This document shows positions 1 through 64,000 of a DNA stretch of 64,000 nucleotides, one piece after another. The translations under genes were made by a program, and so were the position numbers. Position 1 is the first letter of the stretch; every line of letters starts with the position of its first letter. Location of the stretch: IMG/VR virus record IMGVR_UViG_3300035208_002115; one strand, 5' to 3'. A model generated the notes under the pieces. The model ran no database searches and was not told where the DNA came from. It saw nothing but the letters and a program-made list of their open reading frames with translations. This stretch comes from a virus. Taxonomy: Duplodnaviria > Caudoviricetes.

Positions 1-1
1 A

Positions 2-148
2 CAATCATTGGTTTTTAAATCGGAATGGATTCATGAAGATTTATTACATATTTTACGAGAAGAAGAACGCCAAAGAAAAAGGAAAGAACGTCAAGAAAAA
101 TTAAAAAATATATTTGATGATGAAAACGATGGTATTTGGGACGTTTGA
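2..148 (+). CDS. 5'-truncated small ORF ending in the RxxKLxxIF tag (...RQEKLKNIFDDENDGIWDV)
   Basis: Hand translation of frame 2: open from the window edge to TGA at 146-148. Not in the ORF track. Confidence 0.7.
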   Translation, partial: QSLVFKSEWIHEDLLHILREEERQRKRKERQEKLKNIFDDENDGIWDV

Positions 149-302
149 TTTAGTGTCATCACCATCACATAGTAATAGTAGAATATATCCGAAAGATGTG
201 TTTTTGAAGCATATAGAAGAATTAAATAGGCGCATTAATAGAGAGCAACGTAAAGAAAAAATTATTCAAATATTTGGCGATGAATTATTCGAAGGATGTT
301 AA
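114..302 (+). CDS. Tagged mini-protein with prohead-protease-like motifs (FDLVSSPS, NSRIYP)
   Basis: ORF track; ends RKEKIIQIFGDE; overlaps both neighbours. Confidence 0.7.
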   Translation: MMMKTMVFGTFDLVSSPSHSNSRIYPKDVFLKHIEELNRRINREQRKEKIIQIFGDELFEGC

Positions 303-450
303 AGATGAAGATATAATTTTAAGTGGTGATTATGTAACTTATCAAGACCATAAATTTGTTGTAGACAATGTTAATTATACACCCCGTCAGAGAAAAATTT
401 TGATAAGAAAAATGAAGTTGAATAAAATTTTTGGTTATGAATTTAAATGA
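280..450 (+). CDS. Tagged mini-protein (56 aa, ends RKMKLNKIFGYEFK)
   Basis: Hand translation ATG280-TGA450; below the ORF-track cutoff. Confidence 0.65.
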   Translation: MNYSKDVKDEDIILSGDYVTYQDHKFVVDNVNYTPRQRKILIRKMKLNKIFGYEFK

Positions 451-601
451 AAGTAAAATCGAGTTGTTAATGGACTTGCAGCGATACTGTGGTTTCGAGG
501 TGAATTTTATATTAAATCAACTTGGGTTAGTTTCACCAGAAGAAAAACGCTTTGAACGTAAAGAAAAACTTAAAGAAATATTTGGAAATGATTTTCAATA
601 A
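437..601 (+). CDS. Tagged mini-protein (54 aa) with gp23-like IELLMDL segment; ends RKEKLKEIFGNDFQ
   Basis: Hand translation ATG437-TAA601. Confidence 0.7.
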   Translation: MNLNESKIELLMDLQRYCGFEVNFILNQLGLVSPEEKRFERKEKLKEIFGNDFQ

Positions 602-788
602 AAAGGAATATGTTACAAGAGAGGAATACGAAAATTTATATGAACGACTTGAACAATGTATATCATATTCTGAACATCTTGCAAAAGCAATTAATGTGTT
701 ATATAAATCATTTGAAAGTATATTACCGCCAGAAAGACTTAAAATATTAAGAAAATCAAAAATAGAAGAAATATTTGATGCCGAATAG
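588..788 (+). CDS. Tagged mini-protein carrying one scaffold-like repeat (ISYSEHLAKAI); ends RKSKIEEIFDAE
   Basis: ORF 552..788; ATG at 588 preferred over the TTG. Confidence 0.7.
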   Translation: MIFNKKEYVTREEYENLYERLEQCISYSEHLAKAINVLYKSFESILPPERLKILRKSKIEEIFDAE

Positions 789-1032
789 TGGAATAACAAT
801 ATGGGGCAATAACACACTCACTCAAATAAGTGATTTATCGGATTATGGTTGTAATATGGAAACATATTTGACTGATATATTGACTGAAGAATTATCAAAA
901 GAAATTGATAAACAAATTATTGAAACCCTGATGAACGACCCCATATGGAAAGAAGAACGAGCAAGGATAATATTACGAGAAGAAAGAAATAAAAAAATTC
1001 AAGAAATCTTTGGTGATGATTTTACTGTGTAA
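775..1032 (+). CDS. Tagged mini-protein carrying a major-capsid-like segment; ends RNKKIQEIFGDDFTV
   Basis: TQISDL...LTDILTEELSKEIDKQII aligns by eye to this phage's MCP segment TQIEDI...LESVLINELTQTISKQIV. Confidence 0.75.
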   Translation: MMPNSGITIWGNNTLTQISDLSDYGCNMETYLTDILTEELSKEIDKQIIETLMNDPIWKEERARIILREERNKKIQEIFGDDFTV

Positions 1033-1036
1033 TTTT

Positions 1037-1504
1037 TTATTTAAATTTGTTAAATAATTTCTTAATAAGTGGTAAGTCATACCATTTTTCAACACCGTTT
1101 GGTGCTTCAGCATCATAATGTTTTCCGTTATAATATATCCACACATGATTTATCTCATCATTAACTTTATTAATATTAACTGGTGGATAACCCCAGTAAT
1201 CGAGCATGTTTTTACCCCAAATCCCATATTCGGTTTCAATAATATTATCCCAATTTTCTTTAGCGAATTCGGGGTCTCTATAATTAAAAAACATATCACC
1301 ACTTAATTCGAAAAGTGTTTTTGTATAACCACCCATTTTATTGATAATTTCACCTGCGAAATCATCACACATTCCATTATTTATATCCCAATTTGTACAA
1401 CTATTTTCTTCTCGGTATTCTTTAGATGTTTGTTTTATAAGTTTGGTTATATCAGGTGAAACATTTTCATTTAAAAAATCATTGAAATTGGTTTTAATAA
1501 ACAT
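1037..1504 (-). CDS. Hypothetical protein, possibly a papain-like Cys-His-Asp fold, with a capsid-targeting-like N-terminus
   Basis: INNGMCDDFA...HVWIYYNGKHYDAE; N-terminus KTNFNDFLNE; AATATATA upstream. Confidence 0.6.
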   Translation of the reverse strand: MFIKTNFNDFLNENVSPDITKLIKQTSKEYREENSCTNWDINNGMCDDFAGEIINKMGGYTKTLFELSGDMFFNYRDPEFAKENWDNIIETEYGIWGKNMLDYWGYPPVNINKVNDEINHVWIYYNGKHYDAEAPNGVEKWYDLPLIKKLFNKFK

Positions 1505-1551
1505 ATCTCTTAAATATTTTTTATTATATATTAAAATTTTGAAATTATAAT

Positions 1552-1559
1552 TAACTTTG
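1552..1559 (+). promoter_or_regulatory. Bacteroidota-type -7 promoter element TAACTTTG
   Basis: Matches TAnnTTTG just upstream of ORF 1564. Confidence 0.5.
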
Positions 1560-1563
1560 TAAT

Positions 1564-1758
1564 ATGAATATATTAGAGCAACAATCTTTAGGTCGTGTAA
1601 TAAGAACCCAGAAAAAAATAATAATTAATAGTGTATATGGTGGTTCATCTATGAAATACCCAGTATCTATTACAATGGTGTTTCCACGCAAAAGCTATAC
1701 GAGAAAACTAAAATTAGAAAAAATATTTCCAGAGTTTAAAAATGAAAAACACAAATAG
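1564..1758 (+). CDS. Tagged mini-protein with helicase motif VI-like (QSLGRVIR) and PolB motif B-like (KIIINSVYG) segments
   Basis: ORF track; ends RKLKLEKIFPEF. Confidence 0.7.
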   Translation: MNILEQQSLGRVIRTQKKIIINSVYGGSSMKYPVSITMVFPRKSYTRKLKLEKIFPEFKNEKHK

Positions 1759-1891
1759 CAATAAAATAGTTGAATTATATTTAGAATTTAAACAAAAACA
1801 TCCAGAATATTTTAATTATTTAATGGGATTAATTAAACGGAATGAACGTAGTGATAAGTTAAAAGAAATATTTGATGATAAATTAAAATAA
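1742..1891 (+). CDS. Tagged mini-protein (49 aa, ends RSDKLKEIFDDKLK)
   Basis: Hand translation ATG1742-TAA1891. Confidence 0.65.
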   Translation: MKNTNSNKIVELYLEFKQKHPEYFNYLMGLIKRNERSDKLKEIFDDKLK

Positions 1892-1922
1892 AAAAAGGAG
1901 AACAAATGTTCTCCTTTTTCTT
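1891..1922. terminator. Bidirectional intrinsic terminator between convergent genes
   Basis: aaaaaaggagaaca-aa-tgttctcctttttc hairpin with A/T tails downstream of the MCP. Confidence 0.8.
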
Positions 1923-1939
1923 ATTTTGAATATTAAAGA

Positions 1940-3577
1940 TTAGATTAATACACCATTAGTGTCAGTTACGTGGATAGCCATGAATTGTTTTTCTGGGAAG
2001 AAACCAATATCAGCGATAGCATAACGGCTACGAATCATCATTCTTGGAGCCCAGGTTGCTTCAGAGATTAAGCTGATGCTTTGAGCCATCAAGTAAGGAA
2101 GGAAGATAAGACCGGGTTGGTCTACTGAGTTCTTACGTCCTAAGAAGACACGGTTGTCATTCCATGTTTGATAAGGGTCAACATAGATAGCTATTTGTCC
2201 AAGGTTACCCATTGGATAAAGCTGACCATTAGTGTTCAATTTTGACATTGCAGGTGGGTTAAGGGTGTAAGTTGATACATCCTGTAAAACAGAAGCAATA
2301 TTACCATTAGTAACAAGGTACTGAGCTGGGCCAACCCTACCATCAGTAGCGATGAAGCTAGATGCATTGTTGATTTTAGCAACAAGTTTTCTCTGAACTG
2401 AGTGAGTAGTTTCACCACCAGGAGCAACACCACCAAGATAAGCAGTAACATCGAAGTCAAACTTAGCTGTTGGTACAGTAACTCTGGTTCTTGCCAATTC
2501 AGCAAGTTCAGTAATTTTAGCAACAATCTGTTTAGAAATAGTCTGAGTTAACTCATTGATTAAAACAGATTCTAATTTCTGAACGATGTCCATACCAGTA
2601 GATGCTTTTATATCTTCAATCTGAGTACGTTTTAAAGCACTTGTGATTTCGATATCACCAACCTGTACGGTTTTGGTGCTTACATCTGGGCCAATTACAC
2701 CGGGATATGTATGTTCGTCTGTGTCACGGTTCATACCTGTGTTTAAATTCCAACCAGCAACGAAACCCGGAATGTGGTCTTCCATTAATGATACTAAGTC
2801 AACATTAGCTTCAGTCAATCCTGTTAATGCTGATAATGCATCAGCAACAACAACATCCCAACCAAATGTATTTTTAGTAGCATCGAAAATAGGTTCAACA
2901 CCACCTAATTGAGGAACTGCAACCTGACGGAATGTACGAAACATTGGAAGTCCGTCAACTTTTGAAAATCCAAGAAATTCAAGGATGCCAGTTTTTGTAG
3001 CAGGTTCAACATCATATGTAGCTGTGTTAGCAGCATAGTTGTAGAACATACGAGCAGTCATACCACCAATTCTTTCGATGATAGCACCTGCTGGACGAGC
3101 AGCCATTTGACCTCTAAGAGCAGCAGCTAAAATAGCAGTTTCAGTAGAATCATTTCCAGCAACTTTGAAAACCAAAGGTTTATCAAGTGATTCGTCATTA
3201 TTATTATCGTATTTGAAATCTACGAACAATAAATCAATTTTAGGTGAAGCAGTAGGTTTAACAGCTATTAAATCAAGACCAATAGTCTGAGCTGCGATTT
3301 TCATAGAAACAGGAAGTAAATTCTGTCCAATATCACCAGAACCATCAGTTCCACCACCCCATACCTGACCGGGTACGTTAGATGGCTGTGGACTTACAAT
3401 AGCACCCATACCATTTAAGTTACCAAGTGTTGAGTAACCAACGTTTTCATTCATCTGATGCATTTCTGCATATTCAGAAAGCCATGCTCTTTTGTCAGGG
3501 TCTTTAATACCAAGTTCTTCTAAAACTGGTAACCATTTTTTTTCAGCTTTCGCTATATCAACATTATAATTTAACAT
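1940..3577 (-). CDS. gp23: Major capsid protein, T4 gp23-like
   Basis: KKWLPVLE, AAQTIGLDLIAVKP, IYVDPY, PGLIFLPY, PRMMIRSRYA motifs; lies next to protease and portal. ATG at 3577 preferred because the track start 3646 lies upstream of the late-promoter motif. Confidence 0.93.
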   Translation of the reverse strand: MLNYNVDIAKAEKKWLPVLEELGIKDPDKRAWLSEYAEMHQMNENVGYSTLGNLNGMGAIVSPQPSNVPGQVWGGGTDGSGDIGQNLLPVSMKIAAQTIGLDLIAVKPTASPKIDLLFVDFKYDNNNDESLDKPLVFKVAGNDSTETAILAAALRGQMAARPAGAIIERIGGMTARMFYNYAANTATYDVEPATKTGILEFLGFSKVDGLPMFRTFRQVAVPQLGGVEPIFDATKNTFGWDVVVADALSALTGLTEANVDLVSLMEDHIPGFVAGWNLNTGMNRDTDEHTYPGVIGPDVSTKTVQVGDIEITSALKRTQIEDIKASTGMDIVQKLESVLINELTQTISKQIVAKITELAELARTRVTVPTAKFDFDVTAYLGGVAPGGETTHSVQRKLVAKINNASSFIATDGRVGPAQYLVTNGNIASVLQDVSTYTLNPPAMSKLNTNGQLYPMGNLGQIAIYVDPYQTWNDNRVFLGRKNSVDQPGLIFLPYLMAQSISLISEATWAPRMMIRSRYAIADIGFFPEKQFMAIHVTDTNGVLI

Positions 3578-3653
3578 AATATTTTTAATTTTTTTTTTGT
3601 CTTTTGTAGTCTTATATATTATCGCTAAAAAGCGACTTTTTTCCATATTTAGA

Positions 3654-6059
3654 CTATTTCAAGTTTTTAAACACTGAGATGTATCGGTTGACAGCATCTT
3701 CAGTCAATTTCTCGTTATCCACGAACTTTACGTTTTCGTTCATGACTTTTTTTTCATTTACACTAACTAACCTTTCTATTCCTCTACTATTCCAGAAACT
3801 TTCGAATTTTGCATCTGAGTTCAGATTGTAAAGTTTAGACTGTGCGATAATGCTATTTTGTGTTTTAGCATCCAATTGTTCCCAAACAGGTTTTAAATCG
3901 CTTGGTATTTTTTCAACTAATACTTCTGCAAAAGATTTTTTGCTTTCAGTAAGTGCATCACGAATAATTCTTAAAACATCAGCTTCAGAAGTGTATTTGC
4001 TTTCGTTCATAGCAACTTTTATTTTTTCCTTATCTTCTGATGAAAGAGCTATCCAATCAGCTTTTCTTGCTTCACTCAAAAACAATAAAAAGTGAGGCTG
4101 TTCTTCTTCTGAAGCTTTACGTTTTTTACTTTCAGAAATTAGACTTTTAATATTATTTAATAAATCCTCTTGGTCTTTAATTACTTTATCACCAATGAAT
4201 TTTACTCTTGATTCTTGTACTTCTTGTACTTCTTCAACGTCATCCATTTTTACAACTACGATACCGTTTTGGACATTTGTGGCAATAACTTCACCAGTTT
4301 TGTCGTCATCGACTTTAACTATCATACCCGGTAATATCATACCTGCTACGTTTTCACCATCTTGAACCTGTGTTTGTGCTTGTGGGTCTTGAACCTGTGT
4401 TTGTGCTTGTGGTTCTTGAACCTGTGGTTCTTCCTGAGTCTGTACATCAGTTTCAGTGTCAGTTGTAATGTTAAGTTGTCCAGCATCACCAGTAGCATCA
4501 GCAGCAGCATCACCAGCAACCAAAGGCTGTTCTGTAATACCATCTTCTACTTGTACGGGTTCTTCGCTTGTTTCATCTTCATAATAAGAATCAACGTTGT
4601 CAACTTTCATATTACCCATTCTCTGTTCAGGTGAATCAACATTTTCGTTTATTTTTCCACCTTTAATTTGTTCAGAAATATATTTTTGATATTCAATATT
4701 TTTATCTAAAGATTCAGCAATATAATTTGTGTATGCCTGAGTATCAGTTAAATTTTCAGCAATATATTCAGCATATGCAATTGAATTATCAAGATGTTCA
4801 GCTACGTATTCGCTATAACGAATAGAGTTATCAACGTTTTCAGCAAGATATTCTGAGTATGCGATTGAGTTATCAACGTTTTCAGCAAGATATTCTGAGT
4901 ATGCGATTGAGTTATCAACGTTTTCAGCAAGATATTCTGAATATTCAATATTTTTATCAAGATTTTCAGCAAGATATTCTGAATATACAATAGCATTGTC
5001 AAGGTTTTCACCTAAATAATCAGCAAATTGAATGGTTTTATCAACATGTTCAGCAATATATTCTGAGAAATCAATACTATTACTCAATGTTTCAGCTATA
5101 TACTGGCTATAATTAATACTATCATCTAACTTTTCAGCTAAGTATTTAGAATAATCAATAGATTTGTTAAGATTTTCAGCTAAATAATCATTATGTTTAA
5201 CAAGATTATCAGTTGTAGTTTTTAACGTTTTGTTTTCGTTTACAAGAATTTGAATATTTTCAGCTAAATAATCTAAATAACTTGCCACTTTTGTGAAAGA
5301 TGAATTTAGATTAGCATAATACTCAGATAATTCTTCAACTTTTTCGGGAGATTCCTTACCTTCTTTGATGGTTTTTTCAAGTTCTTCTTTTATTTTACTC
5401 ATTTCCCCAGTTAAATAGGTAGAGTATTCTTCCATCTGTGTTTTTGTTACAGCATCATTATTGTTCATAGTAAATAATTCATTTATTTTTGTTTCATCGT
5501 CAACGGGAAAAATTCTAAAATTTGCATTTTCATTTGTATACCCTAACGATTCATTTAAAGACATTTTTGCAGAAGCAAATCCCGGGTCAGCAACGGCATC
5601 ATAAGTAAAAAGTTTTTTAATTGTAACTTCACCATTAGATTCGGTCACACCTGCTGCACGAGATGATACAAAAAGAGGGCATTCATCCTCGACTAAAGCT
5701 CTGGCTTCTTTACCCCATTGTGTGGTCAATAATCTTATTGAACCTTCTATAATATTTTTTTCTTGATTAAATGTAGCACTCTCAACTGTGTGTGAGACTC
5801 TGCGTAAAGACGTATCGAAAACATCAGGATGGTCGAATTCACCATATATAACTCCTAATTGTTTTTTTCTTGCCAATAATTCATTAAGATGTGGTAGAAA
5901 TTTGTCTGCGGTATAGATTCTTTCATTACGATTTTTTATATTAAATTCAGTAAATGTTCCAGATAATATAAATTTTTTAGTTGAAAGCGAAGCTTGTTCG
6001 TTAATCATTAATCCACTATTACAATGTTCCACAATCAAAATAGGTTTGAGTTTTTCCAT
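3654..6059 (-). CDS. gp21: Prohead core protease (gp21-like) fused to a repeat-rich scaffold domain
   Basis: NRNERIY, GEFDHP, VSH, VSSRAAG, YDAVADPG motifs, followed by 14-aa helical repeats and an acidic/Q-rich linker. Confidence 0.9.
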   Translation of the reverse strand: MEKLKPILIVEHCNSGLMINEQASLSTKKFILSGTFTEFNIKNRNERIYTADKFLPHLNELLARKKQLGVIYGEFDHPDVFDTSLRRVSHTVESATFNQEKNIIEGSIRLLTTQWGKEARALVEDECPLFVSSRAAGVTESNGEVTIKKLFTYDAVADPGFASAKMSLNESLGYTNENANFRIFPVDDETKINELFTMNNNDAVTKTQMEEYSTYLTGEMSKIKEELEKTIKEGKESPEKVEELSEYYANLNSSFTKVASYLDYLAENIQILVNENKTLKTTTDNLVKHNDYLAENLNKSIDYSKYLAEKLDDSINYSQYIAETLSNSIDFSEYIAEHVDKTIQFADYLGENLDNAIVYSEYLAENLDKNIEYSEYLAENVDNSIAYSEYLAENVDNSIAYSEYLAENVDNSIRYSEYVAEHLDNSIAYAEYIAENLTDTQAYTNYIAESLDKNIEYQKYISEQIKGGKINENVDSPEQRMGNMKVDNVDSYYEDETSEEPVQVEDGITEQPLVAGDAAADATGDAGQLNITTDTETDVQTQEEPQVQEPQAQTQVQDPQAQTQVQDGENVAGMILPGMIVKVDDDKTGEVIATNVQNGIVVVKMDDVEEVQEVQESRVKFIGDKVIKDQEDLLNNIKSLISESKKRKASEEEQPHFLLFLSEARKADWIALSSEDKEKIKVAMNESKYTSEADVLRIIRDALTESKKSFAEVLVEKIPSDLKPVWEQLDAKTQNSIIAQSKLYNLNSDAKFESFWNSRGIERLVSVNEKKVMNENVKFVDNEKLTEDAVNRYISVFKNLK
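4690..5200 (-). repeat. Coding tandem repeat, 42-bp/14-aa unit (IAYSEYLAENVDNS), about 12 copies of which about 3 are near-identical
   Basis: gagttatcaacgttttcagcaagatattctga recurs with a 42-nt period at about 4824-4940. Confidence 0.9.
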
Positions 6060-6224
6060 AGAATGATATACTTATTTTTTTTGTAGTTTTGTAAGTATAT
6101 ATTTTATTCGAAAAGCGTTATTTTTCTATTTTGATAATAATGTAATATTGACTTTAAATAAACCAGTTTGATTTAAATGATATTTTTTAAATTTTTTTAA
6201 TATATATTAAAAAAAATAAAAGGT

Positions 6225-6482
6225 ATGATGCATATTAAATTATTCGAAGAATATCATAATGGCGTTAATTTGCTTGTGAAATTTCATGATTATGATATTT
6301 ACATCAAAGCAGTTGAATATTTCAAAACAAAAAGTGATTTTATGCCTGATGATTATAATTCTGAATTTAGAAGTATTTCATTCTTTTGCACAGACCAAGA
6401 AGATGCTGATACGACAGAAATTGTTATAAGTGAAGCATTAGACAATGAAGGTATCAATGGATATTATTTTGAATCTGAATAA
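6225..6482 (+). CDS. Small protein with a capsid-targeting-like N-terminus (MHIKLFEEY)
   Basis: ORF track; AATATATA upstream. Confidence 0.65.
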   Translation: MMHIKLFEEYHNGVNLLVKFHDYDIYIKAVEYFKTKSDFMPDDYNSEFRSISFFCTDQEDADTTEIVISEALDNEGINGYYFESE

Positions 6483-6661
6483 AAATTTATAAATTCATTA
6501 GAAAGAGGAATTTTTTTTTCATTAACATATAAAAACCCCTCTTTATATTTTATTTCCTCGTAACTGAAATATTTTGTATCACGAAGTCCATTTATTCCTA
6601 AACTTTTAACCAACTCAATATTATCTTTATTGATAATATATACTAACCTAATTTCCATCAT
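6464..6661 (-). CDS. Hypothetical protein downstream of the portal
   Basis: ORF track; co-oriented with the portal. Confidence 0.5.
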   Translation of the reverse strand: MMEIRLVYIINKDNIELVKSLGINGLRDTKYFSYEEIKYKEGFLYVNEKKIPLSNEFINFYSDSK

Positions 6662-6669
6662 ATGTATTG

Positions 6670-8457
6670 TTAGAATTGAGCTTCACCACCGCCTTGGGCT
6701 GCTCCACCACCTTGGGCTGCTCCACCACCAGTTTCACCACCACCTTGGGCTGCTCCACCACCAGTTTCACCACCACCTAATTCAGTCTGTGCGCCAGCAG
6801 CTTGTGAACCAAATTCACCACCACCGCCAGCTCCACCACCTAAATCAGCTCCACTTGTAACACCCATATCACTTCCACCACCTGCTCCACCTGCTCCACC
6901 TTCACCAGCAGGGGCAGATTTACCAGCTATAATAGGCATATATTTATACTTATTATTTTCTTGTATATCTTTTTCACTCAACATCATAATATTTCTGGCT
7001 AACCATTCTGGGTGAAAATATGAATTACCTTCTATATCTGTAAAATTTGATGTTAATGTTGAAACTATTTCAGCACGTTTAGCTAAATTGTTTAACCGTT
7101 TCCATTCTTCAAATAATTCGTCTTTATTAAAATTTAATTTCAAAGAAGAATTAAATACATTATCATTTTCCAATTCTGGAAAATCTAATATCATTTGAAT
7201 TTTAATCGGTTTAATTAATAATTCTTTAAAAACGGTTCTCGAACGATTAACATAATTTTTAAATTTAATTTCTTCTCTTGTTATATCAGATGCATCGGCA
7301 GAATAAATACTTCCACCACCAGATTCTGAATCAAATCTTGATAATGGTAATCTTGATGACCTTTTAAGGTTATTAGAAAACCATTGTAAAACAACATCTT
7401 CATTCAAGTTAACACCATCTGGTGATGTGACCTCAACTGTTGGTGATGTTCCCTCAGATGAAGGAAACCAGAAATCTTTTGAGTGAGGAATATTAGCACT
7501 ACCATTAATTTTAACTGTACCAAGTCTATCATCCCACTGAACATCTTCATGGTATTCACTCATCAACTGAAATATTTGTTGTTCAGCTTGCGCTCTGGTT
7601 AAACCATCAGTAGGTATAATAAATTTTTTATAAATAGCTGCTTGGTTAATATTATATAAAAGTTTTGTTTGTTCTAATAATTTTAGTTGATTATAAGGTC
7701 TAATTAAACTTTCAACATAAGAAGTTTCATTATAATCATTATTATTAGAATATGATATATAAATAATATTTGTATCTAATATAATTCTTCTTAATTGCGG
7801 ATTGTCTGGATTTTGTACCCAAACAATTGTCCCAGTAGTAGGTTCGGTTGCAACTACTATTGTGATAGGGTCAATTTTATTTAAAGAAATAATGTTTTTT
7901 TGTTTATTATCATAAACAACTTCAAACACTATATATCCATCAATAAGTAAATCCCTAAAATAGTTCCATGCCAATGCACCATCAGCGAATCCGAATAAAT
8001 GATAAAGTCTTTTAAAATTTTCATGTAATTTATCACGTATTTGAGATGAAAAATCATCTGGAAGGTCATTCATATATGCAAAAAAGTTGTCCGAATTGTA
8101 AATGATGGCTTCATCTGCCATTTGATTTAAAAAATCACGGATTTCTTCTTTAATAGAATATTGTCTTAATATTTTTCTTTTATCGAAATATGAACGGTCA
8201 AGATATGCTATTGATTTTTTTTCAAGCATTTTTGATATAATTCGCTTGGTGAATATATCATACATACCCGGCCCTTCAGTTACATTTCCTACATTTGAGG
8301 GGTCGCTTGGGTTTTCAGCAAAACCAATTAATTGAGTATTTCTAATAACTTGGTCTTGCCAGTTTTGTCCAAAACTGGATAATCGTCTTAATGTTCGATT
8401 AAAAAACCCACCTGAATAAATTCCATTATTTGCACCTGTATTATCGTAACCTGCCAC
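6670..8457 (-). CDS. gp20: Portal protein, T4 gp20-like, with a Gly-rich C-terminal tail
   Basis: FRDLLIDG, RPYNQLKLLE, DFWFP, RLPLSRF, ITREEIKF motifs; GTG start. Confidence 0.93.
   Translation of the reverse strand: MAGYDNTGANNGIYSGGFFNRTLRRLSSFGQNWQDQVIRNTQLIGFAENPSDPSNVGNVTEGPGMYDIFTKRIISKMLEKKSIAYLDRSYFDKRKILRQYSIKEEIRDFLNQMADEAIIYNSDNFFAYMNDLPDDFSSQIRDKLHENFKRLYHLFGFADGALAWNYFRDLLIDGYIVFEVVYDNKQKNIISLNKIDPITIVVATEPTTGTIVWVQNPDNPQLRRIILDTNIIYISYSNNNDYNETSYVESLIRPYNQLKLLEQTKLLYNINQAAIYKKFIIPTDGLTRAQAEQQIFQLMSEYHEDVQWDDRLGTVKINGSANIPHSKDFWFPSSEGTSPTVEVTSPDGVNLNEDVVLQWFSNNLKRSSRLPLSRFDSESGGGSIYSADASDITREEIKFKNYVNRSRTVFKELLIKPIKIQMILDFPELENDNVFNSSLKLNFNKDELFEEWKRLNNLAKRAEIVSTLTSNFTDIEGNSYFHPEWLARNIMMLSEKDIQENNKYKYMPIIAGKSAPAGEGGAGGAGGGSDMGVTSGADLGGGAGGGGEFGSQAAGAQTELGGGETGGGAAQGGGETGGGAAQGGGAAQGGGEAQF
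6685..6910 (-). repeat. Gly-rich coding repeats (GGETGGGAAQ / GGAG) in the portal tail
   Basis: ccaccaccttgggctgctccaccaccagtttca units; local GC spike. Confidence 0.85.
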
Positions 8458-8462
8458 GTTTA

Positions 8463-8798
8463 TTATTGACTATTTTTTAAAGAATTAATTGGAAACCAAT
8501 ATTCTTTTTTAAAAGGTATTTTTATATTACCGTTTATTATCAATTCTTTAGAAGTATTTTTAATATCATTCACATTGATTACTTCATATGTAAATGGTAA
8601 ATTTGCATCACCATTTATTTTAACTTCACCAAGACTATCATCCCATTGAACATCTTCATGATATTTTCTCATCAACTCATGAACTTGTTCTTTAGCTTCT
8701 TCTCTGGTTATACCATCAACTGGTATAATGAATTTTTTATGATTAAATTCAGTATGTTTTTTTTTAAATCTTTTATCAATAAAACTAAATAATCCCAT
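8463..8798 (-). CDS. Stand-alone partial portal duplicate
   Basis: KKFIIPVDGITREEA...YHEDVQWDDSLGEVKINGDANLP...EYWFP versus portal KKFIIPTDGLTRAQA...YHEDVQWDDRLGTVKINGSANIP...DFWFP. Confidence 0.85.
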   Translation of the reverse strand: MGLFSFIDKRFKKKHTEFNHKKFIIPVDGITREEAKEQVHELMRKYHEDVQWDDSLGEVKINGDANLPFTYEVINVNDIKNTSKELIINGNIKIPFKKEYWFPINSLKNSQ

Positions 8799-8916
8799 TT
8801 TTATGATATTTTATTTTATCTATATATAAAAATATTAAGTCTTTGTTTATTTTTTAGTTCCAATACTTATAAATTAAGAATATAAGGCTTGGGTCTTATA
8901 ATATTAGATTATTAGA

Positions 8917-9636
8917 TTATTTACTTATATTTTCAGATAATTTGTAATTTTTCTCAAATGCTTTTAATTTTTTATAAAATGCTTTTGTATCTTCATCATA
9001 TTCTAATTTTATATTATCATATTCAGTTATTATATCTTTTAATTTCGTTTTAAATCCTTCAGAATCGGTCTTTTCGACAAGTTCTTTCATTAATGCTGAA
9101 TTAACGTAACGAGTATTCAGAAATATAAATCTATCCATGATATTCGTGGATATTATATTTACTTCTTCTATTTTTAGAACATCAAATGCAGTCACGGAGA
9201 ATTCAAACCCACCATTCTTTTTTAAAGCTTTGTAAATATTTTCGAATGTTATACCTTTTAGAGGCATCTCACTTGATACATCAGATATATCAATATTTTT
9301 ATCAATAATAGATTGATATAAATAAAATAATTGACCAAAGAATTCTATTTTATACTCATATGGTAAATAATCCAGATTTATACAATAAAGAATGTTTTTA
9401 TTTTTCCACACTTTATATTCTAATGGTAATATCGGACAAAATATTTTATTACCATTAAAATTATATAATATAAGATAGAAATGACCTATGGATAGATTTT
9501 TTAAAGAAATAGTTTTAAATTCATTATTTTGATGTTTTCTTAAATAAAAAATTCGTTCAGTAGATTCAAGTGTAATAGCAGTTAAATTATATGAATACTG
9601 ATTAAAAATATTATAACCTTGTTCTTTTAGATTCAT
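8917..9636 (-). CDS. Probable DNA end protector, T4 gp2-like
   Basis: GHFYLILY...CINLDYLP resembles gp2 GxNLHYLP; adjacent to gp4. Confidence 0.55.
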   Translation of the reverse strand: MNLKEQGYNIFNQYSYNLTAITLESTERIFYLRKHQNNEFKTISLKNLSIGHFYLILYNFNGNKIFCPILPLEYKVWKNKNILYCINLDYLPYEYKIEFFGQLFYLYQSIIDKNIDISDVSSEMPLKGITFENIYKALKKNGGFEFSVTAFDVLKIEEVNIISTNIMDRFIFLNTRYVNSALMKELVEKTDSEGFKTKLKDIITEYDNIKLEYDEDTKAFYKKLKAFEKNYKLSENISK

Positions 9637-10130
9637 TTCAATATTTTAGCTTTTTCAAGATGTTTTTCAGTTATAATCACAAATTGTAAACCTCTTTTAG
9701 CACACCATTCTACTGCTTGACTCCATTTCAATTTATTTTTTATATAGGTCTTTAATGAGTACTCAAAATTTTGTAGAGATTTTATAGATTCTTTCATTGG
9801 TTTTTGTGGCGGTTGAGTTTCTTTATATGGTTTTAGTTCAACTACCACTTTATCTATCTTTTCAGGGTCTGATTTGTTTACACATTCATAATAAAAATCT
9901 GGATAATAACGATGAAAATTACCAAGTGTATCTTGATATGTTATTGTAATTCCTTCTGAGTTCCACTTAGTAACATTTTCGTTTAAATCCAGAAATGAAC
10001 AGAATTTCATTTCCCACGAAGAACGAAATGCAATTCTTGTTGGGTCACCCATATACTTTTCTGGATTAATTAATTTGTAATATCCTTGGTGATATTTTTG
10101 AGACTGATTTGGTTTAGAAATATTACCCAC
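9633..10130 (-). CDS. gp4: Head completion nuclease, T4 gp4-like (TnsA-type endonuclease)
   Basis: NPEKYMGD, RSSWE, WNSE, RYYPDF, ELKP, NKLKW, FVIITE motifs. Confidence 0.9.
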   Translation of the reverse strand: MGNISKPNQSQKYHQGYYKLINPEKYMGDPTRIAFRSSWEMKFCSFLDLNENVTKWNSEGITITYQDTLGNFHRYYPDFYYECVNKSDPEKIDKVVVELKPYKETQPPQKPMKESIKSLQNFEYSLKTYIKNKLKWSQAVEWCAKRGLQFVIITEKHLEKAKILK

Positions 10131-10139
10131 ATATAAATT

Positions 10140-11030
10140 TTATTTTTTAATCATATGTTGACAAACAATGTTTATCCATTTATTTTTAACACATGTATTA
10201 TAAGCACTGACACATCCGTGTTCAAAACTATGCTTACTATTATATTTTAGTGCTTCTTCTTTGCATTTTTCAAATGTCCAATAACCTCTCGGTTTTTTAA
10301 TGCTTTGCAAGTCTTTGGTTAGTTCTTTATACCACCCATGTCTCGTTGACGAACGGTATGCACCACTATATTTTTTTCTAAATTCATTTTTAGTTTTACA
10401 ATTTATTATAACTTTTTTACAGTTATCATATGTCCACATTAAATTTGAACCACCAAGACCACCTGTTTTAGTTTTATTTAATATATTAAACCCATGTAAT
10501 TTAAAAATATTTAACCAAAATTCTTCTAATTTTTGCGATTCTTTGTATGATATATATCCAGTTAATTTTATAAAAGATGGTATTAACCCACTTTTAACAA
10601 TATATTTATTAACCAAACTTTTTTCAGTTTCTAAATGTTGTTTTTTTCTTTTAATAAAATTATATGTCAATCCAATGTACACACTACCATCAGAAAAATA
10701 TACCATATATATTAAACGATTAAATCTATCTCCTGACACTTCCATGTGTTTACATACATCATCAATCCAATTATTTTCTAAGCATTTCATATAAGCTGAA
10801 GTTGACTTTTTAGAAAATTCTCCTTTAGTATTATATTTTAATGCTTCTTTTTTACAATTTTCATATGTCCATATAACAATATGACCATTTGAACGGGACA
10901 TATGTTTACAAATATCATCTAACCATTTATTTTTACGGGAAGTTTCATAGACTTTATTATGATTTTTTCTAAAATCACTTCTTCTATTATATTTAGATGC
11001 AACTTTCTCACAATAATAGTAATCTAACAT
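10140..11030 (-). CDS. GIY-YIG homing endonuclease with repeated helical DNA-binding units
   Basis: LIY...VYIGLT...RKKQH core flanked by four CKxxALKY...F...AY...W repeats. Confidence 0.8.
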   Translation of the reverse strand: MLDYYYCEKVASKYNRRSDFRKNHNKVYETSRKNKWLDDICKHMSRSNGHIVIWTYENCKKEALKYNTKGEFSKKSTSAYMKCLENNWIDDVCKHMEVSGDRFNRLIYMVYFSDGSVYIGLTYNFIKRKKQHLETEKSLVNKYIVKSGLIPSFIKLTGYISYKESQKLEEFWLNIFKLHGFNILNKTKTGGLGGSNLMWTYDNCKKVIINCKTKNEFRKKYSGAYRSSTRHGWYKELTKDLQSIKKPRGYWTFEKCKEEALKYNSKHSFEHGCVSAYNTCVKNKWINIVCQHMIKK

Positions 11031-11091
11031 TATAATAATTGTTATTTTTATAATATTATATATTTATAAAATGATTACTAAAAATATTTAC

Positions 11092-11316
11092 TTAAACAGG
11101 ATTTAATATTTTTTCGTATTTATTATTAAAAAATCTAATAATACGTTTTTTTCCCATAACAATATTACTAACTACTTCGTTCTTAAATTCAACATACACT
11201 ACCAATTTGTCTTGGATATAACACGATTGAATTTTAGAAAGGTTCTTATCACTCTGGATACACTCGATTAGATGATTTTGATTACGTTCTTTTAATAAAT
11301 CAATTACAGTTGTCAT
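11092..11316 (-). CDS. Hypothetical protein
   Basis: ORF track; AATATATA upstream. Confidence 0.55.
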   Translation of the reverse strand: MTTVIDLLKERNQNHLIECIQSDKNLSKIQSCYIQDKLVVYVEFKNEVVSNIVMGKKRIIRFFNNKYEKILNPV

Positions 11317-11411
11317 AAAGATAAAAATATTTTTTTAGAGTTCGGTTAGGTATCTATATATTTTTATCTTAAAAAAACTTTTTGTTTTTACTGGATTACA
11401 AAAATTATTTT

Positions 11412-11795
11412 TTAAATATTATGTAAACCTTTTCCATCATTCGAAGAATCCAAACTGATAAATACTAAATTATCTTCACTATAACTTTTTTTATTGGATA
11501 TAGTATTCCAACCATCTGCTATTCCACGTTTAAAAATCTCTGTCATATATGGTAAGGCCAGTGAAAATTTCTTTTCATTGAATCCTTTCCAATTTTCAAA
11601 CATCCGAAGAAGTCCCTGTTGCATACAATCTTCTTTATCTTCTTTATTCTTATAAGAAGCTTCTTTTTTTCGGATAGTTTCTTTAGCGATTAATATGAAC
11701 ATTTTTTCTGCCGTTCTGGTAAGTTTACCACGACCTTTAGATAATACTATTTCATAATACAAATCATTATCATTTAAATATTGTGCCATAAGCAA
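11412..11795 (-). CDS. gp55: Late-transcription sigma factor, T4 gp55-like
   Basis: YLNDNDL...EDCMQQGLL...FNEKK...PYMTEI resembles gp55 YVNNKEL...DMIxDG...F..EK..FAYFTQI. Confidence 0.75.
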   Translation of the reverse strand: MLMAQYLNDNDLYYEIVLSKGRGKLTRTAEKMFILIAKETIRKKEASYKNKEDKEDCMQQGLLRMFENWKGFNEKKFSLALPYMTEIFKRGIADGWNTISNKKSYSEDNLVFISLDSSNDGKGLHNI

Positions 11796-12008
11796 AATAA
11801 AATTATTTTTTTGGGCAATAATAAAATAAAAAATATTTTATGCTAAATATGCTTATGTCTATTTTTGTCTGCTTATAATGCTTTCGAATTAAATTATTGT
11901 ATTTATATAGTTAAATACGTAAAAAAATAAAAATAATTACTTTTTAAATAAAAAAAATGTTTACCAATTTAATGATAAACATTTTATTATAGTCAATTTT
12001 CAACTAAT

Positions 12009-12440
12009 TTAATTTCCGATTTCAATTTCACAGACTTTCTTATCGTAATAAATGGTTAAATCTTTTGGAAAATACGATACCTCTTTTTCAGAATCAATAT
12101 CAACTGTACAATCTATTTTTTCATATTTAAAATCAATAGTTTCTTCTACTGGTTCACCTACAATGTTACCGAGTTCATCAGTAGTAGTTATCTCAATTAT
12201 CCCAGTGATTTTTTTAACATACGCTTCAATTCTTGACAACCCTATATTTGATTCATCATTAAAAACTAACCCCCAATAAACAACAATGTTTTTACATTCA
12301 TATTCCACATCGTCATTTTTTGGTGTATTAGCTAAATAACATTCATTCGAATCCAATGTGGTAACATATTCTTTATCAAGTTTAATATAATTAACATCTA
12401 TTTCCGAAATACCTTCAAAAAACTTATTAAATGTTTTCAT
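12009..12440 (-). CDS. Hypothetical protein with a capsid-targeting-like N-terminus (MKTFNKFFE)
   Basis: ORF 12009..12476; internal ATG (MKTF) at 12440 preferred. Confidence 0.6.
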   Translation of the reverse strand: MKTFNKFFEGISEIDVNYIKLDKEYVTTLDSNECYLANTPKNDDVEYECKNIVVYWGLVFNDESNIGLSRIEAYVKKITGIIEITTTDELGNIVGEPVEETIDFKYEKIDCTVDIDSEKEVSYFPKDLTIYYDKKVCEIEIGN

Positions 12441-12524
12441 TTTTAATATGTTATCATAATTTTTGCACGATAACATAACTAATGATATTAAGCAAAAGTT
12501 ATGTTATCATGCTATAATTTAGAA

Positions 12525-13811
12525 TTATACTGATTGCTGCCTTCTTGCAGTTTTCTTATCATTCTTAATTTTCTGAGATTCTTTAATCAAATTGTGTTTT
12601 ACTATCAATAGATTATCGAAAGCTGTTTTTAAATTTTTATCATTCTTCAACAGTTCACCTTCTGATTTAAGCATATCGATAGCTTCGTTAGTTTCCTTAA
12701 TTTTATTTTCTATTTTCTGTTCTCTATCTTCAAGAGCTTTCAAATGTTTCAGTTCTTTAGATAACTTATTTTCAAAAAATGTGGTTACATCATAATCAAG
12801 TTCTTTACGAATATCATTAATCATAGTATTAACTGATTCATATTGATAAAATCTTGAACCAGTCCTTTTATCTATTGAATATAGATACATACTATCTTTA
12901 TAATTAATAGCAACTGCTTCCATAAATGGTTTAGCTAAGTTAGAAACTTTAATAGCAACATCTAAATCAACAAACTTATCAAGGTTTTCATTAACAGTTT
13001 TTAATATCAGGTAATAGTCTTTTTTTAAATAAGGAATAATAGGTGAATTGAATACGTTTTCAAGATTCGATTCAACATCAGCTTTTTCTTCATTTAAAAA
13101 TAAAGAACCATCTTTAGTAGACAGAGAGATTCGAAGATTTTCGTCAATTCTGAATGTTATAAGCTTGTCAGTTATTTCAGCTCTTTTTATAGCTTCTTCT
13201 AATAAACGAATTCTTCTTATTTCTTTTTCTTCTTTAATATAATCATCAGGAATAACTTGTTTAACCTCAGATTCTTTGAATAAAAACCAACGGTCAACAA
13301 CATAAGCTAAAATACCATCGTTTATTTTTTCAACCAATGTAAATACCTTTTCACCTTTACCAGAATTTCTATAATTCTGAATTTCGATTGGATTTTTCTT
13401 AATCTCCAACATGAACATTTTTATTTCTGGAATCCAATCATAAATAACCAATTCGTTAACAATTGATTCCATCTTTTCTTCGTCTGAATTCTTAGAAATA
13501 ATATTTAAAATAGTATTTAAAGGTTGACGATATAAATGTGCATGATTCTTACGTTCAACTTTACGATAAAGGTCTTTTAAATCGGCAGTTAAAGTATTCT
13601 GGTCAATTTCTGATTTTAAACCTTCCAATAAACTTTTCACGTCATCATCGTATGAAAATTTTCCAAGTTTTTCATTCAAAGAAGAATAAACTTCTTTTTC
13701 AGAATATCTGTCACATGCAACAATGTGATGTTCAACTATTGCAGATAATTCAGTCTGGTCAATAGTTAATTTTTTATTAAAATTAAAGAGTTCTAATTTA
13801 AAGTTTTTCAT
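12525..13811 (-). CDS. Coiled-coil protein, probably late or structural
   Basis: 428 aa with a C-terminal coiled coil; AATATATA upstream; in the head cluster. Confidence 0.6.
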   Translation of the reverse strand: MKNFKLELFNFNKKLTIDQTELSAIVEHHIVACDRYSEKEVYSSLNEKLGKFSYDDDVKSLLEGLKSEIDQNTLTADLKDLYRKVERKNHAHLYRQPLNTILNIISKNSDEEKMESIVNELVIYDWIPEIKMFMLEIKKNPIEIQNYRNSGKGEKVFTLVEKINDGILAYVVDRWFLFKESEVKQVIPDDYIKEEKEIRRIRLLEEAIKRAEITDKLITFRIDENLRISLSTKDGSLFLNEEKADVESNLENVFNSPIIPYLKKDYYLILKTVNENLDKFVDLDVAIKVSNLAKPFMEAVAINYKDSMYLYSIDKRTGSRFYQYESVNTMINDIRKELDYDVTTFFENKLSKELKHLKALEDREQKIENKIKETNEAIDMLKSEGELLKNDKNLKTAFDNLLIVKHNLIKESQKIKNDKKTARRQQSV

Positions 13812-13991
13812 TTTATTTTCATTATTTTTTCTTTTAAGTTGTACCTTTTCTTTTTTTATATTGTACTTAAAGTATAGTTATATATTAAATAAAAATGTCT
13901 ATTTTTTCCATATTTGGTGGAATTTCTTTCTATAATTTTTTTATTAATTTTAAAAAGATTATTTTTGAGAATTAATTAAATATATAGTAAT

Positions 13992-16971
13992 ATGATACCA
14001 GTTATAAAAGAACCAAAGGAACTCTTTCTTGAATTTCACATTCATGAACACTGTTTTTTCTGTCAAAAACCAACTGATACTTGGCACAACGGAACAAACC
14101 AGCCTGTTTGTAAAAAATGTGCAAAGGTTCATAAGGTATCTGAATTACCGAAGGCTCATCCTAAATATAAACCTGTGCCTAAACAAAAAATAATTGCATA
14201 ATATGGATATTTTTAAAAAAGATAAAGGGGATTGGATTGATAAGCATTTTAAACAAGTAGAGGCTGATAAAATGAAAGCGTGTAAACACGAGCGTAGGAA
14301 AGATTTGACCAACGGTTTAGGTGTTGAAAGAAATTTTTATTGTCCAGATTGTAAGACACATTGGTACAAAGGAAAAATATGGCCTGAAAAAGAATGGAAC
14401 GCTTATGTAAATGATTTTTCTGATACTGATATTGATTCTAAATAAATTATTATGAGTTACATGAACGATAACATTTATATAAAAACTAACAAAGATGGAA
14501 CGAAAACTATTATTTCATCTGGTGTCATAAATAGTGATTTGGGTCATTTCACGGGAACAGCTCAAACACACATATATTCACACAAACTTGAAAAGGTTGT
14601 CTGTGGTTCAAAAAGCTTTCATGGTTGTGGCTTAAATCATGATTTAGATATAGAATTATCAAAAGAAATAGGACACGCCCAAGGAATAAGCTGTAAAAGA
14701 TGTAGAAACTGGTTTAAAAAGAATTATTTATAATTAAATATATCAATATGGAAAAAATTATATTGGAATATGGAATGAAACTTTTGTTTCCCTGTCGTCC
14801 TTATCATGTTGTTGTTCCTGAAATTGGTTTCGGGTTGACATCATCATCGGATGAATCAGAACAGATATTGATGGAAGTTTGTAAATTTTGGGAAACAGAC
14901 ACAGACCCAAATAAATATAAAGTTAAATTAGTTCCCATGATGGAAGATGATAAAACACGTTTTCCTTGTGAAAAACTATATTCCAGTGACTTGATTAAAC
15001 TCATAGACGAGGGAACGGCTCTCGTAATTAGGGTAGTTGATGATAAAACTTTTGATGAATTGAAACAAGAGGCCATCTCAGAAGAAATGAATGACTGGGA
15101 TACTGAACAAGAAAAAACGAACGTTTAAAAGAAGACAATGAAAATTGGCTTCTGAGTAAATTTGGGTTTGGTAAAAAAAACTAATGATATGGCAGCCATA
15201 ACATTCAAATTATCCAGCAAAAAAGATTTCATAGAAATCATAGAGAAAAATACCCTCGTAGAAATATGGAAACATATTCGTTTTTACATCAATGAACCAA
15301 GAAATTGGATTATTGAAGAATGTGAGGATGGTGAAATGGTTGACTGTATGTGTGCTTATACGTTTTTAAGTATGTATAAAGACGAAACTGATTTACCACT
15401 ATTAATATCTGATATCTTACCTTAAAAATTTTACTATATGATTCGTTTCAAATTATTAGACGAAAATGATAACTATAAAGAATATGTTATCGAACTTGAT
15501 TTTGAAAATTCAGATGATTTTTTTGACTTCATTGATACTGATGAAGATTATGATGACTTCATGCATGAAATGGAATGTGGTCATAACCCTTGGTGCGGTG
15601 TTCATGACGGCACAGGTGGTATTGATAAAGATGGTACTGAGTGGGATGGATTTCACTCTTATGAAATAAAAGATTTTGATGCAGCCATCGAAAGGTGGTC
15701 AAATTTTTTCAAGAATAAGAAACGTTTATTAAACCTAAATCAATAATATGTATTGTTACGAATGTGCAAAAAACGGTAAAATTCATTTTGTACCATCTGG
15801 TTATAGCGAATGTGCATATGGTCATAATATACATGTGAGTTTAGATAAAAAACTTACAGTACCTAAAATGCTTGATGATATCAAATCGAATTGTGTTTAA
15901 AAAAAATAAAAATGAAAACAATAAAACAAGGATTAGATGAAGCTTACAAAAATGCTGGTATAAATGCATATTTTGGTAGTGGATTCGATGCAGGTATTGA
16001 ATTTGCAGAAAGTGTAATTAAAATTGAAGATGAATATCCTTCAATGAAAAACGGTTTTATTGATGAACTTGTTTTAGTATGTGTCCGTAATAAAAATAAA
16101 GAGGATGGTATTATACTTTGGGATTTATGTTCATTTGATGGAGAAACATGGTCAAAAAGAAATAATACTTGGGAAATAATAATAGGTTGGAGACCAATTT
16201 TACGTTCCAAATCGGAAACCCCATTAGTCGGTTTATAAACAGATAACACAACAATTTATATATTAATAAATATTAAATCACAATAATATGAACAATCATT
16301 ATCAAAGAGTAAAGCAAATAATGGATATCCCATCCAGTGATTTACAACATCACATGAAACGTGTAAAGAACATTGTTGATGTGAAAGCTGTTGGTGATAT
16401 TGACAAGCAGAAAAAATTAGCTGTTACGATGGCTAACCGTATTACAGATATAGATAAGTGTTTCGGTCGTCATCTTGTTTCACAAGAATTAAATCAGACC
16501 CATCTGGCTAAAATTTTCCTTAATCGATTTAAAGAATTGACTTATTCCACGAAGGATTATCGTAGGGAAAAGTTATTAGAAATATTTGGAGATTGGGATG
16601 ATGAACCTGAAAAAAAATAATCAATGGAAAAAAATATAATATATTTTGGACAACCAGCTAAGATTTGTTGTGATGAAAAATGCAACAAAGCTTGGGGTAT
16701 TGCATTAAGACCTAAAGAACAATTATCGGATGCTGTTGATGATGTCGTTTTTCTTTCAGATGATGAACTTGGAGATGCACCAGAAAACCCCCAAACTTGG
16801 GAAGGTGATGATGGTAAACCAACATGTGATTCTGAGAAAATGAATAAATGGTGCGCCCGTCAATGTGAAAGGTGTGTTATGACAGAATATTGTAAACCAG
16901 ATGAACCATTAAAATTAAAAGATTGGAGTCACAGAAGATATAATATTCCAAGTAAACATACAACAGAGTGA
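13992..16971 (+). CDS. Cluster of about 10 small plus-strand hypothetical genes, several with Cys/Zn-finger motifs (13992, 14194, 14452, 14748, 15162, 15438, 15891, 16288, 16624)
   Basis: Closely packed co-oriented ORFs with CxxC pairs; 16288..16620 ends RREKLLEIFGD. Confidence 0.7.
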
Positions 16972-16976
16972 AAGGT

Positions 16977-17486
16977 CTAAGAAATTAGACCTTTTTTAAA
17001 ATGTTTTACACTCAATATTTCTAAATTATTATTAGCATTAAGATTTATTTCTTTTTCATGGGGGTAATTTATATTATGTAAAATAGTGTCTTCAAAGTTT
17101 ATGTTTTCAACTGGTGTTTTTATTGTGACAATATATAAGTTTTCAGGTTTAGCATTACCCAAACCTATCTCAAATAAAAAATCCTTATTAAATAAATTTT
17201 TATTGTAAACAAAATTAGTTCCAAGGAATTCTTTTTTTAAATCATCAACATTGGGTAAATCCAATATTCTATAAAGAATTATTTCATTCTTTCCTTTTAA
17301 ATATTCTTGGGCTGCTGCTATTGTTTCCACAGCAGTTTCTTTATAGTAATCATCATATTCAGCCGTATCTTCGTCACTATCTATAATAGATAAAATATCA
17401 TCTTCACCCAATTCTAAAAATATTTTTAAATTCATAGTAGATAGATTTTCTGGGTTGAATTCTTCAAATAATTTTAGATATTTCAT
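16977..17486 (-). CDS. Hypothetical protein with capsid-targeting-like N-terminus MKYLKLFEEF; possible ADP-ribosyltransferase fold
   Basis: ILYR...LG...HEKEI pattern is reminiscent of R-S-E ARTs (weak). Confidence 0.5.
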   Translation of the reverse strand: MKYLKLFEEFNPENLSTMNLKIFLELGEDDILSIIDSDEDTAEYDDYYKETAVETIAAAQEYLKGKNEIILYRILDLPNVDDLKKEFLGTNFVYNKNLFNKDFLFEIGLGNAKPENLYIVTIKTPVENINFEDTILHNINYPHEKEINLNANNNLEILSVKHFKKGLIS

Positions 17487-17500
17487 TTTTATTACTTTTT

Positions 17501-17905
17501 TTAAGAAACATAACTTACTATTTCATACCTACCATTTTCCATCATATGCCAAGATAACCACAAACCAGCATTTTCATAAGGTGTGTAAAATGTTATATCA
17601 TCTCGTGTTTCTGAACTCATTTTATCGGCAAGATTAAAAATAGTATTACTATCTTCACCTAATAAAAAACCACTCCAGTAAGTATTATCTTCCATTACTG
17701 GAACAATACCATATTTATCTAAAACTGCAAATAATTCATCAAGTGGGATTTCATCGAAATAAGTAGGTTTAGTTACTTCCCTAATATCTTTATTTATTTT
17801 TTTCTTTATAGGCGCATTGAGATGTTGAATCTCTCTTTTATACATATCTTTTATTTTATCTTGTCTTAAATTTTCATTCAAGAAATTTTCAAATTTTGTT
17901 TTCAT
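17501..17905 (-). CDS. Hypothetical protein with capsid-targeting-like N-terminus MKTKFENFLNE
   Basis: ORF track; downstream of the gp15-like gene. Confidence 0.6.
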   Translation of the reverse strand: MKTKFENFLNENLRQDKIKDMYKREIQHLNAPIKKKINKDIREVTKPTYFDEIPLDELFAVLDKYGIVPVMEDNTYWSGFLLGEDSNTIFNLADKMSSETRDDITFYTPYENAGLWLSWHMMENGRYEIVSYVS

Positions 17906-17920
17906 TTTAATTATTATTTT

Positions 17921-18745
17921 TTAAAAGTTTTCTTTTGGTGTGTTTGTTCTACTTTTTAATTCAACCTCGTTGGGTTCTCTACTATTCTTTTCCCATATAT
18001 AAGAATTCCAGTATACTCTTTTCCCAGACGGTACATCGCCAATTTGACTTGGTGGTAACTGACCCATACTTTCCCAATTTATTTCGGAATCATTGTCACA
18101 GGTTTCGAAATCATCAGTATCGATAAAGAAATCAGGATAATAAGTATCAACACCAAGAGAAAATTTAACAGATTTTATTTTATCAGTGTCCAATCCATGC
18201 TCTCTCGGAATTGTAATGTCTTTATCATCAGGTAATGTTAGTATAGCTTCTATTTTTATACCGAAATAATCTATGTTAAAAAACATATAATTAAATAATA
18301 CTTTTAATATTTTTTCAGATACTCTCAGAACATCTATTGTATTGGCTACTCGCACTTCTATTTCAAAATTTAATGTAATAGGGATGGCTTTTATTTTTGA
18401 AAATATCTTACGATATTCATCATTTATTTTCAATTCTTTAGATAAAAATTGATTGGGGTTTGCGAACTCATCTGCTTTAGATGATATTGAATTTAATGTT
18501 ATAATACCTCTGGGTATTTGGTCTGTATTTAATTCTACTCTTTTATCTGGTATATCATCTACAAAAGCATCGAATAAAAAACGTTCATCCCCAGCCATAG
18601 AAAGATAAAAAGGTACAATAACTCGCATTTTTTTATCTTCAAATCTATTTATCCATCTTATACCTTTAGATAATGTTTTAGCTAAAGCCACACATACCAT
18701 TCTAAAGAATTGGTCATCAAAATTATACGTATTATCGATTATCAT
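17921..18745 (-). CDS. Tail sheath stabilizer/terminator, T4 gp15-like
   Basis: VPFY, IPRG, IPITLNFEIEV, EKIL pattern; AATATATA upstream. Confidence 0.65.
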   Translation of the reverse strand: MIIDNTYNFDDQFFRMVCVALAKTLSKGIRWINRFEDKKMRVIVPFYLSMAGDERFLFDAFVDDIPDKRVELNTDQIPRGIITLNSISSKADEFANPNQFLSKELKINDEYRKIFSKIKAIPITLNFEIEVRVANTIDVLRVSEKILKVLFNYMFFNIDYFGIKIEAILTLPDDKDITIPREHGLDTDKIKSVKFSLGVDTYYPDFFIDTDDFETCDNDSEINWESMGQLPPSQIGDVPSGKRVYWNSYIWEKNSREPNEVELKSRTNTPKENF

Positions 18746-18813
18746 TATTTAAATTAATTTAATCTTATATATTAAAAGGTAGTCTGTCATTTTTTTTATT
18801 TGAATAAAATATA

Positions 18814-18821
18814 TATTTTTG
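18814..18821 (+). promoter_or_regulatory. Bacteroidota-type -7 promoter TATTTTTG
   Basis: TAnnTTTG 15 nt before ORF 18837. Confidence 0.5.
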
Positions 18822-18836
18822 TTATGATTAAATTAA

Positions 18837-19127
18837 ATGATGATGAGAATAGGTGAAAAGTTAACATACTGGTATAGAAGTGACACAGTTAGTGTGGGTC
18901 AGTGTGTTGATTTGATAATAAATGACAATGTAGTTGAGACTATTACAATCGCTTATATACATTATAATCGAGATAGTGCTGATAAAGTTTGGTTTGGAAA
19001 AGAAAACCCATATACAGGAGAATATATAGGAAAATCAAAATTTACAAGAACATATAGTAAAATATGTGTAACTACAAACAAAGGAATCCTGAGAAGAAAA
19101 ATGATAGAAGCTCTTGAATTAATATAA
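18837..19127 (+). CDS. Hypothetical protein
   Basis: ORF track. Confidence 0.6.
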   Translation: MMMRIGEKLTYWYRSDTVSVGQCVDLIINDNVVETITIAYIHYNRDSADKVWFGKENPYTGEYIGKSKFTRTYSKICVTTNKGILRRKMIEALELI

Positions 19128-19140
19128 ACCAAAATATAAT

Positions 19141-19467
19141 ATGGCAGAAAATGATATTTTTAAAAATAGGGTGGCCTCTAATTTAGACCAAGTAGCCCCA
19201 AGAAAAATTCCTCTGGGTGCTTATATTATAAAAACAGTTGACGAATCGGGGTTTCTTCATAGTAAAAAAGATAAACCAGCTATTGAAATGGCTACTGGTA
19301 CTAAATTCTACTACAATCACGGATGGTTACATAGATTGAACGGTGCAGCTATTATTCACGAGGATGGTAGAGAAGAATATTTTATTGAAGGAAAATTTAT
19401 CCCTTCTAAAGAGGAACACACACGTTATTCCCGTTTACTTAAAATTCAATCACTTGACCTTTTTTAA
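19141..19467 (+). CDS. LHRxxGPA (MORN/YwqK-like) repeat protein with a C-terminal tag variant
   Basis: LHSKKDKPAIE...LHRLNGAAIIHEDG...YFIEG; ends RLLKIQSLDLF. Confidence 0.7.
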   Translation: MAENDIFKNRVASNLDQVAPRKIPLGAYIIKTVDESGFLHSKKDKPAIEMATGTKFYYNHGWLHRLNGAAIIHEDGREEYFIEGKFIPSKEEHTRYSRLLKIQSLDLF

Positions 19468-19474
19468 TAATATT

Positions 19475-20188
19475 ATGGTAAAAGAAAATATAGTTTCGGA
19501 CGTTAACTACAAAGAAATTCCTGAATTTCCATCTTATTATGTGGGTGAGAATGGTAGTGTTATGAGATATCGTAACAATAAATTTAATCCTTTGAAAATT
19601 TCCCACGACATAAAGAATAAGGTCACATATATGTTGATTCAAAACAAAAAAGGTAAATGGCGTTCTATCAGACCGTATATGTTCATTGCTAAAATATTTG
19701 TTAAAAACCCATCCCCGAACATATTCAATTCAGTTGGATATTATGATGGGGATGAAACGAATATATCAGCCAATAATTTATATTGGAAAGCTCGTGCTAA
19801 TCGCAAATTATCTCCAAAAGCAGTTAAATACATAAAATATAGTATCGAGAATAATACCCACACTAATGTCGAATTAGCTTCTATGTTTGGTGTTTCCGAT
19901 ATGCAAATAAGTCGAATAAAGAGTGGGGAAAATTGGGGAAAGGGAAAATTCATTCGAAAGAATAAATTACCATTTGATGTTAATGACGGTAAAATTAGGA
20001 GATTTTTAACTACATTTGATATTCAAAAAAGAGAAAATTATAAAATGAAATTTAAAGTAAAAAAGACCGACACCAAATTACGAATAGTGGGAATCGTAAA
20101 TGGATATCTTTTTTCTTTGAAACATTCTAATATAACCAGAGCAACAAAATTAACCAATAAACTTAATACATATTTTTATGGCAAATAA
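19475..20188 (+). CDS. NUMOD4/HNH-endonuclease-derived protein with HTH; catalytic His residues apparently lost
   Basis: YKEIPEFPSYYV..NG, DGDETNISANNLYW, ELASMFGVS...ISRIK; ATG 19475 preferred. Confidence 0.7.
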   Translation: MVKENIVSDVNYKEIPEFPSYYVGENGSVMRYRNNKFNPLKISHDIKNKVTYMLIQNKKGKWRSIRPYMFIAKIFVKNPSPNIFNSVGYYDGDETNISANNLYWKARANRKLSPKAVKYIKYSIENNTHTNVELASMFGVSDMQISRIKSGENWGKGKFIRKNKLPFDVNDGKIRRFLTTFDIQKRENYKMKFKVKKTDTKLRIVGIVNGYLFSLKHSNITRATKLTNKLNTYFYGK

Positions 20189-22245
20189 AGTTATACGACC
20201 ACTGGCCTTTGTAAAGATAGATATCAATTCTATGCCAAAGACTATCTATGATGATTACTATAAAGAAACTTTAGGTGAATCTCTCTATATCTTTTTGGGT
20301 GAAGTTCCAAATTGTAAAGGTCATTGTATACTGGCTGACCTTAGTACTGGTAAATTTATTGGTATGTATCATACTGATAATTTTAGAGAAGCAACCGAAG
20401 ATGAAGTATAATGTCTGGGATTAATAAAAAATTATTGATGGCCTTAGTAGAACTCGTTGAATGGGTAAAAATGGGTGATTATGACCCATCGTTTATAGAA
20501 GAAGCTGAAAAAGCAATAAAAGAAGCGAGGGAACAAGATAAATATGAAAATAAGGAAAAACAACGACCTAAAGATAATGGATAATATCGATAATATGAAA
20601 CCCGATTTGTTTTCTGAAGGATTAAAAAAGTTCTTCACAAAGGGTTCTATTGTTGAACCAGTTCGTTTAAATAAGAGAATGAAGGAAATAATACTTTTAT
20701 TAATTGAAGAAGATTTAGAAAATTCTATCATATTATACCCAGAAGAAGATTATAGATATAATCGTTTCATGAAAAGTATGGATTGGCTTAAACAACGAGT
20801 AACTGGTATTAAAAATAACAAACAAACTTTCAACATAAAAATAGGAGCAACGCTTTATTATTGGATGTGTAATAAAGATTTTCATTATTTATCTGATGAT
20901 AAAGATTTTGACAAAGCTATGCAATGGATTTTGAATCATATTAATAAAAAGTGGAGTGTTAGTGAATTAGCAAATAAATAAAATATGGAAAAGAAAGAAC
21001 AAAAAATAATAAGAATAAAGGATGATACTACTTTTTTAACAAATTGGCCTGAATCTATTAAAAAAAGGATATTTAAAAAATATTCTATGCAAGGTATGGT
21101 TTATTTAACCAAATTCGGGGAAGGATATACACCGACACATGTTTCGGATATTGTTAAATGGTTGGATAATCTATGTATAACAACCATCTCTGAAAAAAAG
21201 TCCGATAAGATAGCATTTGATTATTTAAATGATAAATATCCTGAATATAAAGGTTTCATTCAATTATTTTAATTATGAAATTAACAGATAAACAAAAAGA
21301 AGCATTATTACTATTAAAGGAAGAAAAATCTTTTTCTTTAGATAGTAGTAAAGTCCATAAGAATACAATGAATGCACTTTACTTTAAAAGTTTAGTGAAA
21401 ACTTCAAGATATGCTAATGGCGAATTCTGGGAAATTACCGATAAGGGGTTGGATGAAGTTGATATCATCAATAATATCATACCACATCATGAAGTGGTAC
21501 TGGATGTGTTCGGTGGTACTAAGATGCAAAAATTCCAAAATGATTTCATGCATTGTGGCGATGTGTTTGAAAAGGGAAAACACCTTGCTGAACATTATCA
21601 GATTGTAGTAACTGGTAATCCTAATTTAGAAAAATTATGCGAAAATTACAAAAACGCATATGAAAAGGCCAGTGGGGGTTATATTTTATTTGTTGCCATC
21701 AAAAGTATAGATGGTAAACGAACTAAAGAACCCAAAGCTTATATTAAAGAGGGTATTCAATCTATTTCTATGGTACAGAATGGTGAATTAGGTTGGTCTT
21801 TATTTAAAGACTTATTAACTCATCTCGGATATGAAGTCAAAACCAACCAATATATGATGGTTGAATCGGTATCTTAAATATTTTAATTATGAAAACATTT
21901 TATATTTTTATATTTTTATTTTTCATATCATGTGTATCATATACCCGTAAAGAAGGTGTACACCAATATACTCCGATAGTTGATAAAAAGTTTATTCCTT
22001 CACATTCCGAAATGGGTATGCATTATGGTTATTCTATAATGAAAGGAAAAACATGCTGGCATTATGGAGAACACACAGTTTCGGACGAATTTTTCATCTA
22101 TTACATGGTTTATAGTGATACAATAGGTTGGGAAGTAAACAAAGATAGATATGATACAACAGAAATTGGTGATTTGTTGACTAAGTATTATACATATCTT
22201 TATCAAGATAGTGTACTGGTAGATTCTTCATTAACAATAGAATAA
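20178..22245 (+). CDS. Plus-strand hypothetical genes (20178, 20544, 20985, 21275, 21889); the last is a possible lipoprotein
   Basis: ORF track; 21889 has a hydrophobic N-terminus ending FISC. Confidence 0.65.
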
Positions 22246-22250
22246 ATATA

Positions 22251-22280
22251 AAAACCCCAGTTAATCACTGGGGGTTTTTT
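22251..22280. terminator. Bidirectional intrinsic terminator
   Basis: aaaaccccag-ttaatca-ctgggggtttttt between convergent genes. Confidence 0.8.
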
Positions 22281-22317
22281 CATCAACTTACTAAAACGTA
22301 ACTTACCAAAAAGTAAT

Positions 22318-22761
22318 CTACTTAATGACTACCTTCGTTGGTTTCTTAACTTTTTCCTCTAATTTCTGAATATCCAACTTCAAGATACCATCTTTAAATT
22401 CAGCTTCTATTTTATCCATATTAGTATCCTTTGGAATCTGGTAAGATTTTTTGAAAGATGATTTCTTGAATTGTCTCATACAATAAACATCTTCTTTTTC
22501 TTCTTTTTCTTCTTTAATGTCGGCTGATATCGAAAGAATATCATTATTAATATCAATCTTGATATCATCCTTATTAAAACCAGCCAAAGTTAGTTCTAAA
22601 ATGTATTTATCTTCCATCTCCTGAATGTTCGTCTTAACAGAAGGTGTGTAATCAAATACCGATTTAAGTGTCGAAAAATCACCCTTTAAATCGAAAAATT
22701 CATTAACTAAATCTAAAAAGGGTGAATCTGTTCTTGGCCTGTAAACTAAATTTTTTAACAT
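22318..22761 (-). CDS. Small heat-shock protein (Hsp20/alpha-crystallin)
   Basis: NIQE...LAGFNKDDIKI...SFKKSYQIP...IEAEFKDGILKL. Confidence 0.93.
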   Translation of the reverse strand: MLKNLVYRPRTDSPFLDLVNEFFDLKGDFSTLKSVFDYTPSVKTNIQEMEDKYILELTLAGFNKDDIKIDINNDILSISADIKEEKEEKEDVYCMRQFKKSSFKKSYQIPKDTNMDKIEAEFKDGILKLDIQKLEEKVKKPTKVVIK

Positions 22762-22810
22762 ATCTTTATATTTTTATTTTTTACACATTATTGTGTTTGG
22801 TAATAATATT

Positions 22811-22883
22811 TACAAATTAAATACCAATAATATTTAAATGAAAAAATGTCATGTATTTAAGTAAATATCATGACATTTTTTCA
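22811..22883 (-). promoter_or_regulatory. Putative hsp20 regulatory region: 15-bp inverted repeat plus a sigma54-like -24/-12 element
   Basis: tgaaaaaatgtcatg-N15-catgacattttttca (22839-22883); on the minus strand TGGTATTTAATTTGTA (GG-N10-GT). Confidence 0.5.
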
Positions 22884-22900
22884 GTGATTTAACTTATATG

Positions 22901-25512
22901 TTAATTATAATCCACGCTGTCTTTATCGGCATACAATGTTAAACAATAATTAATAAATTCATCACCATTTATATCTGGTTTAGTATTAATAAATTTTATT
23001 AAAGCTTTCTGGACATTATATAAAATCGAAAGTTCTAAATTATTCCACCATATACCATAAGAAGAATCGTCAATTGAATGTATTTGAGATTTCATATTAT
23101 ATAACTTCCCATATTCTTTACTCTTATCTCCACCCACTGGACACATAATAATTAAACTAATTGGGTTATATTTCCTATTGTAAAGATGAAGCATAGAATC
23201 TTTATCCACTTGTTTAACCGTCCATAATTCACTTCTATGTATGATTTTACCAGATTTATCTGTGTGGTGAGTTCCCTTAAACCAAGTGTTAAGATATTTA
23301 CCGATATTTTCTTTTGATAAGTCATAAACAAAATATTTATTTGTATCTTCCTCAATACCTTTACAATCTTTTTTATCGTGGGTTTCTCCGTATGTGGGAA
23401 ATTTCCTTGTTTTTGATAAATTAGATAATTGTTCAATAAAGTTATTCATTTTTATAATTTGTTTACATATTTGTTAAAGCTTTTATCCCATATGAAGCCA
23501 CGTTCTTCCATAAACTTTATATATTCCTCAGTTGGTAATTCAAACATAATTTGTAGTTTACTGAACTTTGAGGGTTCGTATGCCGTTGGATTAAGGCCAC
23601 AATTTAAAAATATAGTATCAGGCACTTTAAATGCTTTATTCAATAATTTCTTTTTCTTTCTCCAATAAAGAATAGGTGTGATTACTATAACATCCTCATC
23701 ACTTTTCAATTCAGAAAATATAAAATTATTTGGAGTGATGGGAGCAAATAAGTCGTCCTTTTTAAATTTGAAATCACACACAGGACAATAATAATTTTTA
23801 TCCAAATCACCGCCACAGAATATACACTTAGGGGCATCTGGTATCAGAATATTATCAGAATCATTAATAGAATCTTTCTGGAATTGTTGAGGCATATTAA
23901 TATCCTCATCACCTTTTAGATTTTTATTTTCTTTATCCTTTTCAGCATCATCGGTTTCCCAAGTATATTTCATATTGGCTATTTCATCTTCATCGAAAAA
24001 ATCATTTATTATCTTCTTTGATTTTTCCTCACCAAAATAAGATGTTTCTTTATTTTTTTCCATATAATTTGTTTTTTAATCTTTCATTTAGTACAAGTTC
24101 TTCGGTTCTTATATTTCTACAAACCAAAAATATTTCTTCTTTATATTCGCCATTATACTCATCGATAGGTTTGAAAGTTTCGATAACTTCTTCTTTAGTT
24201 TTATCTCCAGAAACATCTATGACATAAACTTCATTAGAATATTTCAGTGATATTTTAAAAAACGGTTTCCCCTCATTTTTATCGAATCTGCTCGGTTTTC
24301 TATCGTATTCTTTAAGACACCAAACAAACCCCTCATAAGTTAATTCTTTCAATGGATTTTTAATTTTACTTAAATCTTCATTCAAAGAAGATAATCTAAA
24401 TGACGGACATACTTCAAGTTTATTTTCGTTGCATATGTTATTATAATGGTCTTCATATTTAGTGCTGTTTCTACAAGATAGAAATAAGTCAGGTAAATTA
24501 TATTTTATTTTTTTATTTTTAGGTTCTTTAAAAATTTTATAAGTTGGTAAAAATTCTGGTATCGGTAAATTTTTAATATAACCTAAAACGTTTTTATACA
24601 CCCAATTGTAAATATAATACTCAATATCAGACAAACGATAGTATTGACAATCATTAATACCAGCCGAGTATTCTCTACCACAGTCGTCATCATTTAAAAA
24701 GAAATATTCTTTGTAATAATTATTTTCGAATGTATCAAATACACCTTTCTCAAATCCAAATAATTCTTGAAGTTTTTTTGACCTTAAAAATTTATTATGT
24801 TGTATCTCACTATTTTCGCATTTTTCCTTCGGTTTATAAGGTTGTAATGAATATTGTAAATACCATTTATCACGACCTTGCATTTTAGTGTGAATTCCTC
24901 TATGACCTAAAAATCTTTTTTTATCTTTATTCCAATTACCACCAGTATAAACAATTAACTGACCAGACATATCATCATATACACTACATTCATAATAAGG
25001 TATTGATATAGTTGTTAAGGTGTGATTTCTGTCAGATAGAGATAATCTGAAATCATTTCCTTTTATATAATAAAGAGTTATTTCTTTAGTTGCATCATTA
25101 AAGGAAAATTCAAATTCCATATCTGGTATATTGAAATTTCGTATTCGTAATTCATATAATAGTTCACGATAAACACGGGTTCTCATGCATTTATATATAG
25201 TGGGATTATTATCATACTTAAATTTAGCCCTTCTGCCATTTAAGTCGATTAACACACGTTGATTATTTATCGACAAATTATCCAACATAGTATTTAATTA
25301 TTTGCATCGGCAATTGCTAATTTCTTAGCAGCACTAATAGATGTTATACCAATTTCAACTTCAATTTTTTCCATTCGGACTCTTTTATATAATGTCCAAC
25401 CTTTTGGTTCTTTGTTTATTTGGTATAAAGAATATTCATCATATTTATCCAAAACTCTAAATTCATGATATATAGAGGTTTGTGTGGCTTTAATATCTAT
25501 AATTTCTTTCAT
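22901..25512 (-). CDS. Four hypothetical genes (22901, 23452 Zn-ribbon, 24050, 25294)
   Basis: ORF track; TAnnTTTG at 25533-25540 upstream. Confidence 0.7.
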
Positions 25513-25640
25513 AAGATAATTTTATTAATAAGCAAAAATACGCAAAAATATGTTAAAAAAAAATCCCACGCTTTTTATTTCGTGGGATTAAAAATAATCA
25601 TATGACAATATAACTCTGAAGCATTTATTTATATATCTTT

Positions 25641-26441
25641 TTATTCAAATTGTTTTGAAAATTCATCAAAACATTTTCTCGAACAAAAATTATTTACCAT
25701 TATAGTCGATACACCTAACAATTCTTTAATATTAGTGTCTTTCGCTGGTGTGTATAATGAATCACAATTAATACATCTTATATTTTTATCGATATAATAT
25801 GACACAAACCGAGTTGGGTCGATTATATTTTGGTTATTTGAGTTCATTTTTCTCAATATTTTTTAATTCAACATCACATAGAATATCAAGGGCTTTTAAT
25901 AATTCTTTATCATTTTCATTTTCATGTCTTAAACTCATTTGTAAATGAAATATTGCTTTTCTTAAATGTGAGAGTGTCATTCTAATATTTCTTTTATTTT
26001 TTCTTTTCTTAAAAATATTTTATAATCTTCATAATCTAATATAAAAGTGAATTCTCTCATCTCATAGCTGTATTCTTCTATTTCATAAAATGTTAAAACA
26101 AAATCATCATTACTTTTTTGAAAAGATTTCAAAAAACGATAAAGACCATTAGAAACAATATTATTATTATCTAAATAAAGTTGTAATATATGATACGTTT
26201 GTACATAATCATTTGATTTATTTTCCAAATCCAATCTCTGTATCAAATATACAACAAATAAACAACCGACTTTATAATAATTAGCTTTTATAAAAGAACT
26301 TAAATTTTCTTTCTGCTTAGAATCTATAATATCAAATATTTCACCCTTATCATTAGTGAATTCTTCTCCAAAAGTCATTTTAAGCTTATGTATAACATCA
26401 CAATTAAGTGTTTCCAATATTTTTAAATCATCTTTTATCAT
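25641..26441 (-). CDS. Hypothetical genes (25641 Zn-finger; 25977 ends RKEKIKEILE)
   Basis: ORF track. Confidence 0.6.
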
Positions 26442-26508
26442 ATGGTATGGTATAAAAAACTCGCCCCATAAAGAGGCGAGTTCTAAAGAATAAACAAAAA
26501 TATTACAA

Positions 26509-29157
26509 TTACCTACGCCTCATCCTAACCCCTCTTGCTTTCAACACATCCTTAACAACATGAATCTGAAAATCAGTATATTTTTCTGATTTTAGCATGT
26601 TCTTTAGTTTTTCTGTTGATTCTTTTTTCATACGGTTCACAACTCTTTCTGAACGAATTGGTGAACTTAATCGTCTTTCCAGAATTTCATTAATAATGAC
26701 TTTCTGATTATCATTATAATGATTCGATACTGTCATTCGCATTAAATCCTCTGTTGAGTCTTTTTTAAATCTGCGTATCCATCTTTCTGTTATGATACTT
26801 CGTCTTTTAGTAAACATTTTTTTTACTTTTTTGTGAATAATTTTGGTAGTTATCTTTTTTTCTTCAATATGTATAGCTTTTATATTCTGTGAACTTGAAA
26901 AAGTTGTATTTTTTGTGGTATTTTTTTCTTTTTTTCTTTTTACCACTGGTTCACTTTCAAATAAACTACTAACTACATTATTCTCAGTTATATTCTCAAT
27001 AACAACCTCAAACATATCACCAATTTGCTCAACAGTATCTGGAAAAATATCTACAATATTATCTACAACCTCATTTATAACAGGTTTAGTTTCAGATTTT
27101 GTCTCTGGTGTTTTTTCTATTTTTGGTGTATATGTTTTTCCAAAAATTATTTCTTGCCAATGTTCTACGAGCATTATCATCGCAAAAGTGTCGAGTTCAC
27201 AATATTTAAGAAGTGATTGAATAACACTATTTCGTTCAATTTCACTCATTTGAGAGAATTGTATTTTAGCATAAGCTGTCATAGCTGCGCCACCATCCGA
27301 AATTTTTTCAGCACTTACAAAAGTTTCCACAATAGACTGGTCAATATCGACAAAGGTCTCAGGGAGCGTTTTATAAGGGTCATTTACTTCGCCATCTTTA
27401 TAAGTCAACCAAGTATGATTCTTAAAATTTAAAGATTTAATTTCACCAGTGCCATAAATTGGTAAAGTATATTTGGTTTTTAAAAAACTACTCGATTTTA
27501 GTATAGCTGGTAATACATATTTTATTGAATTCGAACCTTCTGTAATTGGATTATAATAATATAATTTTAAAACTTCCCATAAATCTACCATATTTCTTTC
27601 ACCAACCCAATTCTCAATATCCAATCTACCATATTCTACTGATGAAGACTTATAAGTAATATTTTTAATAAAATCAATTATTTCCTCTTTATCTGGTTCT
27701 GAACTTTCAAATAAATTAATCAAAATGTGATTTAAGAAAGTATTCTCATGTGGCGAATAACGGAAAATAGTTCCATTATCAACTTCCAGTTGTTTTTTCA
27801 ATTCTCTGATGAATTCAAAGTTTGGATTGAATCCTATCTTACGATTGATATACTCACCTGCATGTTCAACCCGACCATCTTCATACATAATATGATGAGA
27901 AAATTGAAAAGCTATACCTTCATATGGTCGTAGACCAGCATGAAATGGTATGGCTACCGTAGTGGTTTCAAAATCTATCATATGATATGGGTACTTCCAT
28001 GTCAGCATTTCACCTTTTAACTTTTCATCAAGAACGAATATGTTATTGTCATTAGTTAATGTTTTCACTATCTGGATTAACTGTCTATCTTTTTGTTCGA
28101 TTTTTTCAGTAATTTTATCCATATAATATTGACCATCTTGTATAGTTTCAACGTTTTTGTTGAACTCTGATAGGTCAATTTTTTCCATCAGAATATTACC
28201 TGCATTGATTTGTTTATCTTTGCCACGATAATTCCATATATCCAACACTGTCGGTTTACCATAATTGGTTTGACCAACCAAGGGATTATTTAAAAAACAT
28301 TCTCTTTTACCATTATACCATCCACGTTTTTCCTCGTCTTCTGTGCAACTAAATTGACAATCACCACATTTTTTACCAAGATGTGTAACTAATTTTTCAT
28401 TTTTTTCGAATGACTCCATTAATAATGTTAACCATTCGTCAAAGTTTCTACCTTCGGTATATTCATAATTATCAATTAAATCGACAACCGAATCAACACA
28501 TATCGGAATTAAAATCTGTTCACCAAGAGCTTCTTCACTTACATCACCATTGATTATAACTTTTGTATTACCATTATCATCCTTGGAAAGAATAAATTTT
28601 TGATTGAGATTATCAACAGTTGTGATTTTTGTTTTATCAGCCATCATTAAATAGGACTCGATGGCATAACGTGGGAACAATTTTGATAATATCCAACGTT
28701 GATATGCGACATCGTACATCTGGTCAATCCACTCGGCCTTGATTATACTTGCACCTCTTTTGTTTAGAAATTGGTCAAGCCCCAAATCATTAATATATGA
28801 TTTAGATTTAACTTCTATCAATTTTAGAACATTACCAGTTCTAATAAGGATATCGAATCTGGAAATAAATTTTCCAAATATTAAATTACCTTCAAATAAA
28901 GTTACATTTGTTTTCTTCAAATGTTTCTGAACTTCTTTGAAGTTATCTTCTTCGTTCAATGCCGAATCAAGTTCAATACCTGATGGATAATAGCATTTTG
29001 CTAATTCTCCAACTTGAAAACCACCCTCGGCAATAGCTTTTAGAAAAGGGTCTTCGTTACGATTATCTTTGTAAAGATGATTGTTGGATGCATAGTACAA
29101 CTTGGTACGGCAATCCAATGCATTTTTAAATAGGGATTTACTTAAATATTTTTTCAT
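26509..29157 (-). CDS. DUF2779-domain protein (PD-(D/E)xK-like N-terminus plus RNase H-like domain) with a C-terminal extension
   Basis: LSKSLF..ALDC, DILI..IEVKS, DVAYQ, IDFET, PYE..FQFSHH, SIKYVLP, LLKYCELDT. Confidence 0.85.
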   Translation of the reverse strand: MKKYLSKSLFKNALDCRTKLYYASNNHLYKDNRNEDPFLKAIAEGGFQVGELAKCYYPSGIELDSALNEEDNFKEVQKHLKKTNVTLFEGNLIFGKFISRFDILIRTGNVLKLIEVKSKSYINDLGLDQFLNKRGASIIKAEWIDQMYDVAYQRWILSKLFPRYAIESYLMMADKTKITTVDNLNQKFILSKDDNGNTKVIINGDVSEEALGEQILIPICVDSVVDLIDNYEYTEGRNFDEWLTLLMESFEKNEKLVTHLGKKCGDCQFSCTEDEEKRGWYNGKRECFLNNPLVGQTNYGKPTVLDIWNYRGKDKQINAGNILMEKIDLSEFNKNVETIQDGQYYMDKITEKIEQKDRQLIQIVKTLTNDNNIFVLDEKLKGEMLTWKYPYHMIDFETTTVAIPFHAGLRPYEGIAFQFSHHIMYEDGRVEHAGEYINRKIGFNPNFEFIRELKKQLEVDNGTIFRYSPHENTFLNHILINLFESSEPDKEEIIDFIKNITYKSSSVEYGRLDIENWVGERNMVDLWEVLKLYYYNPITEGSNSIKYVLPAILKSSSFLKTKYTLPIYGTGEIKSLNFKNHTWLTYKDGEVNDPYKTLPETFVDIDQSIVETFVSAEKISDGGAAMTAYAKIQFSQMSEIERNSVIQSLLKYCELDTFAMIMLVEHWQEIIFGKTYTPKIEKTPETKSETKPVINEVVDNIVDIFPDTVEQIGDMFEVVIENITENNVVSSLFESEPVVKRKKEKNTTKNTTFSSSQNIKAIHIEEKKITTKIIHKKVKKMFTKRRSIITERWIRRFKKDSTEDLMRMTVSNHYNDNQKVIINEILERRLSSPIRSERVVNRMKKESTEKLKNMLKSEKYTDFQIHVVKDVLKARGVRMRRR

Positions 29158-29180
29158 GATTAAATAATTAAATGTGATGG

Positions 29181-30778
29181 TTAATCCATCATTGCTTTAA
29201 TTATTTTTATCATTCTTTCTTCGTTTTGTTTGAAATTTAAGTAATTTTTTTTGATAATATAGAATTCTGGGTTTTCTCTTTTAATTATTTGAATATATGA
29301 TTCAATTTTAGATATGTAACTTAATATAAATTCTGGTTTGGTATCCATAAATATAGTAAGTTCTATTTTATCAGTTCCTCTAATCAAATTTGGTGAAATT
29401 TTATAATTGGGGTCTTTATTTATTTCTTTATTAAAATCAATTCTGTTACTATCACACCATTCTTCTTTATATGAAAATGGGGTATATATATCAACAAATT
29501 CTCTATCAAGTTTTTTTAATTGCTCTAATATATATTCTGGTGTAACAGGATTAGTCATATCAATTTATTTAATCCAAATTTAATTCTTTTAATTTAAAAT
29601 ATCTCAGAATTACATTACCATCTAAAATAACTTTTTTATCTTTAGCATTAATAAATCTTAACTGCGCTATATCTTGTTCTATTAGTTTATACCACCGTTT
29701 ATCTATTGGGCGCATGAATATGTGAAAATAAAAATCAAATTGTGCCACATCATCAATACAATATTTTGTTTCTTGAATCGGGTCATCATCATTCCAATAA
29801 TACATATCCATTTCATACAATAAGATATATTCTAAATCATATATTGGAAACCCCTTTTTGACATAGATAAATGTTTCTTTTGGGTCGAGCATTAAAAAAT
29901 CTTCGGTTAATTCTTTTATCATTTAATAATCATTTTTCCATATGGTATTTTTTCCAAGTTTTTTTGCAACGGCTTGTGCAACACTATTTATTGAACAACC
30001 TAAAAAATCTTTCCATTGGGTTTTAGGATTCATAATACAAGAATTTCCTCCAGAGGTTAAATATATCACATCACCAGAATAATCCACTTGGAAATAATCC
30101 AGAAAATCTTTACACCTTATCAATTCAATATCAGTCATACTTCCAATATAGTTTTTAATTTTATAAGTCGAGAAATCTTTTTAGCATCATATACAGTTAA
30201 ATAAACATTAGCACCTATTAAATTATCAATTTTTCTCACTTCCAGTGTTTTATATTCACCCATAGGATGTAAAGATAATAATAAAATATTATTATTTGAT
30301 ACCATATTTTTATCAAAATATTCAGGTACAAATTGAAAATTATTCATCAAATACTCTACATATGGGTAAATTAAATCACCATTTGGTATATTAATCAAAA
30401 CATCAGCGATGTCTAATCTCCCCATTGTGAATTCTTTAGGACACTCCATCATTTAAGTATATTTGATATTTTAAGCATTCTGGTAATTTGAATATCATCT
30501 AAAACAGTAAAAGTACCCAAAATGTTAGCTATTTCAACTCTTTTTTTAATCTCTATGACTTTTTTCTCTGAAAGAGGATTGAAGCGTAATATCAAAATAT
30601 TACCATCTGAAATTATATAATTAGTTAAACTATCCCTAAATGTAGAAGCTAAATACATAAAATCATATCTTTCCACAAAAATGTCTATATATGGTTTTAT
30701 TTCATTACCATCCTGTAATGATATAACCGTAGTTGTATTCATTAAATAATTTTCTGTGAATTGCTCTGGATAATACAT
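29181..30778 (-). CDS. Five small hypothetical genes, four with the C-terminal RxxK[LI] tag (29181, 29569, 30135, 30449)
   Basis: End RMIKIIKAM, RYFKLKEL, RLIKLKTIL, RMLKISNIL. Confidence 0.7.
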
Positions 30779-30799
30779 AATAAATTTAAAAATATTATA

Positions 30800-31312
30800 T
30801 TATTTTTTCATATACCAATTCGGGTCTGGTAAATATTTTTTCTTTTCATAATTTTTAAACAATCTATATAATTGTTTCCAATCACGTTCAGGTTTGAAAC
30901 CAGCCTTATCTTCAAACATCACATTAAAATAAAATTTCTTCTCATAGTATCCGAAGAACCCCTTAGTTGAATCTATCTCAGGATTTTCGTTGATATAATC
31001 AAAAAGTATATTATTAGAAATAAAAATATTATTATAGAATTCTATTTCTTTAGGATATGAAGATGTAGTCATAATTAATTTTACATCATCCCGTGCAGAT
31101 AATATCTGTAATGTCTCCTTGGCATGTGGGTAGAAAATAGCTTCTAAATAATCTTTTCGATGATTTGGTAATAATATAGTACCATGTACATCTATGGCAA
31201 AGTATGTCTCGTACCATTCTTTTTTGAAAGAATGTTCGAACATTTTTTCAACCCACTGTACTATATCTGATTTTCTGTACCAAAACATTTTCTTAAATCT
31301 AATGGGTAACAC
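30800..31312 (-). CDS. HAD-superfamily hydrolase-like protein
   Basis: AIDVHGTI, TSS, INENP, FEDKAGF. Confidence 0.7.
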   Translation of the reverse strand: MLPIRFKKMFWYRKSDIVQWVEKMFEHSFKKEWYETYFAIDVHGTILLPNHRKDYLEAIFYPHAKETLQILSARDDVKLIMTTSSYPKEIEFYNNIFISNNILFDYINENPEIDSTKGFFGYYEKKFYFNVMFEDKAGFKPERDWKQLYRLFKNYEKKKYLPDPNWYMKK

Positions 31313-32034
31313 ATATCGATATCCAATAATATAAATCTTGTTCCATCTATTTCTGAGAAATTATACTGATGAAAATGTCCATAGAACCAGTATTTTATAT
31401 CATTGTTTACTTTTAATTTGTCGTATATTTGTGTTAATTTATTTCTATTTATAATGGTATCATTTTTAACATCTGGGTCGCTTTTAATCCATTTTTCTAC
31501 ACCTGAGTAATTTTCTGGATAACAAAAATCAGGTGAATCATGTGTTACAACAATATCAATGTTCCTTAAAAAATTTAATTTATCTTCATTCACATCTACA
31601 ACTTCATCAACCCAATAATCTTTACCTTCTTTTCTTCCTTTCCAAGATTTTCTTGTAACCAAATCACGCATTTCTGGATTCGGAAGCCTATCCACACTGA
31701 TAGCACCACCAATACCTAAAATGTTTATACCATTAACTTCAATTACGGTATAATCTGGTAAACATTCAATATTACTTACTTTAAAATTTTTCTTATAAAA
31801 GTCGGGATTATCATGGTTACCTCGGATAGAAATCAATTTATTATTTTTACTTTTAAATGTCGTATTATAATAATTAAATTTCTTACGTTCTTCTCTCTCA
31901 GTACCAAAACCAACACCAAAATCACCACATAAATAAAATAATGAATTTTCTATTTCATATTCTTTTATATACCTTAATAGGGGTTTAAAATTTTCATGAA
32001 TATCCCCAACAAATATGATATTATCGTATGTCAT
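31261..32034 (-). CDS. Calcineurin-like metallophosphoesterase
   Basis: GDIH, GDFG, RGNHD, THD, GHFH motifs. Confidence 0.92.
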   Translation of the reverse strand: MTYDNIIFVGDIHENFKPLLRYIKEYEIENSLFYLCGDFGVGFGTEREERKKFNYYNTTFKSKNNKLISIRGNHDNPDFYKKNFKVSNIECLPDYTVIEVNGINILGIGGAISVDRLPNPEMRDLVTRKSWKGRKEGKDYWVDEVVDVNEDKLNFLRNIDIVVTHDSPDFCYPENYSGVEKWIKSDPDVKNDTIINRNKLTQIYDKLKVNNDIKYWFYGHFHQYNFSEIDGTRFILLDIDMCYPLDLRKCFGTENQI

Positions 32035-32404
32035 CGAATAAAGATATTATTTTTGTTTTTCTTTTTTTAGAAATTATATAATTTTTCAACTCTATTGGTT
32101 CTTTCATATCGGCCTTGGTAATAAATCCCAAAGTATTTCTACTGTATTTACCATATAATTGTTCTGTGAAATGATTCGAAACCATTATTTGGTATTGGGT
32201 ATTATCTGCTAAATAATCATAGAACATTTGGTCAATTATTATTTCAGCATTTGTATTAAGATTTAATATAAACTCTATATAATCAACCCAATCCATAATT
32301 ATATCCCCAGATTTAAAATGGTGTATTTTATTTCGATACTTTACAAATAAATAACAATATTCACCTTTTTTGAGATGAATATATAAAGTATTATTATTAT
32401 GCAT
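32021..32404 (-). CDS. Tagged hypothetical protein (ends RKTKIISLFDD)
   Basis: ORF track. Confidence 0.6.
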   Translation of the reverse strand: MHNNNTLYIHLKKGEYCYLFVKYRNKIHHFKSGDIIMDWVDYIEFILNLNTNAEIIIDQMFYDYLADNTQYQIMVSNHFTEQLYGKYSRNTLGFITKADMKEPIELKNYIISKKRKTKIISLFDDIR

Positions 32405-32412
32405 ATAATTTT

Positions 32413-32709
32413 TTAATCGACAGTTTCGATGGTAGCTTCTATTTTTCGTTCATTGAGACCACGTTTCATAGGTAACAATAAATCCAAATCCCCTACTTTA
32501 GCCTCTGTTTTACCTTTGTGGTGTGCAAGCAAAGCAACTTGTTCAGCCTGTTCTGGTGTGTGGTCACATATGTCACATAATGATTTTACAATCCAGTCGA
32601 AGCTATTAACATCGTCATTATGAAGAATCAACCTGTGTGATTTAACAGTCTCATTCTTAATCTCATTAAGAACTTGCTCAATTGTTTTTGTATTTTCGTT
32701 TCGTATCAT
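32413..32709 (-). CDS. clpS: ATP-dependent Clp protease adaptor ClpS
   Basis: LILHNDDVNSFDWIV...AEQVALLAHHKGK; TATATTTG promoter at 32743-32750. Confidence 0.9.
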   Translation of the reverse strand: MIRNENTKTIEQVLNEIKNETVKSHRLILHNDDVNSFDWIVKSLCDICDHTPEQAEQVALLAHHKGKTEAKVGDLDLLLPMKRGLNERKIEATIETVD

Positions 32710-32808
32710 ATGTTTATATTTTTCGTTTTATAAATTCAACTACAAATATATATTTTAAATAAATTAAAAAAAAATTACAAGGGTTAATATTTTATATTTA
32801 AAAAGTCT

Positions 32809-35662
32809 TTACATCCCGACATTGATATCGTTCCAAATATCTTTAATTTTTTCTTTCCTGAGATAAGGAATAAATTCTTTTTTTGTGACTTTTTCTACAT
32901 CACACTTATAATAAATAGTATTAGTGTTGGAATTAGATTCACCGAATATGACATTTTTATATAAATATATGTATTCTTGTCCTCTAACTGTATGATAAAA
33001 AGATTTATATGGGTTTGTTAATTGATAAAATTTGATAAGAGTATAATTATCGTCAAATTTAATTGTTATACCATTTGGACTTTGTGAAATATTATACGCT
33101 AAAGAAACTGTTAATGCCATTAAATCAATCATCTAATATAGTTTTTATTTTAAATAATCTTTCAATTATATTTGATTCTGTTGCATAAACTCTAATATCA
33201 CTCATGTATATGGTATCTGGTGAAATATATTTTAATTTTGCTGATACTTCATAATAAGTTCTAATTTTAAAATTTAATGATGAATATTTAGTTGAATAAA
33301 AATATAATTTATTTTCCATATCAATAAAAGATGACATATCATCAGATTTTTCACCTGAAAATAAACACATCAAATATATTTTATTCCTTTTTTTCATAAA
33401 AAAAAAACACTCCCCATACACAAAGATATGAAAAGTGTGTTAATCATCACTTAAATAAAATGTTTATTTATCCTTGAAAATTTCTTTTAATTCATTCCAT
33501 GAATATTGTACAAATTTTTCTCTTATGAATTTGAATTTTTGTTCGTCTTCAAGATTTTCAACAGGTAAACACCATTGACTTTCACCACATTCACATCTAT
33601 ACGCCATAATTTAACTTTTTAGTGTTTCAATTAATTTAGAAATTTCTTCCTCACCATCAATAATCTTTTCTGTGTATTCACCTCGGTCAAGTATCACTCT
33701 CGGATTTGGTGTTCCTTCATTTATATAAGTGATGGATTTCAAACCATTTCTGAGTAAATCTTCTTTTGTTATATCAAGAGGATATTTTTTCATAGTTTAC
33801 GAATTAATATTTTCAACTGCTTCGGTTAAAGCTAAATCAAAAGATTCTTTATTTTCAACTTTAACCTGTCTGGGACAACTGATATGGTTCTGTAAATCAG
33901 TTTTGTTAACTATATTAACAAACCAAGTTGCATCTGTTATTGATTGACCAGCTTCAAATACAAACCAATCATCGGGCATTTTTGTGTTTTGTGGTTTCAT
34001 ATAAAATGTTTATTAAAATTTAAAAGAATTATTATTAGTAGTTTTTTTCTTACCTGAAAGTTTCACTTCAGCTTTTTGAAGCAATTTAACCTTTTCCGAA
34101 TATTCTTTCTTTTCAGATTTAACATCATTTAAATAAAGAAATTCAGTTATAGTCTCATTATTTTCATTGTTATAGCTGACTGCTATACATGGATATTTAA
34201 GCGGTTTCCCATATTTTCTCAGAATAATATCCTTATATTCTTTATGAATTTTAGCTTTAGGTGTCGAATTATCAGTCAAAATATTATTATCTTTAACCAT
34301 ATAGTTGATATATTCAACTTCGTCTGCGACAATCTGGCCTAATTCAAGTGCTAAAATGACATTTAACTTCATGGAAATTATATTTTTTATCTTATATTCT
34401 AAAAAATATATTTAGTTTTAAATTATTTACTTAAATATTTTATTCAGCTTTACTTTTCTGAAATATTGTGAAGTTTGGGGAGATTTGAGCATGTATATAT
34501 AAGCATCTTCTCCGTCAACTTTACTAACAGTATATAGACTATTAAAATCTTTGACAATATAAACAATCATATTATGATATATAGCAGTTTTAATTGTATA
34601 AATTAATTCACTAACTGGTATGTTTATAGCTTGACATGATTTATAAATAGTTTTATCTATATTCAATGAAAATGATTTTGTATCGAAACAATCATTTATA
34701 TTCATAAAAAAGGAAACAGTATCGACAAAGAATATGAAAGGCTCATATGTTTCGCCAATATTATTTATTTTATTTATTTCGAACATCGTCAAATATAGTT
34801 TCTATTTTAATTTTTCGGATATATCTTTCTGTTGATTTATTTTTTAATGATGAAACACTAAATGAACACCTTCTCACATCATTACAATCTAAATTATCAT
34901 CTTGGTGTAAAACCACATTATATGAATCTTGTAAAAGATATACTATTTTATTTTCCTTTACTAAATTCTTAATCATATTATAAAAAACATATACATTTCT
35001 TACAGTATGACTAAATGTGAAATCTTTTCTATAATCGTGATTATCATAAAAATATAGTATATCAATATTATGGTCATTAGAAACGGATGTATCATAAATA
35101 ATATCTGATACATCATTCACATTTCTATAAAAACATTCATTTTCAACAATAAAAACGAATGGGTGGTATCTTTTATCAATATTATTGAAAAAATCATATG
35201 TAGTTATTAAACTCATCTTAAAATCTCTCTAAGTTTAGCTCTACGAATTAGATTTTTATCAGTTTCAAGTGATAAATATATAGTTGCCTTTTTTCTTTTA
35301 AAATCATAATCAATACAGATGTTATTATCCTTTTTTAAAATATAAACAAAATAACCCTTATTTATGAACTTACGTATAAAATATACTAAATTATGTATAT
35401 TGGTATAATAATCAAGCTCGTATTTTTCCCAAAATTCATTATATTTAAAATAAGACCCAGAAGTTAGATACGTTCGACCACTATACACCGACATACCAGT
35501 GGAACGATGTTTTAACATAACTATTTTATATCTTGATGTAATTGATTTGCGTGGTTGAAGTGTATCAATGGTGTAAGGAATATCAATAGATTTTGTTATT
35601 TTTACACAATTAGAATATTCTTTCCCGATTGTTTGTAAAAACTTATCAATTTTAATATTCAT
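32809..35662 (-). CDS. Run of small hypothetical genes; 32809, 33125, 34427, 34770 and 35213 carry the C-terminal tag
   Basis: End RKEKIKDIW, RLFKIKTIL, RKVKLNKIF, RKIKIETIF, RRAKLREIL. Confidence 0.7.
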
Positions 35663-35704
35663 TATCGTTTTCTTAGATAAACTACGAAATTAACACCACT
35701 TTTT

Positions 35705-36055
35705 TTAATGCATTAAGGGGACTTCTCTTAAAGTGTTAGTTAATTTAATAACCTCATCTTCCTTCTCCTTTGTAGGTATAAAAATAAATTTACAGTTTTC
35801 ACACTCATCATCATATTTATAAATTGTCATAACATCATATATATGATTCTTGGCTTCTTCTGCTACCATGTTTCCCACATTAATAATAACACAATATAAA
35901 TTATCTGTTGTGTCTAATTTATTTAATATGTGAATTTCTTTATCATCAGAAAAATCAAAAACACAATTCATATCAGAATAAAGAGAATTTAGATGCTCTA
36001 AAACAGATATTCTTCTTTTTTTATCTGGGACTAATATTTTTATTTTCTGTTCCAT
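35705..36055 (-). CDS. Hypothetical protein containing a T4-portal-like segment (IINVGNM..EEA....DVM..YK)
   Basis: Resembles the recalled gp20 motif FYIDVGNMPxxKAEQYLxDVMxRYKN. Confidence 0.55.
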   Translation of the reverse strand: MEQKIKILVPDKKRRISVLEHLNSLYSDMNCVFDFSDDKEIHILNKLDTTDNLYCVIINVGNMVAEEAKNHIYDVMTIYKYDDECENCKFIFIPTKEKEDEVIKLTNTLREVPLMH

Positions 36056-36273
36056 TTTTATTAAGTATATATTTTATAACCACTAATATCATAAGCTGTC
36101 ATACCTGCGAATATTACACCATCCTCATATTCAATTATGTCTTCATCAGCATGGCATCTTGCAGTTTTTTGCCAATCAGTAAAAGTCAATCCAAACATTT
36201 CTTTGAATTTAATATCAAATTCTACATCTGATTCAGTTTGTTCTAATACTAATAATCTGTTCTTCATTAATTA

Positions 36274-37278
36274 TTATAATTTCAATTTTTTATACTCATC
36301 AAAATATAAATTTATATCTCGTTTAATATGTTCAGCGTTCGTTTCAAAAACATATTTTTCGAAATCTAAATATTCGTAATTTTCTTTTACAAAAATTCTG
36401 AAAGACTGAATAAATGAAACTAATTCTTTTTCTTTTAATCCAGTTAATAGCATTACAATACTCCCATTAAATTTGTCTTTATTCACTTGAATTATATATT
36501 CTTTTTCTTTGATATTTTTTATTTTATTTAAAATATCAACCTCAGTGAAATATTCACCAATAGTTTTGTAAACATAATCCTTATCTAAGAAAAAATTAAT
36601 AGTGTGGTTATGCTGATATTCTTTATCTTTTGAGTATTCAATTATTTCATCATAAATACCACTTCTCTTATTCGACTTTTGTGAAACTGATTCATATATT
36701 TTTGGAATAAAATATTTTGAAGTTATAACTAAATCAAATATATCATTTTTAGTTTCAAACCCCAGTTCAAATTTCTCATAATCCAAACCTACAAATTCTA
36801 ATACTTGTTTGAAATCTAATGATAATAAAATTGTTCCAATATTTCTAAAATGATTATTTATAACAGTATCATATTCGAAATAAAGACCATCCCACCCATA
36901 CTTAATGTTAAATTTTCTATACATTCTACCAAGTAAGATAGATAAATCTACCCAAGAATAATAGTACTTGGTTGTTTCATAATAATTGGGTTTAGTTGTA
37001 ATAAAATCTATTTGATTGTCTTTATAACAAATAGAATGAATATTAGAATTCTGTTTATACTGAGTTTTATTAAACCTGAAAATGTCAATAATATTTTCCC
37101 TACCAAATGGTTTAGGTATAATAATATCCAAATCCCCGAAAGTCTGTTTATCCTTATAATAATAGGGAATGAAAAAATCGACATTGTTTGTTTTTAATAA
37201 TTCAACAACATGATTTTTATATTCTTCGAATTCATGTCTACCAATACGTTTTGTATTGAAAAGATTTCCAGTTGACAT
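36274..37278 (-). CDS. Pol-beta-superfamily nucleotidyltransferase
   Basis: KQTFGDLDII, QIDFI, LLGR...KYGWDGL. Confidence 0.7.
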   Translation of the reverse strand: MSTGNLFNTKRIGRHEFEEYKNHVVELLKTNNVDFFIPYYYKDKQTFGDLDIIIPKPFGRENIIDIFRFNKTQYKQNSNIHSICYKDNQIDFITTKPNYYETTKYYYSWVDLSILLGRMYRKFNIKYGWDGLYFEYDTVINNHFRNIGTILLSLDFKQVLEFVGLDYEKFELGFETKNDIFDLVITSKYFIPKIYESVSQKSNKRSGIYDEIIEYSKDKEYQHNHTINFFLDKDYVYKTIGEYFTEVDILNKIKNIKEKEYIIQVNKDKFNGSIVMLLTGLKEKELVSFIQSFRIFVKENYEYLDFEKYVFETNAEHIKRDINLYFDEYKKLKL

Positions 37279-37281
37279 TTT

Positions 37282-37815
37282 TTATTTTTTATCAAAGTTA
37301 TTCAAAAATTTCTTTTCTTCATCATTTAATGACTCATATCCTCTATTTTTTACTTTATCCAATATTTCATCTAAAAAAACTTGTGGTGATTTTTTAGTTT
37401 TTTTAACTTTAACCTGACCACTATTTTCAACAAATTCTAATAACTCATCAATATTATTCATTGTTAAAGCTTGATTATTATATTTTTTTGAATAATCCTC
37501 TGGTGTACCTTTATAAATTTTTAAAATTATATAAGATAACAATTTTTCAACAATATATTTATTATCAATTAATATTTTACTTACATTTTCAATGTATGTT
37601 GCTCGTTCTTTATTTTCAGCTTTAAGTACCAGATAATTGTCCAGATAAGTTTTAGCTTCTGATATTACTTTTTCCTTTTCTTCTATTATAATTTTATTTT
37701 CATTCAATTTAATTTGACTTTTTAATAAAAGACTAAATGTAATTTTATATTTCAAAAGATAATAAAGAAAAAATATTACCAGCGAACCAGTTATTATATA
37801 ATACCAACTTGTCAT
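37282..37815 (-). CDS. Membrane-anchored protein with a C-terminal DUF6576-like domain
   Basis: N-terminal TM; LDEILDKV...GYESLNDEEKKFL. Confidence 0.7.
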   Translation of the reverse strand: MTSWYYIITGSLVIFFLYYLLKYKITFSLLLKSQIKLNENKIIIEEKEKVISEAKTYLDNYLVLKAENKERATYIENVSKILIDNKYIVEKLLSYIILKIYKGTPEDYSKKYNNQALTMNNIDELLEFVENSGQVKVKKTKKSPQVFLDEILDKVKNRGYESLNDEEKKFLNNFDKK

Positions 37816-38189
37816 TATAAATTTATTAATTTATCAATATTTTCGTCAACATTAGTTTTTAACAAATCTAAGGCCAAATAAATTTCATCTACTTTTTCAT
37901 TTACCGAATTTTTAATTTTTTCAGTAGCCTTTCGTTGTACAACCTCATCAAATTGTTTCTGCATTTCTGATAAAGCTTCAAACGGATTCACGACAATTCC
38001 ATTTATGATAATCTGTATTGTGTGTGTACCATCTAATTCACCAGCTTCATCCCGAACTCCTTCTTCAGTTATTTTGTTAATAAATTCTTCTTGTGTTTGA
38101 TTGTCTGGGTTCTTAGAAATAGTTGTTAAAAAAAACCATCTAAAAAAATCATCCATTTGTTCTAAATCAAAGGTATGTTTTTCTTCCAT
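37815..38189 (-). CDS. Hypothetical protein
   Basis: ORF track. Confidence 0.6.
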   Translation of the reverse strand: MEEKHTFDLEQMDDFFRWFFLTTISKNPDNQTQEEFINKITEEGVRDEAGELDGTHTIQIIINGIVVNPFEALSEMQKQFDEVVQRKATEKIKNSVNEKVDEIYLALDLLKTNVDENIDKLINL

Positions 38190-38237
38190 AAAAATAAATT
38201 ATTTTTTAATTATATGTATAAAAAATACTTTTGTTTT

Positions 38238-38612
38238 TTATTCTTGGAATATTTCTTCTAATTTTTTAATAAGGATATTACTAATGATTGGTTTTCTTAT
38301 ATAATATTTAATTGGAAATAATTCATCATTAAAATTTGGAATTTCATATCTTTCGAGAGCTGTTAATGCGACAATTTTTAAATCTGGTTTAGCAGTTTTA
38401 ATAGCATATGCAGCTTCAACACCATCCATTTCGGGCATCATAATATCCATTAATACTATATCATATTCGTTTTCGAGTGTTTTCTTCACACCATCTGACC
38501 CGTTATTAGCTAAATCAACTTGATACTTAGTATCATCTTTAAGTATCATTTTAATTAAGTTTTGTAATGTTCTATCATCCTCAATATATAATAATTTCAA
38601 TGGATTAATCAA
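38238..38612 (-). CDS. Stand-alone response-regulator receiver domain (CheY-like)
   Basis: IEDD, VLMDIMMPEMDG, ALTA, RKP. Confidence 0.92.
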   Translation of the reverse strand: MINPLKLLYIEDDRTLQNLIKMILKDDTKYQVDLANNGSDGVKKTLENEYDIVLMDIMMPEMDGVEAAYAIKTAKPDLKIVALTALERYEIPNFNDELFPIKYYIRKPIISNILIKKLEEIFQE

Positions 38613-38696
38613 AATGCTTTTTGTTTTTATATATTAAAAATATAATATATTTTGTTTTTAAAAAACAAAATTAATATATAAAAATAAAAATATTAA

Positions 38697-39530
38697 ATGG
38701 GGTTAAAATATTTACAAACTTTTGAACAACATATCTACAACGAAGGAAATATTAATGATAATTTTTGGAAATGGTTTGGTGATTCAAAAACCATAGAAAA
38801 TGGTAACCCTCAAATATTATTTCACGGAACAAAAGAAAAATTTAAATCATTTGATATAAAAAAAATAGGGTATGGTAGCCGAAATTATGGTCATTATGGA
38901 TATGGTTTTTATTTTTCAGATGATATTCGTGAAGCCCAAGTTTATGGTGATAATATTCTTAAATGTTATATCAAAATGGAAAACCCGTTTACTGCAACTG
39001 ACGATGAACTTTTACTATTAAAAAGAAATGGTGTGCGAAACATCCCAGATTTGGTTATTAAATCAATAGATTATGATTCACTATTTAAAGAGATAGAAAA
39101 AATTGATAAAAACGCATCAATATTAATGAATTATATTAAAAAATATAATCTTGAAATAGCTTGGGACAAATTTCATGAAGAAAAACGTGAAATTAAAGAC
39201 TATTATAACGATTTATCAAATTACACCGATGAATATACAACCTTAAATAAAAATTCGGATGGAGTACCTGATTACGTTTTTAAAGATTTATCTGATATTG
39301 GTGTTAACATAAAAAAACTAATTTATAATCAGGGTCTTGAACACCAAACTGCATTTCATTGGATAACTGATTTAGGAAATTATAGTCAAGAAGTCACTGA
39401 AGTTATTAAAAAACTGGGATATGACGGCATTATATATGGTTCAGAATATGTTGTTTTTAATTCTAACTATATCAAATCAGTAGATAATGATGGAACTTGG
39501 GATATAAATGACGATAACATATTTTCTTAA
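38697..39530 (+). CDS. ADP-ribosyltransferase-like (polyvalent-protein ART-type) protein with a capsid-targeting-like N-terminus
   Basis: FWKWFGDSK...PQILFHGT...GYGFYFS...GYDGI...EYVVF; N-terminus LKYLQTFEQH. Confidence 0.7.
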   Translation: MGLKYLQTFEQHIYNEGNINDNFWKWFGDSKTIENGNPQILFHGTKEKFKSFDIKKIGYGSRNYGHYGYGFYFSDDIREAQVYGDNILKCYIKMENPFTATDDELLLLKRNGVRNIPDLVIKSIDYDSLFKEIEKIDKNASILMNYIKKYNLEIAWDKFHEEKREIKDYYNDLSNYTDEYTTLNKNSDGVPDYVFKDLSDIGVNIKKLIYNQGLEHQTAFHWITDLGNYSQEVTEVIKKLGYDGIIYGSEYVVFNSNYIKSVDNDGTWDINDDNIFS

Positions 39531-39865
39531 TCTCTTAATAATTTATCAATTTGATATTTTTGTTCCAGCCTATCCACATATTTTTTAAGTATTAAACCAT
39601 GACAAAGTTTTGGGAGACACCAACAGCCACATGTCTTAAACATTAGTTCTGGGAGAGATTCCATTAATTCTTTACTGTTTAATAAATATTCTTCGAATTT
39701 TTCAACCGCTTCTTCTCTGGTGGCAACGATAAATTTAGCTAAACTTTTTGGGTCGTGAGAATATGGATTACCCCATTTAGATTCTTCACCAGTTTTTGGA
39801 CAGTTTCCACGACCAATATAAACATCATAATTTTTATTTTTCTTAATGTTTACGAGTTTACACAT
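39527..39865 (-). CDS. DUF4326-family protein
   Basis: DVYIGR..SKWGNPY...REEAVEKF...GCWCLPKLCHG. Confidence 0.85.
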   Translation of the reverse strand: MCKLVNIKKNKNYDVYIGRGNCPKTGEESKWGNPYSHDPKSLAKFIVATREEAVEKFEEYLLNSKELMESLPELMFKTCGCWCLPKLCHGLILKKYVDRLEQKYQIDKLLRD

Positions 39866-40106
39866 TCAATATATCTTTTAATTTTAATATTCTAATGTAT
39901 TCATTGTTTTTAAATCTATTAGCTAAAAATAAATCGCCATCAATTAATACATAATCCATGTTATTATGAACAAAACTATCATTAACTCTATATTTTTTAT
40001 ATAAAATGAGAGATTTCGCTAAATAGTTTTCACACTCAGTACTCCATGATATAACTTGGTTATATACACAAAATATAAAAACGCCTGAATTAATTTTACT
40101 ATTCAA
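39858..40106 (-). CDS. Tagged small protein (ends RILKLKDIL)
   Basis: ORF track. Confidence 0.6.
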   Translation of the reverse strand: MNSKINSGVFIFCVYNQVISWSTECENYLAKSLILYKKYRVNDSFVHNNMDYVLIDGDLFLANRFKNNEYIRILKLKDILNV

Positions 40107-40108
40107 AA

Positions 40109-41065
40109 TTATTTCACAGGTTTATAAGCTATTAATTTACCATCTTCCCCTATTGGTGTTAAATAGGTTTGGAAATAAGCCATTGGGTCTTTTAATTCAT
40201 CATTATATCTTATTTCATAATGTAAGTGGTCACCTGTACTAAGTCCAGTTGAACCGACATATCCTATAACTTGACCTTGGTTAACATATTGACCTTTTCT
40301 AACTTTCATGGATTTCATGTGAGCATATAATGTTTGATACCCATTACCATGATTTATAACGATTTTATTACCATAACCCAAATTAGAAGGTGTAACAATT
40401 TCAACAACTCCAGAAGCAGTAGCAACAATTTTACTACCACTTTTAGCTGATATATCTATTCCATCATGAAATATCACTCGTTTATAAAACGGGTGAAACC
40501 GTAACCCGAACGTTGAAGGGATGTACATTAAATCTTCAGTTCTTATAGGTTGTATTAAAGGAATTTTAGAAAAGGTTGATGTACCTTCTTGTTTCATTAT
40601 TTCTTTTAGTTCACCTTTAGAAACCATCATAGATGCTAATACTTTTGATGCATAAAAATATTTTTTATTCATTTCAGCTACTATTCCAGTATCATCTTTG
40701 TTAATAAATATCCCAACATCATACATATCTTCTCCATAATTTACAGAATCCACGTCTAATAATTCTCTATACATATTATTATCTTCAGCCACTAATAATA
40801 CTATTTGGTTCGAAAGTTCATTATAATTATTGTTTAATTTATTAAGTTTACTTTCCAAATAAATATTTTGAGACAACAAATAGGTTGATGTGTTAGTAAA
40901 TTTGACACCAGAAGAAATAACAGCGATAACAGCGATAATGCCAATGATAGACAAGACGTTTTTTATTGAAGTATATACGGATGAACTTATCTTTCCAAAT
41001 ATACTTTTTAAAAAATTGTTTGTTTTCATATAGTTTTCGTTTTTTTTAGTCCAATAAATATCCAA
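40109..41065 (-). CDS. M23-family metallopeptidase with N-terminal TM and coiled coil
   Basis: FGLRFHP, HDGID, GYGN, YAHM, STGDHLHYE. Confidence 0.92.
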   Translation of the reverse strand: MDIYWTKKNENYMKTNNFLKSIFGKISSSVYTSIKNVLSIIGIIAVIAVISSGVKFTNTSTYLLSQNIYLESKLNKLNNNYNELSNQIVLLVAEDNNMYRELLDVDSVNYGEDMYDVGIFINKDDTGIVAEMNKKYFYASKVLASMMVSKGELKEIMKQEGTSTFSKIPLIQPIRTEDLMYIPSTFGLRFHPFYKRVIFHDGIDISAKSGSKIVATASGVVEIVTPSNLGYGNKIVINHGNGYQTLYAHMKSMKVRKGQYVNQGQVIGYVGSTGLSTGDHLHYEIRYNDELKDPMAYFQTYLTPIGEDGKLIAYKPVK

Positions 41066-41234
41066 TCATTTTTTAAAATGATAGTACATATCAATATTTA
41101 TTAGTACAAATTAATATAAAAAAATATTAAAATCACAACTCTTTTTGAGTAACAGTGCTTTTTTATAAACGTATCTGAGATACTTAGGTATTAATTTTTA
41201 TTATAAGGTATATATTTATATGTTAAAAGTCATT

Positions 41235-42722
41235 TTATTCCAAATTCTTAAATAATATGTCTACTTTCTTGGAAACCAGTTCTCTACCCTTCAAAAGTTG
41301 AGATTTTATCGTAGATAGATTTATACCTAAAGCATTAGAAATCTCTTGATATTGCATACAATCAATTTCTCGCATGATTAATACCTTTTTATATTTTTCA
41401 TGTTTTTTAGGTAATGTATAAATGACATTTCGAATTATTTCAGCTTTTTTATCGATTAAAACCTGTTGATTCAAATCATCCTCACCATAATCATATGGTA
41501 TCAAATTTAATAAATTAACTCCGTAGTCTTCGTCATCGTTTGAATTAGAAGAATTATTATCAATAGGCACAACATTTAATCGTTTTTCATCTTTAAATGA
41601 TTTTTTAACGATATTTTCAGCAATTCTATATAACCAAGTATTAAATTGGGACTTCTCTGGGTTGTAGGATTCTATTTTCTCCAAGGCTTGTATGAATGCT
41701 TCATTAGCAAATTCTTGGGCAGATTCAAGGCTTTTTGTATATTTGGCAAGATGCCAACTTAAATTATTAAAATGTTTATTATAATATTTTTTAAAGACGA
41801 TGCCAACTTTATTTTCAAATAACTTCTCACATTTATTCTGAATATTATTTTCTTCAAATAAAGTGAATAATATTTCTATAATTCTATCTGTTTCACGACA
41901 AACCGCACCAGCATCTTTATTCGAAAACATATCCATATATTGATGGAAAACATCCAAAGCATTAACATTAAAATCTAATCCAGACTCTAAAAACTTTTCT
42001 GGTGTTTTTAATGCTTCTATTAAAATTTCGTCTTTTAAATTTATATTTTTACGAATTCGCCTGTCCAACCCAAGTATTTTTTGTCTTTCACCAAGTTTTA
42101 TTTGTCCCTTAGAATCAAACGCTATTAATTTATTTGAAAGACTTCTATAAGATACTTTCTCATTCTTTAATCTTTCTAACGTGTTAGTTTGTCTCTCGAC
42201 AGCTTTTGTAAATAATTTTAATTTATCTGAAATCTGTTCTATTTTTTTAATATATGAAAATTTACTATGTTTAATTCGATGTGATGTGTGACTATTATTA
42301 TATGTTATAAAAGATTTACTATTATTTTCTCTATATAATAGACCCATATTTAATTGAGTTGATATTTTCCCATTGACCGAATCAGATAAAGAAATATATT
42401 CAACATAATCTTCACCATTAATATACAAACCTTTACACATGAAACTTAATTCATACTGACCATCTTCGTAAAATGTAAGTGAATATAACAGTGGATTAAT
42501 ATTATTTTCTTTTAATTTATTTAGAATTAAATCATTAAATACTGGGTGTTGGAAAAGAAGTTTTTTATGGGTTGATTCACATTTGGCTATTTCAGTATCA
42601 CCAAATTTTATATGTAATATTTTTTCCCCATTTTCAACTTCAATGTTTGTTTTTAAGCTATTCAAAATAAATTTTAATTCTCTGGTATTATATACTCCCG
42701 AACGCTCAAATGACTTTCTCAT
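41235..42722 (-). CDS. DUF932-like domain fused to an ECF sigma-70 factor
   Basis: C-terminal sigma regions 2 and 4 (AQEFANEAFI, FNTWLYRIAEN, YQEIS..LGINLSTIKSQL); the N-terminal ~290 aa parallels ORF 43375. Confidence 0.8.
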   Translation of the reverse strand: MRKSFERSGVYNTRELKFILNSLKTNIEVENGEKILHIKFGDTEIAKCESTHKKLLFQHPVFNDLILNKLKENNINPLLYSLTFYEDGQYELSFMCKGLYINGEDYVEYISLSDSVNGKISTQLNMGLLYRENNSKSFITYNNSHTSHRIKHSKFSYIKKIEQISDKLKLFTKAVERQTNTLERLKNEKVSYRSLSNKLIAFDSKGQIKLGERQKILGLDRRIRKNINLKDEILIEALKTPEKFLESGLDFNVNALDVFHQYMDMFSNKDAGAVCRETDRIIEILFTLFEENNIQNKCEKLFENKVGIVFKKYYNKHFNNLSWHLAKYTKSLESAQEFANEAFIQALEKIESYNPEKSQFNTWLYRIAENIVKKSFKDEKRLNVVPIDNNSSNSNDDEDYGVNLLNLIPYDYGEDDLNQQVLIDKKAEIIRNVIYTLPKKHEKYKKVLIMREIDCMQYQEISNALGINLSTIKSQLLKGRELVSKKVDILFKNLE

Positions 42723-43058
42723 ATAGATTACTTTTTAATTTGGCTTTATCTTGTAGTTTGATTTAAATAAATAGTTTGACTTTTTATAAAAATATTTTTA
42801 TTTTATCATAATATTAAAAATTAATAAAAGGTTATCAATTATAAACACAATTATCTATAACATGTTACCATGCTATCAATTTACTAATAAAAAAATAATA
42901 GATTTTATTTCACCAGTGAAACTTGAAATAAAGATACAAGGTTCATACGAACTTTGTCATTAAACTATATATGTCAGTATGGTATCTTAAATAACAGCCT
43001 CATTAGGTTTTAAAGGGTGAAACAATATGTTAATTCTTTAAGATGGTATCTCTTACTC

Positions 43059-43066
43059 CAAAGGTA
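43059..43066 (-). promoter_or_regulatory. Bacteroidota-type -7 promoter TACCTTTG, 340 nt upstream of the sigma fusion
   Basis: caaaggta on the plus strand, next to terminator hairpin 43071-43104. Confidence 0.5.
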
Positions 43067-43121
43067 AAAAAAAATCCGATTCTCACAACAAGAATCGGAT
43101 TTTTAATATTTTTATTTTTTT

Positions 43122-43397
43122 TTATCTTCTTTTTAATCTGTTATACCTTATTAAAATCGGTATAGTCTCTTTAGTACACATCAGTGCATACATAATAAAT
43201 AATAATCCAAAAAAGATAGCTGGCACATTTATAATCCAGTTCTCATATTCACCATTATCAATTGTTACTACCAGTATACAATACATAACACCAAACCCCA
43301 ACCAAAATAGAAAACATATTGATAAATACTTTAAAAAAACTAATATTTTAGATATTATACTCATAATCTTAAAATTATAATTTATCAATAGCTTCAA
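43122..43397 (-). CDS. Two-TM membrane protein
   Basis: Two hydrophobic segments. Confidence 0.55.
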   Translation of the reverse strand: MKLLINYNFKIMSIISKILVFLKYLSICFLFWLGFGVMYCILVVTIDNGEYENWIINVPAIFFGLLFIMYALMCTKETIPILIRYNRLKRR

Positions 43398-44235
43398 TCA
43401 ATCTACGGCATTCTCTTTCGATGGTTGTGGAATCTCTATAAGAATATATCTCAGTAAAAAGGTTGACAATGTGTTTAGCATTCACTATAATATCGAAAGA
43501 GCTTTTAAACAACTCTTTAGGATGATTAAGCAGGTCGATTTCGTGAGTTGTAATATTCATGATTTCAGGTGTGCGAGATTTTAATAATCTTTTATTCAAC
43601 GCCCTGATGCGTAGCATATCAGATGGTTTAATAACTCCATCTTCATCTTCCCGTAGTAGCTCACGATACAAAGACTTCAAAGAAATTGAACTTTGTTCAA
43701 GTTTTTGCAGATGTGCAACCTGTTTCTCGATGATAATATTAAACTCAGGAAGAACATCGATAAACTGATTTAACCTATCTGGTAAAGATTTGTAAAAATG
43801 ACGACCAGATACCGAAGCGTTTTCATTTTCAACTGATATAATAACTGGAACATTATTGGCCTCACGTACAAGTCCGATGTTCATTTGCAATGCTCGTGAT
43901 TTGTCTGATGAATTAACAAGGTTGAACATTTTGTAATAAATATCACCACCAACTTTTACAATACCCCCAATAAGACGTATTTCCTGTGCGCCCCCATTTA
44001 TACGAAAACTATACTTTTCAGGTGAAAAATACCTATTGATGGTCTTAATGATGTTAGTTGCAAATGTTTTGAAATCAAATGACCAATATTTTTCAGATAC
44101 ATCGACAATAGCTAATACACGATGGTCATACGTTGTTTTAACTGTTAAATTTTTATGGAGAATGTCGAATTTGTCTATTTTACCCAATACATCTTCTTGT
44201 ATATACGGGTATTCAACTGTTTTCTTTGTCCTCAT
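43375..44235 (-). CDS. DUF932-like protein, paralog of the N-terminal domain of the sigma fusion
   Basis: NSSDKSRALQMNIGLVRE versus DSVNGKISTQLNMGLLYRE; shared C-terminal helix pattern; TATTTTTG at 44272-44279. Confidence 0.6.
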   Translation of the reverse strand: MRTKKTVEYPYIQEDVLGKIDKFDILHKNLTVKTTYDHRVLAIVDVSEKYWSFDFKTFATNIIKTINRYFSPEKYSFRINGGAQEIRLIGGIVKVGGDIYYKMFNLVNSSDKSRALQMNIGLVREANNVPVIISVENENASVSGRHFYKSLPDRLNQFIDVLPEFNIIIEKQVAHLQKLEQSSISLKSLYRELLREDEDGVIKPSDMLRIRALNKRLLKSRTPEIMNITTHEIDLLNHPKELFKSSFDIIVNAKHIVNLFTEIYSYRDSTTIERECRRLIEAIDKL

Positions 44236-44404
44236 ATTGAATATTTTTAGTGGATACTAATATTATCATCACAAAAATATATCAAATTATTCGAATAAAA
44301 AAATATTACAATACTTTTTATTGAGTATAAGAATTAAAAAACCGCTTATTTAGCGGTTTCAGTTACAATTGTAGGAACTATTATAATCATAAAAGAAAAT
44401 GATG

Positions 44405-45391
44405 TTATTCATCACAAATATCTTTTAATTTTTCTTTTCGTAAATTTAAAAATAAATTATGAATAACTTTTTTTTCCTGAGTAGTTAAATATTCATTTTG
44501 TCTATTTGGGGATTCGTAATTACCAGTAGAAGTAAAATATAAAAGATTATATATGGAACAAATTGCTCCTTTATAACCTTTTATTAAAAATTTATACTGC
44601 ATCAAACCACCCATCTTCACTCTCTGATATTCATATGGCATAGTTATTTTAATTTTCTTATTTCTTATTTTATTTGTTGTGGTATATTGTTTTAAAACTT
44701 TAATTATGTGGCTGACAAAATCCCCCATATCCATATGAAATGCACTATTACAACAATCTCGACAATATTCAGCAATGAATTTCTCGGTTTTATTATTAAA
44801 TTTACGATTTATTTTAGCCGTATAATAATGCATACCCTTAAAGTATTTATCATCTAAATTCATTCCCAAAAATTTCATTAAGTTTTTTAAATCGTTGAGT
44901 TGAAATGCTGTGAAGTGTTCGTTGTTTTATTAAATTGTAAAACTCATTAACTTTATCATCACCAACAATTTCTAATTCATAAATTGGTATCTCAGTATGA
45001 ACACTGATAATATAATATCTTTCAAATTTCTCTTGTAATGTCATCACTTAAAATGTCTTTAAGTTTTTCCTTTCGTTCTCTTATTTTTTTCTTTTTAGAA
45101 TATTCTTTAGAGATTTCAAGGAATCTATTAATATCATCTACTTCAGTATCAATATAGTTATTCAGATGTTTCGAATTCATCACCAAATATTTCTTTAAGT
45201 TTGTCTTTTCGATGTCCAACTTTTATTTTTCGTTTTGTTTCCTCACTAAATGGTTTCATGGACATTGGATATAACGATTCGAAATCCATTTTCATGATAA
45301 TCGATTTATATACTTTATCTGGCGGTGGTAAAAGTCTTATTTGACCACCTTTATAATTTTTTGGGTCGAAAAATGCTTTCTTCTTTTTCAT
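44405..45391 (-). CDS. Array of four overlapping tagged ORFs (45158, 45022, 44850, 44405); 45158 carries PolB motif A-like DFESLYP
   Basis: End RKDKLKEIFGDEF, RKEKLKDILSDD, RFKKLNEIFGNEF, RKEKLKDICDE. Confidence 0.75.
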
Positions 45392-45921
45392 TAAATAAAA
45401 GTTTTTAACCCTTTCTTAATCATTTGAACGAATGCTTCGGCACTACCTTTCGCATCATCAATTGGGTGGTGTGTGTGACGGGTTTTTCTCAAATATTTAA
45501 ATCCTTTGAAATATCTCATATTACCAATCATACCTTGGTATACATTATTCAAATTTGTAGAAGTGTGTCCAAATGGATTTTCATTACAATATTCCCAGAA
45601 ATACCAATCCATCCACTGGAAATCAAAACCATTATTATCAGATAAGAAAAGTGGTCTATCACCTAAGTTTGTTTCTTTAATCCAAGTATAACATTTATCC
45701 ATAGTTTTTTGGGGGTCTGGAAATTTAAGGTGTTCTTCTCTGGTGAATCCAGATACTTTTAAAGATTCTGGTATCCACAACTCAGATATAGGTGCAGTCT
45801 GCCCATAAAAAATTTTATCCAGTTTAAATTCTTTATCTACAAAAACGATACCGAAACATACCATTGAGTGTTTTCCAACTTGGCGACCGTCTGTTTCAAC
45901 GTCAATAACAAAATAACTCAT
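45391..45921 (-). CDS. DEDDh 3'-5' exonuclease (RNase AS/oligoribonuclease-like)
   Basis: IDVETDG, NGFD, HHPIDDA; start at MSYF because TATATTTG lies at 45949-45956. Confidence 0.85.
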   Translation of the reverse strand: MSYFVIDVETDGRQVGKHSMVCFGIVFVDKEFKLDKIFYGQTAPISELWIPESLKVSGFTREEHLKFPDPQKTMDKCYTWIKETNLGDRPLFLSDNNGFDFQWMDWYFWEYCNENPFGHTSTNLNNVYQGMIGNMRYFKGFKYLRKTRHTHHPIDDAKGSAEAFVQMIKKGLKTFI

Positions 45922-45996
45922 GAAAATAAAATTATAATTTTTGTAAAGCAAATATAAATAAAAAGGGGGAGTTTTTAGCTCCCCAGTTATTCTTTT

Positions 45997-46551
45997 TCAA
46001 ACATTTTCTAACAACTTATAAAAAACTATATTGTAGAAATAAAAATAATCTTCGGATAATTTTCGGGCTGCATAATTTATTTTAGTCTTAGTTTTTCGAG
46101 ATATATCAATAAGACCTAATCCAGCACCACCCTTTTCAGTATAACCAACATCATTCAGTACATATTTATAGTATTCATGTAATTGTTCTTCGTTTAGTGA
46201 ATTTATTTTATCAATTTGAAATTTTAATTTTTCAAAATTGACACTATTAATCACATTACCAGTGAATAACATAATACGGCTATCTTGTTTATGTATCGCA
46301 AACACTGGTTCAACCTTTTTATCACATGTTATATCATGGTGTTTAATAACATTCTGTAATAATTCAACTGCCACATAATTCAATTTCTTCTTATCCTTAG
46401 TTTCATAATCCGATAAAGCATTCTCTATCTCATTATATGGTATGTGGGGGTCAGAAAATAATGCATCATTTTCATAGACGAAAACGCCACCATCAATATG
46501 TTCAGTATATAATTCCTTCTTTAAGAATTCCATATGTTTATTGTATTTCAC
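45997..46551 (-). CDS. SiaB-family (DUF6272) GHKL-type protein kinase
   Basis: VELLQNVIKH, TGN, IDKINSL, KGGAGLGLIDISRK. Confidence 0.8.
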   Translation of the reverse strand: MKYNKHMEFLKKELYTEHIDGGVFVYENDALFSDPHIPYNEIENALSDYETKDKKKLNYVAVELLQNVIKHHDITCDKKVEPVFAIHKQDSRIMLFTGNVINSVNFEKLKFQIDKINSLNEEQLHEYYKYVLNDVGYTEKGGAGLGLIDISRKTKTKINYAARKLSEDYFYFYNIVFYKLLENV

Positions 46552-46798
46552 TATTTAATATATTCTTTTTTTCTTATATTCAATATATATTATAATGTTT
46601 TAGTTCCTTTTAGATTTTTTACGTAATTGTAATGATAATGTGAACCAAGTTTTATGAATGTATATATTTTATATGTCAATGTTTGATATTATAAGAGAAA
46701 AAGCGATGATGTTAATCACCAAAAATATACATTCATTAAGTTGTACCTTTTAACAAACTTTGTACATAAATTAGAATATATTTAAAAAAGATTTATTA

Positions 46799-48013
46799 TT
46801 GATGAGAAAACAATTAAAAGAATTTAGAATACTATGTTTTTTACCTGATACATTGAAATATTTAACTGCAACAGATACTATAAATTTTAACGGACAAGAT
46901 TTAAAAACCTCTTATATTGCACATATCATAAATGAAATGATAACTAAGTATACATTTAATGGTGAATATGTGTTTCCTATCTGGTCAAAAATAATGCAGA
47001 GTTTATATGGTAAATTTTATAAAAATTATATCAATTACATAGTTAATACTGGATTCATGCGTGAATTCGAAAAACATAAAATGGGCAATATATCAAAAAG
47101 ATATATGATGGATTTAAATTTTCTTGCAAACTCTAAAATAAAGAGATATCCATTTTATGATATGTTCCTAAGAAGAAAACTTGATGATAAGAATGCCCAT
47201 TACAATTTTACGGATTTAAACCAATCATTAATATTAGAATCCGTTAGAATTAAATTAGTTTCTGATTTATATCGTGTTGATATTGATTCTAAAAAAGCAT
47301 TGGACTATCTCATTGAACTTAAAACCAAAAATATAATAACTGATAATTCTTTTTTAAAAAATCACATATCCATTATGCAATTGATGGAGAGTGATATATT
47401 CTATAAATTTGATGGGTTCGGTAGATTCCATTCTAACTTCACCATCCTAAAAAAAGAACTTAGACATCAATTTATTACAATAGATGGTGAAAATATTTGT
47501 GAAATTGATATTAAAAATTCTCAACCATTATTCCTCGGTGTACTTATTAATGAAGAATATAATTACAATCCACCAAAAAAGTTACAAGATTATATCGATT
47601 TAGTAGAATGCGGTTTGTTGTATGAAGATTTTTTACAGAATTGTGGTGGAAGAATATCCACCAGAGATGAAGTCAAAGTATTTATATTTAAAGTATTATT
47701 TGGTAAAAACAATGAATATTTTAAAGAAAATAAGGTGTTCAAATCGATATACCCAGAGGTTTTCGAATTTGTAAAAAATTATAAAAAGAAAACAGGTTCA
47801 TATAAAAATCTTTCTCATGCTTTGCAGAAAAGAGAAAGTGAATTTATTTATAATAAAGTGGTTAATGAAATATTATTTCGATACCCAGAAATTCATCTTT
47901 TTACTGTACACGATTCCATATCATACCCTCTAATATATAAGGAACAGGTTGACGAAATATTTAATAAATATCGAAATCAACTCTTTATTCAGAAAATATC
48001 TGAGTCAATTTAA
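46799..48013 (+). CDS. Family A polymerase-like palm protein lacking exonuclease domains
   Basis: GRFHSNFT, EIDIKNSQP (motif A), RDEVKVFIFKVLF (motif B-like), LQKRES, TVHDSI (motif C). Confidence 0.7.
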   Translation: MMRKQLKEFRILCFLPDTLKYLTATDTINFNGQDLKTSYIAHIINEMITKYTFNGEYVFPIWSKIMQSLYGKFYKNYINYIVNTGFMREFEKHKMGNISKRYMMDLNFLANSKIKRYPFYDMFLRRKLDDKNAHYNFTDLNQSLILESVRIKLVSDLYRVDIDSKKALDYLIELKTKNIITDNSFLKNHISIMQLMESDIFYKFDGFGRFHSNFTILKKELRHQFITIDGENICEIDIKNSQPLFLGVLINEEYNYNPPKKLQDYIDLVECGLLYEDFLQNCGGRISTRDEVKVFIFKVLFGKNNEYFKENKVFKSIYPEVFEFVKNYKKKTGSYKNLSHALQKRESEFIYNKVVNEILFRYPEIHLFTVHDSISYPLIYKEQVDEIFNKYRNQLFIQKISESI

Positions 48014-48674
48014 ATTTTCTTTGTAATGATATAAATTCGGTTTCCATGAATGAAATAGTTGGAATATTATTAGTGTATTCGAAATAAAAGGCAGTTACCA
48101 TTTCTTTTCTTATATCTATATTAGTATCACGTAAAATTATAACTGAGGTGATGTGTTTATAACATTCCCATTCATTATTTTTTAAATACCCATACATAGC
48201 ATATCCATTTTCGTTATGACATGCTATATCATTTTTTCTCGAAGATTTATGTATATTCCGTATATATGAATCTAATTCATTTAAAAAAATACCATATTTA
48301 ATATCAAAACCTGTACATTTAATGGAATATATGAAATCTCTTAGGTCTGTTAAATTATGACCCAAATTCTTTCCACGACCACTAAATTTTACAAAAACAA
48401 TTGTATCACCATTAATATTTGGGTTGTCAAATTTCAGATGTGATGTCAATATTGGAAAAATATCATTGAAGTATTTTTTTAATTCACCAAAAGATATAAA
48501 CGAACCTTGTGTTTCATGAGTTTTTTTAGTAGTAATTCTAATTCTCCAATAAAATTCAACATACTCTCTAAAGTGTTTTCTGTAAGCACTTTCTTCATTA
48601 AAATAATAATTTTTTTCTTTATTGATTAATTCATTATTAAAGAATCTCAATATAATGGTATCGTAATACATCAT
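47985..48674 (-). CDS. Tagged hypothetical protein (ends RKFKLTQIFSE)
   Basis: ORF track. Confidence 0.65.
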   Translation of the reverse strand: MMYYDTIILRFFNNELINKEKNYYFNEESAYRKHFREYVEFYWRIRITTKKTHETQGSFISFGELKKYFNDIFPILTSHLKFDNPNINGDTIVFVKFSGRGKNLGHNLTDLRDFIYSIKCTGFDIKYGIFLNELDSYIRNIHKSSRKNDIACHNENGYAMYGYLKNNEWECYKHITSVIILRDTNIDIRKEMVTAFYFEYTNNIPTISFMETEFISLQRKFKLTQIFSE

Positions 48675-48802
48675 AAAAATTTAATTCAGCTAAAATAATA
48701 GAATATTTTTATATAAAAAATTAAATATATAAAAAGAAAAAATTTACTGAATTTTAAATTAATATATACAGTAGAAATAAAATAAAAAATAATTAAAATA
48801 CT

Positions 48803-51800
48803 ATGCCAATTAGAGATTTAGGTAAGTACAAAAGACCCGGTATATTCATCGAAGAATTTGATAACTCATTAGTTGAGCTTCCAGTACAGGATGTTTTAAT
48901 CAATCTTGTGCCCGGTTTTTCTCGAAAAGGAACAATAAATAACCCAGTCTATGTCGATAATTCTAACGATTTTGAAAAGATATTTGGAACACTCGATAAA
49001 CAGTTGGAGAATAAAGGTTCTTTTTTCCATAGAACTGCTTTAAAGATGTTAGAAACTGGCCCGATTTGGGCTTTAAACCTATTAAAAACTGATGCCACTC
49101 GTGATAAATTACAATGGAAATCTGTTTCCGTAACCTCACAATATTTTAATGGTTCATTAAATCAATCTCCTTATGAAAGATTTTTTAATCGTCAAGATTT
49201 TTGGAAAAGGGATGATGAATCGTTTCTTGATGTTGTAAATGACACAAGTGACGACCTTGAAAGACTATTACATATTACAAACATGGGTGATAAAACCATT
49301 ACAACATTTATGTTTAAATCCTCAACAAGAGGTTTTGAAGTAACTGCTGAAAACTGGTATGGTGGTCTGATTAATGTTCCAGAATTTATTAACCCAAAAG
49401 ACCTTATATCAGATTATTTAATTTCTGTTTTGGTTGTTGCTGGTGACTGGACAGATTATAACACATTGAGCGTAGATACTACATACAGTAAATATTTTTC
49501 TTCAACTGGTTTGAAAAAAGATAAAGTACAAGATTTTGTAAACAATAGAAACGTTTCAATATTAGCTAATTACGATGTATCTTTAATACCAAACTTCAAA
49601 GATAAGAGTGGTAGAGATATGTACATTAAAAATGTAATAAATAACGACACTGATAAAACTGGTTTATTCTGTGCATATAACGAAGATTTATTGTTAGGTG
49701 CAGATTATCCAGAAGGTAAGATTGATATCATTGGTAATACCTTAGTTGGTGGAGAACAAACTGAAATTGATTTTCTTTCTTATAAAGAAACTTTAAATGA
49801 AGACGTTACTTACCCACAAAAATATCTTGATAGTTCAGGAAATGTTTTTGGTATGGCTAATATAGTAAGTCCTACATCATCTTATAGAACAGATAGTTTT
49901 AATAAATGGACTACTTATGATTTTAATTATGCATCAGCTACATCTGGTGTAACTAATCATACTATTAAATTTGACGTTATAACAGCCGATGCTTATTATG
50001 TAATCACTGGTTCAAAGATAACATTTACAGGTGTTGGTGGTAATTTATATGATACTTTACTTGACCCACTTACAAACACTGAAGTTAGACGTTATGACCA
50101 CCTTTATTTAACATCTGATAATACTCAGGTAAATGTTATTAAGGGTTCTGAAATACTTTCTGGTGATACATCTACTCTACCATTTTATAATGTAAACAAT
50201 GTGGATACTATTCACCTTGGTTATGTTGAAATATTAAATTCGAGTGGTGTGACCACATTAACCTATCATCCAGTAACAGTTGCTGGGTCTGGTTTTGTAC
50301 CAATTACTACTACTGGTATTGGAAGTGGAACAGCAGGTATTTATGTTTCAGATAGTACTGACCCATTAAATACTGGCGATACCTCAATAACAGTTGAATT
50401 TACTGGTACATTAGGTGTTAAAAGTTTAACGAATTATGATGATTTAAGAATCTATAAAATATATGATGACGTTGCTGAAAATATCCAAAGTGGTAAAGCA
50501 GTTATAATTTCAACTGCTGTAAACAGATTTAAATATACAATTGGTGCTAATTATCTTATCACTGACTGGTCAACTACTGAAAATGCTAAAATAAAAATTT
50601 ATGTTGACACAGTAGCTAATTATGTGACTACTGGTAGTTTATTATTATATTTTGTTGATGATGAATTCATATTAGGTAATAATACCAATCAAGCAACTAC
50701 AAGATATGAAATGTTTACTGGTTCAGATACTATTGGTATTGTAGCTAAATACTCATCATTTTATCAAAATTATGTTGATGGTATTATCAATTCTCTGGAT
50801 TATTTCGTAGTAAATAACGTAGACCCAGCTATGTTTGGGGTAACTAAAGTTTATATAAGACCATATTTAAGAAATGGTTTACTAACTGTACAATTTGCAG
50901 GTTCAAAAGAACCAGATTCAGGTTTAATAACAACAGCAAATTGGTCAACGGCAATGCCAACTGGTTACGGTTCAGAATTAATTATATGGTCAAATAGAGG
51001 AAACTATCAACAAACAATTGAGATAGAAGCTTTTACAGGTACTGATTTTTCGAAAATAACTGAAATAAAAATTGATAAAAACCGTTACTCAGAGATAACT
51101 ATCGGTACTTATTTAGAAGGTTATTATGATGAAAATGATGTTGAAATAGCAGGTGGTTCTGAAATGCCAAGAAAAATGGTAAGAATTATAAAAACAGCTA
51201 TTGATTCAGTTGATTCAAGTCTTAAAATTCTTTATGCTGATTCTCCTATAAAGGTTGTTGATAATGATTTGTCAGGTACAACTGACTATATGACAACTGC
51301 ATATCCATCAATTGATGCTTATGTAACAGAATATAAAGGTGTAGCAATACCACCTTTTAGAATTCACCCAGATTCTATACCTAATGGTACTGAAGTTCGT
51401 CAGGAAGAAATTCTTTCTGTAATTGGTAAAAATGCTGATACTTCTTTATCTAAAGGATTGATTAATAAAAATAAAATTGTTTGGAGATATTTAATAGATT
51501 CATTCGGTCTTGGCTTAGTGGATGGTTCTAAACAAGAATTGATGTCGCTTTGTGGCAAAAAATTAAACTGTTTAGGTTTCCTTAATATGCCATCTGCTCG
51601 TATGTTCAGAAAATCTACCAATCCAAGTTTTGTTAATGATGATGGTTCATTGAGTTTAACTTTCGTAAAACAAGGTGGTGATTTGGATAAAAATCCTTCA
51701 TTCTTATATTCATTCGGCCAAGGTGTTGGTGAATCTTGTGTAGGTTATTTCTTCCCATATGTTAATGATACAACATCTGGTGTTGAAAAATCTTCACCAC

Positions 51801-52381
51801 CTGCTATGTTCGTTGCAACAACATACATGCAGAAACACATCACTTCAACTGCTGGTATTCAGCCTTGGACTATATGTGCAGGTCTAACTAATGGTAAAAT
51901 ATCTGTTGGTGGAACTGAAATGGACTTCACAAATGAAGATTTAGAAGATATGTATGAAATGGGAGCTAACCCAATTATACGTGACATAAGTAATGGATTC
52001 TATATTAATTCAGAAAGTACAGCTCAGATGAATCCTGTAACTTCATTAAGTTATATTCATTCAAGAGAAGTATTAATTGAACTTGAAAATTCATTATACA
52101 ATATGTTATTACGTTACCATTGGAAATTTAATACTCCTACTGTACGTGCCGAGATTAAGTACCGTGCAGATAAGATTTGTAAAGAATTCCTCGATGCTAA
52201 TGCCTTATATGATTATAGAAATGTAATCGATGATAGCAACAATACAAGAGAAGTTATAGACTCTCAAATGGGTGTTCTTGATACCTTCGTTGAAATCGTA
52301 AAAGGTCTTGGAATAATTGTTAATAACATAACAATTCTTAGTACAGGCCAAATTTCTTCTGGCGGTTTCAATGCTGCATAG
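48803..52381 (+). CDS. gp18: Contractile tail sheath protein (gp18-like) with a large central insertion
   Basis: RPGIFIEE, FEKIFG, GANPI, LSYIHSRE, KFNTP..R, IDDSNNTREVID; 1192 aa; followed by the tube gene. Confidence 0.9.
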   Translation: MPIRDLGKYKRPGIFIEEFDNSLVELPVQDVLINLVPGFSRKGTINNPVYVDNSNDFEKIFGTLDKQLENKGSFFHRTALKMLETGPIWALNLLKTDATRDKLQWKSVSVTSQYFNGSLNQSPYERFFNRQDFWKRDDESFLDVVNDTSDDLERLLHITNMGDKTITTFMFKSSTRGFEVTAENWYGGLINVPEFINPKDLISDYLISVLVVAGDWTDYNTLSVDTTYSKYFSSTGLKKDKVQDFVNNRNVSILANYDVSLIPNFKDKSGRDMYIKNVINNDTDKTGLFCAYNEDLLLGADYPEGKIDIIGNTLVGGEQTEIDFLSYKETLNEDVTYPQKYLDSSGNVFGMANIVSPTSSYRTDSFNKWTTYDFNYASATSGVTNHTIKFDVITADAYYVITGSKITFTGVGGNLYDTLLDPLTNTEVRRYDHLYLTSDNTQVNVIKGSEILSGDTSTLPFYNVNNVDTIHLGYVEILNSSGVTTLTYHPVTVAGSGFVPITTTGIGSGTAGIYVSDSTDPLNTGDTSITVEFTGTLGVKSLTNYDDLRIYKIYDDVAENIQSGKAVIISTAVNRFKYTIGANYLITDWSTTENAKIKIYVDTVANYVTTGSLLLYFVDDEFILGNNTNQATTRYEMFTGSDTIGIVAKYSSFYQNYVDGIINSLDYFVVNNVDPAMFGVTKVYIRPYLRNGLLTVQFAGSKEPDSGLITTANWSTAMPTGYGSELIIWSNRGNYQQTIEIEAFTGTDFSKITEIKIDKNRYSEITIGTYLEGYYDENDVEIAGGSEMPRKMVRIIKTAIDSVDSSLKILYADSPIKVVDNDLSGTTDYMTTAYPSIDAYVTEYKGVAIPPFRIHPDSIPNGTEVRQEEILSVIGKNADTSLSKGLINKNKIVWRYLIDSFGLGLVDGSKQELMSLCGKKLNCLGFLNMPSARMFRKSTNPSFVNDDGSLSLTFVKQGGDLDKNPSFLYSFGQGVGESCVGYFFPYVNDTTSGVEKSSPPAMFVATTYMQKHITSTAGIQPWTICAGLTNGKISVGGTEMDFTNEDLEDMYEMGANPIIRDISNGFYINSESTAQMNPVTSLSYIHSREVLIELENSLYNMLLRYHWKFNTPTVRAEIKYRADKICKEFLDANALYDYRNVIDDSNNTREVIDSQMGVLDTFVEIVKGLGIIVNNITILSTGQISSGGFNAA

Positions 52382-52402
52382 TGTTTTAATAATAAAAAAA
52401 TT

Positions 52403-52431
52403 GAAAAGGGTTCAGAAATGAACCCTTTTTA
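52403..52431 (+). terminator. Intrinsic terminator after the sheath gene
   Basis: aaaagggttca-gaaa-tgaacccttttt. Confidence 0.8.
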
Positions 52432-52549
52432 TTTTATAAAAACGTCAAAAAATGAAAATAAATAAAAAATATATAATGTTACTAACGATTTCTAAAAATT
52501 GATTTTTAATATTAATATATACTATTAAATAAAAAATAATGAGATAAAC

Positions 52550-53113
52550 ATGCCTCTACCACATTTTACAAACGTTCAAAGCCATGTAGCTAATTTTGAA
52601 CCTATACATAAGTCATTATATGAAGTTGACATAATTTTGCCAGCTCCAATTTCTGATTTGCACCCAAACGCAACCAGTTTACTTTTGGAGAATACGATTT
52701 CAATAAATTTCCCAAAATATCCAAAATTGGCTAAACAGGAACAGAGATTTAAATATTCAACAAGATTGTTTACAATGATGCCAGATTCTACATCTATCGA
52801 TGATTTGGCTGTTAAATTCAATCTTAATCAAAACGACCAGAAACAAATATTCAATTTTAGAATGATGAAAGACTGGTACGACCTTGCATGGAATAACGAG
52901 GATGGTTCAGTATCTTATAAGAAAAATATGATAGGAGATATCATCATATATCTTCATGATAAAGAAGGCGCAGTTATAAGAAGGGTAACCTGTCACAATG
53001 CAATGTTAAACAGTTTCGAAGGCATGGAAGATGTTCAATGGTCTGATGTTTCTGCAATCATGGAACTAACCGCACATTTTTATGTCGATTATTGGGAAGA
53101 TTTTTATTATTAA
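52550..53113 (+). CDS. gp19: Tail tube protein (gp19-like)
   Basis: LPHF, EPI..LYEV, KDWYDL, YKKNM.G, DYWE; follows the sheath gene. Confidence 0.8.
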   Translation: MPLPHFTNVQSHVANFEPIHKSLYEVDIILPAPISDLHPNATSLLLENTISINFPKYPKLAKQEQRFKYSTRLFTMMPDSTSIDDLAVKFNLNQNDQKQIFNFRMMKDWYDLAWNNEDGSVSYKKNMIGDIIIYLHDKEGAVIRRVTCHNAMLNSFEGMEDVQWSDVSAIMELTAHFYVDYWEDFYY

Positions 53114-53357
53114 CAAATAATTTATTATCAATAAGTTACAAAAACTTCAATTTTTAATTGAAGTTTTTCTTTTTATATTAATATGTAATAAATTATAGAA
53201 AAAATTGGATAAAATATTATAATATATAAAGATATAATTTCTAATAAATTAATATTGTTTAAAAACAAAACGTTTTGTATGAATTAACAGGTATAATGAA
53301 AGTTTTTTCATTAGACCCACATTGATATAATATATAATTATACAATTAAAAAATAAT

Positions 53358-54314
53358 TTGTTTATAATGCCAAAGAAAGATGAGAATGAACAAATGGAAT
53401 ACCTTGATGGTTTCTTACAAGATACTGCAAAGGATATAAAAGAAATTAAGGACACTATTAAACAGCAACCAATTTCTAATTCCACATTAAATTTTATTAA
53501 TGTTCCTATTGATATTTTACCAGCAGGTTCATTTTATAAAAAAGGAACTCAAATTAAGATACGTTCAGCAAACGTTTCTGAGGTTCAGGCATATAGTGTG
53601 GTCGATGAAAAAAACTACATTGATATAACTGAAAAAATGAACGAAATGTTATCAGCTTGTGTTAGATATATACATGCTAATGGCACAATTGGGTCATATA
53701 AAAATATAAAAGATGGTGATAGAATATTTTTAATCTTTATGATTAAAGAATTAACATTTCAAAGAGGCAACACACTGGCGAAAGACCATGTATGTGAACA
53801 CTGTAAACACGAATTTAAAATTTCATTTCGTGCCACTCCGAGTGATGCTATGCCAAGAACATTTGTTAATTTCGAAAGACCGAAAGATATAGAAAAGTTT
53901 TATGATTCTAATGAAAAATGTTATGTATTAAATATTAATAACAGCCAGTGGAAAATTGCACCGCCAACTATTGGTATACAAGAGATATTTTATAATAACA
54001 TAAAAACAAAAGTTGGTGACCAGAAAACACCGAATATTTCTCTTTTAAAAATTCTACCATATCTATTATATGATAGAGATAAAATTACCGATGAGGGAAT
54101 AGAAGCTAAAGAAAAAGAATTTAAATCTATGGATATGGAAACATTCCAAATTTTAAATCAATTTGTAGATAAAATGAAATTCGGTATTGAAAAACTAAAA
54201 ACGGTATGTCCAAATTGTAGCCAAGAGGTCTACGCACCGATGAACTTTCAAAGGTACGGAGCTGCGAGTCTTTTCGTTATTCCAGATTTCCTTGATGACT
54301 TTATTGCGAAATAA
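53358..54314 (+). CDS. Baseplate hub subunit, T4 gp26-like
   Basis: LPAGSFY, IKIRS, GDRIFLIFMIKELT, two CxxC pairs. Confidence 0.7.
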   Translation: MFIMPKKDENEQMEYLDGFLQDTAKDIKEIKDTIKQQPISNSTLNFINVPIDILPAGSFYKKGTQIKIRSANVSEVQAYSVVDEKNYIDITEKMNEMLSACVRYIHANGTIGSYKNIKDGDRIFLIFMIKELTFQRGNTLAKDHVCEHCKHEFKISFRATPSDAMPRTFVNFERPKDIEKFYDSNEKCYVLNINNSQWKIAPPTIGIQEIFYNNIKTKVGDQKTPNISLLKILPYLLYDRDKITDEGIEAKEKEFKSMDMETFQILNQFVDKMKFGIEKLKTVCPNCSQEVYAPMNFQRYGAASLFVIPDFLDDFIAK

Positions 54315-54534
54315 GTTTGAGTTCATGGTTCAGACCCATCAACCAACAACAGTAATAGACACTTGGTCATATTGGGAATATGAAGAATATGTCAAATTAT
54401 AAAATGAAAAGAATAAAAAAGAAGAAGAAGATTATAAAAAACAGAATGAAGATGCTGATAGAATGAAACAATCAAGTAGTATTGGCAACTTCTCGATTCC
54501 AAAAATGCCCAATTTTAATTATCCTAAATTTTAA
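54295..54534 (+). pseudogene. gp51-like baseplate hub assembly gene interrupted by an in-frame TAA (54400-54402)
   Basis: MTLLRNKFEFM...IDTWSYWEYEEYVKL*NEKNKKEEE...MPNFNYPKF; the frame continues past the stop to a terminator. Confidence 0.6.
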
Positions 54535-54566
54535 AACCACCTTATGGTGGTTTTTTTATAGCTAAA

Positions 54567-54643
54567 AGTGCCATATATGATACTTTTTTTTATTTAAAAC
54601 CCATACTTATATAATATCATATGATAGTATCATATATGGCACT
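54567..54643. repeat. Perfect 18-bp inverted repeat with a 41-bp spacer
   Basis: agtgccatatatgatact (54567-54584) / agtatcatatatggcact (54626-54643). Confidence 0.85.
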
Positions 54644-54725
54644 ATTCTTTATGATTATATTCTGTTCCTTTTTTAATTTTTAAACCTTTCATTTTTTAAT
54701 ATATAAAGAAAAATATTATGAATCA

Positions 54726-55583
54726 ATGTTAAATAAAGAAATACATTTTTATGATTTAGATAATACCCTGTGGAATATTATTGGTAAGGTGTGGATTATA
54801 TCAAAAAACAATCCAAACAAACCGCTTCTTAAAATAAGTTTCCTTGAATATTTGAATATTAAAAATAAAATGTATATAAATGATAAAATTGAAATTGAAT
54901 ATAATGATTCAACGTATTGGATACCACAGTCTATGTTAGACCGTATTCAAAAAAGAAAAAATATAGACCCAGATTTATTGGGTATATCTAAACGTGAATT
55001 ATTTGACCCCAATTATATTAAAAAAATCAATTTCAATTTGAAGAATATTCTTCATTTAAAAGATAAAAAGGTAGATATAGGAATTCTGACAGGTAGAATG
55101 AATCAGGAGAATGAACAAGAATATCTTAATTTATTACGTGAAAAACTAAAACAACTTAATTTGAATTTAACTAAAATATATTATGTTGGAGAATTCTTAC
55201 ATAATAGTAGTGATAAACGAGCATTTGAAAAAATGAAAGTATTACTTGAACATTTGATAGGCGTTAAAATCTTAGGTGATAAATTTGTTCCCATAAAACA
55301 AGACTGGTATGAAAACGTTTATTTTTATGATGATGAAGTTCAGAATATATATTCAGCTAATAATATTCAGGAATATTTTGAAAATTACATGAAAAACACT
55401 GATGACGAAACTTTTAAATATATTATAGAAAGAATAAAAAATAATGATTTAACATTAATAACAAATCTAATAAGTGGTAATGAAATGAATATGTTTGAAA
55501 CTAAAAAAATTATTATAACAGAACCTGTAAAATATCCTATAAAAGTTGAAAGTTTAGAAATTAAAAAATTTAAAGAGTTTTAA
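54726..55583 (+). CDS. HAD-like phosphatase domain protein
   Basis: FYDLDNTL, LTGR, FYDD. Confidence 0.65.
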   Translation: MLNKEIHFYDLDNTLWNIIGKVWIISKNNPNKPLLKISFLEYLNIKNKMYINDKIEIEYNDSTYWIPQSMLDRIQKRKNIDPDLLGISKRELFDPNYIKKINFNLKNILHLKDKKVDIGILTGRMNQENEQEYLNLLREKLKQLNLNLTKIYYVGEFLHNSSDKRAFEKMKVLLEHLIGVKILGDKFVPIKQDWYENVYFYDDEVQNIYSANNIQEYFENYMKNTDDETFKYIIERIKNNDLTLITNLISGNEMNMFETKKIIITEPVKYPIKVESLEIKKFKEF

Positions 55584-56764
55584 TGGCTGGTAGTAGTTCA
55601 TATAGTACTGGTGTTCCAGTTGAAATTTCCCCAACACTAACAATTAAATTTCCAGTGGATAAATTGGTAGATGAATTTGTTGCAAATATGTATGATATAC
55701 CTGTTGATTTTAATAAAGAAAGTAAAACTACTATACAAAAACGTCTTTATGAAGAAAATCATATTCCAACGGTCGATGAACCTGGTATTAGCACACTGAT
55801 AGATGCTTTTATTAGATTAATTATCAAAGCTATCGGTACATTCGCTCAACAAGTATTTACTATAACAGATTTAGTAAAAAGATTAAAATTAGCATTAAAA
55901 AATCCAACAGATAAAAGTAATGCATCTTATATCAGTTCCATACCAAATAAGATAAAAGAACTTATGAAAGAAGCAACCCAAATCTTTTCTGACACTGCAA
56001 ATTGGATTATTAAAAAATTTTTAGGTGCTTTGGGTAAAATTAATATTCCAATACCAGCATTTTCATTTGATATATTAGGATTTGAACTTAAAGTTCCAAA
56101 AATAGATAATAAAGGTTTGATTAAAGCTAAATTTACTATACCAGCCAAAGAAAATAGTGAAATTTCTTCTTTACAGATTCAAATAAAAACCGAAAAACTA
56201 AAAGGCAGTAAAGATAAAACGAAATTAAATGAATTAAACCAAAAATTAGATGCAAAAATACAAAGTAATCCAATAGCTGCTTTTACAGATTCTATAAAAA
56301 AATTAATAATAGGTATTATAAAATTTCCAATAGATTTTTTATTTGGTTTATTTAAACAATTGATTGATACATTAACTGGTATATTATCTTTCGATTTTAG
56401 TGGATTTGATAAATTAATAAAAATGATGAAACCAAGTGTAGATAGTGTAAAAAAACTAATTGTAGGGGTATTAGATACTATTATAACAGGGTTTTCTAAA
56501 CTATATGATAATGTAACCAAAAAATTTGGAAAAGGTAAAAAAGATAAAAAAAAGAAAGAAGATATAAATGAACATTTGAGAAAAAATGGGTTGGGTATAA
56601 TGGGTTGGTCGGATACCGAAGAAAATACTAAAAAATTAAATAAATTGATAGCCTTTTTTAATTTAGCCTCGAATGTTACGGATGCATTCTCTCAATTATT
56701 TTTATCATTAGTCATTGAATTGTTTAATTATGCTTTAGACCCAGTTGGTATAAAAGTCGGATAA
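55583..56764 (+). CDS. Hypothetical helical protein in a late operon
   Basis: 393 aa, amphipathic helices. Confidence 0.6.
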   Translation: MAGSSSYSTGVPVEISPTLTIKFPVDKLVDEFVANMYDIPVDFNKESKTTIQKRLYEENHIPTVDEPGISTLIDAFIRLIIKAIGTFAQQVFTITDLVKRLKLALKNPTDKSNASYISSIPNKIKELMKEATQIFSDTANWIIKKFLGALGKINIPIPAFSFDILGFELKVPKIDNKGLIKAKFTIPAKENSEISSLQIQIKTEKLKGSKDKTKLNELNQKLDAKIQSNPIAAFTDSIKKLIIGIIKFPIDFLFGLFKQLIDTLTGILSFDFSGFDKLIKMMKPSVDSVKKLIVGVLDTIITGFSKLYDNVTKKFGKGKKDKKKKEDINEHLRKNGLGIMGWSDTEENTKKLNKLIAFFNLASNVTDAFSQLFLSLVIELFNYALDPVGIKVG

Positions 56765-56800
56765 TAATAATTTATATATAATTTAAAATAAAAATATAAA

Positions 56801-57742
56801 ATGAAATATCTTAAAACCTTTGAAACTTATAATATTACTACTGATGAAGATATTACAAATGAGGGGTTACTTGGCTCATTGAAAGGTTTCCTTGGAAAGT
56901 TATTTCAGAATATTAATAAGATTTTTACAGAACAGGGTGATAAAGTTATCAAAGAAATAGAGGCTAAAAAGAATCCGAAAGATGTATTCAACACTATGAA
57001 AGGGTTCTTAGATGTAAATAAACAAACATTTACTACCGAAATGAACAATTCTGCCTCACTAAATAAAGTGAGAGATGCTGTTTATTCTAATGTAGTATTA
57101 TTAGATGCATCATTCAAGGCAGCTTCAACTAAATTAAATAACAATAAAGTATCATTCGAACAAATATTTGGTAATGAAACCCCGAAAGAATTTCAAAAAA
57201 TATTTAGTCAAAAAGATGAAAAAAATAAACAGGAAATGGTTGTATCTTTTTCAAATTCAATGGTGGAGAATATGGGGAAGGGCATTGGGATACAAAATTT
57301 TGAAGAATTAAAATTAAATATCGGGGAAGAAGCAAAGCCATCTGGCATGACAGCTACCAGTACAACCACTGAAGCACCAACAACAAATCAACCGAATACA
57401 ACACCCGAACAAAATGTAAATACAAGTTACAAATTTATAAATGAGGCTGCAACAGATGACCAATTAAAAAATATAAAAAAAATAATAATAGACTGGTTTA
57501 ATAACAATGTTTATATGAAGATATATAAAAACTTGGCAGAAATTGAAAAAAATACACCGAACACAGCAACAACATCGTTAGACCAACAAATAAATAATAT
57601 CAAAATAACAAATAATAAAGACGGTGTTAAAAAAATGGTTAATGCTATATTAAACTTTGATGATGATAAAAAACTCGGAGATTTAAGAGATGCAATGGTT
57701 AAACTTGGATATATTAATATGAATGATGTAGGAAAATTCTAA
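56801..57742 (+). CDS. Probable virion internal protein (N-terminus MKYLKTFETY...TNEG)
   Basis: Capsid-targeting-like start, INE/TNE putative cleavage sites, TATATA upstream, terminator at 57742-57770. Confidence 0.6.
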   Translation: MKYLKTFETYNITTDEDITNEGLLGSLKGFLGKLFQNINKIFTEQGDKVIKEIEAKKNPKDVFNTMKGFLDVNKQTFTTEMNNSASLNKVRDAVYSNVVLLDASFKAASTKLNNNKVSFEQIFGNETPKEFQKIFSQKDEKNKQEMVVSFSNSMVENMGKGIGIQNFEELKLNIGEEAKPSGMTATSTTTEAPTTNQPNTTPEQNVNTSYKFINEAATDDQLKNIKKIIIDWFNNNVYMKIYKNLAEIEKNTPNTATTSLDQQINNIKITNNKDGVKKMVNAILNFDDDKKLGDLRDAMVKLGYINMNDVGKF

Positions 57743-57801
57743 AAAAACCACTGAAATTCAGTGGTTTTCTTTTTTACCCAAAGTTGATTTAATTAGCAGT
57801 A

Positions 57802-58212
57802 TTATTTTATGTTTTTAGGTTTCGTAGTTTTCTTTTGTCCAGTTGGTTTTTTAGCACCTGTTGATTTTTTTGTCGATTTAACTTCTGATACTTTTTTAAT
57901 TACCTTTTTAGTTTCTATAATGGATGCCTGTTTTATTTCATCCAATGTTTTATCGATATAAACCTTTTTTTCCTGTATTTTAATTGTTGGAACGTCCTTA
58001 GTTTCTTGAATAATATCTGAATCTGGTAAGAATAATTCATCATATTTATTTAATTCTTCTTTACTTGGTTCTTCGGATGTTTTCCACTCATCACCTATTT
58101 CGGGTGTAGTCCCATCAACTATTTTTTCATTGTCTTTTTTTCTTTTTAAGTAAACATAAACAAATACACCTAAAATTAAAATAAGTACCCCTATAAATAC
58201 ATATGCTCCCAT
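57802..58212 (-). CDS. Membrane-anchored Lys-rich protein
   Basis: N-terminal TM. Confidence 0.6.
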   Translation of the reverse strand: MGAYVFIGVLILILGVFVYVYLKRKKDNEKIVDGTTPEIGDEWKTSEEPSKEELNKYDELFLPDSDIIQETKDVPTIKIQEKKVYIDKTLDEIKQASIIETKKVIKKVSEVKSTKKSTGAKKPTGQKKTTKPKNIK

Positions 58213-58279
58213 TTTTTCAACTTTATTTTTTATAATATAGAACTATATATTTAAAAAGTTTGGTTCTGTTTAATATTTT

Positions 58280-58753
58280 TCAACAATTATATAATGATTC
58301 AATTTTTTCTTGTCTTTGTATTTTTAATAATATAGAATTAACATATTTTCTAAAATCACCAGTGATGTTACCATTATATCTATCTTTTTGTATAGAAACC
58401 GCATAAATGTCGAATATGTTCCCAGATTCGAAATGAAGATGTAAAGTCAAGTCACTTCTTACTTCATATTTCCTACTAACAGAAAAATCTACAAATTTAC
58501 CATTACCTCTTAAAAATATTGGACATATATACATAAAACTTTCTGGTGTCCAAGAATCAGAATATAATTCATTATTTGTGACTATTTTAGTATCAATTTC
58601 TATTAAACCGAAAATATGTTTCTTTTTCTTAACATTATTTGTAAAATCAGACATTAAATGATTAAAAAATCTTTCTGAATATGGGTGTTCAATATTAATA
58701 TTAATAGCTTTTATTAAAATTCTACTATAATCATTAAAAGGATAATTAATCAT
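58280..58753 (-). CDS. Tagged hypothetical protein (ends RQEKIESLY)
   Basis: ORF track. Confidence 0.6.
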   Translation of the reverse strand: MINYPFNDYSRILIKAININIEHPYSERFFNHLMSDFTNNVKKKKHIFGLIEIDTKIVTNNELYSDSWTPESFMYICPIFLRGNGKFVDFSVSRKYEVRSDLTLHLHFESGNIFDIYAVSIQKDRYNGNITGDFRKYVNSILLKIQRQEKIESLYNC

Positions 58754-59154
58754 ACTAAGTATTTTAATACAATTGTTTGCTTTGGCTTTATTTTATCTTC
58801 GGCTTCTTCTTTTGTAAAAAACCCAAATTTATCCACCTCATCATTTGGGACGATGGACTTATTTATTCTAATATCTTCTGGCCTTATATTAACAATAAAA
58901 TAATAAATATATTTTTTTACATCTTTATTTTTCTTCTTGTAATAAAATATATGCATGTCACTCTCAATATCTTCTGGATTAACGATAACCCCAGTTTCTT
59001 CGTAGGTTTCACGAATAGCTGTTTCCATTATACCGTCTCCTTTCTCAACTGTACCTTTTGGTATTCCCCATGTTTTTTTATTATATTCTCCGTTGGGGTG
59101 TATCAATAATATCTTATTATCGGATATTATAACTAAGCCAGCATTTATTTCCAT
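58750..59154 (-). CDS. NUDIX hydrolase
   Basis: PKGTVEKGDGIMETAIRETYEETG Nudix box. Confidence 0.93.
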   Translation of the reverse strand: MEINAGLVIISDNKILLIHPNGEYNKKTWGIPKGTVEKGDGIMETAIRETYEETGVIVNPEDIESDMHIFYYKKKNKDVKKYIYYFIVNIRPEDIRINKSIVPNDEVDKFGFFTKEEAEDKIKPKQTIVLKYLV

Positions 59155-59193
59155 AAAGTAATTTTTTGTTATATAAAAATAATAATCTCATTA

Positions 59194-59878
59194 TTAAAAT
59201 TCGCTAACATTAAATAAATTTTTTAATTTTTCGACTCGTTCTATGTTTAAAATTCCACTTTTCATGTTTTCTAAATTCAAATTGCTCGAATTTAAAATAA
59301 AAATATTATTAGTAAAGGAACTATTATCACTAATATATAGTGTCATTTTTTGTGAATCGATGAAAACATATTTTTCTATATTTTTAAAGTAATAAATGTC
59401 ATCAGCACCAATTACAAGACCAATTTTTTGTGCGTTGCTATCTAAGTAATTAATCATTGGTAGATATATACTTAACCAATCTATTCCTTTACTTCCCTTT
59501 ATATACATTTAACCATTTATTAAATTCTTTAATTTTATACTTTCTAATAGTATTTTCCAAATCCAATAATAATGATTCTGGAATTACAAGACCAAATTTA
59601 GTAAAGTTTTCTTTAATTTCATCTAAATTAAATAAACATTCCGAAATTCCTTCACTCCACATTTTAACATGAAGACCCCATGATTTCTTCCCTATTATTA
59701 TACCTTTTAGAACGTTCGGGTGTCTGGTTGGTATCCCAGTATTACATAATTCTTCTTTAGAATATTCACCATTATCGAACTTTCTAAAACAAAACTTACC
59801 ATCTTGGCATATTAGATTACCTGATGTTTTTACATCAGACCCACAAAAATCTAAAATACCGTAACGGTAAGATAACAA
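59194..59878 (-). CDS. Two hypothetical genes with the tag or a variant (RVEKLKNLF; RKYKIKEF)
   Basis: ORF track. Confidence 0.55.
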
Positions 59879-60198
59879 GAAAAATTGAAAAATTTCATTG
59901 AACTTTTCAGTGTATCTTTTCCTTTTTCTGTCTTTTCTGGATAGGCCACTTACGTGACCATATGTGCTTTTAGCATGTCTTTAATTTTTAATTTTTATAA
60001 GACATGCTGGAAAAATATTAATAATCACGTAAAAATCGTTGTAGAAGTAAAACTTTTTCAAATTCATCATTATTAATAAAAAAATCTATCATTATTTCGA
60101 TTTCATTCTTATTAAAATTTGAGTATTCTAAATCGAAATTGAAAAATTTCAATTTCTCATACATTTCATAAACATTATCTGATGTAATTTCCATAATA

Positions 60199-60786
60199 TT
60201 AAATGTAACTTTTCATTTCTTTTTTTAGGTTTTCTACATGTGTTTCTTTAAATCTGAAATACATAGCTTTACATGATTCCAAATTAATATTAAACATATC
60301 AGATATCTCTACATATTTAACCCCCATTAAACGAGCCATTACTACATAATACATATTATCATTTTTAATATACTTTCTTAAATTCTTTTTGAGATATTTT
60401 AATTTATTCCGAAATTCACGATTTTCCAGTATTTCAAGTGGGTTTAAGCTTTCATCATCAATTCCTAATTCTTCACGTTCCTCAACTGTATCTTTATTAT
60501 CATCATATTTACCGCCTTCTTTATATAAAGAAACAGAATACATTTTATTTTCTACACTATTTTTTCGTTTCTTATCTATAAAAATGTTGTGCATAATAGA
60601 TAACATCCAAAATTTCATTTCTGATTTTTCGAATTTAAAAAATTCTTTTTTATCTATTGATTTTAAATATGTTTCTTGAACTAAATCTTCATATTCTGTA
60701 ACATTATAGTTACAAAGTTTTTTCGCATAACCCAGCAGTGATTTATGTAAATCTTTCGACTGAATTTCTATAAAAAATTTTTCCAC
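60199..60786 (-). CDS. ECF-type sigma-70 factor
   Basis: EDLVQETYLK, WMLSIMHNIFID, KYVEISDMFNI. Confidence 0.85.
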   Translation of the reverse strand: MEKFFIEIQSKDLHKSLLGYAKKLCNYNVTEYEDLVQETYLKSIDKKEFFKFEKSEMKFWMLSIMHNIFIDKKRKNSVENKMYSVSLYKEGGKYDDNKDTVEEREELGIDDESLNPLEILENREFRNKLKYLKKNLRKYIKNDNMYYVVMARLMGVKYVEISDMFNINLESCKAMYFRFKETHVENLKKEMKSYI

Positions 60787-60854
60787 TCATTTATCATTAT
60801 TTTTTACCGAGAACGGTACTCATATATAATACCAAAACCTTGAAAAGTTTGAAT

Positions 60855-61634
60855 TTAATTGAGTTTTTTTATATCTTCAACCATAATTTTTTTCCAATAG
60901 TTGAAATCTAATTTTTCGTAATTCCATTCTCTTGTATTAAAATCTTCTAACGTTCTATTTAAAAAACCTTCGGTTATATCTGACCATTTATCAATTTGTA
61001 AAATAGGTAAATCATTAAAATTTTTATATATTTCACTTCTTATAACAATCGGTATAACTCCAGAATATAATGATTCCCATGTTCTAAAAGAATCTTCGGA
61101 TATACCTCTTGGTGATAAATTAAAATAATGATGCTTCATTAAGATTAAATAAAATTCTAACTGTATGGTACAATCTTGATGTGAAACCCAATTCTTATCG
61201 ATAAATAAATTTCTTATTCTTTCACGGATTGGGTGTGTTCTACCCATAGCCATAAGCATCAACTTTTGTTTTTTTATATTTTCATCAGATAAGATATCCT
61301 GAATCATATCTTTGACATTATTAAATACCATAGAATTCCACCCCAGTGGTAGATTTACAATTTTATTTAAATTTAAATTGGCATATACACTATACCACCG
61401 TATTAAATTTTCAGGTAACTTATAGCCTATTTTTTGTATAATAGATAAAAGGTTACCATCTACCCCAGTGGTTAAAATTATAAATTTATAATTCGGTGGA
61501 TTTTTTAATAAATGAATAATTTCCGATTCTTGTGTAAAATTAAAATGAAAAATACGTTCATGTAAATCCTTTAATTCTTTATATTTTTCATAATGTATAA
61601 ATGAATCAATCGGTATATTATGCTTCATAAACAT
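60855..61634 (-). CDS. Exostosin-like (GT47) glycosyltransferase
   Basis: FNLSPRG...DSFRTWESLYSGVIPIV...DLPIL. Confidence 0.75.
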   Translation of the reverse strand: MFMKHNIPIDSFIHYEKYKELKDLHERIFHFNFTQESEIIHLLKNPPNYKFIILTTGVDGNLLSIIQKIGYKLPENLIRWYSVYANLNLNKIVNLPLGWNSMVFNNVKDMIQDILSDENIKKQKLMLMAMGRTHPIRERIRNLFIDKNWVSHQDCTIQLEFYLILMKHHYFNLSPRGISEDSFRTWESLYSGVIPIVIRSEIYKNFNDLPILQIDKWSDITEGFLNRTLEDFNTREWNYEKLDFNYWKKIMVEDIKKLN

Positions 61635-61637
61635 CTT

Positions 61638-62000
61638 TTATTTTTTAGAACGCCATGAGATATGATATATCCCCATTTGTTCTTCAAGCTCTTGAATCGT
61701 CCTCTTTACAACATGACTTAATAACAATTCATCTGGTGTATAATTAGACAATTGTTCAAGATATTTTATATTTAAACGTTCCAGTGACTGATGACACCTA
61801 ATTGAAATATCTATATCATCAATATTTATAACACCATTCTTTGTTTTTTCATCAACATAATCCTTCACCCATACATCAAAAATAGGACAATCTTTTTCGA
61901 GGTCTTGTCCAGTGACTTCATATTGTCCCCTTCTATTTCCAGCTTTAAAACATTCTTCCATATCTTCTATGGTGTATTTATACGGTTCTTTTTTAATCAT
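61638..62000 (-). CDS. Protein with an RNA polymerase alpha-CTD-like domain
   Basis: IDDIDISIRCHQSLERLNIKYLEQL...ELL resembles alpha-CTD IxxLxLSVRxxNCLxxxxI. Confidence 0.7.
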   Translation of the reverse strand: MIKKEPYKYTIEDMEECFKAGNRRGQYEVTGQDLEKDCPIFDVWVKDYVDEKTKNGVINIDDIDISIRCHQSLERLNIKYLEQLSNYTPDELLLSHVVKRTIQELEEQMGIYHISWRSKK

Positions 62001-62230
62001 ATCTGTTCAGATTTATATAATTTTTCAGCTATTTCTTTAGCACTATATAATGTTTTGGCTTTCTCAATCCATACTCTATGGATAGACATTAATTGTTCAA
62101 TACGTTGGTCTAATATACCAGTCTTTGCATAATTGGTATCTTTATATACCTTTTTCAATTCTGATATTATTTCTTCATCAAAAGCTATACTTTTTTGATT
62201 TTCTTTGTTGAATTCACTATAAGTTTCCAT
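61997..62230 (-). CDS. Hypothetical protein
   Basis: ORF track. Confidence 0.55.
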   Translation of the reverse strand: METYSEFNKENQKSIAFDEEIISELKKVYKDTNYAKTGILDQRIEQLMSIHRVWIEKAKTLYSAKEIAEKLYKSEQI

Positions 62231-62252
62231 ATAAAAATTTATTTTTTAATTT

Positions 62253-62324
62253 GTACTTCGATAGGTTTCGAACCTGTGACCCTCATATTAAATTTGATGC
62301 ACTATTCAATTAATCTACGGGAGC
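62253..62324 (-). tRNA. Degenerate tRNA, probably a tRNA-Arg(UCU) pseudogene
   Basis: GCTCCCGTAGATTAATTGAATAG...CAGGTTCGAAACCT; T-arm recognisable, acceptor stem mismatched, anticodon loop shortened. Confidence 0.55.
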
Positions 62325-62334
62325 ATGAAAATAA

Positions 62335-63040
62335 CTAAAAAAATTGGCTTTCAAAAATCTCTTTTAATTTTTCAGACCTACTGAGAGTACTATTTATATA
62401 TATTTCTAATAAAATTTTATAAATAGTTCGCTTTATTCTAATTCCAAATTTAAAATTTTTACCTCGTTCTAACCCACCGAACCCGAAATCACCAGAACGA
62501 CCACACACTCTCAATTTATTATGTTTTTGTTTATTACCAACCCAATATATTGGTTTTAAATAAATATTAACAGACAGCATAAAATCATTATATACTATAT
62601 TAGTATTTAAATTCCTTCTTTCAAGTGATAAAAATGATTCCTGAAGTAGTTTACTACAATCTGCTCTTATTATAAGATTGGCAAATTTTCGAGATATATA
62701 TAATGAACCATTCTTATAGAAAATATCATCATTTTCGAATATTTCATTACTATTAAACTTCAAATTATTTAATCTTTCGACTATCATCTGTTTTAGATAA
62801 AGCTTCTTTTTTAATACTACTTGCACCACCTAACATATCACTCAAAAAAAAATATATATTAGGTATTTTTTTTTCAATTTCTTTTACAGCATCATTTATT
62901 GATGAAAATTCATTTAAGAATGGAATCTCACTCGATTGTGGTTTATTACGTATTTGAGACCATTCAACGACTTTATTGCATAATATTTCTTGTTTTATTC
63001 TAAGATTCCTATGTAATATTATTGTCTTTATAATATTCAT
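62335..63040 (-). CDS. Two hypothetical genes; 62335 ends RSEKLKEIFE
   Basis: ORF track. Confidence 0.6.
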
Positions 63041-63051
63041 TTTTATCGATT

Positions 63052-63999
63052 TTAAATTTCAGGGCAAGGTAGTGATTTATGTTTAGAACTCTTAAATTTT
63101 ATCTCAGGAAAAATATAAGATACTGTTATTTCATGTGTTCCAGATGTTGAACCATATAAATTTGAAATTATAAAATCATAAGAATACCCAACATGAAAAT
63201 TATCCATTCTAAGACCAACCATACCAATTATTGCATCTGGATTAACTTTATTTATATTTTCAAAAATTGGAAAACCTCTATACCAAATACCAAATGTAAT
63301 TGGTTTATATTCCCAATACACACCTAAATCTAATTGATTGTAATTTCCCTGTCGTTTATATAAAAATGTTAAATAATAATAATTTGAATTTTTAAATACG
63401 TTTGGATTAGTAGATAATTTTAAACCTCCAAAAAATTTATATTGTATGGGAAGTCTGGAACTTTCTCGTGCAGTCAACGCATATTCGGGACGTAAAAGAT
63501 GGTCAGTAGACAGACCAGTCCAAAATTTATTACCATATATAATCCAACCTGAAGAAACATCGAAAAACTTAACTGTCGTTATAGGAGTCTCAATTGTACC
63601 ACCCGAATGTGTTTGTATTTGGTCATTGAATATTAATTTAAAAAAATCAACACCTATTTGTGTGTAATTTCCTTGTAACCCGAATGTTGAATAAACATTT
63701 CCACGAATATGTATTCTGTAAGAATATATTATATTTGCAGAATATGTATTATATGTTTCATAACCAGCAGCATCACCAACAAATAAAGCACCAATACCAC
63801 TATTAAATTTATCAAAATATGTATCAAAAGATGCACTGTATGTATTATAATTAACCAGACCCATGTATTGGTTTCGATAATTCATAAAAAGTCGTGGTGC
63901 ATTATCAGTACCAGCAAATGATGGTGATAAATATAATTTATTCGCATAGTACTGTGAGAATTGTGGTTCTTGACAGAATATAGATATATTAATAAAAAA
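63052..63999 (-). CDS. PorP/SprF-family type IX secretion system outer-membrane protein (5' end outside the window)
   Basis: The frame is open upstream of 63885: QEPQFSQYY..LYLSPSFAG...NYRNQ; also GIWYRG, VGYSYD, GTHEI. Confidence 0.88.
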   Translation of the reverse strand, partial: FFINISIFCQEPQFSQYYANKLYLSPSFAGTDNAPRLFMNYRNQYMGLVNYNTYSASFDTYFDKFNSGIGALFVGDAAGYETYNTYSANIIYSYRIHIRGNVYSTFGLQGNYTQIGVDFFKLIFNDQIQTHSGGTIETPITTVKFFDVSSGWIIYGNKFWTGLSTDHLLRPEYALTARESSRLPIQYKFFGGLKLSTNPNVFKNSNYYYLTFLYKRQGNYNQLDLGVYWEYKPITFGIWYRGFPIFENINKVNPDAIIGMVGLRMDNFHVGYSYDFIISNLYGSTSGTHEITVSYIFPEIKFKSSKHKSLPCPEI

Positions 64000-64000
64000 T

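Follow-up and report, generated by a model that had tools for sequence, protein, structure and literature searches.

The closest published design to the one described here appears to be that of Bodo saltans virus, whose ankyrin ORFs carry pieces from the 5′ ends of essential viral genes (Deeg et al. 2018, PMC5871332), and a decoy role involving capture or degradation has been proposed for these ORFs. The locus analysed here shares with them the fusion of a fragment of an essential viral protein to a common interaction module, and the anatomy of such a fragment-plus-handle mimic is in our case both real and selected. However, Bodo saltans virus is a eukaryotic giant virus with ankyrin repeats on large proteins, whereas the present genes belong to a bacteriophage, encode proteins of 46–95 aa (referred to below as minis) and share a helical handle of nine residues; no ankyrin match was found in the array ORFs. 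Spliced motifs, pieces resembling proteins of other phages and demonstrated selection further set the minis apart from the ankyrin ORFs. We found no phage for which tagged motif minis are described in the literature covered (mostly outside subscription journals), in agreement with a first-pass annotation of this DNA that did not recognise the locus as a described system.

A second comparison is offered by host factors that recognise short stretches of capsid or tail proteins. The Gol peptide of T4 gp23 acts with EF-Tu and Lit, and the free peptide activates defence (PMC3014915); for HigC the ligand is an unfolded peptide of 31 residues from gpV, which competes with the antitoxin (bioRxiv 10.1101/2024.02.24.581848); and CmdC, like HigC a TAC sensor, binds Gp23 (PMC11618068). 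Two minis copy the Gol-equivalent segment. In these systems, however, the trigger lies within the full protein and stand-alone phage genes have not been described, whereas the minis are separate genes. Avs sensors contact folded domains across wide surfaces, which for the capsid means the A-domain (bioRxiv 10.64898/2026.01.04.697583). Avs/STAND receptors target capsid, portal, polymerase and helicase, a list that partly coincides with the origins of the mini pieces, but a folded core with an A-domain surface is not what the minis offer, as they hold motifs of 20–50 aa from other parts. Judging from the HK97 fold, the helix of ORF F (see below) presumably lies outside the A-domain. The copied pieces are probably not the capsid surface bound by Avs and, because Avs receptors bind folded cores, these receptors, which the first-pass annotation had named among the systems sensing core proteins, are unlikely targets.

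Eukaryotic microProteins are small protein pieces that comprise whole interaction domains. Engineered fragments of proteins can also be dominant-negative, inhibiting the proteins from which they derive (PMC9245647). As in these cases, a small piece could titrate the partners of its parent, but such fragments are engineered or represent whole interaction domains, and they have neither the common tag nor the patchwork structure of the minis.

Layout of the array in the phage genome

The source is a giant uncultured phage (record of 675,678 bp, 27% G+C), and the window, i.e. the whole stretch of 64,000 nucleotides analysed, corresponds to positions 541370–605369 of the record. Its capsid protein shares 62% identity with that of LR756501, a huge phage of 735 kb, and about 29% with those of Lak phages, and the TAnnTTTG elements of the genome suggest a host belonging to the Bacteroidota. 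Nine small ORFs lie between a split PolB gene and the capsid gene, all ending in R-x-x-K-[IL]-x-x-[IL]-F (the tag). Eight of them reach into the window and were found where the first-pass annotation had placed them, with the ending that it had given, except that the first starts 100 nt before the window; the ninth, at −371..−93, lies directly 3′ of the N-terminal half of the split PolB. Seven ORFs form an overlapping chain in which each start codon lies in or just past the DNA of the preceding tag, the likely ATG starts of ORFs B, C and F being 117, 280 and 778. ORFs G and H, which also overlap, make up a second run located beyond a 155-aa gene on the opposite strand. The features of the window are as follows:

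1..148, + strand: ORF A, 3′ part (82 aa, start at −100); canonical T4-type gp23 piece and tag
117..302, + strand: ORF B, 61 aa; two prohead-protease motifs joined, and tag
280..450, + strand: ORF C, 56 aa; conserved body without recognised source, and tag
437..601, + strand: ORF D, 54 aa; body that may be a degenerate piece of gp23 (unconfirmed), and tag
588..788, + strand: ORF E, 66 aa; own-type scaffold-repeat piece and tag
778..1032, + strand: ORF F, 84 aa; long helix of gp23/gp24 (residues about 24–52) and tag helix; one of a broad family of minis of 46–118 aa
1037..1504, − strand: untagged gene, 155 aa, with a T4 CTS-like N-terminal leader; separates the two runs and stands outside the tagged set
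1552..1559, + strand: TAnnTTTG element of the Bacteroidota −7 type, candidate host-type promoter, just 5′ of ORF G
1564..1758, + strand: ORF G, 64 aa; probable SF2 helicase motif VI fused to PolB motif B, and tag
1742..1891, + strand: ORF H, 49 aa; unrecognised body and tag
1890..1921, unstranded: two-way hairpin resembling an intrinsic terminator, located between array and capsid gene
1940..3646, − strand: major capsid protein, gp23-like; its own segments are used as comparison
3654..6059, − strand: prohead protease–scaffold fusion, source type of ORFs B and E
8463..8798, − strand: untagged partial portal copy, immediately 5′ of the portal gene
35705..36055, − strand: untagged ORF whose portal-like motif is weak and not established (z 2.7 against the S-CAM3 portal)
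45158..45391, − strand: PolB motif-A piece and tag (PF00136, genome-wide E 3e-5)

The TAnnTTTG element 5′ of ORF G is not clearly conserved 5′ of its orthologues, and a sigma-70 promoter scan gave no excess over shuffles.

The shared C-terminal tag

The first-pass annotation noted the tag in the array and at 45158; it is indeed shared by the array ORFs but is not specific to them. Defined as R-x-x-K-[IL]-x-x-[IL]-[FL] at most 15 residues from the C-terminus, it is present in 159 of the 1054 called genes (about 15%), against a mean of 3.8 and a maximum of 9 in shuffles. Its codon use is close to the genome average, indicating that the tag is a protein motif; together with the count of TAnnTTTG in tag DNA (12 versus 11.3, no excess), this led us to reject a DNA repeat or a hidden promoter. 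The tag is a basic amphipathic helix, with a hydrophobic i, i+3, i+4 motif near the C-terminus in its profile, that is selected as protein and carried by about 15% of proteins, mostly small and fast-evolving. In G001, a complete relative with a 94% identical capsid, about 100 genes are tagged and the tag is kept in 84 of 94 orthologue pairs. The median identity to G001 is 60% for tagged genes versus 78% for the others, so that tagged genes evolve faster, and the tag (omega 0.025) is more constrained than the body that carries it (0.05). The more distant LR745206 (capsid 51% identical) has the tag and the same motif-plus-tag design; the tag was not found in the sampled parts of LR756501, Lak-A1 or PTm1.

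Tagged genes overlap the next gene in 64 of 148 cases, against 126/754 in the comparison, and tag DNA often provides the following ATG. The late motif TAATATA, which marks genes with T4 CTS-like leaders, is found for only 9 of 85 tagged operons versus 26 of 42 CTS-like ones (p 3e-9), whereas TAnnTTTG is enriched 5′ of tagged operons (26/85 versus 2/42). Tag and CTS-like leader are nearly exclusive, occurring on the same gene three times against 9.7 expected. These promoter motifs suggest that the tagged proteins are early or middle, non-virion products.

Short terminal peptides common to unrelated proteins are known from T4, namely the C-terminal peptides that bind the gp45 clamp and the capsid-targeting sequence. 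The hydrophobic spacing of the tag is that of the gp45-binding peptides. However, unlike peptides of the gp45/PIP type, the tag is found on no replication enzyme, being absent from PolB, clamp loader, UvsW and gp46, and the phage's own polymerase has a clamp-type end without R/K. A complex prediction for the phage clamp (genome 30953–31804) with the tag helix of ORF F gave no answer (score 0.00). Leaders of the T4 capsid-targeting type are N-terminal and late, whereas the tag is C-terminal and belongs to operons without the late motif. A stand-alone BRCT protein was rejected as a partner of the tag, the single BRCT match lying within a 647-aa frame that is probably a ligase, and a search for phage-encoded ClpP and GroEL found neither. 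None of 81 tagged bodies matched PADLOC anti-phage defence profiles.

Core-protein motifs and their conservation

When the tags were removed from 165 bodies and profiles built from relatives, nine bodies matched core-protein profiles at E 0.01 or better, against one or two in shuffles. The matching bodies are concentrated in the array (4/9 ORFs against 5/156 elsewhere, p 5e-4). More than 90% of the tagged proteins are without a recognisable core piece, about ten have one, and the bodies are mostly unrelated. Profile searches detect conserved motifs only, so the bias to signature motifs is partly one of ascertainment. Motif matches above shuffled controls, the check named in the first-pass annotation, were obtained for the tag-free bodies as a set; the ORFs at 280 and 1742 gave nothing, and the one at 437 matched no family.

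The copied pieces in ORFs A, B, E and F are firmly identified at the level of sequence. ORF A, in which the first-pass annotation had missed the core piece, has a gp23 strand-helix piece (Pfam Gp23 E 0.0036; PHROG138 E 0.0097) and orthologues in three relatives. ORF B, at 114 in the first pass and starting in fact at 117, does carry prohead protease motifs, D-x-V-x-x-P-S followed by N-x-R-I-Y-P, which are non-adjacent in the protease and have their order swapped; it gives z 11.5 against the PTm1 protease and 5.7 against the phage's own, with a local HMM value of 7e-8, and its motif residues are invariant across four orthologues. The scaffold repeat proposed at 588 (ORF E) was equally found (z 3.3; scaffold HMM 6.5e-5; 3e-7 for the G001 orthologue), and ORF F, with its start moved from 775 to 778, matches gp23 as proposed (Pfam E 2e-5 to 4e-5; genome-wide E 8e-5). 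ORF G, read as helicase plus PolB, has no library match; its invariant non-tag residues among four orthologues are Q-x-x-G-R-x-x-R, N-S-x-Y-G and one glutamate, and an orthologue matches the PHROG DNA polymerase at E 0.049. Conservation thus supports, for ORF G, a probable fusion of helicase motif VI to PolB motif B. The gp23 motif proposed at 437 (ORF D) could not be upheld, as neither ORF D nor three orthologues matched any family and the motif residues are not invariant. ORF C, with orthologues 60–69% identical, gave no match above shuffles and has no recognised source, and the same applies to the source of the body of ORF H. Profile searches of the PDB with ORFs A, B and G returned nothing meaningful. 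The minis are not full-length gp23 or gp24 proteins: they span 30–45 of 376 Pfam positions, compared with more than 300 aa for the complete HK97 fold.

ORF F is predicted to fold as two helices; its core piece corresponds to residues 184–223 of T4 gp24 and 217–244 of mature gp23, and the family profile matches T4 gp24 at E 1e-3. Among 1.84 billion proteins the profile of this piece found 26 further clusters, 25 of them proteins of 46–178 aa, and no full-length capsid above threshold; P0020 was discarded as a chance match to an fn3 repeat. A word-index search found no longer proteins matching the piece, which is weak evidence. Most members of the family end in a variant of the tag, the shortest (46 aa) consists of helix and tag only, and the length of the linker is free. 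As a lead only, the ESM Atlas contains viral clusters of 56–71 aa with Gp23 matches. Within the phage's own clade (about 40 loci), the capsid segment hardly varies and differs from that of the minis: Pfam Gp23 scores are 23.6 bits for ORF F versus 17.0 for the own segment, and 17.7 bits for ORF A versus no hit. For 24 of 30 family members, Campylobacter phage gp23 gives a better score than the own capsid does, and no gp24-like source for ORF F was found in the genome; the consensus of the family is a blend of own and canonical letters. The first-pass claim of a better fit to canonical T4-type motifs therefore stands for ORFs F and A, but not for the own-type pieces found at 588 and 8463 and at genome positions 223918 and 415016. 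Judged by sequence, the library holds both self-like and foreign-like motifs.

Outside the array, the untagged portal fragment seen at 8463 is well founded (33/49 aa and 80% nucleotide identity to the own portal) and kept in G001, whereas the one at 35705 is weak. At 45158 the PolB part of a proposed PolB-plus-SSB fusion is retained and the SSB part is not, since the PolB motif-A model covers the whole stretch including the supposed SSB motif; no orthologue of this ORF was found in G001. The Gol-equivalent segment of the capsid is copied not in the array but in the minis at genome 223568 and 223918. These two minis are tagged and kept in G001, and so are a copy of the scaffold, degenerate domains of protease and terminase and what is probably the start motif of a sheath protein. 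Nucleotide identity of the pieces to the phage's own genes is only 67–83%.

The comparison with related genomes suggested in the first-pass annotation showed similar arrays that depart from neutral evolution. At least six relatives, with synonymous sites close to saturation, have an intact array in mostly unchanged order: the order is mostly kept in L119–L121, L124 and SRR20217207 and shuffled in L122–L123, while the array is shorter in G001 and much reduced in G002. Endonuclease-like ORFs crowd the array locus in relatives. Between array relatives, 33–52% of the four-fold sites have changed, and protein identity is 52–61% for the pieces, 68–80% for the tags and 37–52% for the rest of the minis. 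For the pieces, every pairwise comparison rejects omega = 1 (LRT 79–188); maximum-likelihood dS (4–36) is saturated, and omega is therefore read only as far below 1. Invariant columns make up 44 of 73 core-matching positions versus 12 of 56 others (p 8e-6, unchanged without ORF F), and the comparison holds for polar residues only (p 0.001). The core references were picked after the matches had been seen; invariance among orthologues is independent of that choice. Consequently, the design of a core motif with the shared tail is under purifying selection with motif residues preferentially kept, so that the pieces are not pseudogene debris of core genes, in line with the intact frames in at least six relatives.

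Possible functions of the minis

A subset of the minis has as its body a piece or patchwork of 20–50 residues made of core signature motifs, whose motif residues are kept by selection. The sources are capsid, prohead protease, scaffold, polymerase and helicase and, elsewhere in the genome, terminase and probably sheath, the subset being concentrated in the array. We tentatively propose, with a probability of about 0.35, that the minis are early bait-plus-handle proteins directed against host sensors of short motifs. The motif would attract host factors whose targets are short or unfolded parts of core proteins, such as anti-phage sensors of the chaperone type or of the EF-Tu/Lit type, and the tail would dock on one common partner (a protease, chaperone or compartment), so that the captured factor is removed. 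Baits of the canonical type or with several motifs would compete broadly and with high affinity, those of the own type would protect the phage's own proteins, and the adaptor library would be produced before the late genes, ahead of the real late proteins.

The bait reading accounts for both motif types and for the spliced motifs, and the overlap of the piece sources with known classes of defence trigger counts in its favour. The first-pass annotation had proposed epitope decoys that titrate host sensors. The design is real and its motif residues are selected, but plain titration is unlikely, because known free trigger peptides switch defence on and Avs read folded domains. As a free peptide pushes towards activation, a decoy must remove the bound factor, which the tail could achieve by sequestration or degradation; such removal would explain why the baits leave defence untriggered. 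Against the bait reading, the pieces exceed the remainder of each mini only slightly in conservation, most tagged proteins have no piece, and the ORFs at 280, 437 and 1742 have no proven one. It is rather unlikely that one docking tail and a single hub serve about 160 interchangeable baits as a modular megaphage anti-immunity platform, in which some baits would be synthetic-looking strings that combine the best-conserved motifs of T4-superfamily core proteins.

Pieces of core genes could also have been captured into tag cassettes by illegitimate recombination and kept as passive scaffolds, either because a stable helix or strand carries the tag or for a new function that has nothing to do with their source; the resemblance would then be a relic and the tag system what matters. 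The tag is more conserved than the pieces, and the pieces only little more than the rest, as would suit mere carriers; the bodies of most tagged proteins are unrelated, degenerate whole domains (terminase, protease) are likewise tagged, and the start codons supplied by tag DNA would make cassette capture easy. The residues kept are, however, the motif residues, including polar ones of catalytic type, the same segments recur in many lineages and motifs of different genes are spliced together, which leaves passive scaffolds a possible but doubtful explanation.

It is unlikely that the minis are poison peptides against co-infecting T4-like phages, in which the pieces would swap into or cap the capsid, protease or polymerase of the rival during folding and the tag would direct the complex to degradation. 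The better fit of ORFs A and F to canonical gp23, the preference of the ORF F family for Campylobacter phage gp23, the nearly invariant and different segment of the own clade and the lack of a gp24-like source in the genome are all in line with such a weapon, as is the inhibition of parent proteins by engineered fragments. Own-type pieces would nevertheless hurt the phage itself, chimeras of catalytic motifs would probably be poor folding partners, and the ORF F consensus mixes own and canonical letters.

The position of the array between PolB and the capsid–protease–portal block, the existence of own-type pieces and the binding of EF-Tu by the Gol region (PMC3014915) would suit a role in self-regulation, with the pieces buffering or timing the phage's own head assembly and replication, for instance by keeping chaperones, EF-Tu, scaffold or protease engaged up to the time of late expression. 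We consider this improbable, as the canonical-type pieces are unlike the own proteins and the content and order of the array vary among close relatives, G002 keeping few minis, a pattern of conflict genes and not of assembly factors. Decoys at the DNA or RNA level (targets of homing endonucleases or CRISPR, or promoter-like repeats, the peptides being incidental) are disfavoured as very improbable: endonuclease-like ORFs do crowd the locus in relatives and conserved motifs are typical homing sites, but synonymous sites are near saturation, nucleotide identity to the own genes is low, tag codons follow genome usage and TAnnTTTG is not in excess in tag DNA.

The bait-plus-handle interpretation addresses the open question of how phages with essential, slow-changing capsids and polymerases evade sensors of these proteins. 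The minis are ready-made reagents, small and with natural variants of motif and tag in which selection has marked the residues. If they are baits, pull-downs would expose host sensors together with their epitopes; if the wider platform is true, the baits map the epitopes of an undescribed class of bacterial sensors for linear phage peptides. If they are poisons, they would represent a new form of phage–phage exclusion. In both cases, the tail carried by about 15% of the proteome would be an undescribed sorting or docking signal of phages that are among the largest known.

Small tagged ORFs and degenerate core-protein copies

ORFs carrying the C-terminal tag, and degenerate copies of core proteins, occur elsewhere in this phage genome:

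genome 223218-224383 (L054:4219-5384), second array of tagged mini-ORFs
genome 234509-235099, degenerate terminase ATPase with tag
genome 291175-291426, sheath-like start motif with tag
genome 368050-368646, degenerate mini-capsid without tag
genome 637706-638140, degenerate prohead protease with tag

Two mini-ORFs of the second array copy the capsid segment equivalent to Gol, the T4 gp23 segment read by EF-Tu/Lit, and the array is retained in the complete relative G001. Similar ORFs were found outside this genome:

L140:166-702, P0025, 178 aa, related to ORF F (the mini-ORF of gp23/gp24 helix plus tag)
L142:9488-9649 and L142:42206-42391, tagged mini-ORFs with protease motif and gp23 motif, in the published huge phage LR745206, where both lack annotation

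Beyond its ORF F-like part, P0025 has what look like C-terminal gp23 strands resembling a minimal capsid P-domain.

N-terminal leaders, replication genes and a possible vWA-MoxR-type cluster

N-terminal leaders like the T4 capsid-targeting sequence are present in the gene at window 1037-1504 and in about 64 genes genome-wide; these genes stand under a late TTAATATA motif, and the leader is almost never found together with the C-terminal tag. Family B DNA polymerase is encoded by two genes 118 kb apart, one half each; a clamp-binding motif of the gp45 type closes the C-terminal half. An unannotated protein adjoining the terminase is probably the sliding clamp, judging from its predicted fold.

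genome 539510-540991, immediately preceding the window, and 659109-660566 (L134), polymerase halves
genome 30953-31804 (L131:2454-3305), 283-aa protein, PCNA/gp45 fold by Atlas
genome 184817-189010, candidate vWA-MoxR-type cluster, by eye and AAA match

This last region, comprising a 567-aa protein, a vWA-like ORF and an AAA ATPase, is possibly a cluster of that type.

Locus changes among relatives

In relatives, the intervals separating capsid, array and PolB contain several inserted endonuclease-like ORFs, recognized by eye:

L001:12912-17617, L002:5410-10723 and L003:11773-17220, endonuclease-like ORF insertions

Some accessory genes are 92-99% identical between this phage and its relative G002 (compared at window 35705-36055 and genome 637706), whereas long untagged genes are synonymously saturated, a pattern that may reflect recent exchange of accessory blocks.

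Follow-up and report, generated by a model that had tools for sequence, protein, structure and literature searches.

A shared C-terminal helical motif, a putative docking handle, on unrelated proteins of a 675-kb megaphage

Results

The window analyzed here is a stretch of 64,000 nucleotides from IMG/VR virus record IMGVR_UViG_3300035208_002115 (Duplodnaviria; Caudoviricetes), and it lies within the 675-kb genome of a T4-like Mahaphage. The initial annotation had listed 30 ORFs in this window that are otherwise unrelated but end in a common motif, R-x-x-K-[IL]-x-x-[IL]-[FL], numbered here from R0 to F/L8. We found that 24 window ORFs carry the strict motif in their last 19 residues, in addition to one internal copy in the ORF at 24050. 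Five more of the listed ORFs (19141, 29569, 32809, 44405 and 58280) match through position +7 and differ only at +8, while 29181 is the weakest with an alanine at +7, so that 29 of the 30 fit the core. The ORF at position 2 starts about 100 bases before the window, and one more member lies just upstream.

Table 1. Coordinates of motif-bearing ORFs and the neighboring ClpS gene in the window
Coordinates	Strand	Feature	Tag position	Further match or note
2..148	+	Tagged 82-aa ORF	89-115	Weak major-capsid-like fragment, phrog_138 E=0.019
114..302	+	Tagged mini-ORF	249-275	Prohead-protease N-terminal fragment
274..450	+	Tagged mini-ORF	406-432	
431..601	+	Tagged mini-ORF	557-583	
552..788	+	Tagged mini-ORF	750-776	One protease/scaffold repeat unit
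775..1032	+	Tagged mini-ORF	985-1011	Major capsid protein fragment, phrog_138 E=9e-5
1564..1758	+	Tagged mini-ORF	1702-1728	Helicase- and PolB-like words seen by eye only, not significant (E 0.08-0.4)
1742..1891	+	Tagged mini-ORF	1847-1873	
16288..16620	+	Most conserved tagged protein (110 aa)	16561-16587	Predicted five-helix bundle plus separate tag helix; best marker of tag-bearing genomes
19141..19467	+	Tagged ORF	19432-19458	
24050..25288	-	412-aa protein with internal tag copy	24758-24784	
25977..26441	-	Tagged ORF	25983-26009	
29181..29558	-	ORF with weak variant of the tag	29190-29216	
29569..29922	-	Tagged ORF	29578-29604	
30135..30452	-	Tagged ORF	30144-30170	Paralog of 30449
30449..30778	-	Tagged ORF	30455-30481	
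32021..32404	-	Tagged ORF	32036-32062	
32413..32709	-	Untagged ClpS adaptor gene inside the tagged cluster		Pfam ClpS E=1.5e-14
32809..33132	-	Tagged ORF	32833-32859	
33125..33421	-	Tagged ORF	33134-33160	
34427..34792	-	Tagged ORF	34433-34459	Paralog of 34770
34770..35216	-	Tagged ORF	34791-34817	
35213..35662	-	Tagged ORF	35219-35245	
39858..40106	-	Tagged ORF	39867-39893	
44405..44878	-	Tagged ORF	44414-44440	
44850..45047	-	Tagged mini-ORF	44868-44894	
45022..45219	-	Tagged mini-ORF	45049-45075	
45158..45391	-	Tagged mini-ORF	45185-45211	Family B DNA polymerase fragment, phrog_262 E=0.017; E=3e-4 to the phage's own PolB piece
47985..48674	-	Tagged 229-aa ORF	47994-48020	
58280..58753	-	Tagged ORF	58289-58315	
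59194..59508	-	Tagged ORF	59212-59238	
62335..62829	-	Tagged ORF	62353-62379	

We next asked whether the motif is enriched at C-termini across the whole genome, a point on which the original observation could have failed. Of 1,225 picked genes, 115 have the strict motif in their last 25 residues, against a mean of 0.8 (maximum 3) in 200 shuffles of those tails. Motif density is 8-12 per 1,000 positions within 16 residues of the end and 0.02 per 1,000 beyond 100 residues, and both strands are used equally (57/58). A profile of the motif finds 172 genes at a score of at least 12, where 0.8 are expected, and the inclusion of overlooked small ORFs raises the total to about 178 of ~1,230 genes, or about one protein in seven. 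The observation is confirmed, and is larger than first described. One correction is needed: the tag had been described as absent from the recognizable structural and enzyme genes, and while it is indeed absent from core structural and replication genes, it is not absent from all recognizable domains, as an ABC ATPase, an ankyrin protein and an Acb3 homolog carry it.

The motif is conserved at the level of protein. R0 is 98% and K3 99% invariant, the two residues do not substitute for each other (1% each), and proline and glycine are excluded from positions -1 to +7. The tag carries a net charge of +3 and is often followed by Gly or Asp. R lies 8-26 residues from the C-terminus, and neither the length of the tail nor the last residues are conserved; no invariant glutamate is present in or before the tag. 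In a structural model of the most conserved carrier (16288), the tag forms a separate terminal helix (residues 93-104) after a linker. In orthologs from a sister phage, R and K are 95% and 94% conserved although the bodies are 57% identical, and tagged genes diverge faster (median 58%) than other small genes (76%). The ABC ATPase has the tag here but not in its sister ortholog.

By contrast, we found no sign that a DNA element underlies the motif. Codon use at the core positions is varied and broadly matches the genome, and only 4 of 16,290 tag pairs share 24 bases. Tagged genes form tandem arrays, and the Ile-Phe-Asp/Gly codons of the tag can spell the host -7 promoter box; however, this box occurs in tag DNA no more often than synonymous shuffles give (9 versus 7.1). 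Together with the shuffled tails, these tests refute a by-product of a promoter, repeat, recombination site or AT-rich composition.

The tagged bodies are unrelated, with 181 bodies forming 172 clusters, and no Pfam or PHROG family is shared among them. About 90% have no known function. Those that could be recognized include Acb3, the ankyrin protein, membrane proteins, and short fragments of capsid, prohead protease and polymerase, with core-gene fragments occurring as cargo in three genomes. These fragments are a minority and are not significantly enriched on tagged over untagged small proteins (14/289 versus 30/1,096, p=0.09). A homolog search with Acb3 returned only two members of the clade. 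A search of PDB sequences with the tag profile gave no meaningful match, and the model of 16288 gave only generic helical-bundle matches (Z <= 7.3) and a weak match to phage G gp515.

To place the tagged genes in the infection cycle, we compared predicted promoter classes, masking tag DNA because it can spell the host box. Inferred from sequence motifs rather than expression data, tagged genes have late versus host-type promoters in a ratio of 14:98, against 53:1 for a separate class of about 70 genes with a T4-like N-terminal leader and 242:262 for others. The pattern repeats in three more genomes. The leader-bearing and tagged sets barely overlap (2 of 174 by a loose pattern). None of 174 tagged proteins has a signal-like N-terminus, against 41 of 904 others. 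Seven carriers have membrane segments, and by a crude rule the tag is mostly on the predicted cytoplasmic side of membrane carriers (22 in, 6 out, 3 unclear).

The 735-kb relative lacks this tag and puts a different motif, DPYGEExW, on the same kinds of fragments. In the tag-free relative LR756501, such fragments are found on 5 of 32 proteins with a C-terminal DPYGEExW, and this motif also occurs on 20 leader-bearing proteins. Literature searches for the tag motif and for DPYGEE in phages found nothing, and the paper that probably describes this genome makes no mention of a C-terminal motif.

To search for a partner of the tag, we identified 19 genes that are present in all tag-bearing genomes and absent from LR756501. 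Among the candidates considered, a membrane protein with a coiled coil and winged helix (genome 162895) has close homologs in tag-bearing genomes, but distant ones sit in complete tag-free phages of 174-365 kb, so it is not specific; its co-fold with the tag gave no answer, which is no evidence either way. ClpS is missing from one complete tag-bearing genome and present in a tag-free one, and so it is not the required reader. A protein that lost many acidic residues in LR756501 proved to be a Nudix enzyme with a decayed motif there. The core gene most skewed towards tag-bearing relatives (54% versus 37%) is a MoxR-type AAA ATPase beside a DUF2201 peptidase/vWA gene. It is also in tag-free genomes and transfer could explain the skew, although it remains a lead. 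None of these analyses identified the reader.

Discussion

The initial annotation had proposed an amphipathic helical address tag appended to diverse effectors, such as a docking motif for one hub protein, a localization or secretion signal, an oligomerization helix or a degron. Our analysis supports this interpretation in part: an appended helical tag on diverse accessory proteins is supported, and docking to one hub fits best among the options, whereas a secretion signal is disfavored by the lack of signal-like N-termini and by the mostly cytoplasmic predicted side of the tag on membrane carriers, and a free-end degron is disfavored as well.

We favor, tentatively and at a probability of roughly 0.45, a model in which the motif is a portable docking helix on non-late proteins that work in the cytoplasm of the infected Bacteroidota cell. 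In this view R0, K3, I/L4, I/L7 and F/L8 form one face of a short helix that binds one specific pocket on a single hub, and the variable N-terminal body is the bait. The bait would bind a target, most plausibly host immune components, as Acb3 is annotated as a CBASS inhibitor and fragments of capsid, prohead protease and polymerase resemble known immune triggers; the tag would then bring bait and target to the hub for neutralization. The computation itself establishes the tag, the selection acting on it, its portability, its unrelated cargo and the promoter class of its genes. A single cytoplasmic reader and the bait-plus-handle logic are inferences, as is any binding of the tag, and the identity of the reader is a guess.

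Our first guess for the hub is a AAA+ unfoldase/protease, through the N-domain of host ClpC, which would make these proteins a library of adaptors. This guess, unlikely taken alone, accounts for the smaller share of the probability above, with a phage scaffold or another host hub making up the rest. ClpS, ClpC or ClpP genes recur in this clade, and tagged fragments of the ClpC UVR coiled coil occur in two relatives, but this genome has no ClpC or ClpP. The consensus of helix 3 in host Bacteroidota ClpS has R-x-x-K-L, and by extension of an ungapped alignment its Arg lies in register with E. coli Lys84, which salt-bridges to the ClpA N-domain (PMC12493166). The likeness is only partial: R is present in 33 and K in 24 of 62 hosts, the tag-profile scores are low, and the tag has no conserved acid at the position equivalent to Glu79. 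A phage ClpC adaptor using an Arg and hydrophobic residues is known, SPO1 Gp53 (PMC6873191). The architecture of the tagged proteins would fit that of ClpS, Gp53, MecA and the SspB XB peptide, with a substrate-binding part plus a short basic and hydrophobic docking element, although a target can be named only for Acb3, by family annotation. Known adaptors are single proteins rather than a family of ~180 unrelated bodies. Poxvirus ankyrin/F-box-like (PRANC) and BC-box substrate adaptors of eukaryotic viruses, by analogy only, likewise join variable target-binding bodies to a shared C-terminal box that recruits one degradation machine; there is no ubiquitin system here and no sequence relation.

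Several other readings are possible but unlikely. A self-degron, read by a host protease to limit the lifetime of early, possibly toxic accessory proteins without the body acting as an adaptor, would suit the C-terminal position, the non-late promoter class and the common Clp genes of the clade. However, a degron of the ssrA type depends on fixed residues at the free C-terminus, whereas here the tail is variable and internal copies exist, and we infer that Acb3, an inhibitor that keeps the tag, must persist to act. A non-specific localization or assembly helix, binding the inner membrane in the manner of MinD or FtsA, binding nucleic acid, or co-oligomerizing with other tags, is about as doubtful. 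The tag does resemble MinD/FtsA membrane-targeting sequences in being a short basic amphipathic helix at the C-terminus (predicted in our model), but lipid or DNA binding would normally allow the exchange of Arg and Lys, and proteins that already span the membrane carry the tag too. The acidic residues needed for self-pairing are not conserved, and an acidic aromatic peptide appears to fill the same role in a relative.

Packaging into the head or tail for injection, as a second system beside the N-terminal leader, is also unlikely. It is suggested by the presence of one short conserved peptide on a highly diverse set of accessory, often anti-defense, proteins, as with the capsid targeting sequence of T-even internal proteins (PMC3012670), and by the occurrence of the replacement tag DPYGEExW on leader-bearing proteins in LR756501. 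The capsid targeting sequence directs proteins into the prohead core (PMC3012670). It is N-terminal and is cut off by the prohead protease. The tag described here is C-terminal, lacks an invariant Glu for removal by the prohead protease, is also found on membrane proteins, belongs to genes that avoid late promoters in four genomes, and coexists in the same genome with a separate leader class of the T4 type.

We found no paper on the tag. A more far-reaching possibility, unlikely but not excluded, is that Mahaphages encode a library of 100-180 protease adaptors, a bacterial counterpart of viral F-box proteins, in which each body, including decoy fragments of capsid, protease and polymerase, would capture a host immune sensor or enzyme and a ClpS-like helix would hand it to the host ClpCP protease. 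Sister lineages would then have swapped the handle for DPYGEExW while keeping the baits.

Most megaphage genes are small and unannotated. A sequence handle on 10-14% of them sorts a large part of this dark matter into one functional class that includes an Acb3 homolog, and the tag thereby gives a candidate list for new anti-defense proteins and a route to a hub that would be shared by over a hundred proteins. If the hub is a protease, this would be modular targeted protein degradation in bacteria, with a nine-residue handle usable as a tool. The apparent replacement of the handle between sister lineages makes the co-evolution of tag and reader testable.

The window occupies bases 541,370–605,369 of a single 675,678-base contig of 27% GC that encodes T4-like capsid, portal and prohead protease genes. 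Its capsid protein is 62% identical to that of the 735-kb huge phage LR756501 and 50–52% identical to those of the 634–642-kb huge phages, which belong to the Mahaphage clade and are predicted to infect Bacteroidetes (PMC7162821). One protein of the phage is identical to a protein on a 678,337-base contig.

To determine whether the shared C-terminal motif is real, we first counted it within the window, where twenty-four ORFs carry the strict form near the end and one carries it internally. Of the remaining ORFs named in the initial annotation, five differ only at the last position and one (29181, by its left coordinate in the window) is a weak variant. Across the genome, 115 of 1,225 genes have the strict form in their last 25 residues, compared to 0.8 in shuffled tails. 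An iterated profile yielded a cleanly bimodal score with 172 hits where 0.8 are expected, or about 178 when overlooked ORFs are included. The profile has R at 98%, K at 99% at position +3, I/L at 99% at +4, I/L at 98% at +7 and F/L/G at +8, and is often followed by D, G or E, with the arginine lying 8–26 residues from the end and most often 11. The pattern reported in the initial annotation therefore held, while its interpretation was partly supported: an appended helical address tag on diverse accessory proteins is supported.

Several tests indicate that the motif is a protein signal. Codons at the core positions are varied and broadly follow genome usage, with some excess of the rarer Arg codons; tags rarely share long DNA words, and the host promoter box occurs in tag DNA no more than synonymous shuffles predict. 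Pro and Gly are nearly absent from positions −1 to +7. In the AlphaFold model of the best conserved carrier (window ORF 16288, pLDDT 87.5), the tag is predicted to form its own helix (residues 93–104) after a five-helix bundle and a linker. In the complete sister phage G001, whose capsid is 94% identical, 105 tagged genes have orthologs in which R and K are kept in 95% and 94% while the bodies are 57% identical, and tagged genes diverge faster (median 58%) than other small genes (76%). Several apparent losses of the tag are frame breaks with the tag still encoded just downstream, whereas the ABC ATPase truly has the tag in one genome and not the other.

We next asked what the tag is attached to. 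Without the tag, 181 carriers fall into 172 clusters, and the median length is 105 residues. Few are recognizable; these include an Acb3 CBASS inhibitor (E=2.6e-25, with the tag beyond the matched region), an ankyrin protein and an ABC ATPase. A minority are short fragments of core genes, which in the window come from the major capsid protein, the prohead protease, the scaffold repeat and PolB. Such tagged fragments recur in two distant relatives, together with pieces of the ClpC UVR coiled coil. The fragments are real (14 of 289 at E<=1e-3, versus 2 when shuffled), but they are not significantly more common than among untagged small proteins (30 of 1,096, p=0.09). As capsid, protease, polymerase and helicase are known triggers of Avs, Thoeris and CBASS sensors (PMC13728456), a decoy role is plausible, although it is inferred by analogy alone. 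The coordinates of these carriers and of other features of the phage and its relatives are collected in the table.

Features of the phage genome and its relatives. Single numbers are ORF or gene positions; L labels are segment handles used in this analysis.
Location	Segment	Feature
Window 2		Tagged ORF; weakly a major capsid protein fragment
Window 114		Tagged ORF; prohead protease fragment
Window 552		Tagged ORF; scaffold repeat
Window 775		Tagged ORF; major capsid protein fragment
Window 1564		Tagged ORF; helicase-plus-polymerase likeness not significant
Window 45158		Tagged ORF; PolB fragment
Window 6225–6482, 16977–17486, 56801–57742 and ~70 genes genome-wide		N-terminal leader M-K-[HY]-[LI]-K-x-F-E-x-F on unrelated proteins behind inferred late promoters; present in all relatives examined
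Window 8463–8798 (−); genome 200182, 504077, 368050, 162320, 258396		Untagged small genes that also carry fragments of portal or major capsid protein, so core-gene fragments are not confined to tagged proteins
Window 32413–32709 (−)		Phage ClpS with Met where host Bacteroidota ClpS usually has Arg or Lys at the Lys84-equivalent, Clp-contacting position; may bind N-degron substrates without delivering them
Genome 539510 and 659109; window 41235–42722		Family B DNA polymerase appears split into two distant genes (motif-level reading); a sigma-70-type protein lies in the window
Genome 38903	L002:18906–19490 (−)	Conserved Nudix hydrolase whose catalytic acidic residues are lost in the LR756501 ortholog
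Genome 162895	L009:2898–4016 (−)	Virus-specific membrane protein with several hydrophobic helices, a long coiled coil and a GntR-like winged helix; families of 50–300 members in tailed phages, no Pfam
Genome 184817–189007	L010:4817–9007 (+)	DUF2201 peptidase/vWA gene, a partial vWA copy and a MoxR-type AAA ATPase; the ATPase is closer to those of the distant tag-bearing phages than to LR756501
Genome 222268	L012:2268–2798 (+)	Untagged Acb1-like 2H phosphoesterase; with Acb3 the phage has two anti-CBASS candidates
Genome 233106	L012:13109–14233 (−)	Conserved phage-encoded M16 zinc peptidase, present in all complete relatives
LR756502 440544 and LR745206 423224		Phage-encoded ClpC lacking its N-terminal adaptor-binding domain, with two or three ClpP genes in the same genomes
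LR756501	L134–L170	Portable peptide DPYGEExW on 85 proteins: at C-termini, after the N-terminal leader and internally; also on capsid, protease and sheath fragments

The genome contains a second class of about 70 proteins that begin with the N-terminal leader M-K-[HY]-[LI]-K-x-F-E-x-F. This leader resembles the T4 capsid targeting sequence. The role of the latter is described in PMC3012670. The leader class barely overlaps the tagged set and is rarely adjacent to it (3 neighbors versus 20 expected). The motif AATATATA, located about 30 bases before head genes and this class, behaves as the late promoter, as inferred from sequence. With tag DNA masked, tagged genes are assigned to late and host-type promoters at 14:98, compared to 53:1 for the leader class and 242:262 for other genes. 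Genes in one operon are not independent, but the counts of operon-leading genes are, and these show 3:19, 22:0 and 117:75, respectively; three more genomes show the same. Seven carriers have membrane segments, and by a crude positive-inside rule the tag is cytoplasmic in 22 of 31 such proteins across five genomes. Furthermore, none of 174 carriers in this genome has a signal-like N-terminus, against 41 of 904 other proteins. The tag is therefore most likely read in the cytoplasm before the late phase, and is probably not the packaging label.

To gain insight into the distribution of the tag, we compared related genomes. The tag ends 113 of 1,077 genes in G001, 27 of 228 in the relative G002, 126 of 1,049 in LR756502 and 128 of 1,029 in LR745206, the last two in a dialect with Asp at +1 and Leu or Gly at +8. 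By contrast, it ends only 3 of 1,115 genes in LR756501 and 5 of 442 in G003, and it was not detected above background in a Lak phage, PTm1, MA9V-2 or PAU. On a capsid tree the tag-bearing genomes form two supported groups with tag-free lineages between them; two changes are needed, although the short fragments' tag states are less sure.

We did not identify the reader of the tag, although profiling among complete genomes gave 19 genes that track it. The protein of window ORF 16288 tracks best, being found in 8 of 11 further tag-bearing genomes and 0 of 9 tag-free ones, but it is itself a carrier. The hypothesis of a Clp hub rests on three leads. Clp genes recur in the clade, with ClpS in most large tag-bearing genomes and ClpP and an N-domain-less ClpC in two, and tagged ClpC coiled-coil fragments exist. 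In addition, helix 3 of host Bacteroidota ClpS has the consensus P-R-C-S-K-L-L-Q-A-G-L, whose Arg falls on E. coli Lys84 by extension of an ungapped alignment; Lys84 bridges to the ClpA N-domain (PMC12493166). This likeness is partial, so we give the Clp hub, our first guess, only a low probability.

Taken together, the analysis establishes a selected, portable terminal helix (its fold taken from a predicted model) on unrelated, fast-evolving genes that lack late promoters, as judged from sequence motifs. From the invariance of R and K, and their position on one helical face with the hydrophobic residues, we infer one specific pocket on one cytoplasmic hub, and we likewise infer that the bodies act as baits for host targets; that the hub destroys or sequesters these targets is a guess. 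We give this reading as a whole a tentative probability of about 0.45. A self-degron, a non-specific anchor or assembly helix, and a virion address are each less likely, in that descending order and with little between them, while a DNA artefact is all but excluded. The tag works like a shared address peptide, but it fails three defining features of the T4 capsid targeting sequence and the fixed-end rule of ssrA degrons.

We found no paper on the tag in the literature searched. What was tested directly here is the exclusion of a DNA cause, selection on the tag among orthologs, its separation from the head-leader class in four genomes, the apparent swap of tags on shared cargo types, and several hub candidates, which were rejected. 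The apparent swap is seen in LR756501, which instead of this tag has DPYGEExW on 85 proteins. Five of the 32 proteins with it at the C-terminus are fragments of capsid, protease, scaffold or sheath, and that class also avoids late promoters (3 of 32). Although DPYGEExW also occurs on leader-bearing proteins, the bait architecture thus persists where the handle differs, which suggests functional replacement.

Follow-up and report, generated by a model that had tools for sequence, protein, structure and literature searches.

A tagged phage mini-protein joining look-alikes of helicase motif VI and polymerase motif B in one predicted helix: a possible mimic of replication enzymes

In the case of phage T4, the Gol peptide, a short conserved stretch of the essential phage protein gp23, is read as a peptide by a host defence, the Lit protease. 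Eukaryotic microProteins, e.g. LITTLE NINJA (definition in PMC7584889), and the dominant-negative protein fragments made in the laboratory (PMC9245647) are small, resemble a piece of a larger protein, and act, or are proposed to act, by occupying its partners and not by catalysis. These two are the nearest published concepts to the locus analyzed here. Literature searches returned no description of tagged fragment mini-proteins or of such a design, and in a catalogue that lists 268 anti-defence proteins of phages the word "decoy" has another sense only (10.1101/2025.06.06.658234). As to the neighbourhood of the locus, gene 43 of Aeromonas phages 25 and 44RR is split into 43A and 43B (PMC2988022), family B polymerase (PolB) being two polypeptides there, with homing endonuclease genes at the break.

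The mini-gene studied here lies in the window, a stretch of 64,000 nucleotides that covers bases 541,370-605,369 of a single 675,678-bp genome with 27% G+C. Among the products of the window are a major capsid protein and a portal, both of T4 type, and a head protease of S80 type that is fused to a scaffold. Among deposited phages, DNA matches were obtained with LR756501 and LR756503 only, both of them 735-kb uncultured-phage records. Unlike microProteins and dominant-negative fragments, the product of the mini-gene offers a motif-bearing helix only, combines look-alikes from two unrelated enzymes with a shared tag, and belongs to a phage array. Gol triggers defence and belongs to the complete capsid protein, whereas in the present case a separate tagged mini-protein is concerned. 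PolB of this phage is likewise made as two polypeptides, again with homing endonuclease genes at the break; however, in contrast to 43A and 43B, some 120 kb lie between its halves, the N-terminal one (PolB-N) being followed by an array of tagged mini-genes, and the likeness to the Aeromonas phages is one of neighbourhood, not of the mini-protein. The features discussed are collected in Table 1.

Table 1. Features of the mini-gene locus, its array and its relatives (positions are those of the window unless another genome or contig is named)
Feature	Position	Strand	Remarks
Mini-protein gene	1564..1758	+	64 aa; ATG 1564, stop codon TAG 1758 (ORF listing)
Conserved box TTAACTTTGTAAT plus ATG	1551..1566	+	candidate promoter or leaderless start region
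Predicted helix, residues 3-25	1570..1638	+	both look-alikes in register; AlphaFold2
SF2/UvsW helicase motif VI look-alike	1582..1605	+	Q7-R14, within stretch Q6-R14; pattern scan
PolB motif B look-alike	1615..1641	+	K18-G26, within stretch K17-G27; pattern scan
Shared C-terminal tag, F-P-E-F-K tail variant	1702..1740	+	R47-F55; R-x-x-K-[IL]-x-x-[IL]-F
Next tagged mini-gene, 49 aa	1742..1891	+	ATG inside tag tail; homologue L041:752-919
Two-way terminator hairpin	1892..1919	.	closes array against convergent capsid gene
Head-protease N-terminus tagged mini-gene	114..302	+	BLASTP vs 801-aa protease-scaffold, E = 4e-4; PHROG 207, E = 0.037
Capsid-fragment tagged mini-gene	775..1032	+	PHROG 138 major head protein, E = 9e-5, residues 18-54
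PolB motif A tagged mini-gene (D-F-E-S-L-Y-P)	45158..45391	-	PF00136, E = 5.4e-5, 22.6 bits (cut-off 23), residues 10-43
PolB-N	genome 539,510-540,991	+	ends just left of window
PolB-C	genome 659,109-660,569	-	own motif B K-L-V-I-N-G-T-Y-G and motif C
Mini-gene orthologue, 65 aa	L006:7344-7541		640-kb IMG/VR genome; also on 1-kb metagenome contig
Mini-gene orthologue P0003, 75 aa	L041/L042		two short JGI contigs
Large homing-endonuclease-like genes	L006:5351-6235, 7556-8437, 8464-10056, 10136-11311; L007:7500-8405; G000 538,139-539,479 (-)

The ATG of the mini-gene follows the upstream stop by three codons only, and the product is made up of Q-x-x-G-R-x-x-R (Q7-R14), K-x-x-x-N-S-x-Y-G (K18-G26) and the C-terminal tag. 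Both patterns were scanned for in a six-frame translation of the whole 675,678-bp genome (745,377 residues). Q..GR..R occurred three times, in the mini-protein ORF and in two genuine helicases, and K...NS.YG occurred twice, in the mini-protein ORF and in one 70-aa junk frame. The probability of finding both in one 64-aa ORF, which the sequence-only reading had proposed to estimate, came to ~4e-9 per ORF when calculated from amino-acid composition. This value alone is not decisive, because many windows and many hallmark motifs were scanned; since a chance pair is possible in a large scan, conservation in homologues was used to settle whether the combination is real.

Three variants of the mini-protein were found in the libraries searched, all in very close relatives with the same gene order. 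A word-based search of 5.8 billion proteins returned these three and nothing else; the one homologue gained from an exhaustive HMM search, which covered 1.84 billion representatives, was P0003. In IMG/VR, protein-based scans led to the L006 genome alone; DNA-pattern scans gave chance matches only, as did a metagenome scan apart from one copy identical to that of L006. Outside these phages, the libraries searched, the 1.84 billion representatives included, yielded neither a natural protein nor a contig with the composite of both look-alikes. The mini-gene is absent from L007, a fourth close relative, and from relatives with 57-69% PolB-N identity, though their PolB is split in the same way. In all three genomes the order runs from the end of PolB-N through tagged mini-genes and a capsid-fragment mini-gene to the studied mini-gene; the capsid-fragment mini-gene is its immediate upstream neighbour in L006 and L041, and in two of the three a homing endonuclease gene lies downstream on the other strand.

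A three-way alignment of the body showed M1, E5, Q7, G10, R11, R14 and N22-S23-V24-Y25-G26 to be invariant. Eight of the nine motif-defining positions are among them (hypergeometric P = 8e-4), a statistic that rests on few sequences, namely three close homologues. The exception is the Lys of motif B: the window's copy and L006 have it four residues ahead of the Asn, P0003 has it five residues ahead. This shift by one residue indicates that the polymerase signature is imitated rather than strictly kept. The linker of 15-20 residues could not be aligned among the three homologues, and indels are confined to it and in frame. When the window was compared with L006, dS was 0.99 and dN 0.23 over the first 27 codons of the mini-gene (dN/dS about 0.23), the tag gave dS 1.1 and dN 0.28, and PolB-N dS 1.13 and dN 0.047. 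Synonymous sites between these genomes are thus near saturation (dS about 1), yet frame and motifs have been kept, both of which a neutral relic would have lost at this divergence. The mini-gene is under purifying selection that focuses on the motif residues. The sequence-only reading had described a 64-aa ORF joining motif VI, PolB motif B and the tag, and had pointed to the homologues as the place to look for free variation. The ORF listing, the pattern scan and the three homologues confirm this description; no free variation was seen, and the look-alikes are the best-conserved residues.

AlphaFold2, run on a two-sequence alignment, predicted the first helix with block-mean pLDDT 88-90 over residues 1-20, followed by a low-confidence linker (residues 26-42) and a second helix (43-54) that corresponds to the tag. 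Q7, G10, R11, R14, K18, N22 and Y25 fall on one face of the first helix on a helical wheel (resultant 0.81, P = 5e-4 against random positions), and the four-residue spacing from R14 to K18 places the two look-alikes in register. In contrast, S23, V24 and G26 lie off this conserved stripe, yet are invariant. In the model, the one-face pattern would fit an imitation of those enzyme helices that face nucleotides, and equally a basic stripe that binds on its own account. A look-up in the ESM Atlas returned helical look-alikes only.

The likeness to the two enzymes extends to signature residues, spacing and neighbouring residues of SF2 motif VI (T4 UvsW, PDB 2OCA) and PolB motif B (T4 gp43, PDB 9e5y). 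The motif B region reads K-I-I-I-N-S-V-Y-G-G in the mini-protein and I-A-L-N-S-V-Y-G-A-I-G in P0003, as compared with K-I-L-I-N-S-L-Y-G-A-L-G in T4 gp43; the N-S-V-Y-G-A-I-G of P0003 thus resembles N-S-L-Y-G-A-L-G of gp43. The motif VI region is Q-S-L-G-R-V-I-R in the mini-protein and Q-S-I-G-R-G-I-R in P0003, the latter matching the Q-S-I-G-R-G-L-R of the phage's own UvsW-like helicase at 7/8 residues. UvsW had earlier been quoted with QSIGRVLR, which needs correction: T4 UvsW has Q-T-I-G-R-V-L-R in PDB 2OCA, and QSIGRGLR is the form of the phage's own helicase. Unlike UvsW and gp43, the mini-protein has no surrounding helicase or polymerase domain, and its two motifs stand 4 residues apart in one helix.

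At the level of profiles, the Pfam search of the 64-aa mini-protein gave no family at E <= 1, and searches of PHROG and of PDB sequences with the mini-protein or its alignment gave nothing meaningful. Helicase_C (PF00271) detected only a 521-aa helicase in the genome, not the mini-protein, and the four genome matches of PF00136 did not include it either. As regards SF2 helicases, the motif VI signature is present and the profile of RecA-like domain 2 is undetected, the signature alone being insufficient for membership; as regards family B polymerases, the palm/fingers profile with motifs A, B and C is undetected. At 64 aa, with a predicted single helix, a disordered linker and a tag helix and with no Pfam match, the product cannot be an enzyme, as had been claimed at the outset. 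The mini-gene is a real gene under selection, and its product is non-enzymatic. At the nucleotide level the body resembles neither the helicase gene nor the PolB genes of the phage; a recent copy of these genes was therefore rejected, and so was a DNA-level decoy for homing endonucleases. Neither profile nor DNA similarity was found in support of a copying of the motifs from helicase and polymerase.

The tag is common to well over a hundred proteins of this phage: its regular expression matched the last 24 residues of 188 ORFs, as against about 54 expected. At the DNA level, the mini-gene tag agrees in 27/28 nt with that of a capsid-fragment mini-gene (genome 223,695-223,722), and the tail variant F-P-E-F-K-N-E is common to the mini-gene and the capsid-fragment mini-genes at about 223.5-224.4 kb. 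Read in another frame, the F-P-E-F-K tail holds the start codon of the gene that follows (A-A-A-A-A-T-G-A-A-A-A; window 1738..1758, G000 223,715-223,735 and 224,185-224,205), so that part of the tail is constrained by translational coupling.

Bodies of sibling mini-genes carry pieces of phage proteins (Table 1). When 150 tagged bodies were compared with the phage's 233 large ORFs by BLAST, only the capsid piece rose above a reversed-sequence null. BLAST without composition correction inflates E for K/E-rich peptides, 3% of shuffles reaching 0.005; therefore profile-supported cases alone were relied on, and a scaffold match of the ORF at 552..788 was discounted for this reason. By this test the siblings with capsid and PolB motif A pieces are profile-supported, and the likeness of the studied mini-protein is at motif level only. 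The homologue of the head-protease mini-gene in L007 keeps a G-R-I-Y-P-K core. A six-frame scan of the genome located D-x-x-S-L-Y-P (PolB motif A) in the genuine PolB and, apart from it, in one tagged mini-gene other than the one studied. The orthologue of the latter in the closest complete genome (L023:1396-1590) has the motif A piece exactly deleted with both flanks and the tag kept; therefore not every such piece is kept. The 77-aa mini-gene of the window carries a 33-residue motif A piece closer to canonical PolBs than to the phage's own, and directly upstream of it lies an RNase T / DnaQ-type exonuclease gene (45391..45951, minus strand; PF00929, E = 1.9e-8). Together, these two genes may be what is left of a second polymerase locus. 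In a relative with 69% identity, the first gene after PolB-N is a tagged mini-gene with two tandem copies of the capsid-fragment motif (L008:7484-7768).

The gene is thus shown to be real, with selection on its motif residues, a predicted helix, a shared tag and a place in an array; from this we infer a mimicry, its target and the role of the tag: the mini-protein would be a non-enzymatic molecular mimic of replication-enzyme surfaces within a tagged-fragment array, to which we assign a probability of roughly 40%. The helix of ~23 residues would hold both look-alikes, with Q7, R11, R14, K18, N22 and Y25 forming a continuous polar, basic face, and a variable, disordered linker would join it to the tag helix shared in the clade. 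The helix might then offer a conserved replication-enzyme surface to a recognising factor (a host sensor, an inhibitor, or a partner of the enzymes), which may thereby be titrated or diverted, while the tag would dock the mini-protein onto a common hub. Several points count for mimicry, namely the rarity of the patterns, the 8/9 conservation, dN below dS, the one-face helix and the extended likeness, as well as the siblings with capsid and PolB motif A pieces, the conserved capsid-fragment neighbour, and the tag DNA common to a distant capsid-fragment mini-gene, as of a tag module. Against it count the lack of a profile link, the Lys shift in P0003, the small number of homologues (three only), the absence of a known partner, and the loss of the PolB motif A piece of another mini-gene in a close relative. 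In the real enzymes, moreover, both motifs line buried nucleotide pockets, an unlikely surface for a sensor.

A further point against mimicry is that both enzyme motifs are basic patterns of a helical face, on which a basic amphipathic helix could converge. The mini-protein may thus be a stand-alone helix of this kind with a job of its own, binding nucleic acid, nucleotides, polyphosphate or an acidic partner, and its enzyme likeness may be convergent or coincidental, because the helix and both motifs are alike ladders of Q, R, K, N and Y spaced i, i+3/4, i+7. The single basic stripe formed by the conserved side chains, the missing profile match to either enzyme family, the slipped Lys of P0003 and the rarity of the composite among natural proteins all agree with this. 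However, N-S-V-Y-G is invariant including its off-stripe residues, the motif VI of P0003 comes within one residue of the phage's own helicase, and sibling mini-genes carry pieces of phage proteins; we therefore hold the stand-alone helix to be rather unlikely.

It is improbable, in our view, that the mini-protein acts as a microProtein-type regulator of the split polymerase. In such a scheme its helix would copy fingers helix P, in which motif B sits, dock on helix N at the end of PolB-N and compete with PolB-C, the arginines being additions on the triphosphate-facing side. PolB is split inside the fingers here and in all seven relatives found, and in each of the three genomes PolB-N is followed, some 2 kb downstream and without a change of strand, by the mini-gene; the known reassembly of split PolBs (PMC2988022; PMC3061061) also counts for such a regulator. 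Against this, similarity to helix P of the phage's own PolB-C is not significant (E = 0.038 for one pair; 0.36), capsid and protease pieces stand in the same array, so that adjacency to PolB-N may be incidental, and more distant relatives with the same split have no mini-gene. Co-folding of the mini-protein with PolB-N (alignments A2, A3), carried out as one job, reached a score of 0.28, the mark being 0.32, and counts neither for nor against this reading. That the mini-gene makes up for a motif B missing from the split PolB was rejected, as PolB-C has its own motif B together with motif C (Table 1). PolB-C also has a hydrophobic C-terminal tip, F-F-S-S-I-F-D-F, that resembles T4-type clamp-binding tails. 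A gp45-type sliding clamp was considered as the tag partner and rejected, for the genome contains no PF09116 match.

Finally, it is most improbable that the mini-gene is functionless, being either debris or an ORF arisen by chance to which recombination has added a mobile tag module, for although its fast-changing, homing-endonuclease-rich region differs between close relatives, L007 lacks the gene, tag DNA is common to distant mini-genes and another mini-gene lost its PolB motif A piece in a relative, the mini-gene has retained its frame, start and length as well as the motif residues at near-saturated synonymous sites with dN/dS well below 1, indels are in-frame and limited to the linker, and no DNA similarity to any donor gene was found. 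The four readings leave a remainder of the probability that is assigned to none of them.

The mimicry reading can be widened, although we regard the wider form as somewhat doubtful: giant phages might encode a library of tagged peptide mimics, each showing the most conserved stretch of an essential phage protein, among which the mini-protein would show two stretches from two replication enzymes, stitched together in one helix. A common tail would plug all of them into one hub, e.g. a virion-packaging or sequestration machine, and the library would blind, bait or poison its readers, be they immune sensors of the host or enzymes that belong to competing phages. Should the mimicry be real, the mini-protein would be a natural, selected counterpart of the laboratory dominant-negative fragments and a new class of phage counter-measure or interference factor, and its composite helix would point at replication-enzyme surfaces being read in infected cells. 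Even without a mechanism, the locus shows that in giant phages a stretch of no more than 23 residues, made up of two enzyme signatures, can come under strong selection, and the mini-protein is a small, readily synthesised object for pull-down and infection assays.

The sequence-only reading had also credited the mini-gene with its own promoter, and this claim stands in part. The box TAACTTTG is present at 1552-1559, only 4 nt before the ATG. The sequence directly before the ATG, T-T-A-A-C-T-T-T-G-T-A-A-T, is unique within the window and differs by one base in L006; the box is thus kept in two of the three genomes. In L041, however, it is absent and the start of the mini-gene overlaps the stop of the upstream mini-gene. 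TAnnTTTG, the Bacteroidota promoter word, peaks genome-wide 17-25 nt before ATGs, not at 4 nt. This peak suggests that the host of the phage belongs to the Bacteroidota. A 155-aa gene whose function is uncharacterised (1037..1504, minus strand) splits the mini-gene array and is not at this position in L006 or L041. As this opposite-strand gene separates the mini-gene from the rest of the array, a separate start signal for the mini-gene is plausible.

Homing-endonuclease-like genes crowd the interval from PolB-N to the capsid gene, with GIY-YIG-like members, Vsr/DUF559-like ends and repeated K-Y-G-x-x-N-P modules; even genomes with 92% identity in PolB-N have them in different numbers and at different places. 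Farther along the window, the 801-aa protein encoded at 3654..6059 (minus strand) combines an S80-type head protease N-terminus with a long scaffold-like region, in which about a dozen repeats of the Y-S-E-Y-L-A-E-N type and an acidic Q/E/T-rich stretch can be recognized.

Follow-up and report, generated by a model that had tools for sequence, protein, structure and literature searches.

A 77-residue phage mini-protein joins a DNA polymerase motif-A segment to a C-terminal helix tag found on many ORFs of the same genome

Results

The virus record IMGVR_UViG_3300035208_002115 (Duplodnaviria; Caudoviricetes) is 675,678 bp long with 27% GC and carries T4-type portal and capsid genes. The window, that is, the whole stretch of DNA that was analysed (64,000 nucleotides), corresponds to genome positions 541370-605369, and positions below are those of the window unless marked as genome positions. 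On its minus strand lies an operon of five genes in the order hairpin, promoter-like site, DEDDh exonuclease, 77-codon mini-gene, three further ORFs with the C-terminal tag described below, and hairpin (Table 1); the mini-gene is the second of the five. The promoter-like site also reads TATATTTG, which we take to fit the Bacteroidota -7 box TAnnTTTG. The TAA stop of the exonuclease overlaps the ATG of the mini-gene (TAATG), and each of the three genes after the mini-gene has its ATG within the acidic-tail codons that follow the tag of the preceding gene. Just upstream of the operon is a gene for a DUF6272 protein (45997-46551, minus strand; Pfam E 1e-28) with a glycine-rich stretch, GGAGLGL, and 3 kb downstream is one for a 495-aa sigma-70-family protein (41235-42722, minus strand) with a 300-aa N-terminal extension.

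The 77-aa ORF is a real, intact gene frame. Read off the sequence, it contains YKGG, IRLLPPP, DFESLYP and the tail RKDKLKEIFGDEF. PHROGs assigns no family to it or to its small neighbours, and Rfam detects no structured RNA at its locus.

Table 1 Features of the mini-gene operon and the resident family B DNA polymerase (PolB) genes; window positions unless marked as genome positions.
Feature	Position	Strand	Basis and remarks
Terminator-like hairpin, operon 5' boundary	45984-45966	-	Consensus match only
Promoter-like site	45958-45931	-	Consensus match only
DEDDh (RNase_T/DnaQ-like) exonuclease	45391..45951	-	Pfam PF00929 E 1.9e-8; PHROG 192
Mini-gene, 77 aa	45158..45391	-	ATG 45391..45389, TAA 45160..45158 (ORF list and sequence)
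PolB-segment copy, residues 8-48	45248..45370	-	YxGG strand through motif A and first turns of next helix
YKGG (PolB YxGG motif), residues 13-16	45344..45355	-	Aligned to YKGG/YAGG of Pol alpha; invariant in three full orthologues
DFESLYP (PolB motif A), residues 36-42	45266..45286	-	Includes catalytic Asp and steric-gate Tyr positions
Helix, residues 50-69	45185..45244	-	AF2, pLDDT 86-90
Tag R-K-D-K-L-K-E-I-F, last nine helix residues (61-69 of 77)	45185-45211	-	Genome-wide pattern
ATG of tagged ORF 2	45178..45180	-	Embedded in GGTGATGAA, Gly-Asp-Glu codons of the mini-gene acidic tail after the tag
Tagged ORF 2, 52 aa	45022..45180	-	ORF list; tail R-K-E-K-L-K-D-I-L
Tagged ORF 3, 64 aa	44850..45044	-	ATG inside ORF 2 tail-coding DNA
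Tagged ORF 4, 157 aa	44405..44878	-	152 aa from ATG 44863 in ORF 3 tail-coding DNA
Terminator-like hairpin and T-run, operon 3' boundary	44338..44360	-	Consensus match
PolB piece A (exonuclease part and motif A)	genome 539492-540991, outside window	+	Pfam scan
PolB piece B (motifs B and C)	genome 659109-660569, outside window	-	Pfam scan

The mini-protein resembles PolB in its N-terminal part. Its aa 10-43 align with 40-71 of the 453 positions in the Pfam profile DNA_pol_B (PF00136), at E 5.4e-5 and a score of 22.6 bits, the cutoff being 23 bits, and a six-frame scan of the whole 676-kb genome with this profile gives E 3.1e-5 at the mini-ORF. In phmmer searches of PDB sequences, 11 of the 12 best matches are to PolB at motif A, and residues 11-48 are colinear with the YxGG-to-motif-A region of Pol alpha. 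The segment is 36% identical to aa 376-411 of piece A of the resident PolB (shuffle p<=0.001), and a motif-A regular expression applied to all six genome frames matches only the real PolB (piece A) and the mini-ORF. Motif A (DxxSLYPS) is preceded by YxGG, the combination that characterizes a family B DNA polymerase, and the likeness of the mini-ORF to PolB, judged by sequence, exceeds chance. An earlier note on this DNA had described a 77-aa ORF with PolB motif A at 45158-45391; its exact coordinates (minus strand) and quoted motifs are borne out, and both the profile alignment and the comparison with the resident polymerase come out significant and colinear. The 77 aa hold no motif B (KxxxNSxYG), motif C (DTDS), fingers, thumb or exonuclease domain; in the genome, motif C is found only in the resident piece B, and motif B only there and in one other mini-ORF. 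Given its length, the partial DNA_pol_B match and the missing motifs, the mini-protein is not a polymerase and, without fingers or thumb, cannot catalyse anything.

The phage's own PolB lacks no part, although a break at the finger tip divides it between two genes on opposite strands, 119 kb from each other. All seven relatives examined show this split, with frames that end 81-115 aa after motif A, and among the 52 IMG/VR loci that encode the ten-residue DFASLYPTTM about 40 are split piece-A genes. The segment in the mini-protein is, as far as sequence tells, the version typical of the finger-tip-split PolB of this clade. A whole-genome Pfam scan at E<=10 yields no further polB match near the mini-ORF, and when both PolB pieces are compared with 41-50 kb by tblastn, only scattered, non-colinear noise appears. 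The earlier note had named non-significant matches, or the rest of a frameshifted polB pseudogene in adjacent frames, as grounds for dropping its reading. The PolB match is significant, the adjacent frames hold no colinear polB remnants and the resident PolB is intact though split; hence a frameshifted pseudogene is rejected.

At the DNA level, the motif blocks of the mini-gene and the resident polB share 25 of 54 nt, with the same third base in only four of the eight identical residues, and the motif Leu codon is TTA in one gene and CTT in the other. The motif is thus kept without DNA similarity to polB, which makes it neither the result of gene conversion, rejected as a source of its conservation for this genome, nor a recent copy; the differing codons indicate that the motif residues are held at the protein level.

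Two other frames recall parts of PolB. In two phage contigs (2 of the 52 IMG/VR loci), a 59-aa frame (contig L072, about 6141-6310, plus strand; the same in L041) contains a GGWVK-like strand and an exact DFASLYPTTM, has neither start codon nor tag and is flanked by two unrelated genes. The frame seems to be a non-coding remnant that other phages carry of this polymerase segment; being start-less and tag-less, it indicates that such motif-A fragments can also be neutral debris. A 91-aa tagged frame outside the window (genome 416056-416331, plus strand) has a segment that resembles the fingers helix of piece A (aa 457-488; shuffle p ~0.013), which is a weak lead only.

The earlier note had also read the IRLLPP segment as gp32-like, and the mini-protein could on that basis be a designed mosaic in which an IRFLP-like motif of the single-stranded DNA-binding protein is inserted between the YxGG motif and motif A of PolB. 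The true gp32 SSB gene (genome 433566-434048; Pfam PF08804, E 2e-21) contains YKATIRFLP, which can be set beside YKGGQIRLLP of the mini-ORF, and the PolB consensus has no counterpart of the inserted residues RL. However, the gp32 profile PF08804 run over the whole genome gives no match at the mini-ORF even at E<=1, and pairwise comparison with the resident gp32 stays at chance level (E 2.3; shuffle p 0.36-0.68). In the HMMER alignment to PolB, IRLLPPP belongs to the matched segment: it corresponds to the strand that separates YxGG from motif A, lengthened by two inserted residues, and this alignment fully explains the five-residue likeness. The gp32 claim therefore falls; with the profile, pairwise and shuffle tests all at chance we reject the chimera, which is extremely unlikely.

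The true start of the exonuclease is likely the ATG at 45921. Its 323 homologues are mostly of cellular type (50-58% identity), many of them on long contigs of cellular size. In the closest complete relative, a 640-kb phage whose PolB has the same split and 92% identity, the exonuclease is missing from the syntenic locus and so looks like an inserted gene, of bacterial type by its sequence. Two homologues of the mini-gene are found as small ORFs on other contigs (77 and 75 aa; 70% and 66% identity). The 90%-identity cluster of the exonuclease comprises three sequences and no more, from contigs that are 678 kb, 3861 bp and 2206 bp long, and because these match the mini-gene contigs in size and source, the pairing of exonuclease and mini-gene appears to recur; the synteny of the homologues is read from the matching contig sizes and sources.

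Exonuclease and mini-ORF might also be joined by a -1 ribosomal slip in TTA-AAA-ACT before the exonuclease stop, giving an exonuclease-YxGG-motif-A protein that would copy the domain order of PolB. Such a slip would find the mini-ORF frame open for eight codons 5' of its ATG (45392-45415, minus strand), at -1 to the exonuclease, with an A-run within the overlap and a gene order that mimics the PolB order. But A-runs are ubiquitous at 27% GC, the 640-kb relative has the mini-gene without any exonuclease, and the exonuclease is of the DEDDh bacterial type and not PolB-derived. We consider a frameshift fusion very unlikely.

The C-terminal tag is a genome-wide feature, with the consensus R-K-x-K-L/I-x-E/D-I-F/L at the C-terminus of ~130 ORFs. 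Frames of 45 aa or more contain the core tail pattern 82 times, in 70 cases within 14 aa of the stop; a looser pattern retrieves 131 ATG-ORFs. Just upstream of the core pattern, an Arg that the search pattern does not impose is present in 69 of 70 cases, encoded by AGR (44) and CGN (26) codons. The third codon positions of the tag carry little information and there is no conservation downstream of it. The use of two Arg codon families, together with the lack of downstream conservation, points to selection on the peptide and not on a DNA signal, and a promoter or initiation-site signal as the cause of tag conservation is rejected on the same grounds. The mini-protein belongs to the tagged proteins, with its tag within ~14 residues of the stop and on a predicted helix. 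A likeness of the tag to the N-terminal helix of piece B is not significant (p 0.2), which leaves the tag as a copy of that helix unsupported. A sliding clamp was considered as the hub that the tagged proteins might share; the clamp families PF09116, PF02916 and PF00705 are not detected in the genome, although a divergent clamp could escape these profiles.

Tagged small ORFs match larger resident proteins in 21 cases, compared with 5 in reversed controls (~4 times). The best such match is that of a capsid-like tagged mini-ORF to the major capsid protein (1940-3646), with 63% identity over 27 aa (E 1e-6). This mini-ORF, whose body matches the capsid protein, lies outside the window (genome 223918-224205, plus strand), and a neighbouring tagged ORF (genome 223568-223732, also outside the window) has a weak capsid-protein match. 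The earlier note had taken the mini-gene to be of the same design as an array 44 kb away and an independent instance of it. This holds: the tail is the same as in the array at 1-1900, and a separate locus in its own operon makes the mini-gene an independent instance of a core-protein fragment combined with the tag.

An AF2 model built with the family alignment has a mean pLDDT of 69, and its only confident helix is the one that ends in the tag. The PolB-like half (residues 8-48) has no confident structure (pLDDT 56-70) and is predicted to be unstructured alone; the Atlas model is also poor (pLDDT 0.43). A model that is confident for the tag helix alone fits a displayed linear peptide.

Tblastn against GenBank phages returns nothing matching the mini-ORF, a search of viral and metagenome contigs with the three-orthologue alignment returns no related loci, and the tail peptide searched as a degenerate DNA pattern has no matches. 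An exhaustive search of 1.84 billion representative proteins with a profile of the three orthologues gives 17 hits. One is the query, two are long proteins of 1007 and 2072 aa that match the motif-A part of the profile, and 14 are proteins of 46-73 aa that represent 14 further 50%-identity clusters. Of these 14, 13 share one layout, in which a short and variable N-terminus is combined with motif A, a basic helix and the tag; the remaining one is the orthologue of the 640-kb phage, which lacks the motif. The D, S, L, Y and P of the motif are nearly invariant in the 17-member alignment, but this invariance is partly ascertainment because the hits were retrieved by a motif-A-plus-tag profile, and the unbiased sample for motif retention is the four syntenic orthologues. 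Pfam DNA_pol_B independently matches 8 of the 17 members (best E 1e-6), of which 16 are known here from protein sequence alone, and the family profile matches only PolB among PDB sequences. The motif blocks are up to 93% identical to the PolB of the clade, with unalignable flanks. Two members have arrangements that are absent from PolB (each with shuffle p<=0.0005): in P0135 the fingers helix of piece A stands before motif A, and in P0126 the N-terminal helix of piece B does so. On these alignments, microproteins that combine PolB motif A and the tag are a previously undescribed predicted family, recurring in many related uncultured phages.

Across the three full orthologues, YKGG, the RL.PPP segment, MDF.SLYP and the tag are invariant, and in the homologues a wholly different sequence takes the place of the ten-residue linker that joins the two PolB strands. 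The mini-protein diverges ~4 times faster than the neighbouring exonuclease. At the syntenic locus of the 640-kb relative (G001), the orthologue has 57 aa; ~21-25 residues including motif A are gone, and the frame, N-terminus and tag are kept. The motif is thereby retained in three of the four syntenic orthologues. Its deletion in the closest complete relative makes the mini-gene accessory, and the preserved frame and tag of that orthologue imply some conserved function independent of the motif. Between the two phages, dN/dS is ~0.45 for the mini-gene, an imprecise value (49 codons, dS near saturation), 0.14 for the DUF6272 gene and 0.34 for the 157-aa tagged gene, which is 61% identical in the relative.

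A relaxed constraint of this order, a short PolB-only fragment and the non-coding relic of the same segment in other phages are what one would see if the mini-ORF were a decaying fragment of a second polB, or of a duplication at the time of the split, that merely happens to be open. Against such a relic, the start and stop are intact and a length of 75-77 aa is kept in three phages, the TAATG coupling is precise and the tag in frame, polB remnants are lacking nearby, dN/dS is below 1 and the same architecture is present in 14 further clusters. A pure relic is therefore quite unlikely.

The main rival is a different one, in which the mini-protein is a generic tagged early protein that functions through helix and tag, perhaps also through an N-terminal FDPK.YK.G, and motif A is historical. 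This would explain an orthologue in the 640-kb phage that has lost motif A with frame and tag kept and dN/dS<1, and it agrees with the predicted disorder of the N-terminal half; neutral motif-A relics exist elsewhere, and the family search carries an ascertainment bias. However, three of the four syntenic orthologues keep every PolB signature residue next to a completely replaced linker, with codons that differ from polB and residues held at the protein level, and many family members consist of little besides the tag and a motif that is up to 93% identical between unalignable flanks. We regard a merely historical motif as possible, if rather doubtful.

Discussion

The 77-aa ORF is a genuine mini-gene, predicted to be translated, and neither a polymerase nor a decaying polymerase gene. 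We propose, at a probability of roughly 0.4, that its product imitates the active-site peptide of the polymerase, is docked through the tag and has its target in the host or in a rival phage. The tag helix would dock the mini-protein onto a putative common partner of the tagged proteins, and the flexible N-terminal half would display the most conserved and least mutable peptide of the polymerase as bait or competitor. The target may be a host immune factor, or a component of a rival phage, that recognizes this polymerase segment, rather than the phage's own replication machinery. Such a docked mimic is the simplest reading because it uses both conserved parts, and the product is probably a docked molecular mimic rather than that of a broken polymerase gene. 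A host or rival-phage target is likelier than the own replication machinery given that the mini-gene is accessory and, outside motif and tag, fast-evolving; the excess of tagged mini-ORFs that match resident proteins (21 versus 5) likewise favours it over a role in assembly of the split PolB.

In the PolB palm fold, the motif-A strand (here on piece A) pairs with the motif-C hairpin (piece B). The mini-protein might hence regulate or chaperone the phage's own split polymerase, by occupying the exposed half-palm of piece B, where it would compete with piece A or else retain piece B until the two assemble. The finger-tip split is clade-wide, in all seven relatives and about 40 of the 52 IMG/VR loci, the family copies the motif version of the clade, P0135 and P0126 carry elements that flank the split site, and the strand pairing follows from the palm fold. 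However, the 640-kb relative has the same split PolB without an intact motif-A mini-gene, so that the mini-protein cannot be a core assembly factor. The mini-gene is also fast-evolving, and other tagged mini-ORFs copy proteins that are not split, the capsid protein among them, so that an explanation of wider reach is needed. A role on the own polymerase thus appears improbable.

A more general form of the docked-mimic reading, which we put forward tentatively as one possibility, is that the megaphages of this clade run 'motif-bait' microproteins, with those peptides of core proteins that are most conserved and least able to mutate, here the strand and helix of the polymerase active site, presented on a common docking helix. 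These baits would neutralize host sensors, or enzymes of rival phages, that recognize the same core peptides, with the mini-ORF as the bait made from the polymerase and as the first example of a family spread across metagenomes.

Should the activity reside in the motif-A peptide, phages would have in the mini-protein their own version of a decoy or pseudosubstrate: an invariant peptide from the active site of an enzyme, copied as a separate small protein and carried on a docking tag that other proteins share. The host, or phages that compete with this one, would then contain something that reads the motif-A peptide, that is, a sensor or target of family B polymerases. The family is small (46-77 aa), easily synthesized and tested, and recurs in many uncultured phages. 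Even on the dull reading, the locus would show the birth of tagged genes from core-gene fragments, in a cassette system in which the DNA of each tag supplies the start codon of the next gene.

The Gol peptide of T4 gp23, recognized by the Lit protease, is a short linear peptide of a conserved core phage protein read by a host defence. Gol sits within the complete capsid protein and sets off the defence, and recognition of this kind is what a peptide decoy would need as its target. We know of no free-standing decoy copy of Gol and of no sensor of PolB motif A, and our literature search found no description of phage mini-proteins with polymerase motifs and a shared tag. Among known defences, the Borvo system senses phage DNA polymerase (bioRxiv 10.1101/2022.08.27.505566).

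The resident PolB resembles the gp43 of T4-related phages in being split between two finger helices. The passages on split gp43 in PMC3061061 and PMC2988022, which cite Petrov et al., describe a finger-tip-split gp43 (43A/43B) and report that this split gives an active enzyme in T4-like phages and in engineered Pfu. The split genes lie 2 bp to 3 kb apart in T4-like phages according to the same passages of PMC3061061, whereas the two pieces here are 119 kb apart on opposite strands. These passages deal with the true polymerase and mention no extra motif-A mini-genes (PMC3061061, PMC2988022).

In mechanism, the nearest class by analogy is that of microProteins and dominant-negative fragments. 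As characterized in parts of PMC7584889 and PMC9245647, these are small, related to part of a larger multidomain protein and without its function, and a protein can be inhibited in vivo by fragments of itself (PMC9245647). The mini-protein is likewise small and shares sequence with one part of a larger protein from the same system, and microProteins would act by binding the partners of the larger protein (PMC7584889; PMC9245647, same parts), much as proposed here. Classical microProteins, as these parts present them, keep a folded interaction domain, whereas the mini-protein keeps a strand and helix piece of an active site, predicted to lack structure, together with an unrelated tag for putative docking.

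The nearest published idea, again by analogy, is that of the ankyrin ORFs of Bodo saltans virus, which carry 5' fragments of essential genes and for which such fusions were proposed in 2018 to be decoys (PMC5871332). Like the mini-gene, they join an N-terminal fragment of an essential enzyme to a common interaction module in more than 100 copies per genome, and the decoy role in an arms race is the proposal of their authors, as it is ours here (PMC5871332). Bodo saltans virus, however, is a giant virus of eukaryotes with a multi-repeat ankyrin module, whereas the present genome is that of a bacteriophage with a nine-residue C-terminal helix tag, the products here are only 46-77 aa long, and the motif-A mini-protein recurs in many phage lineages.
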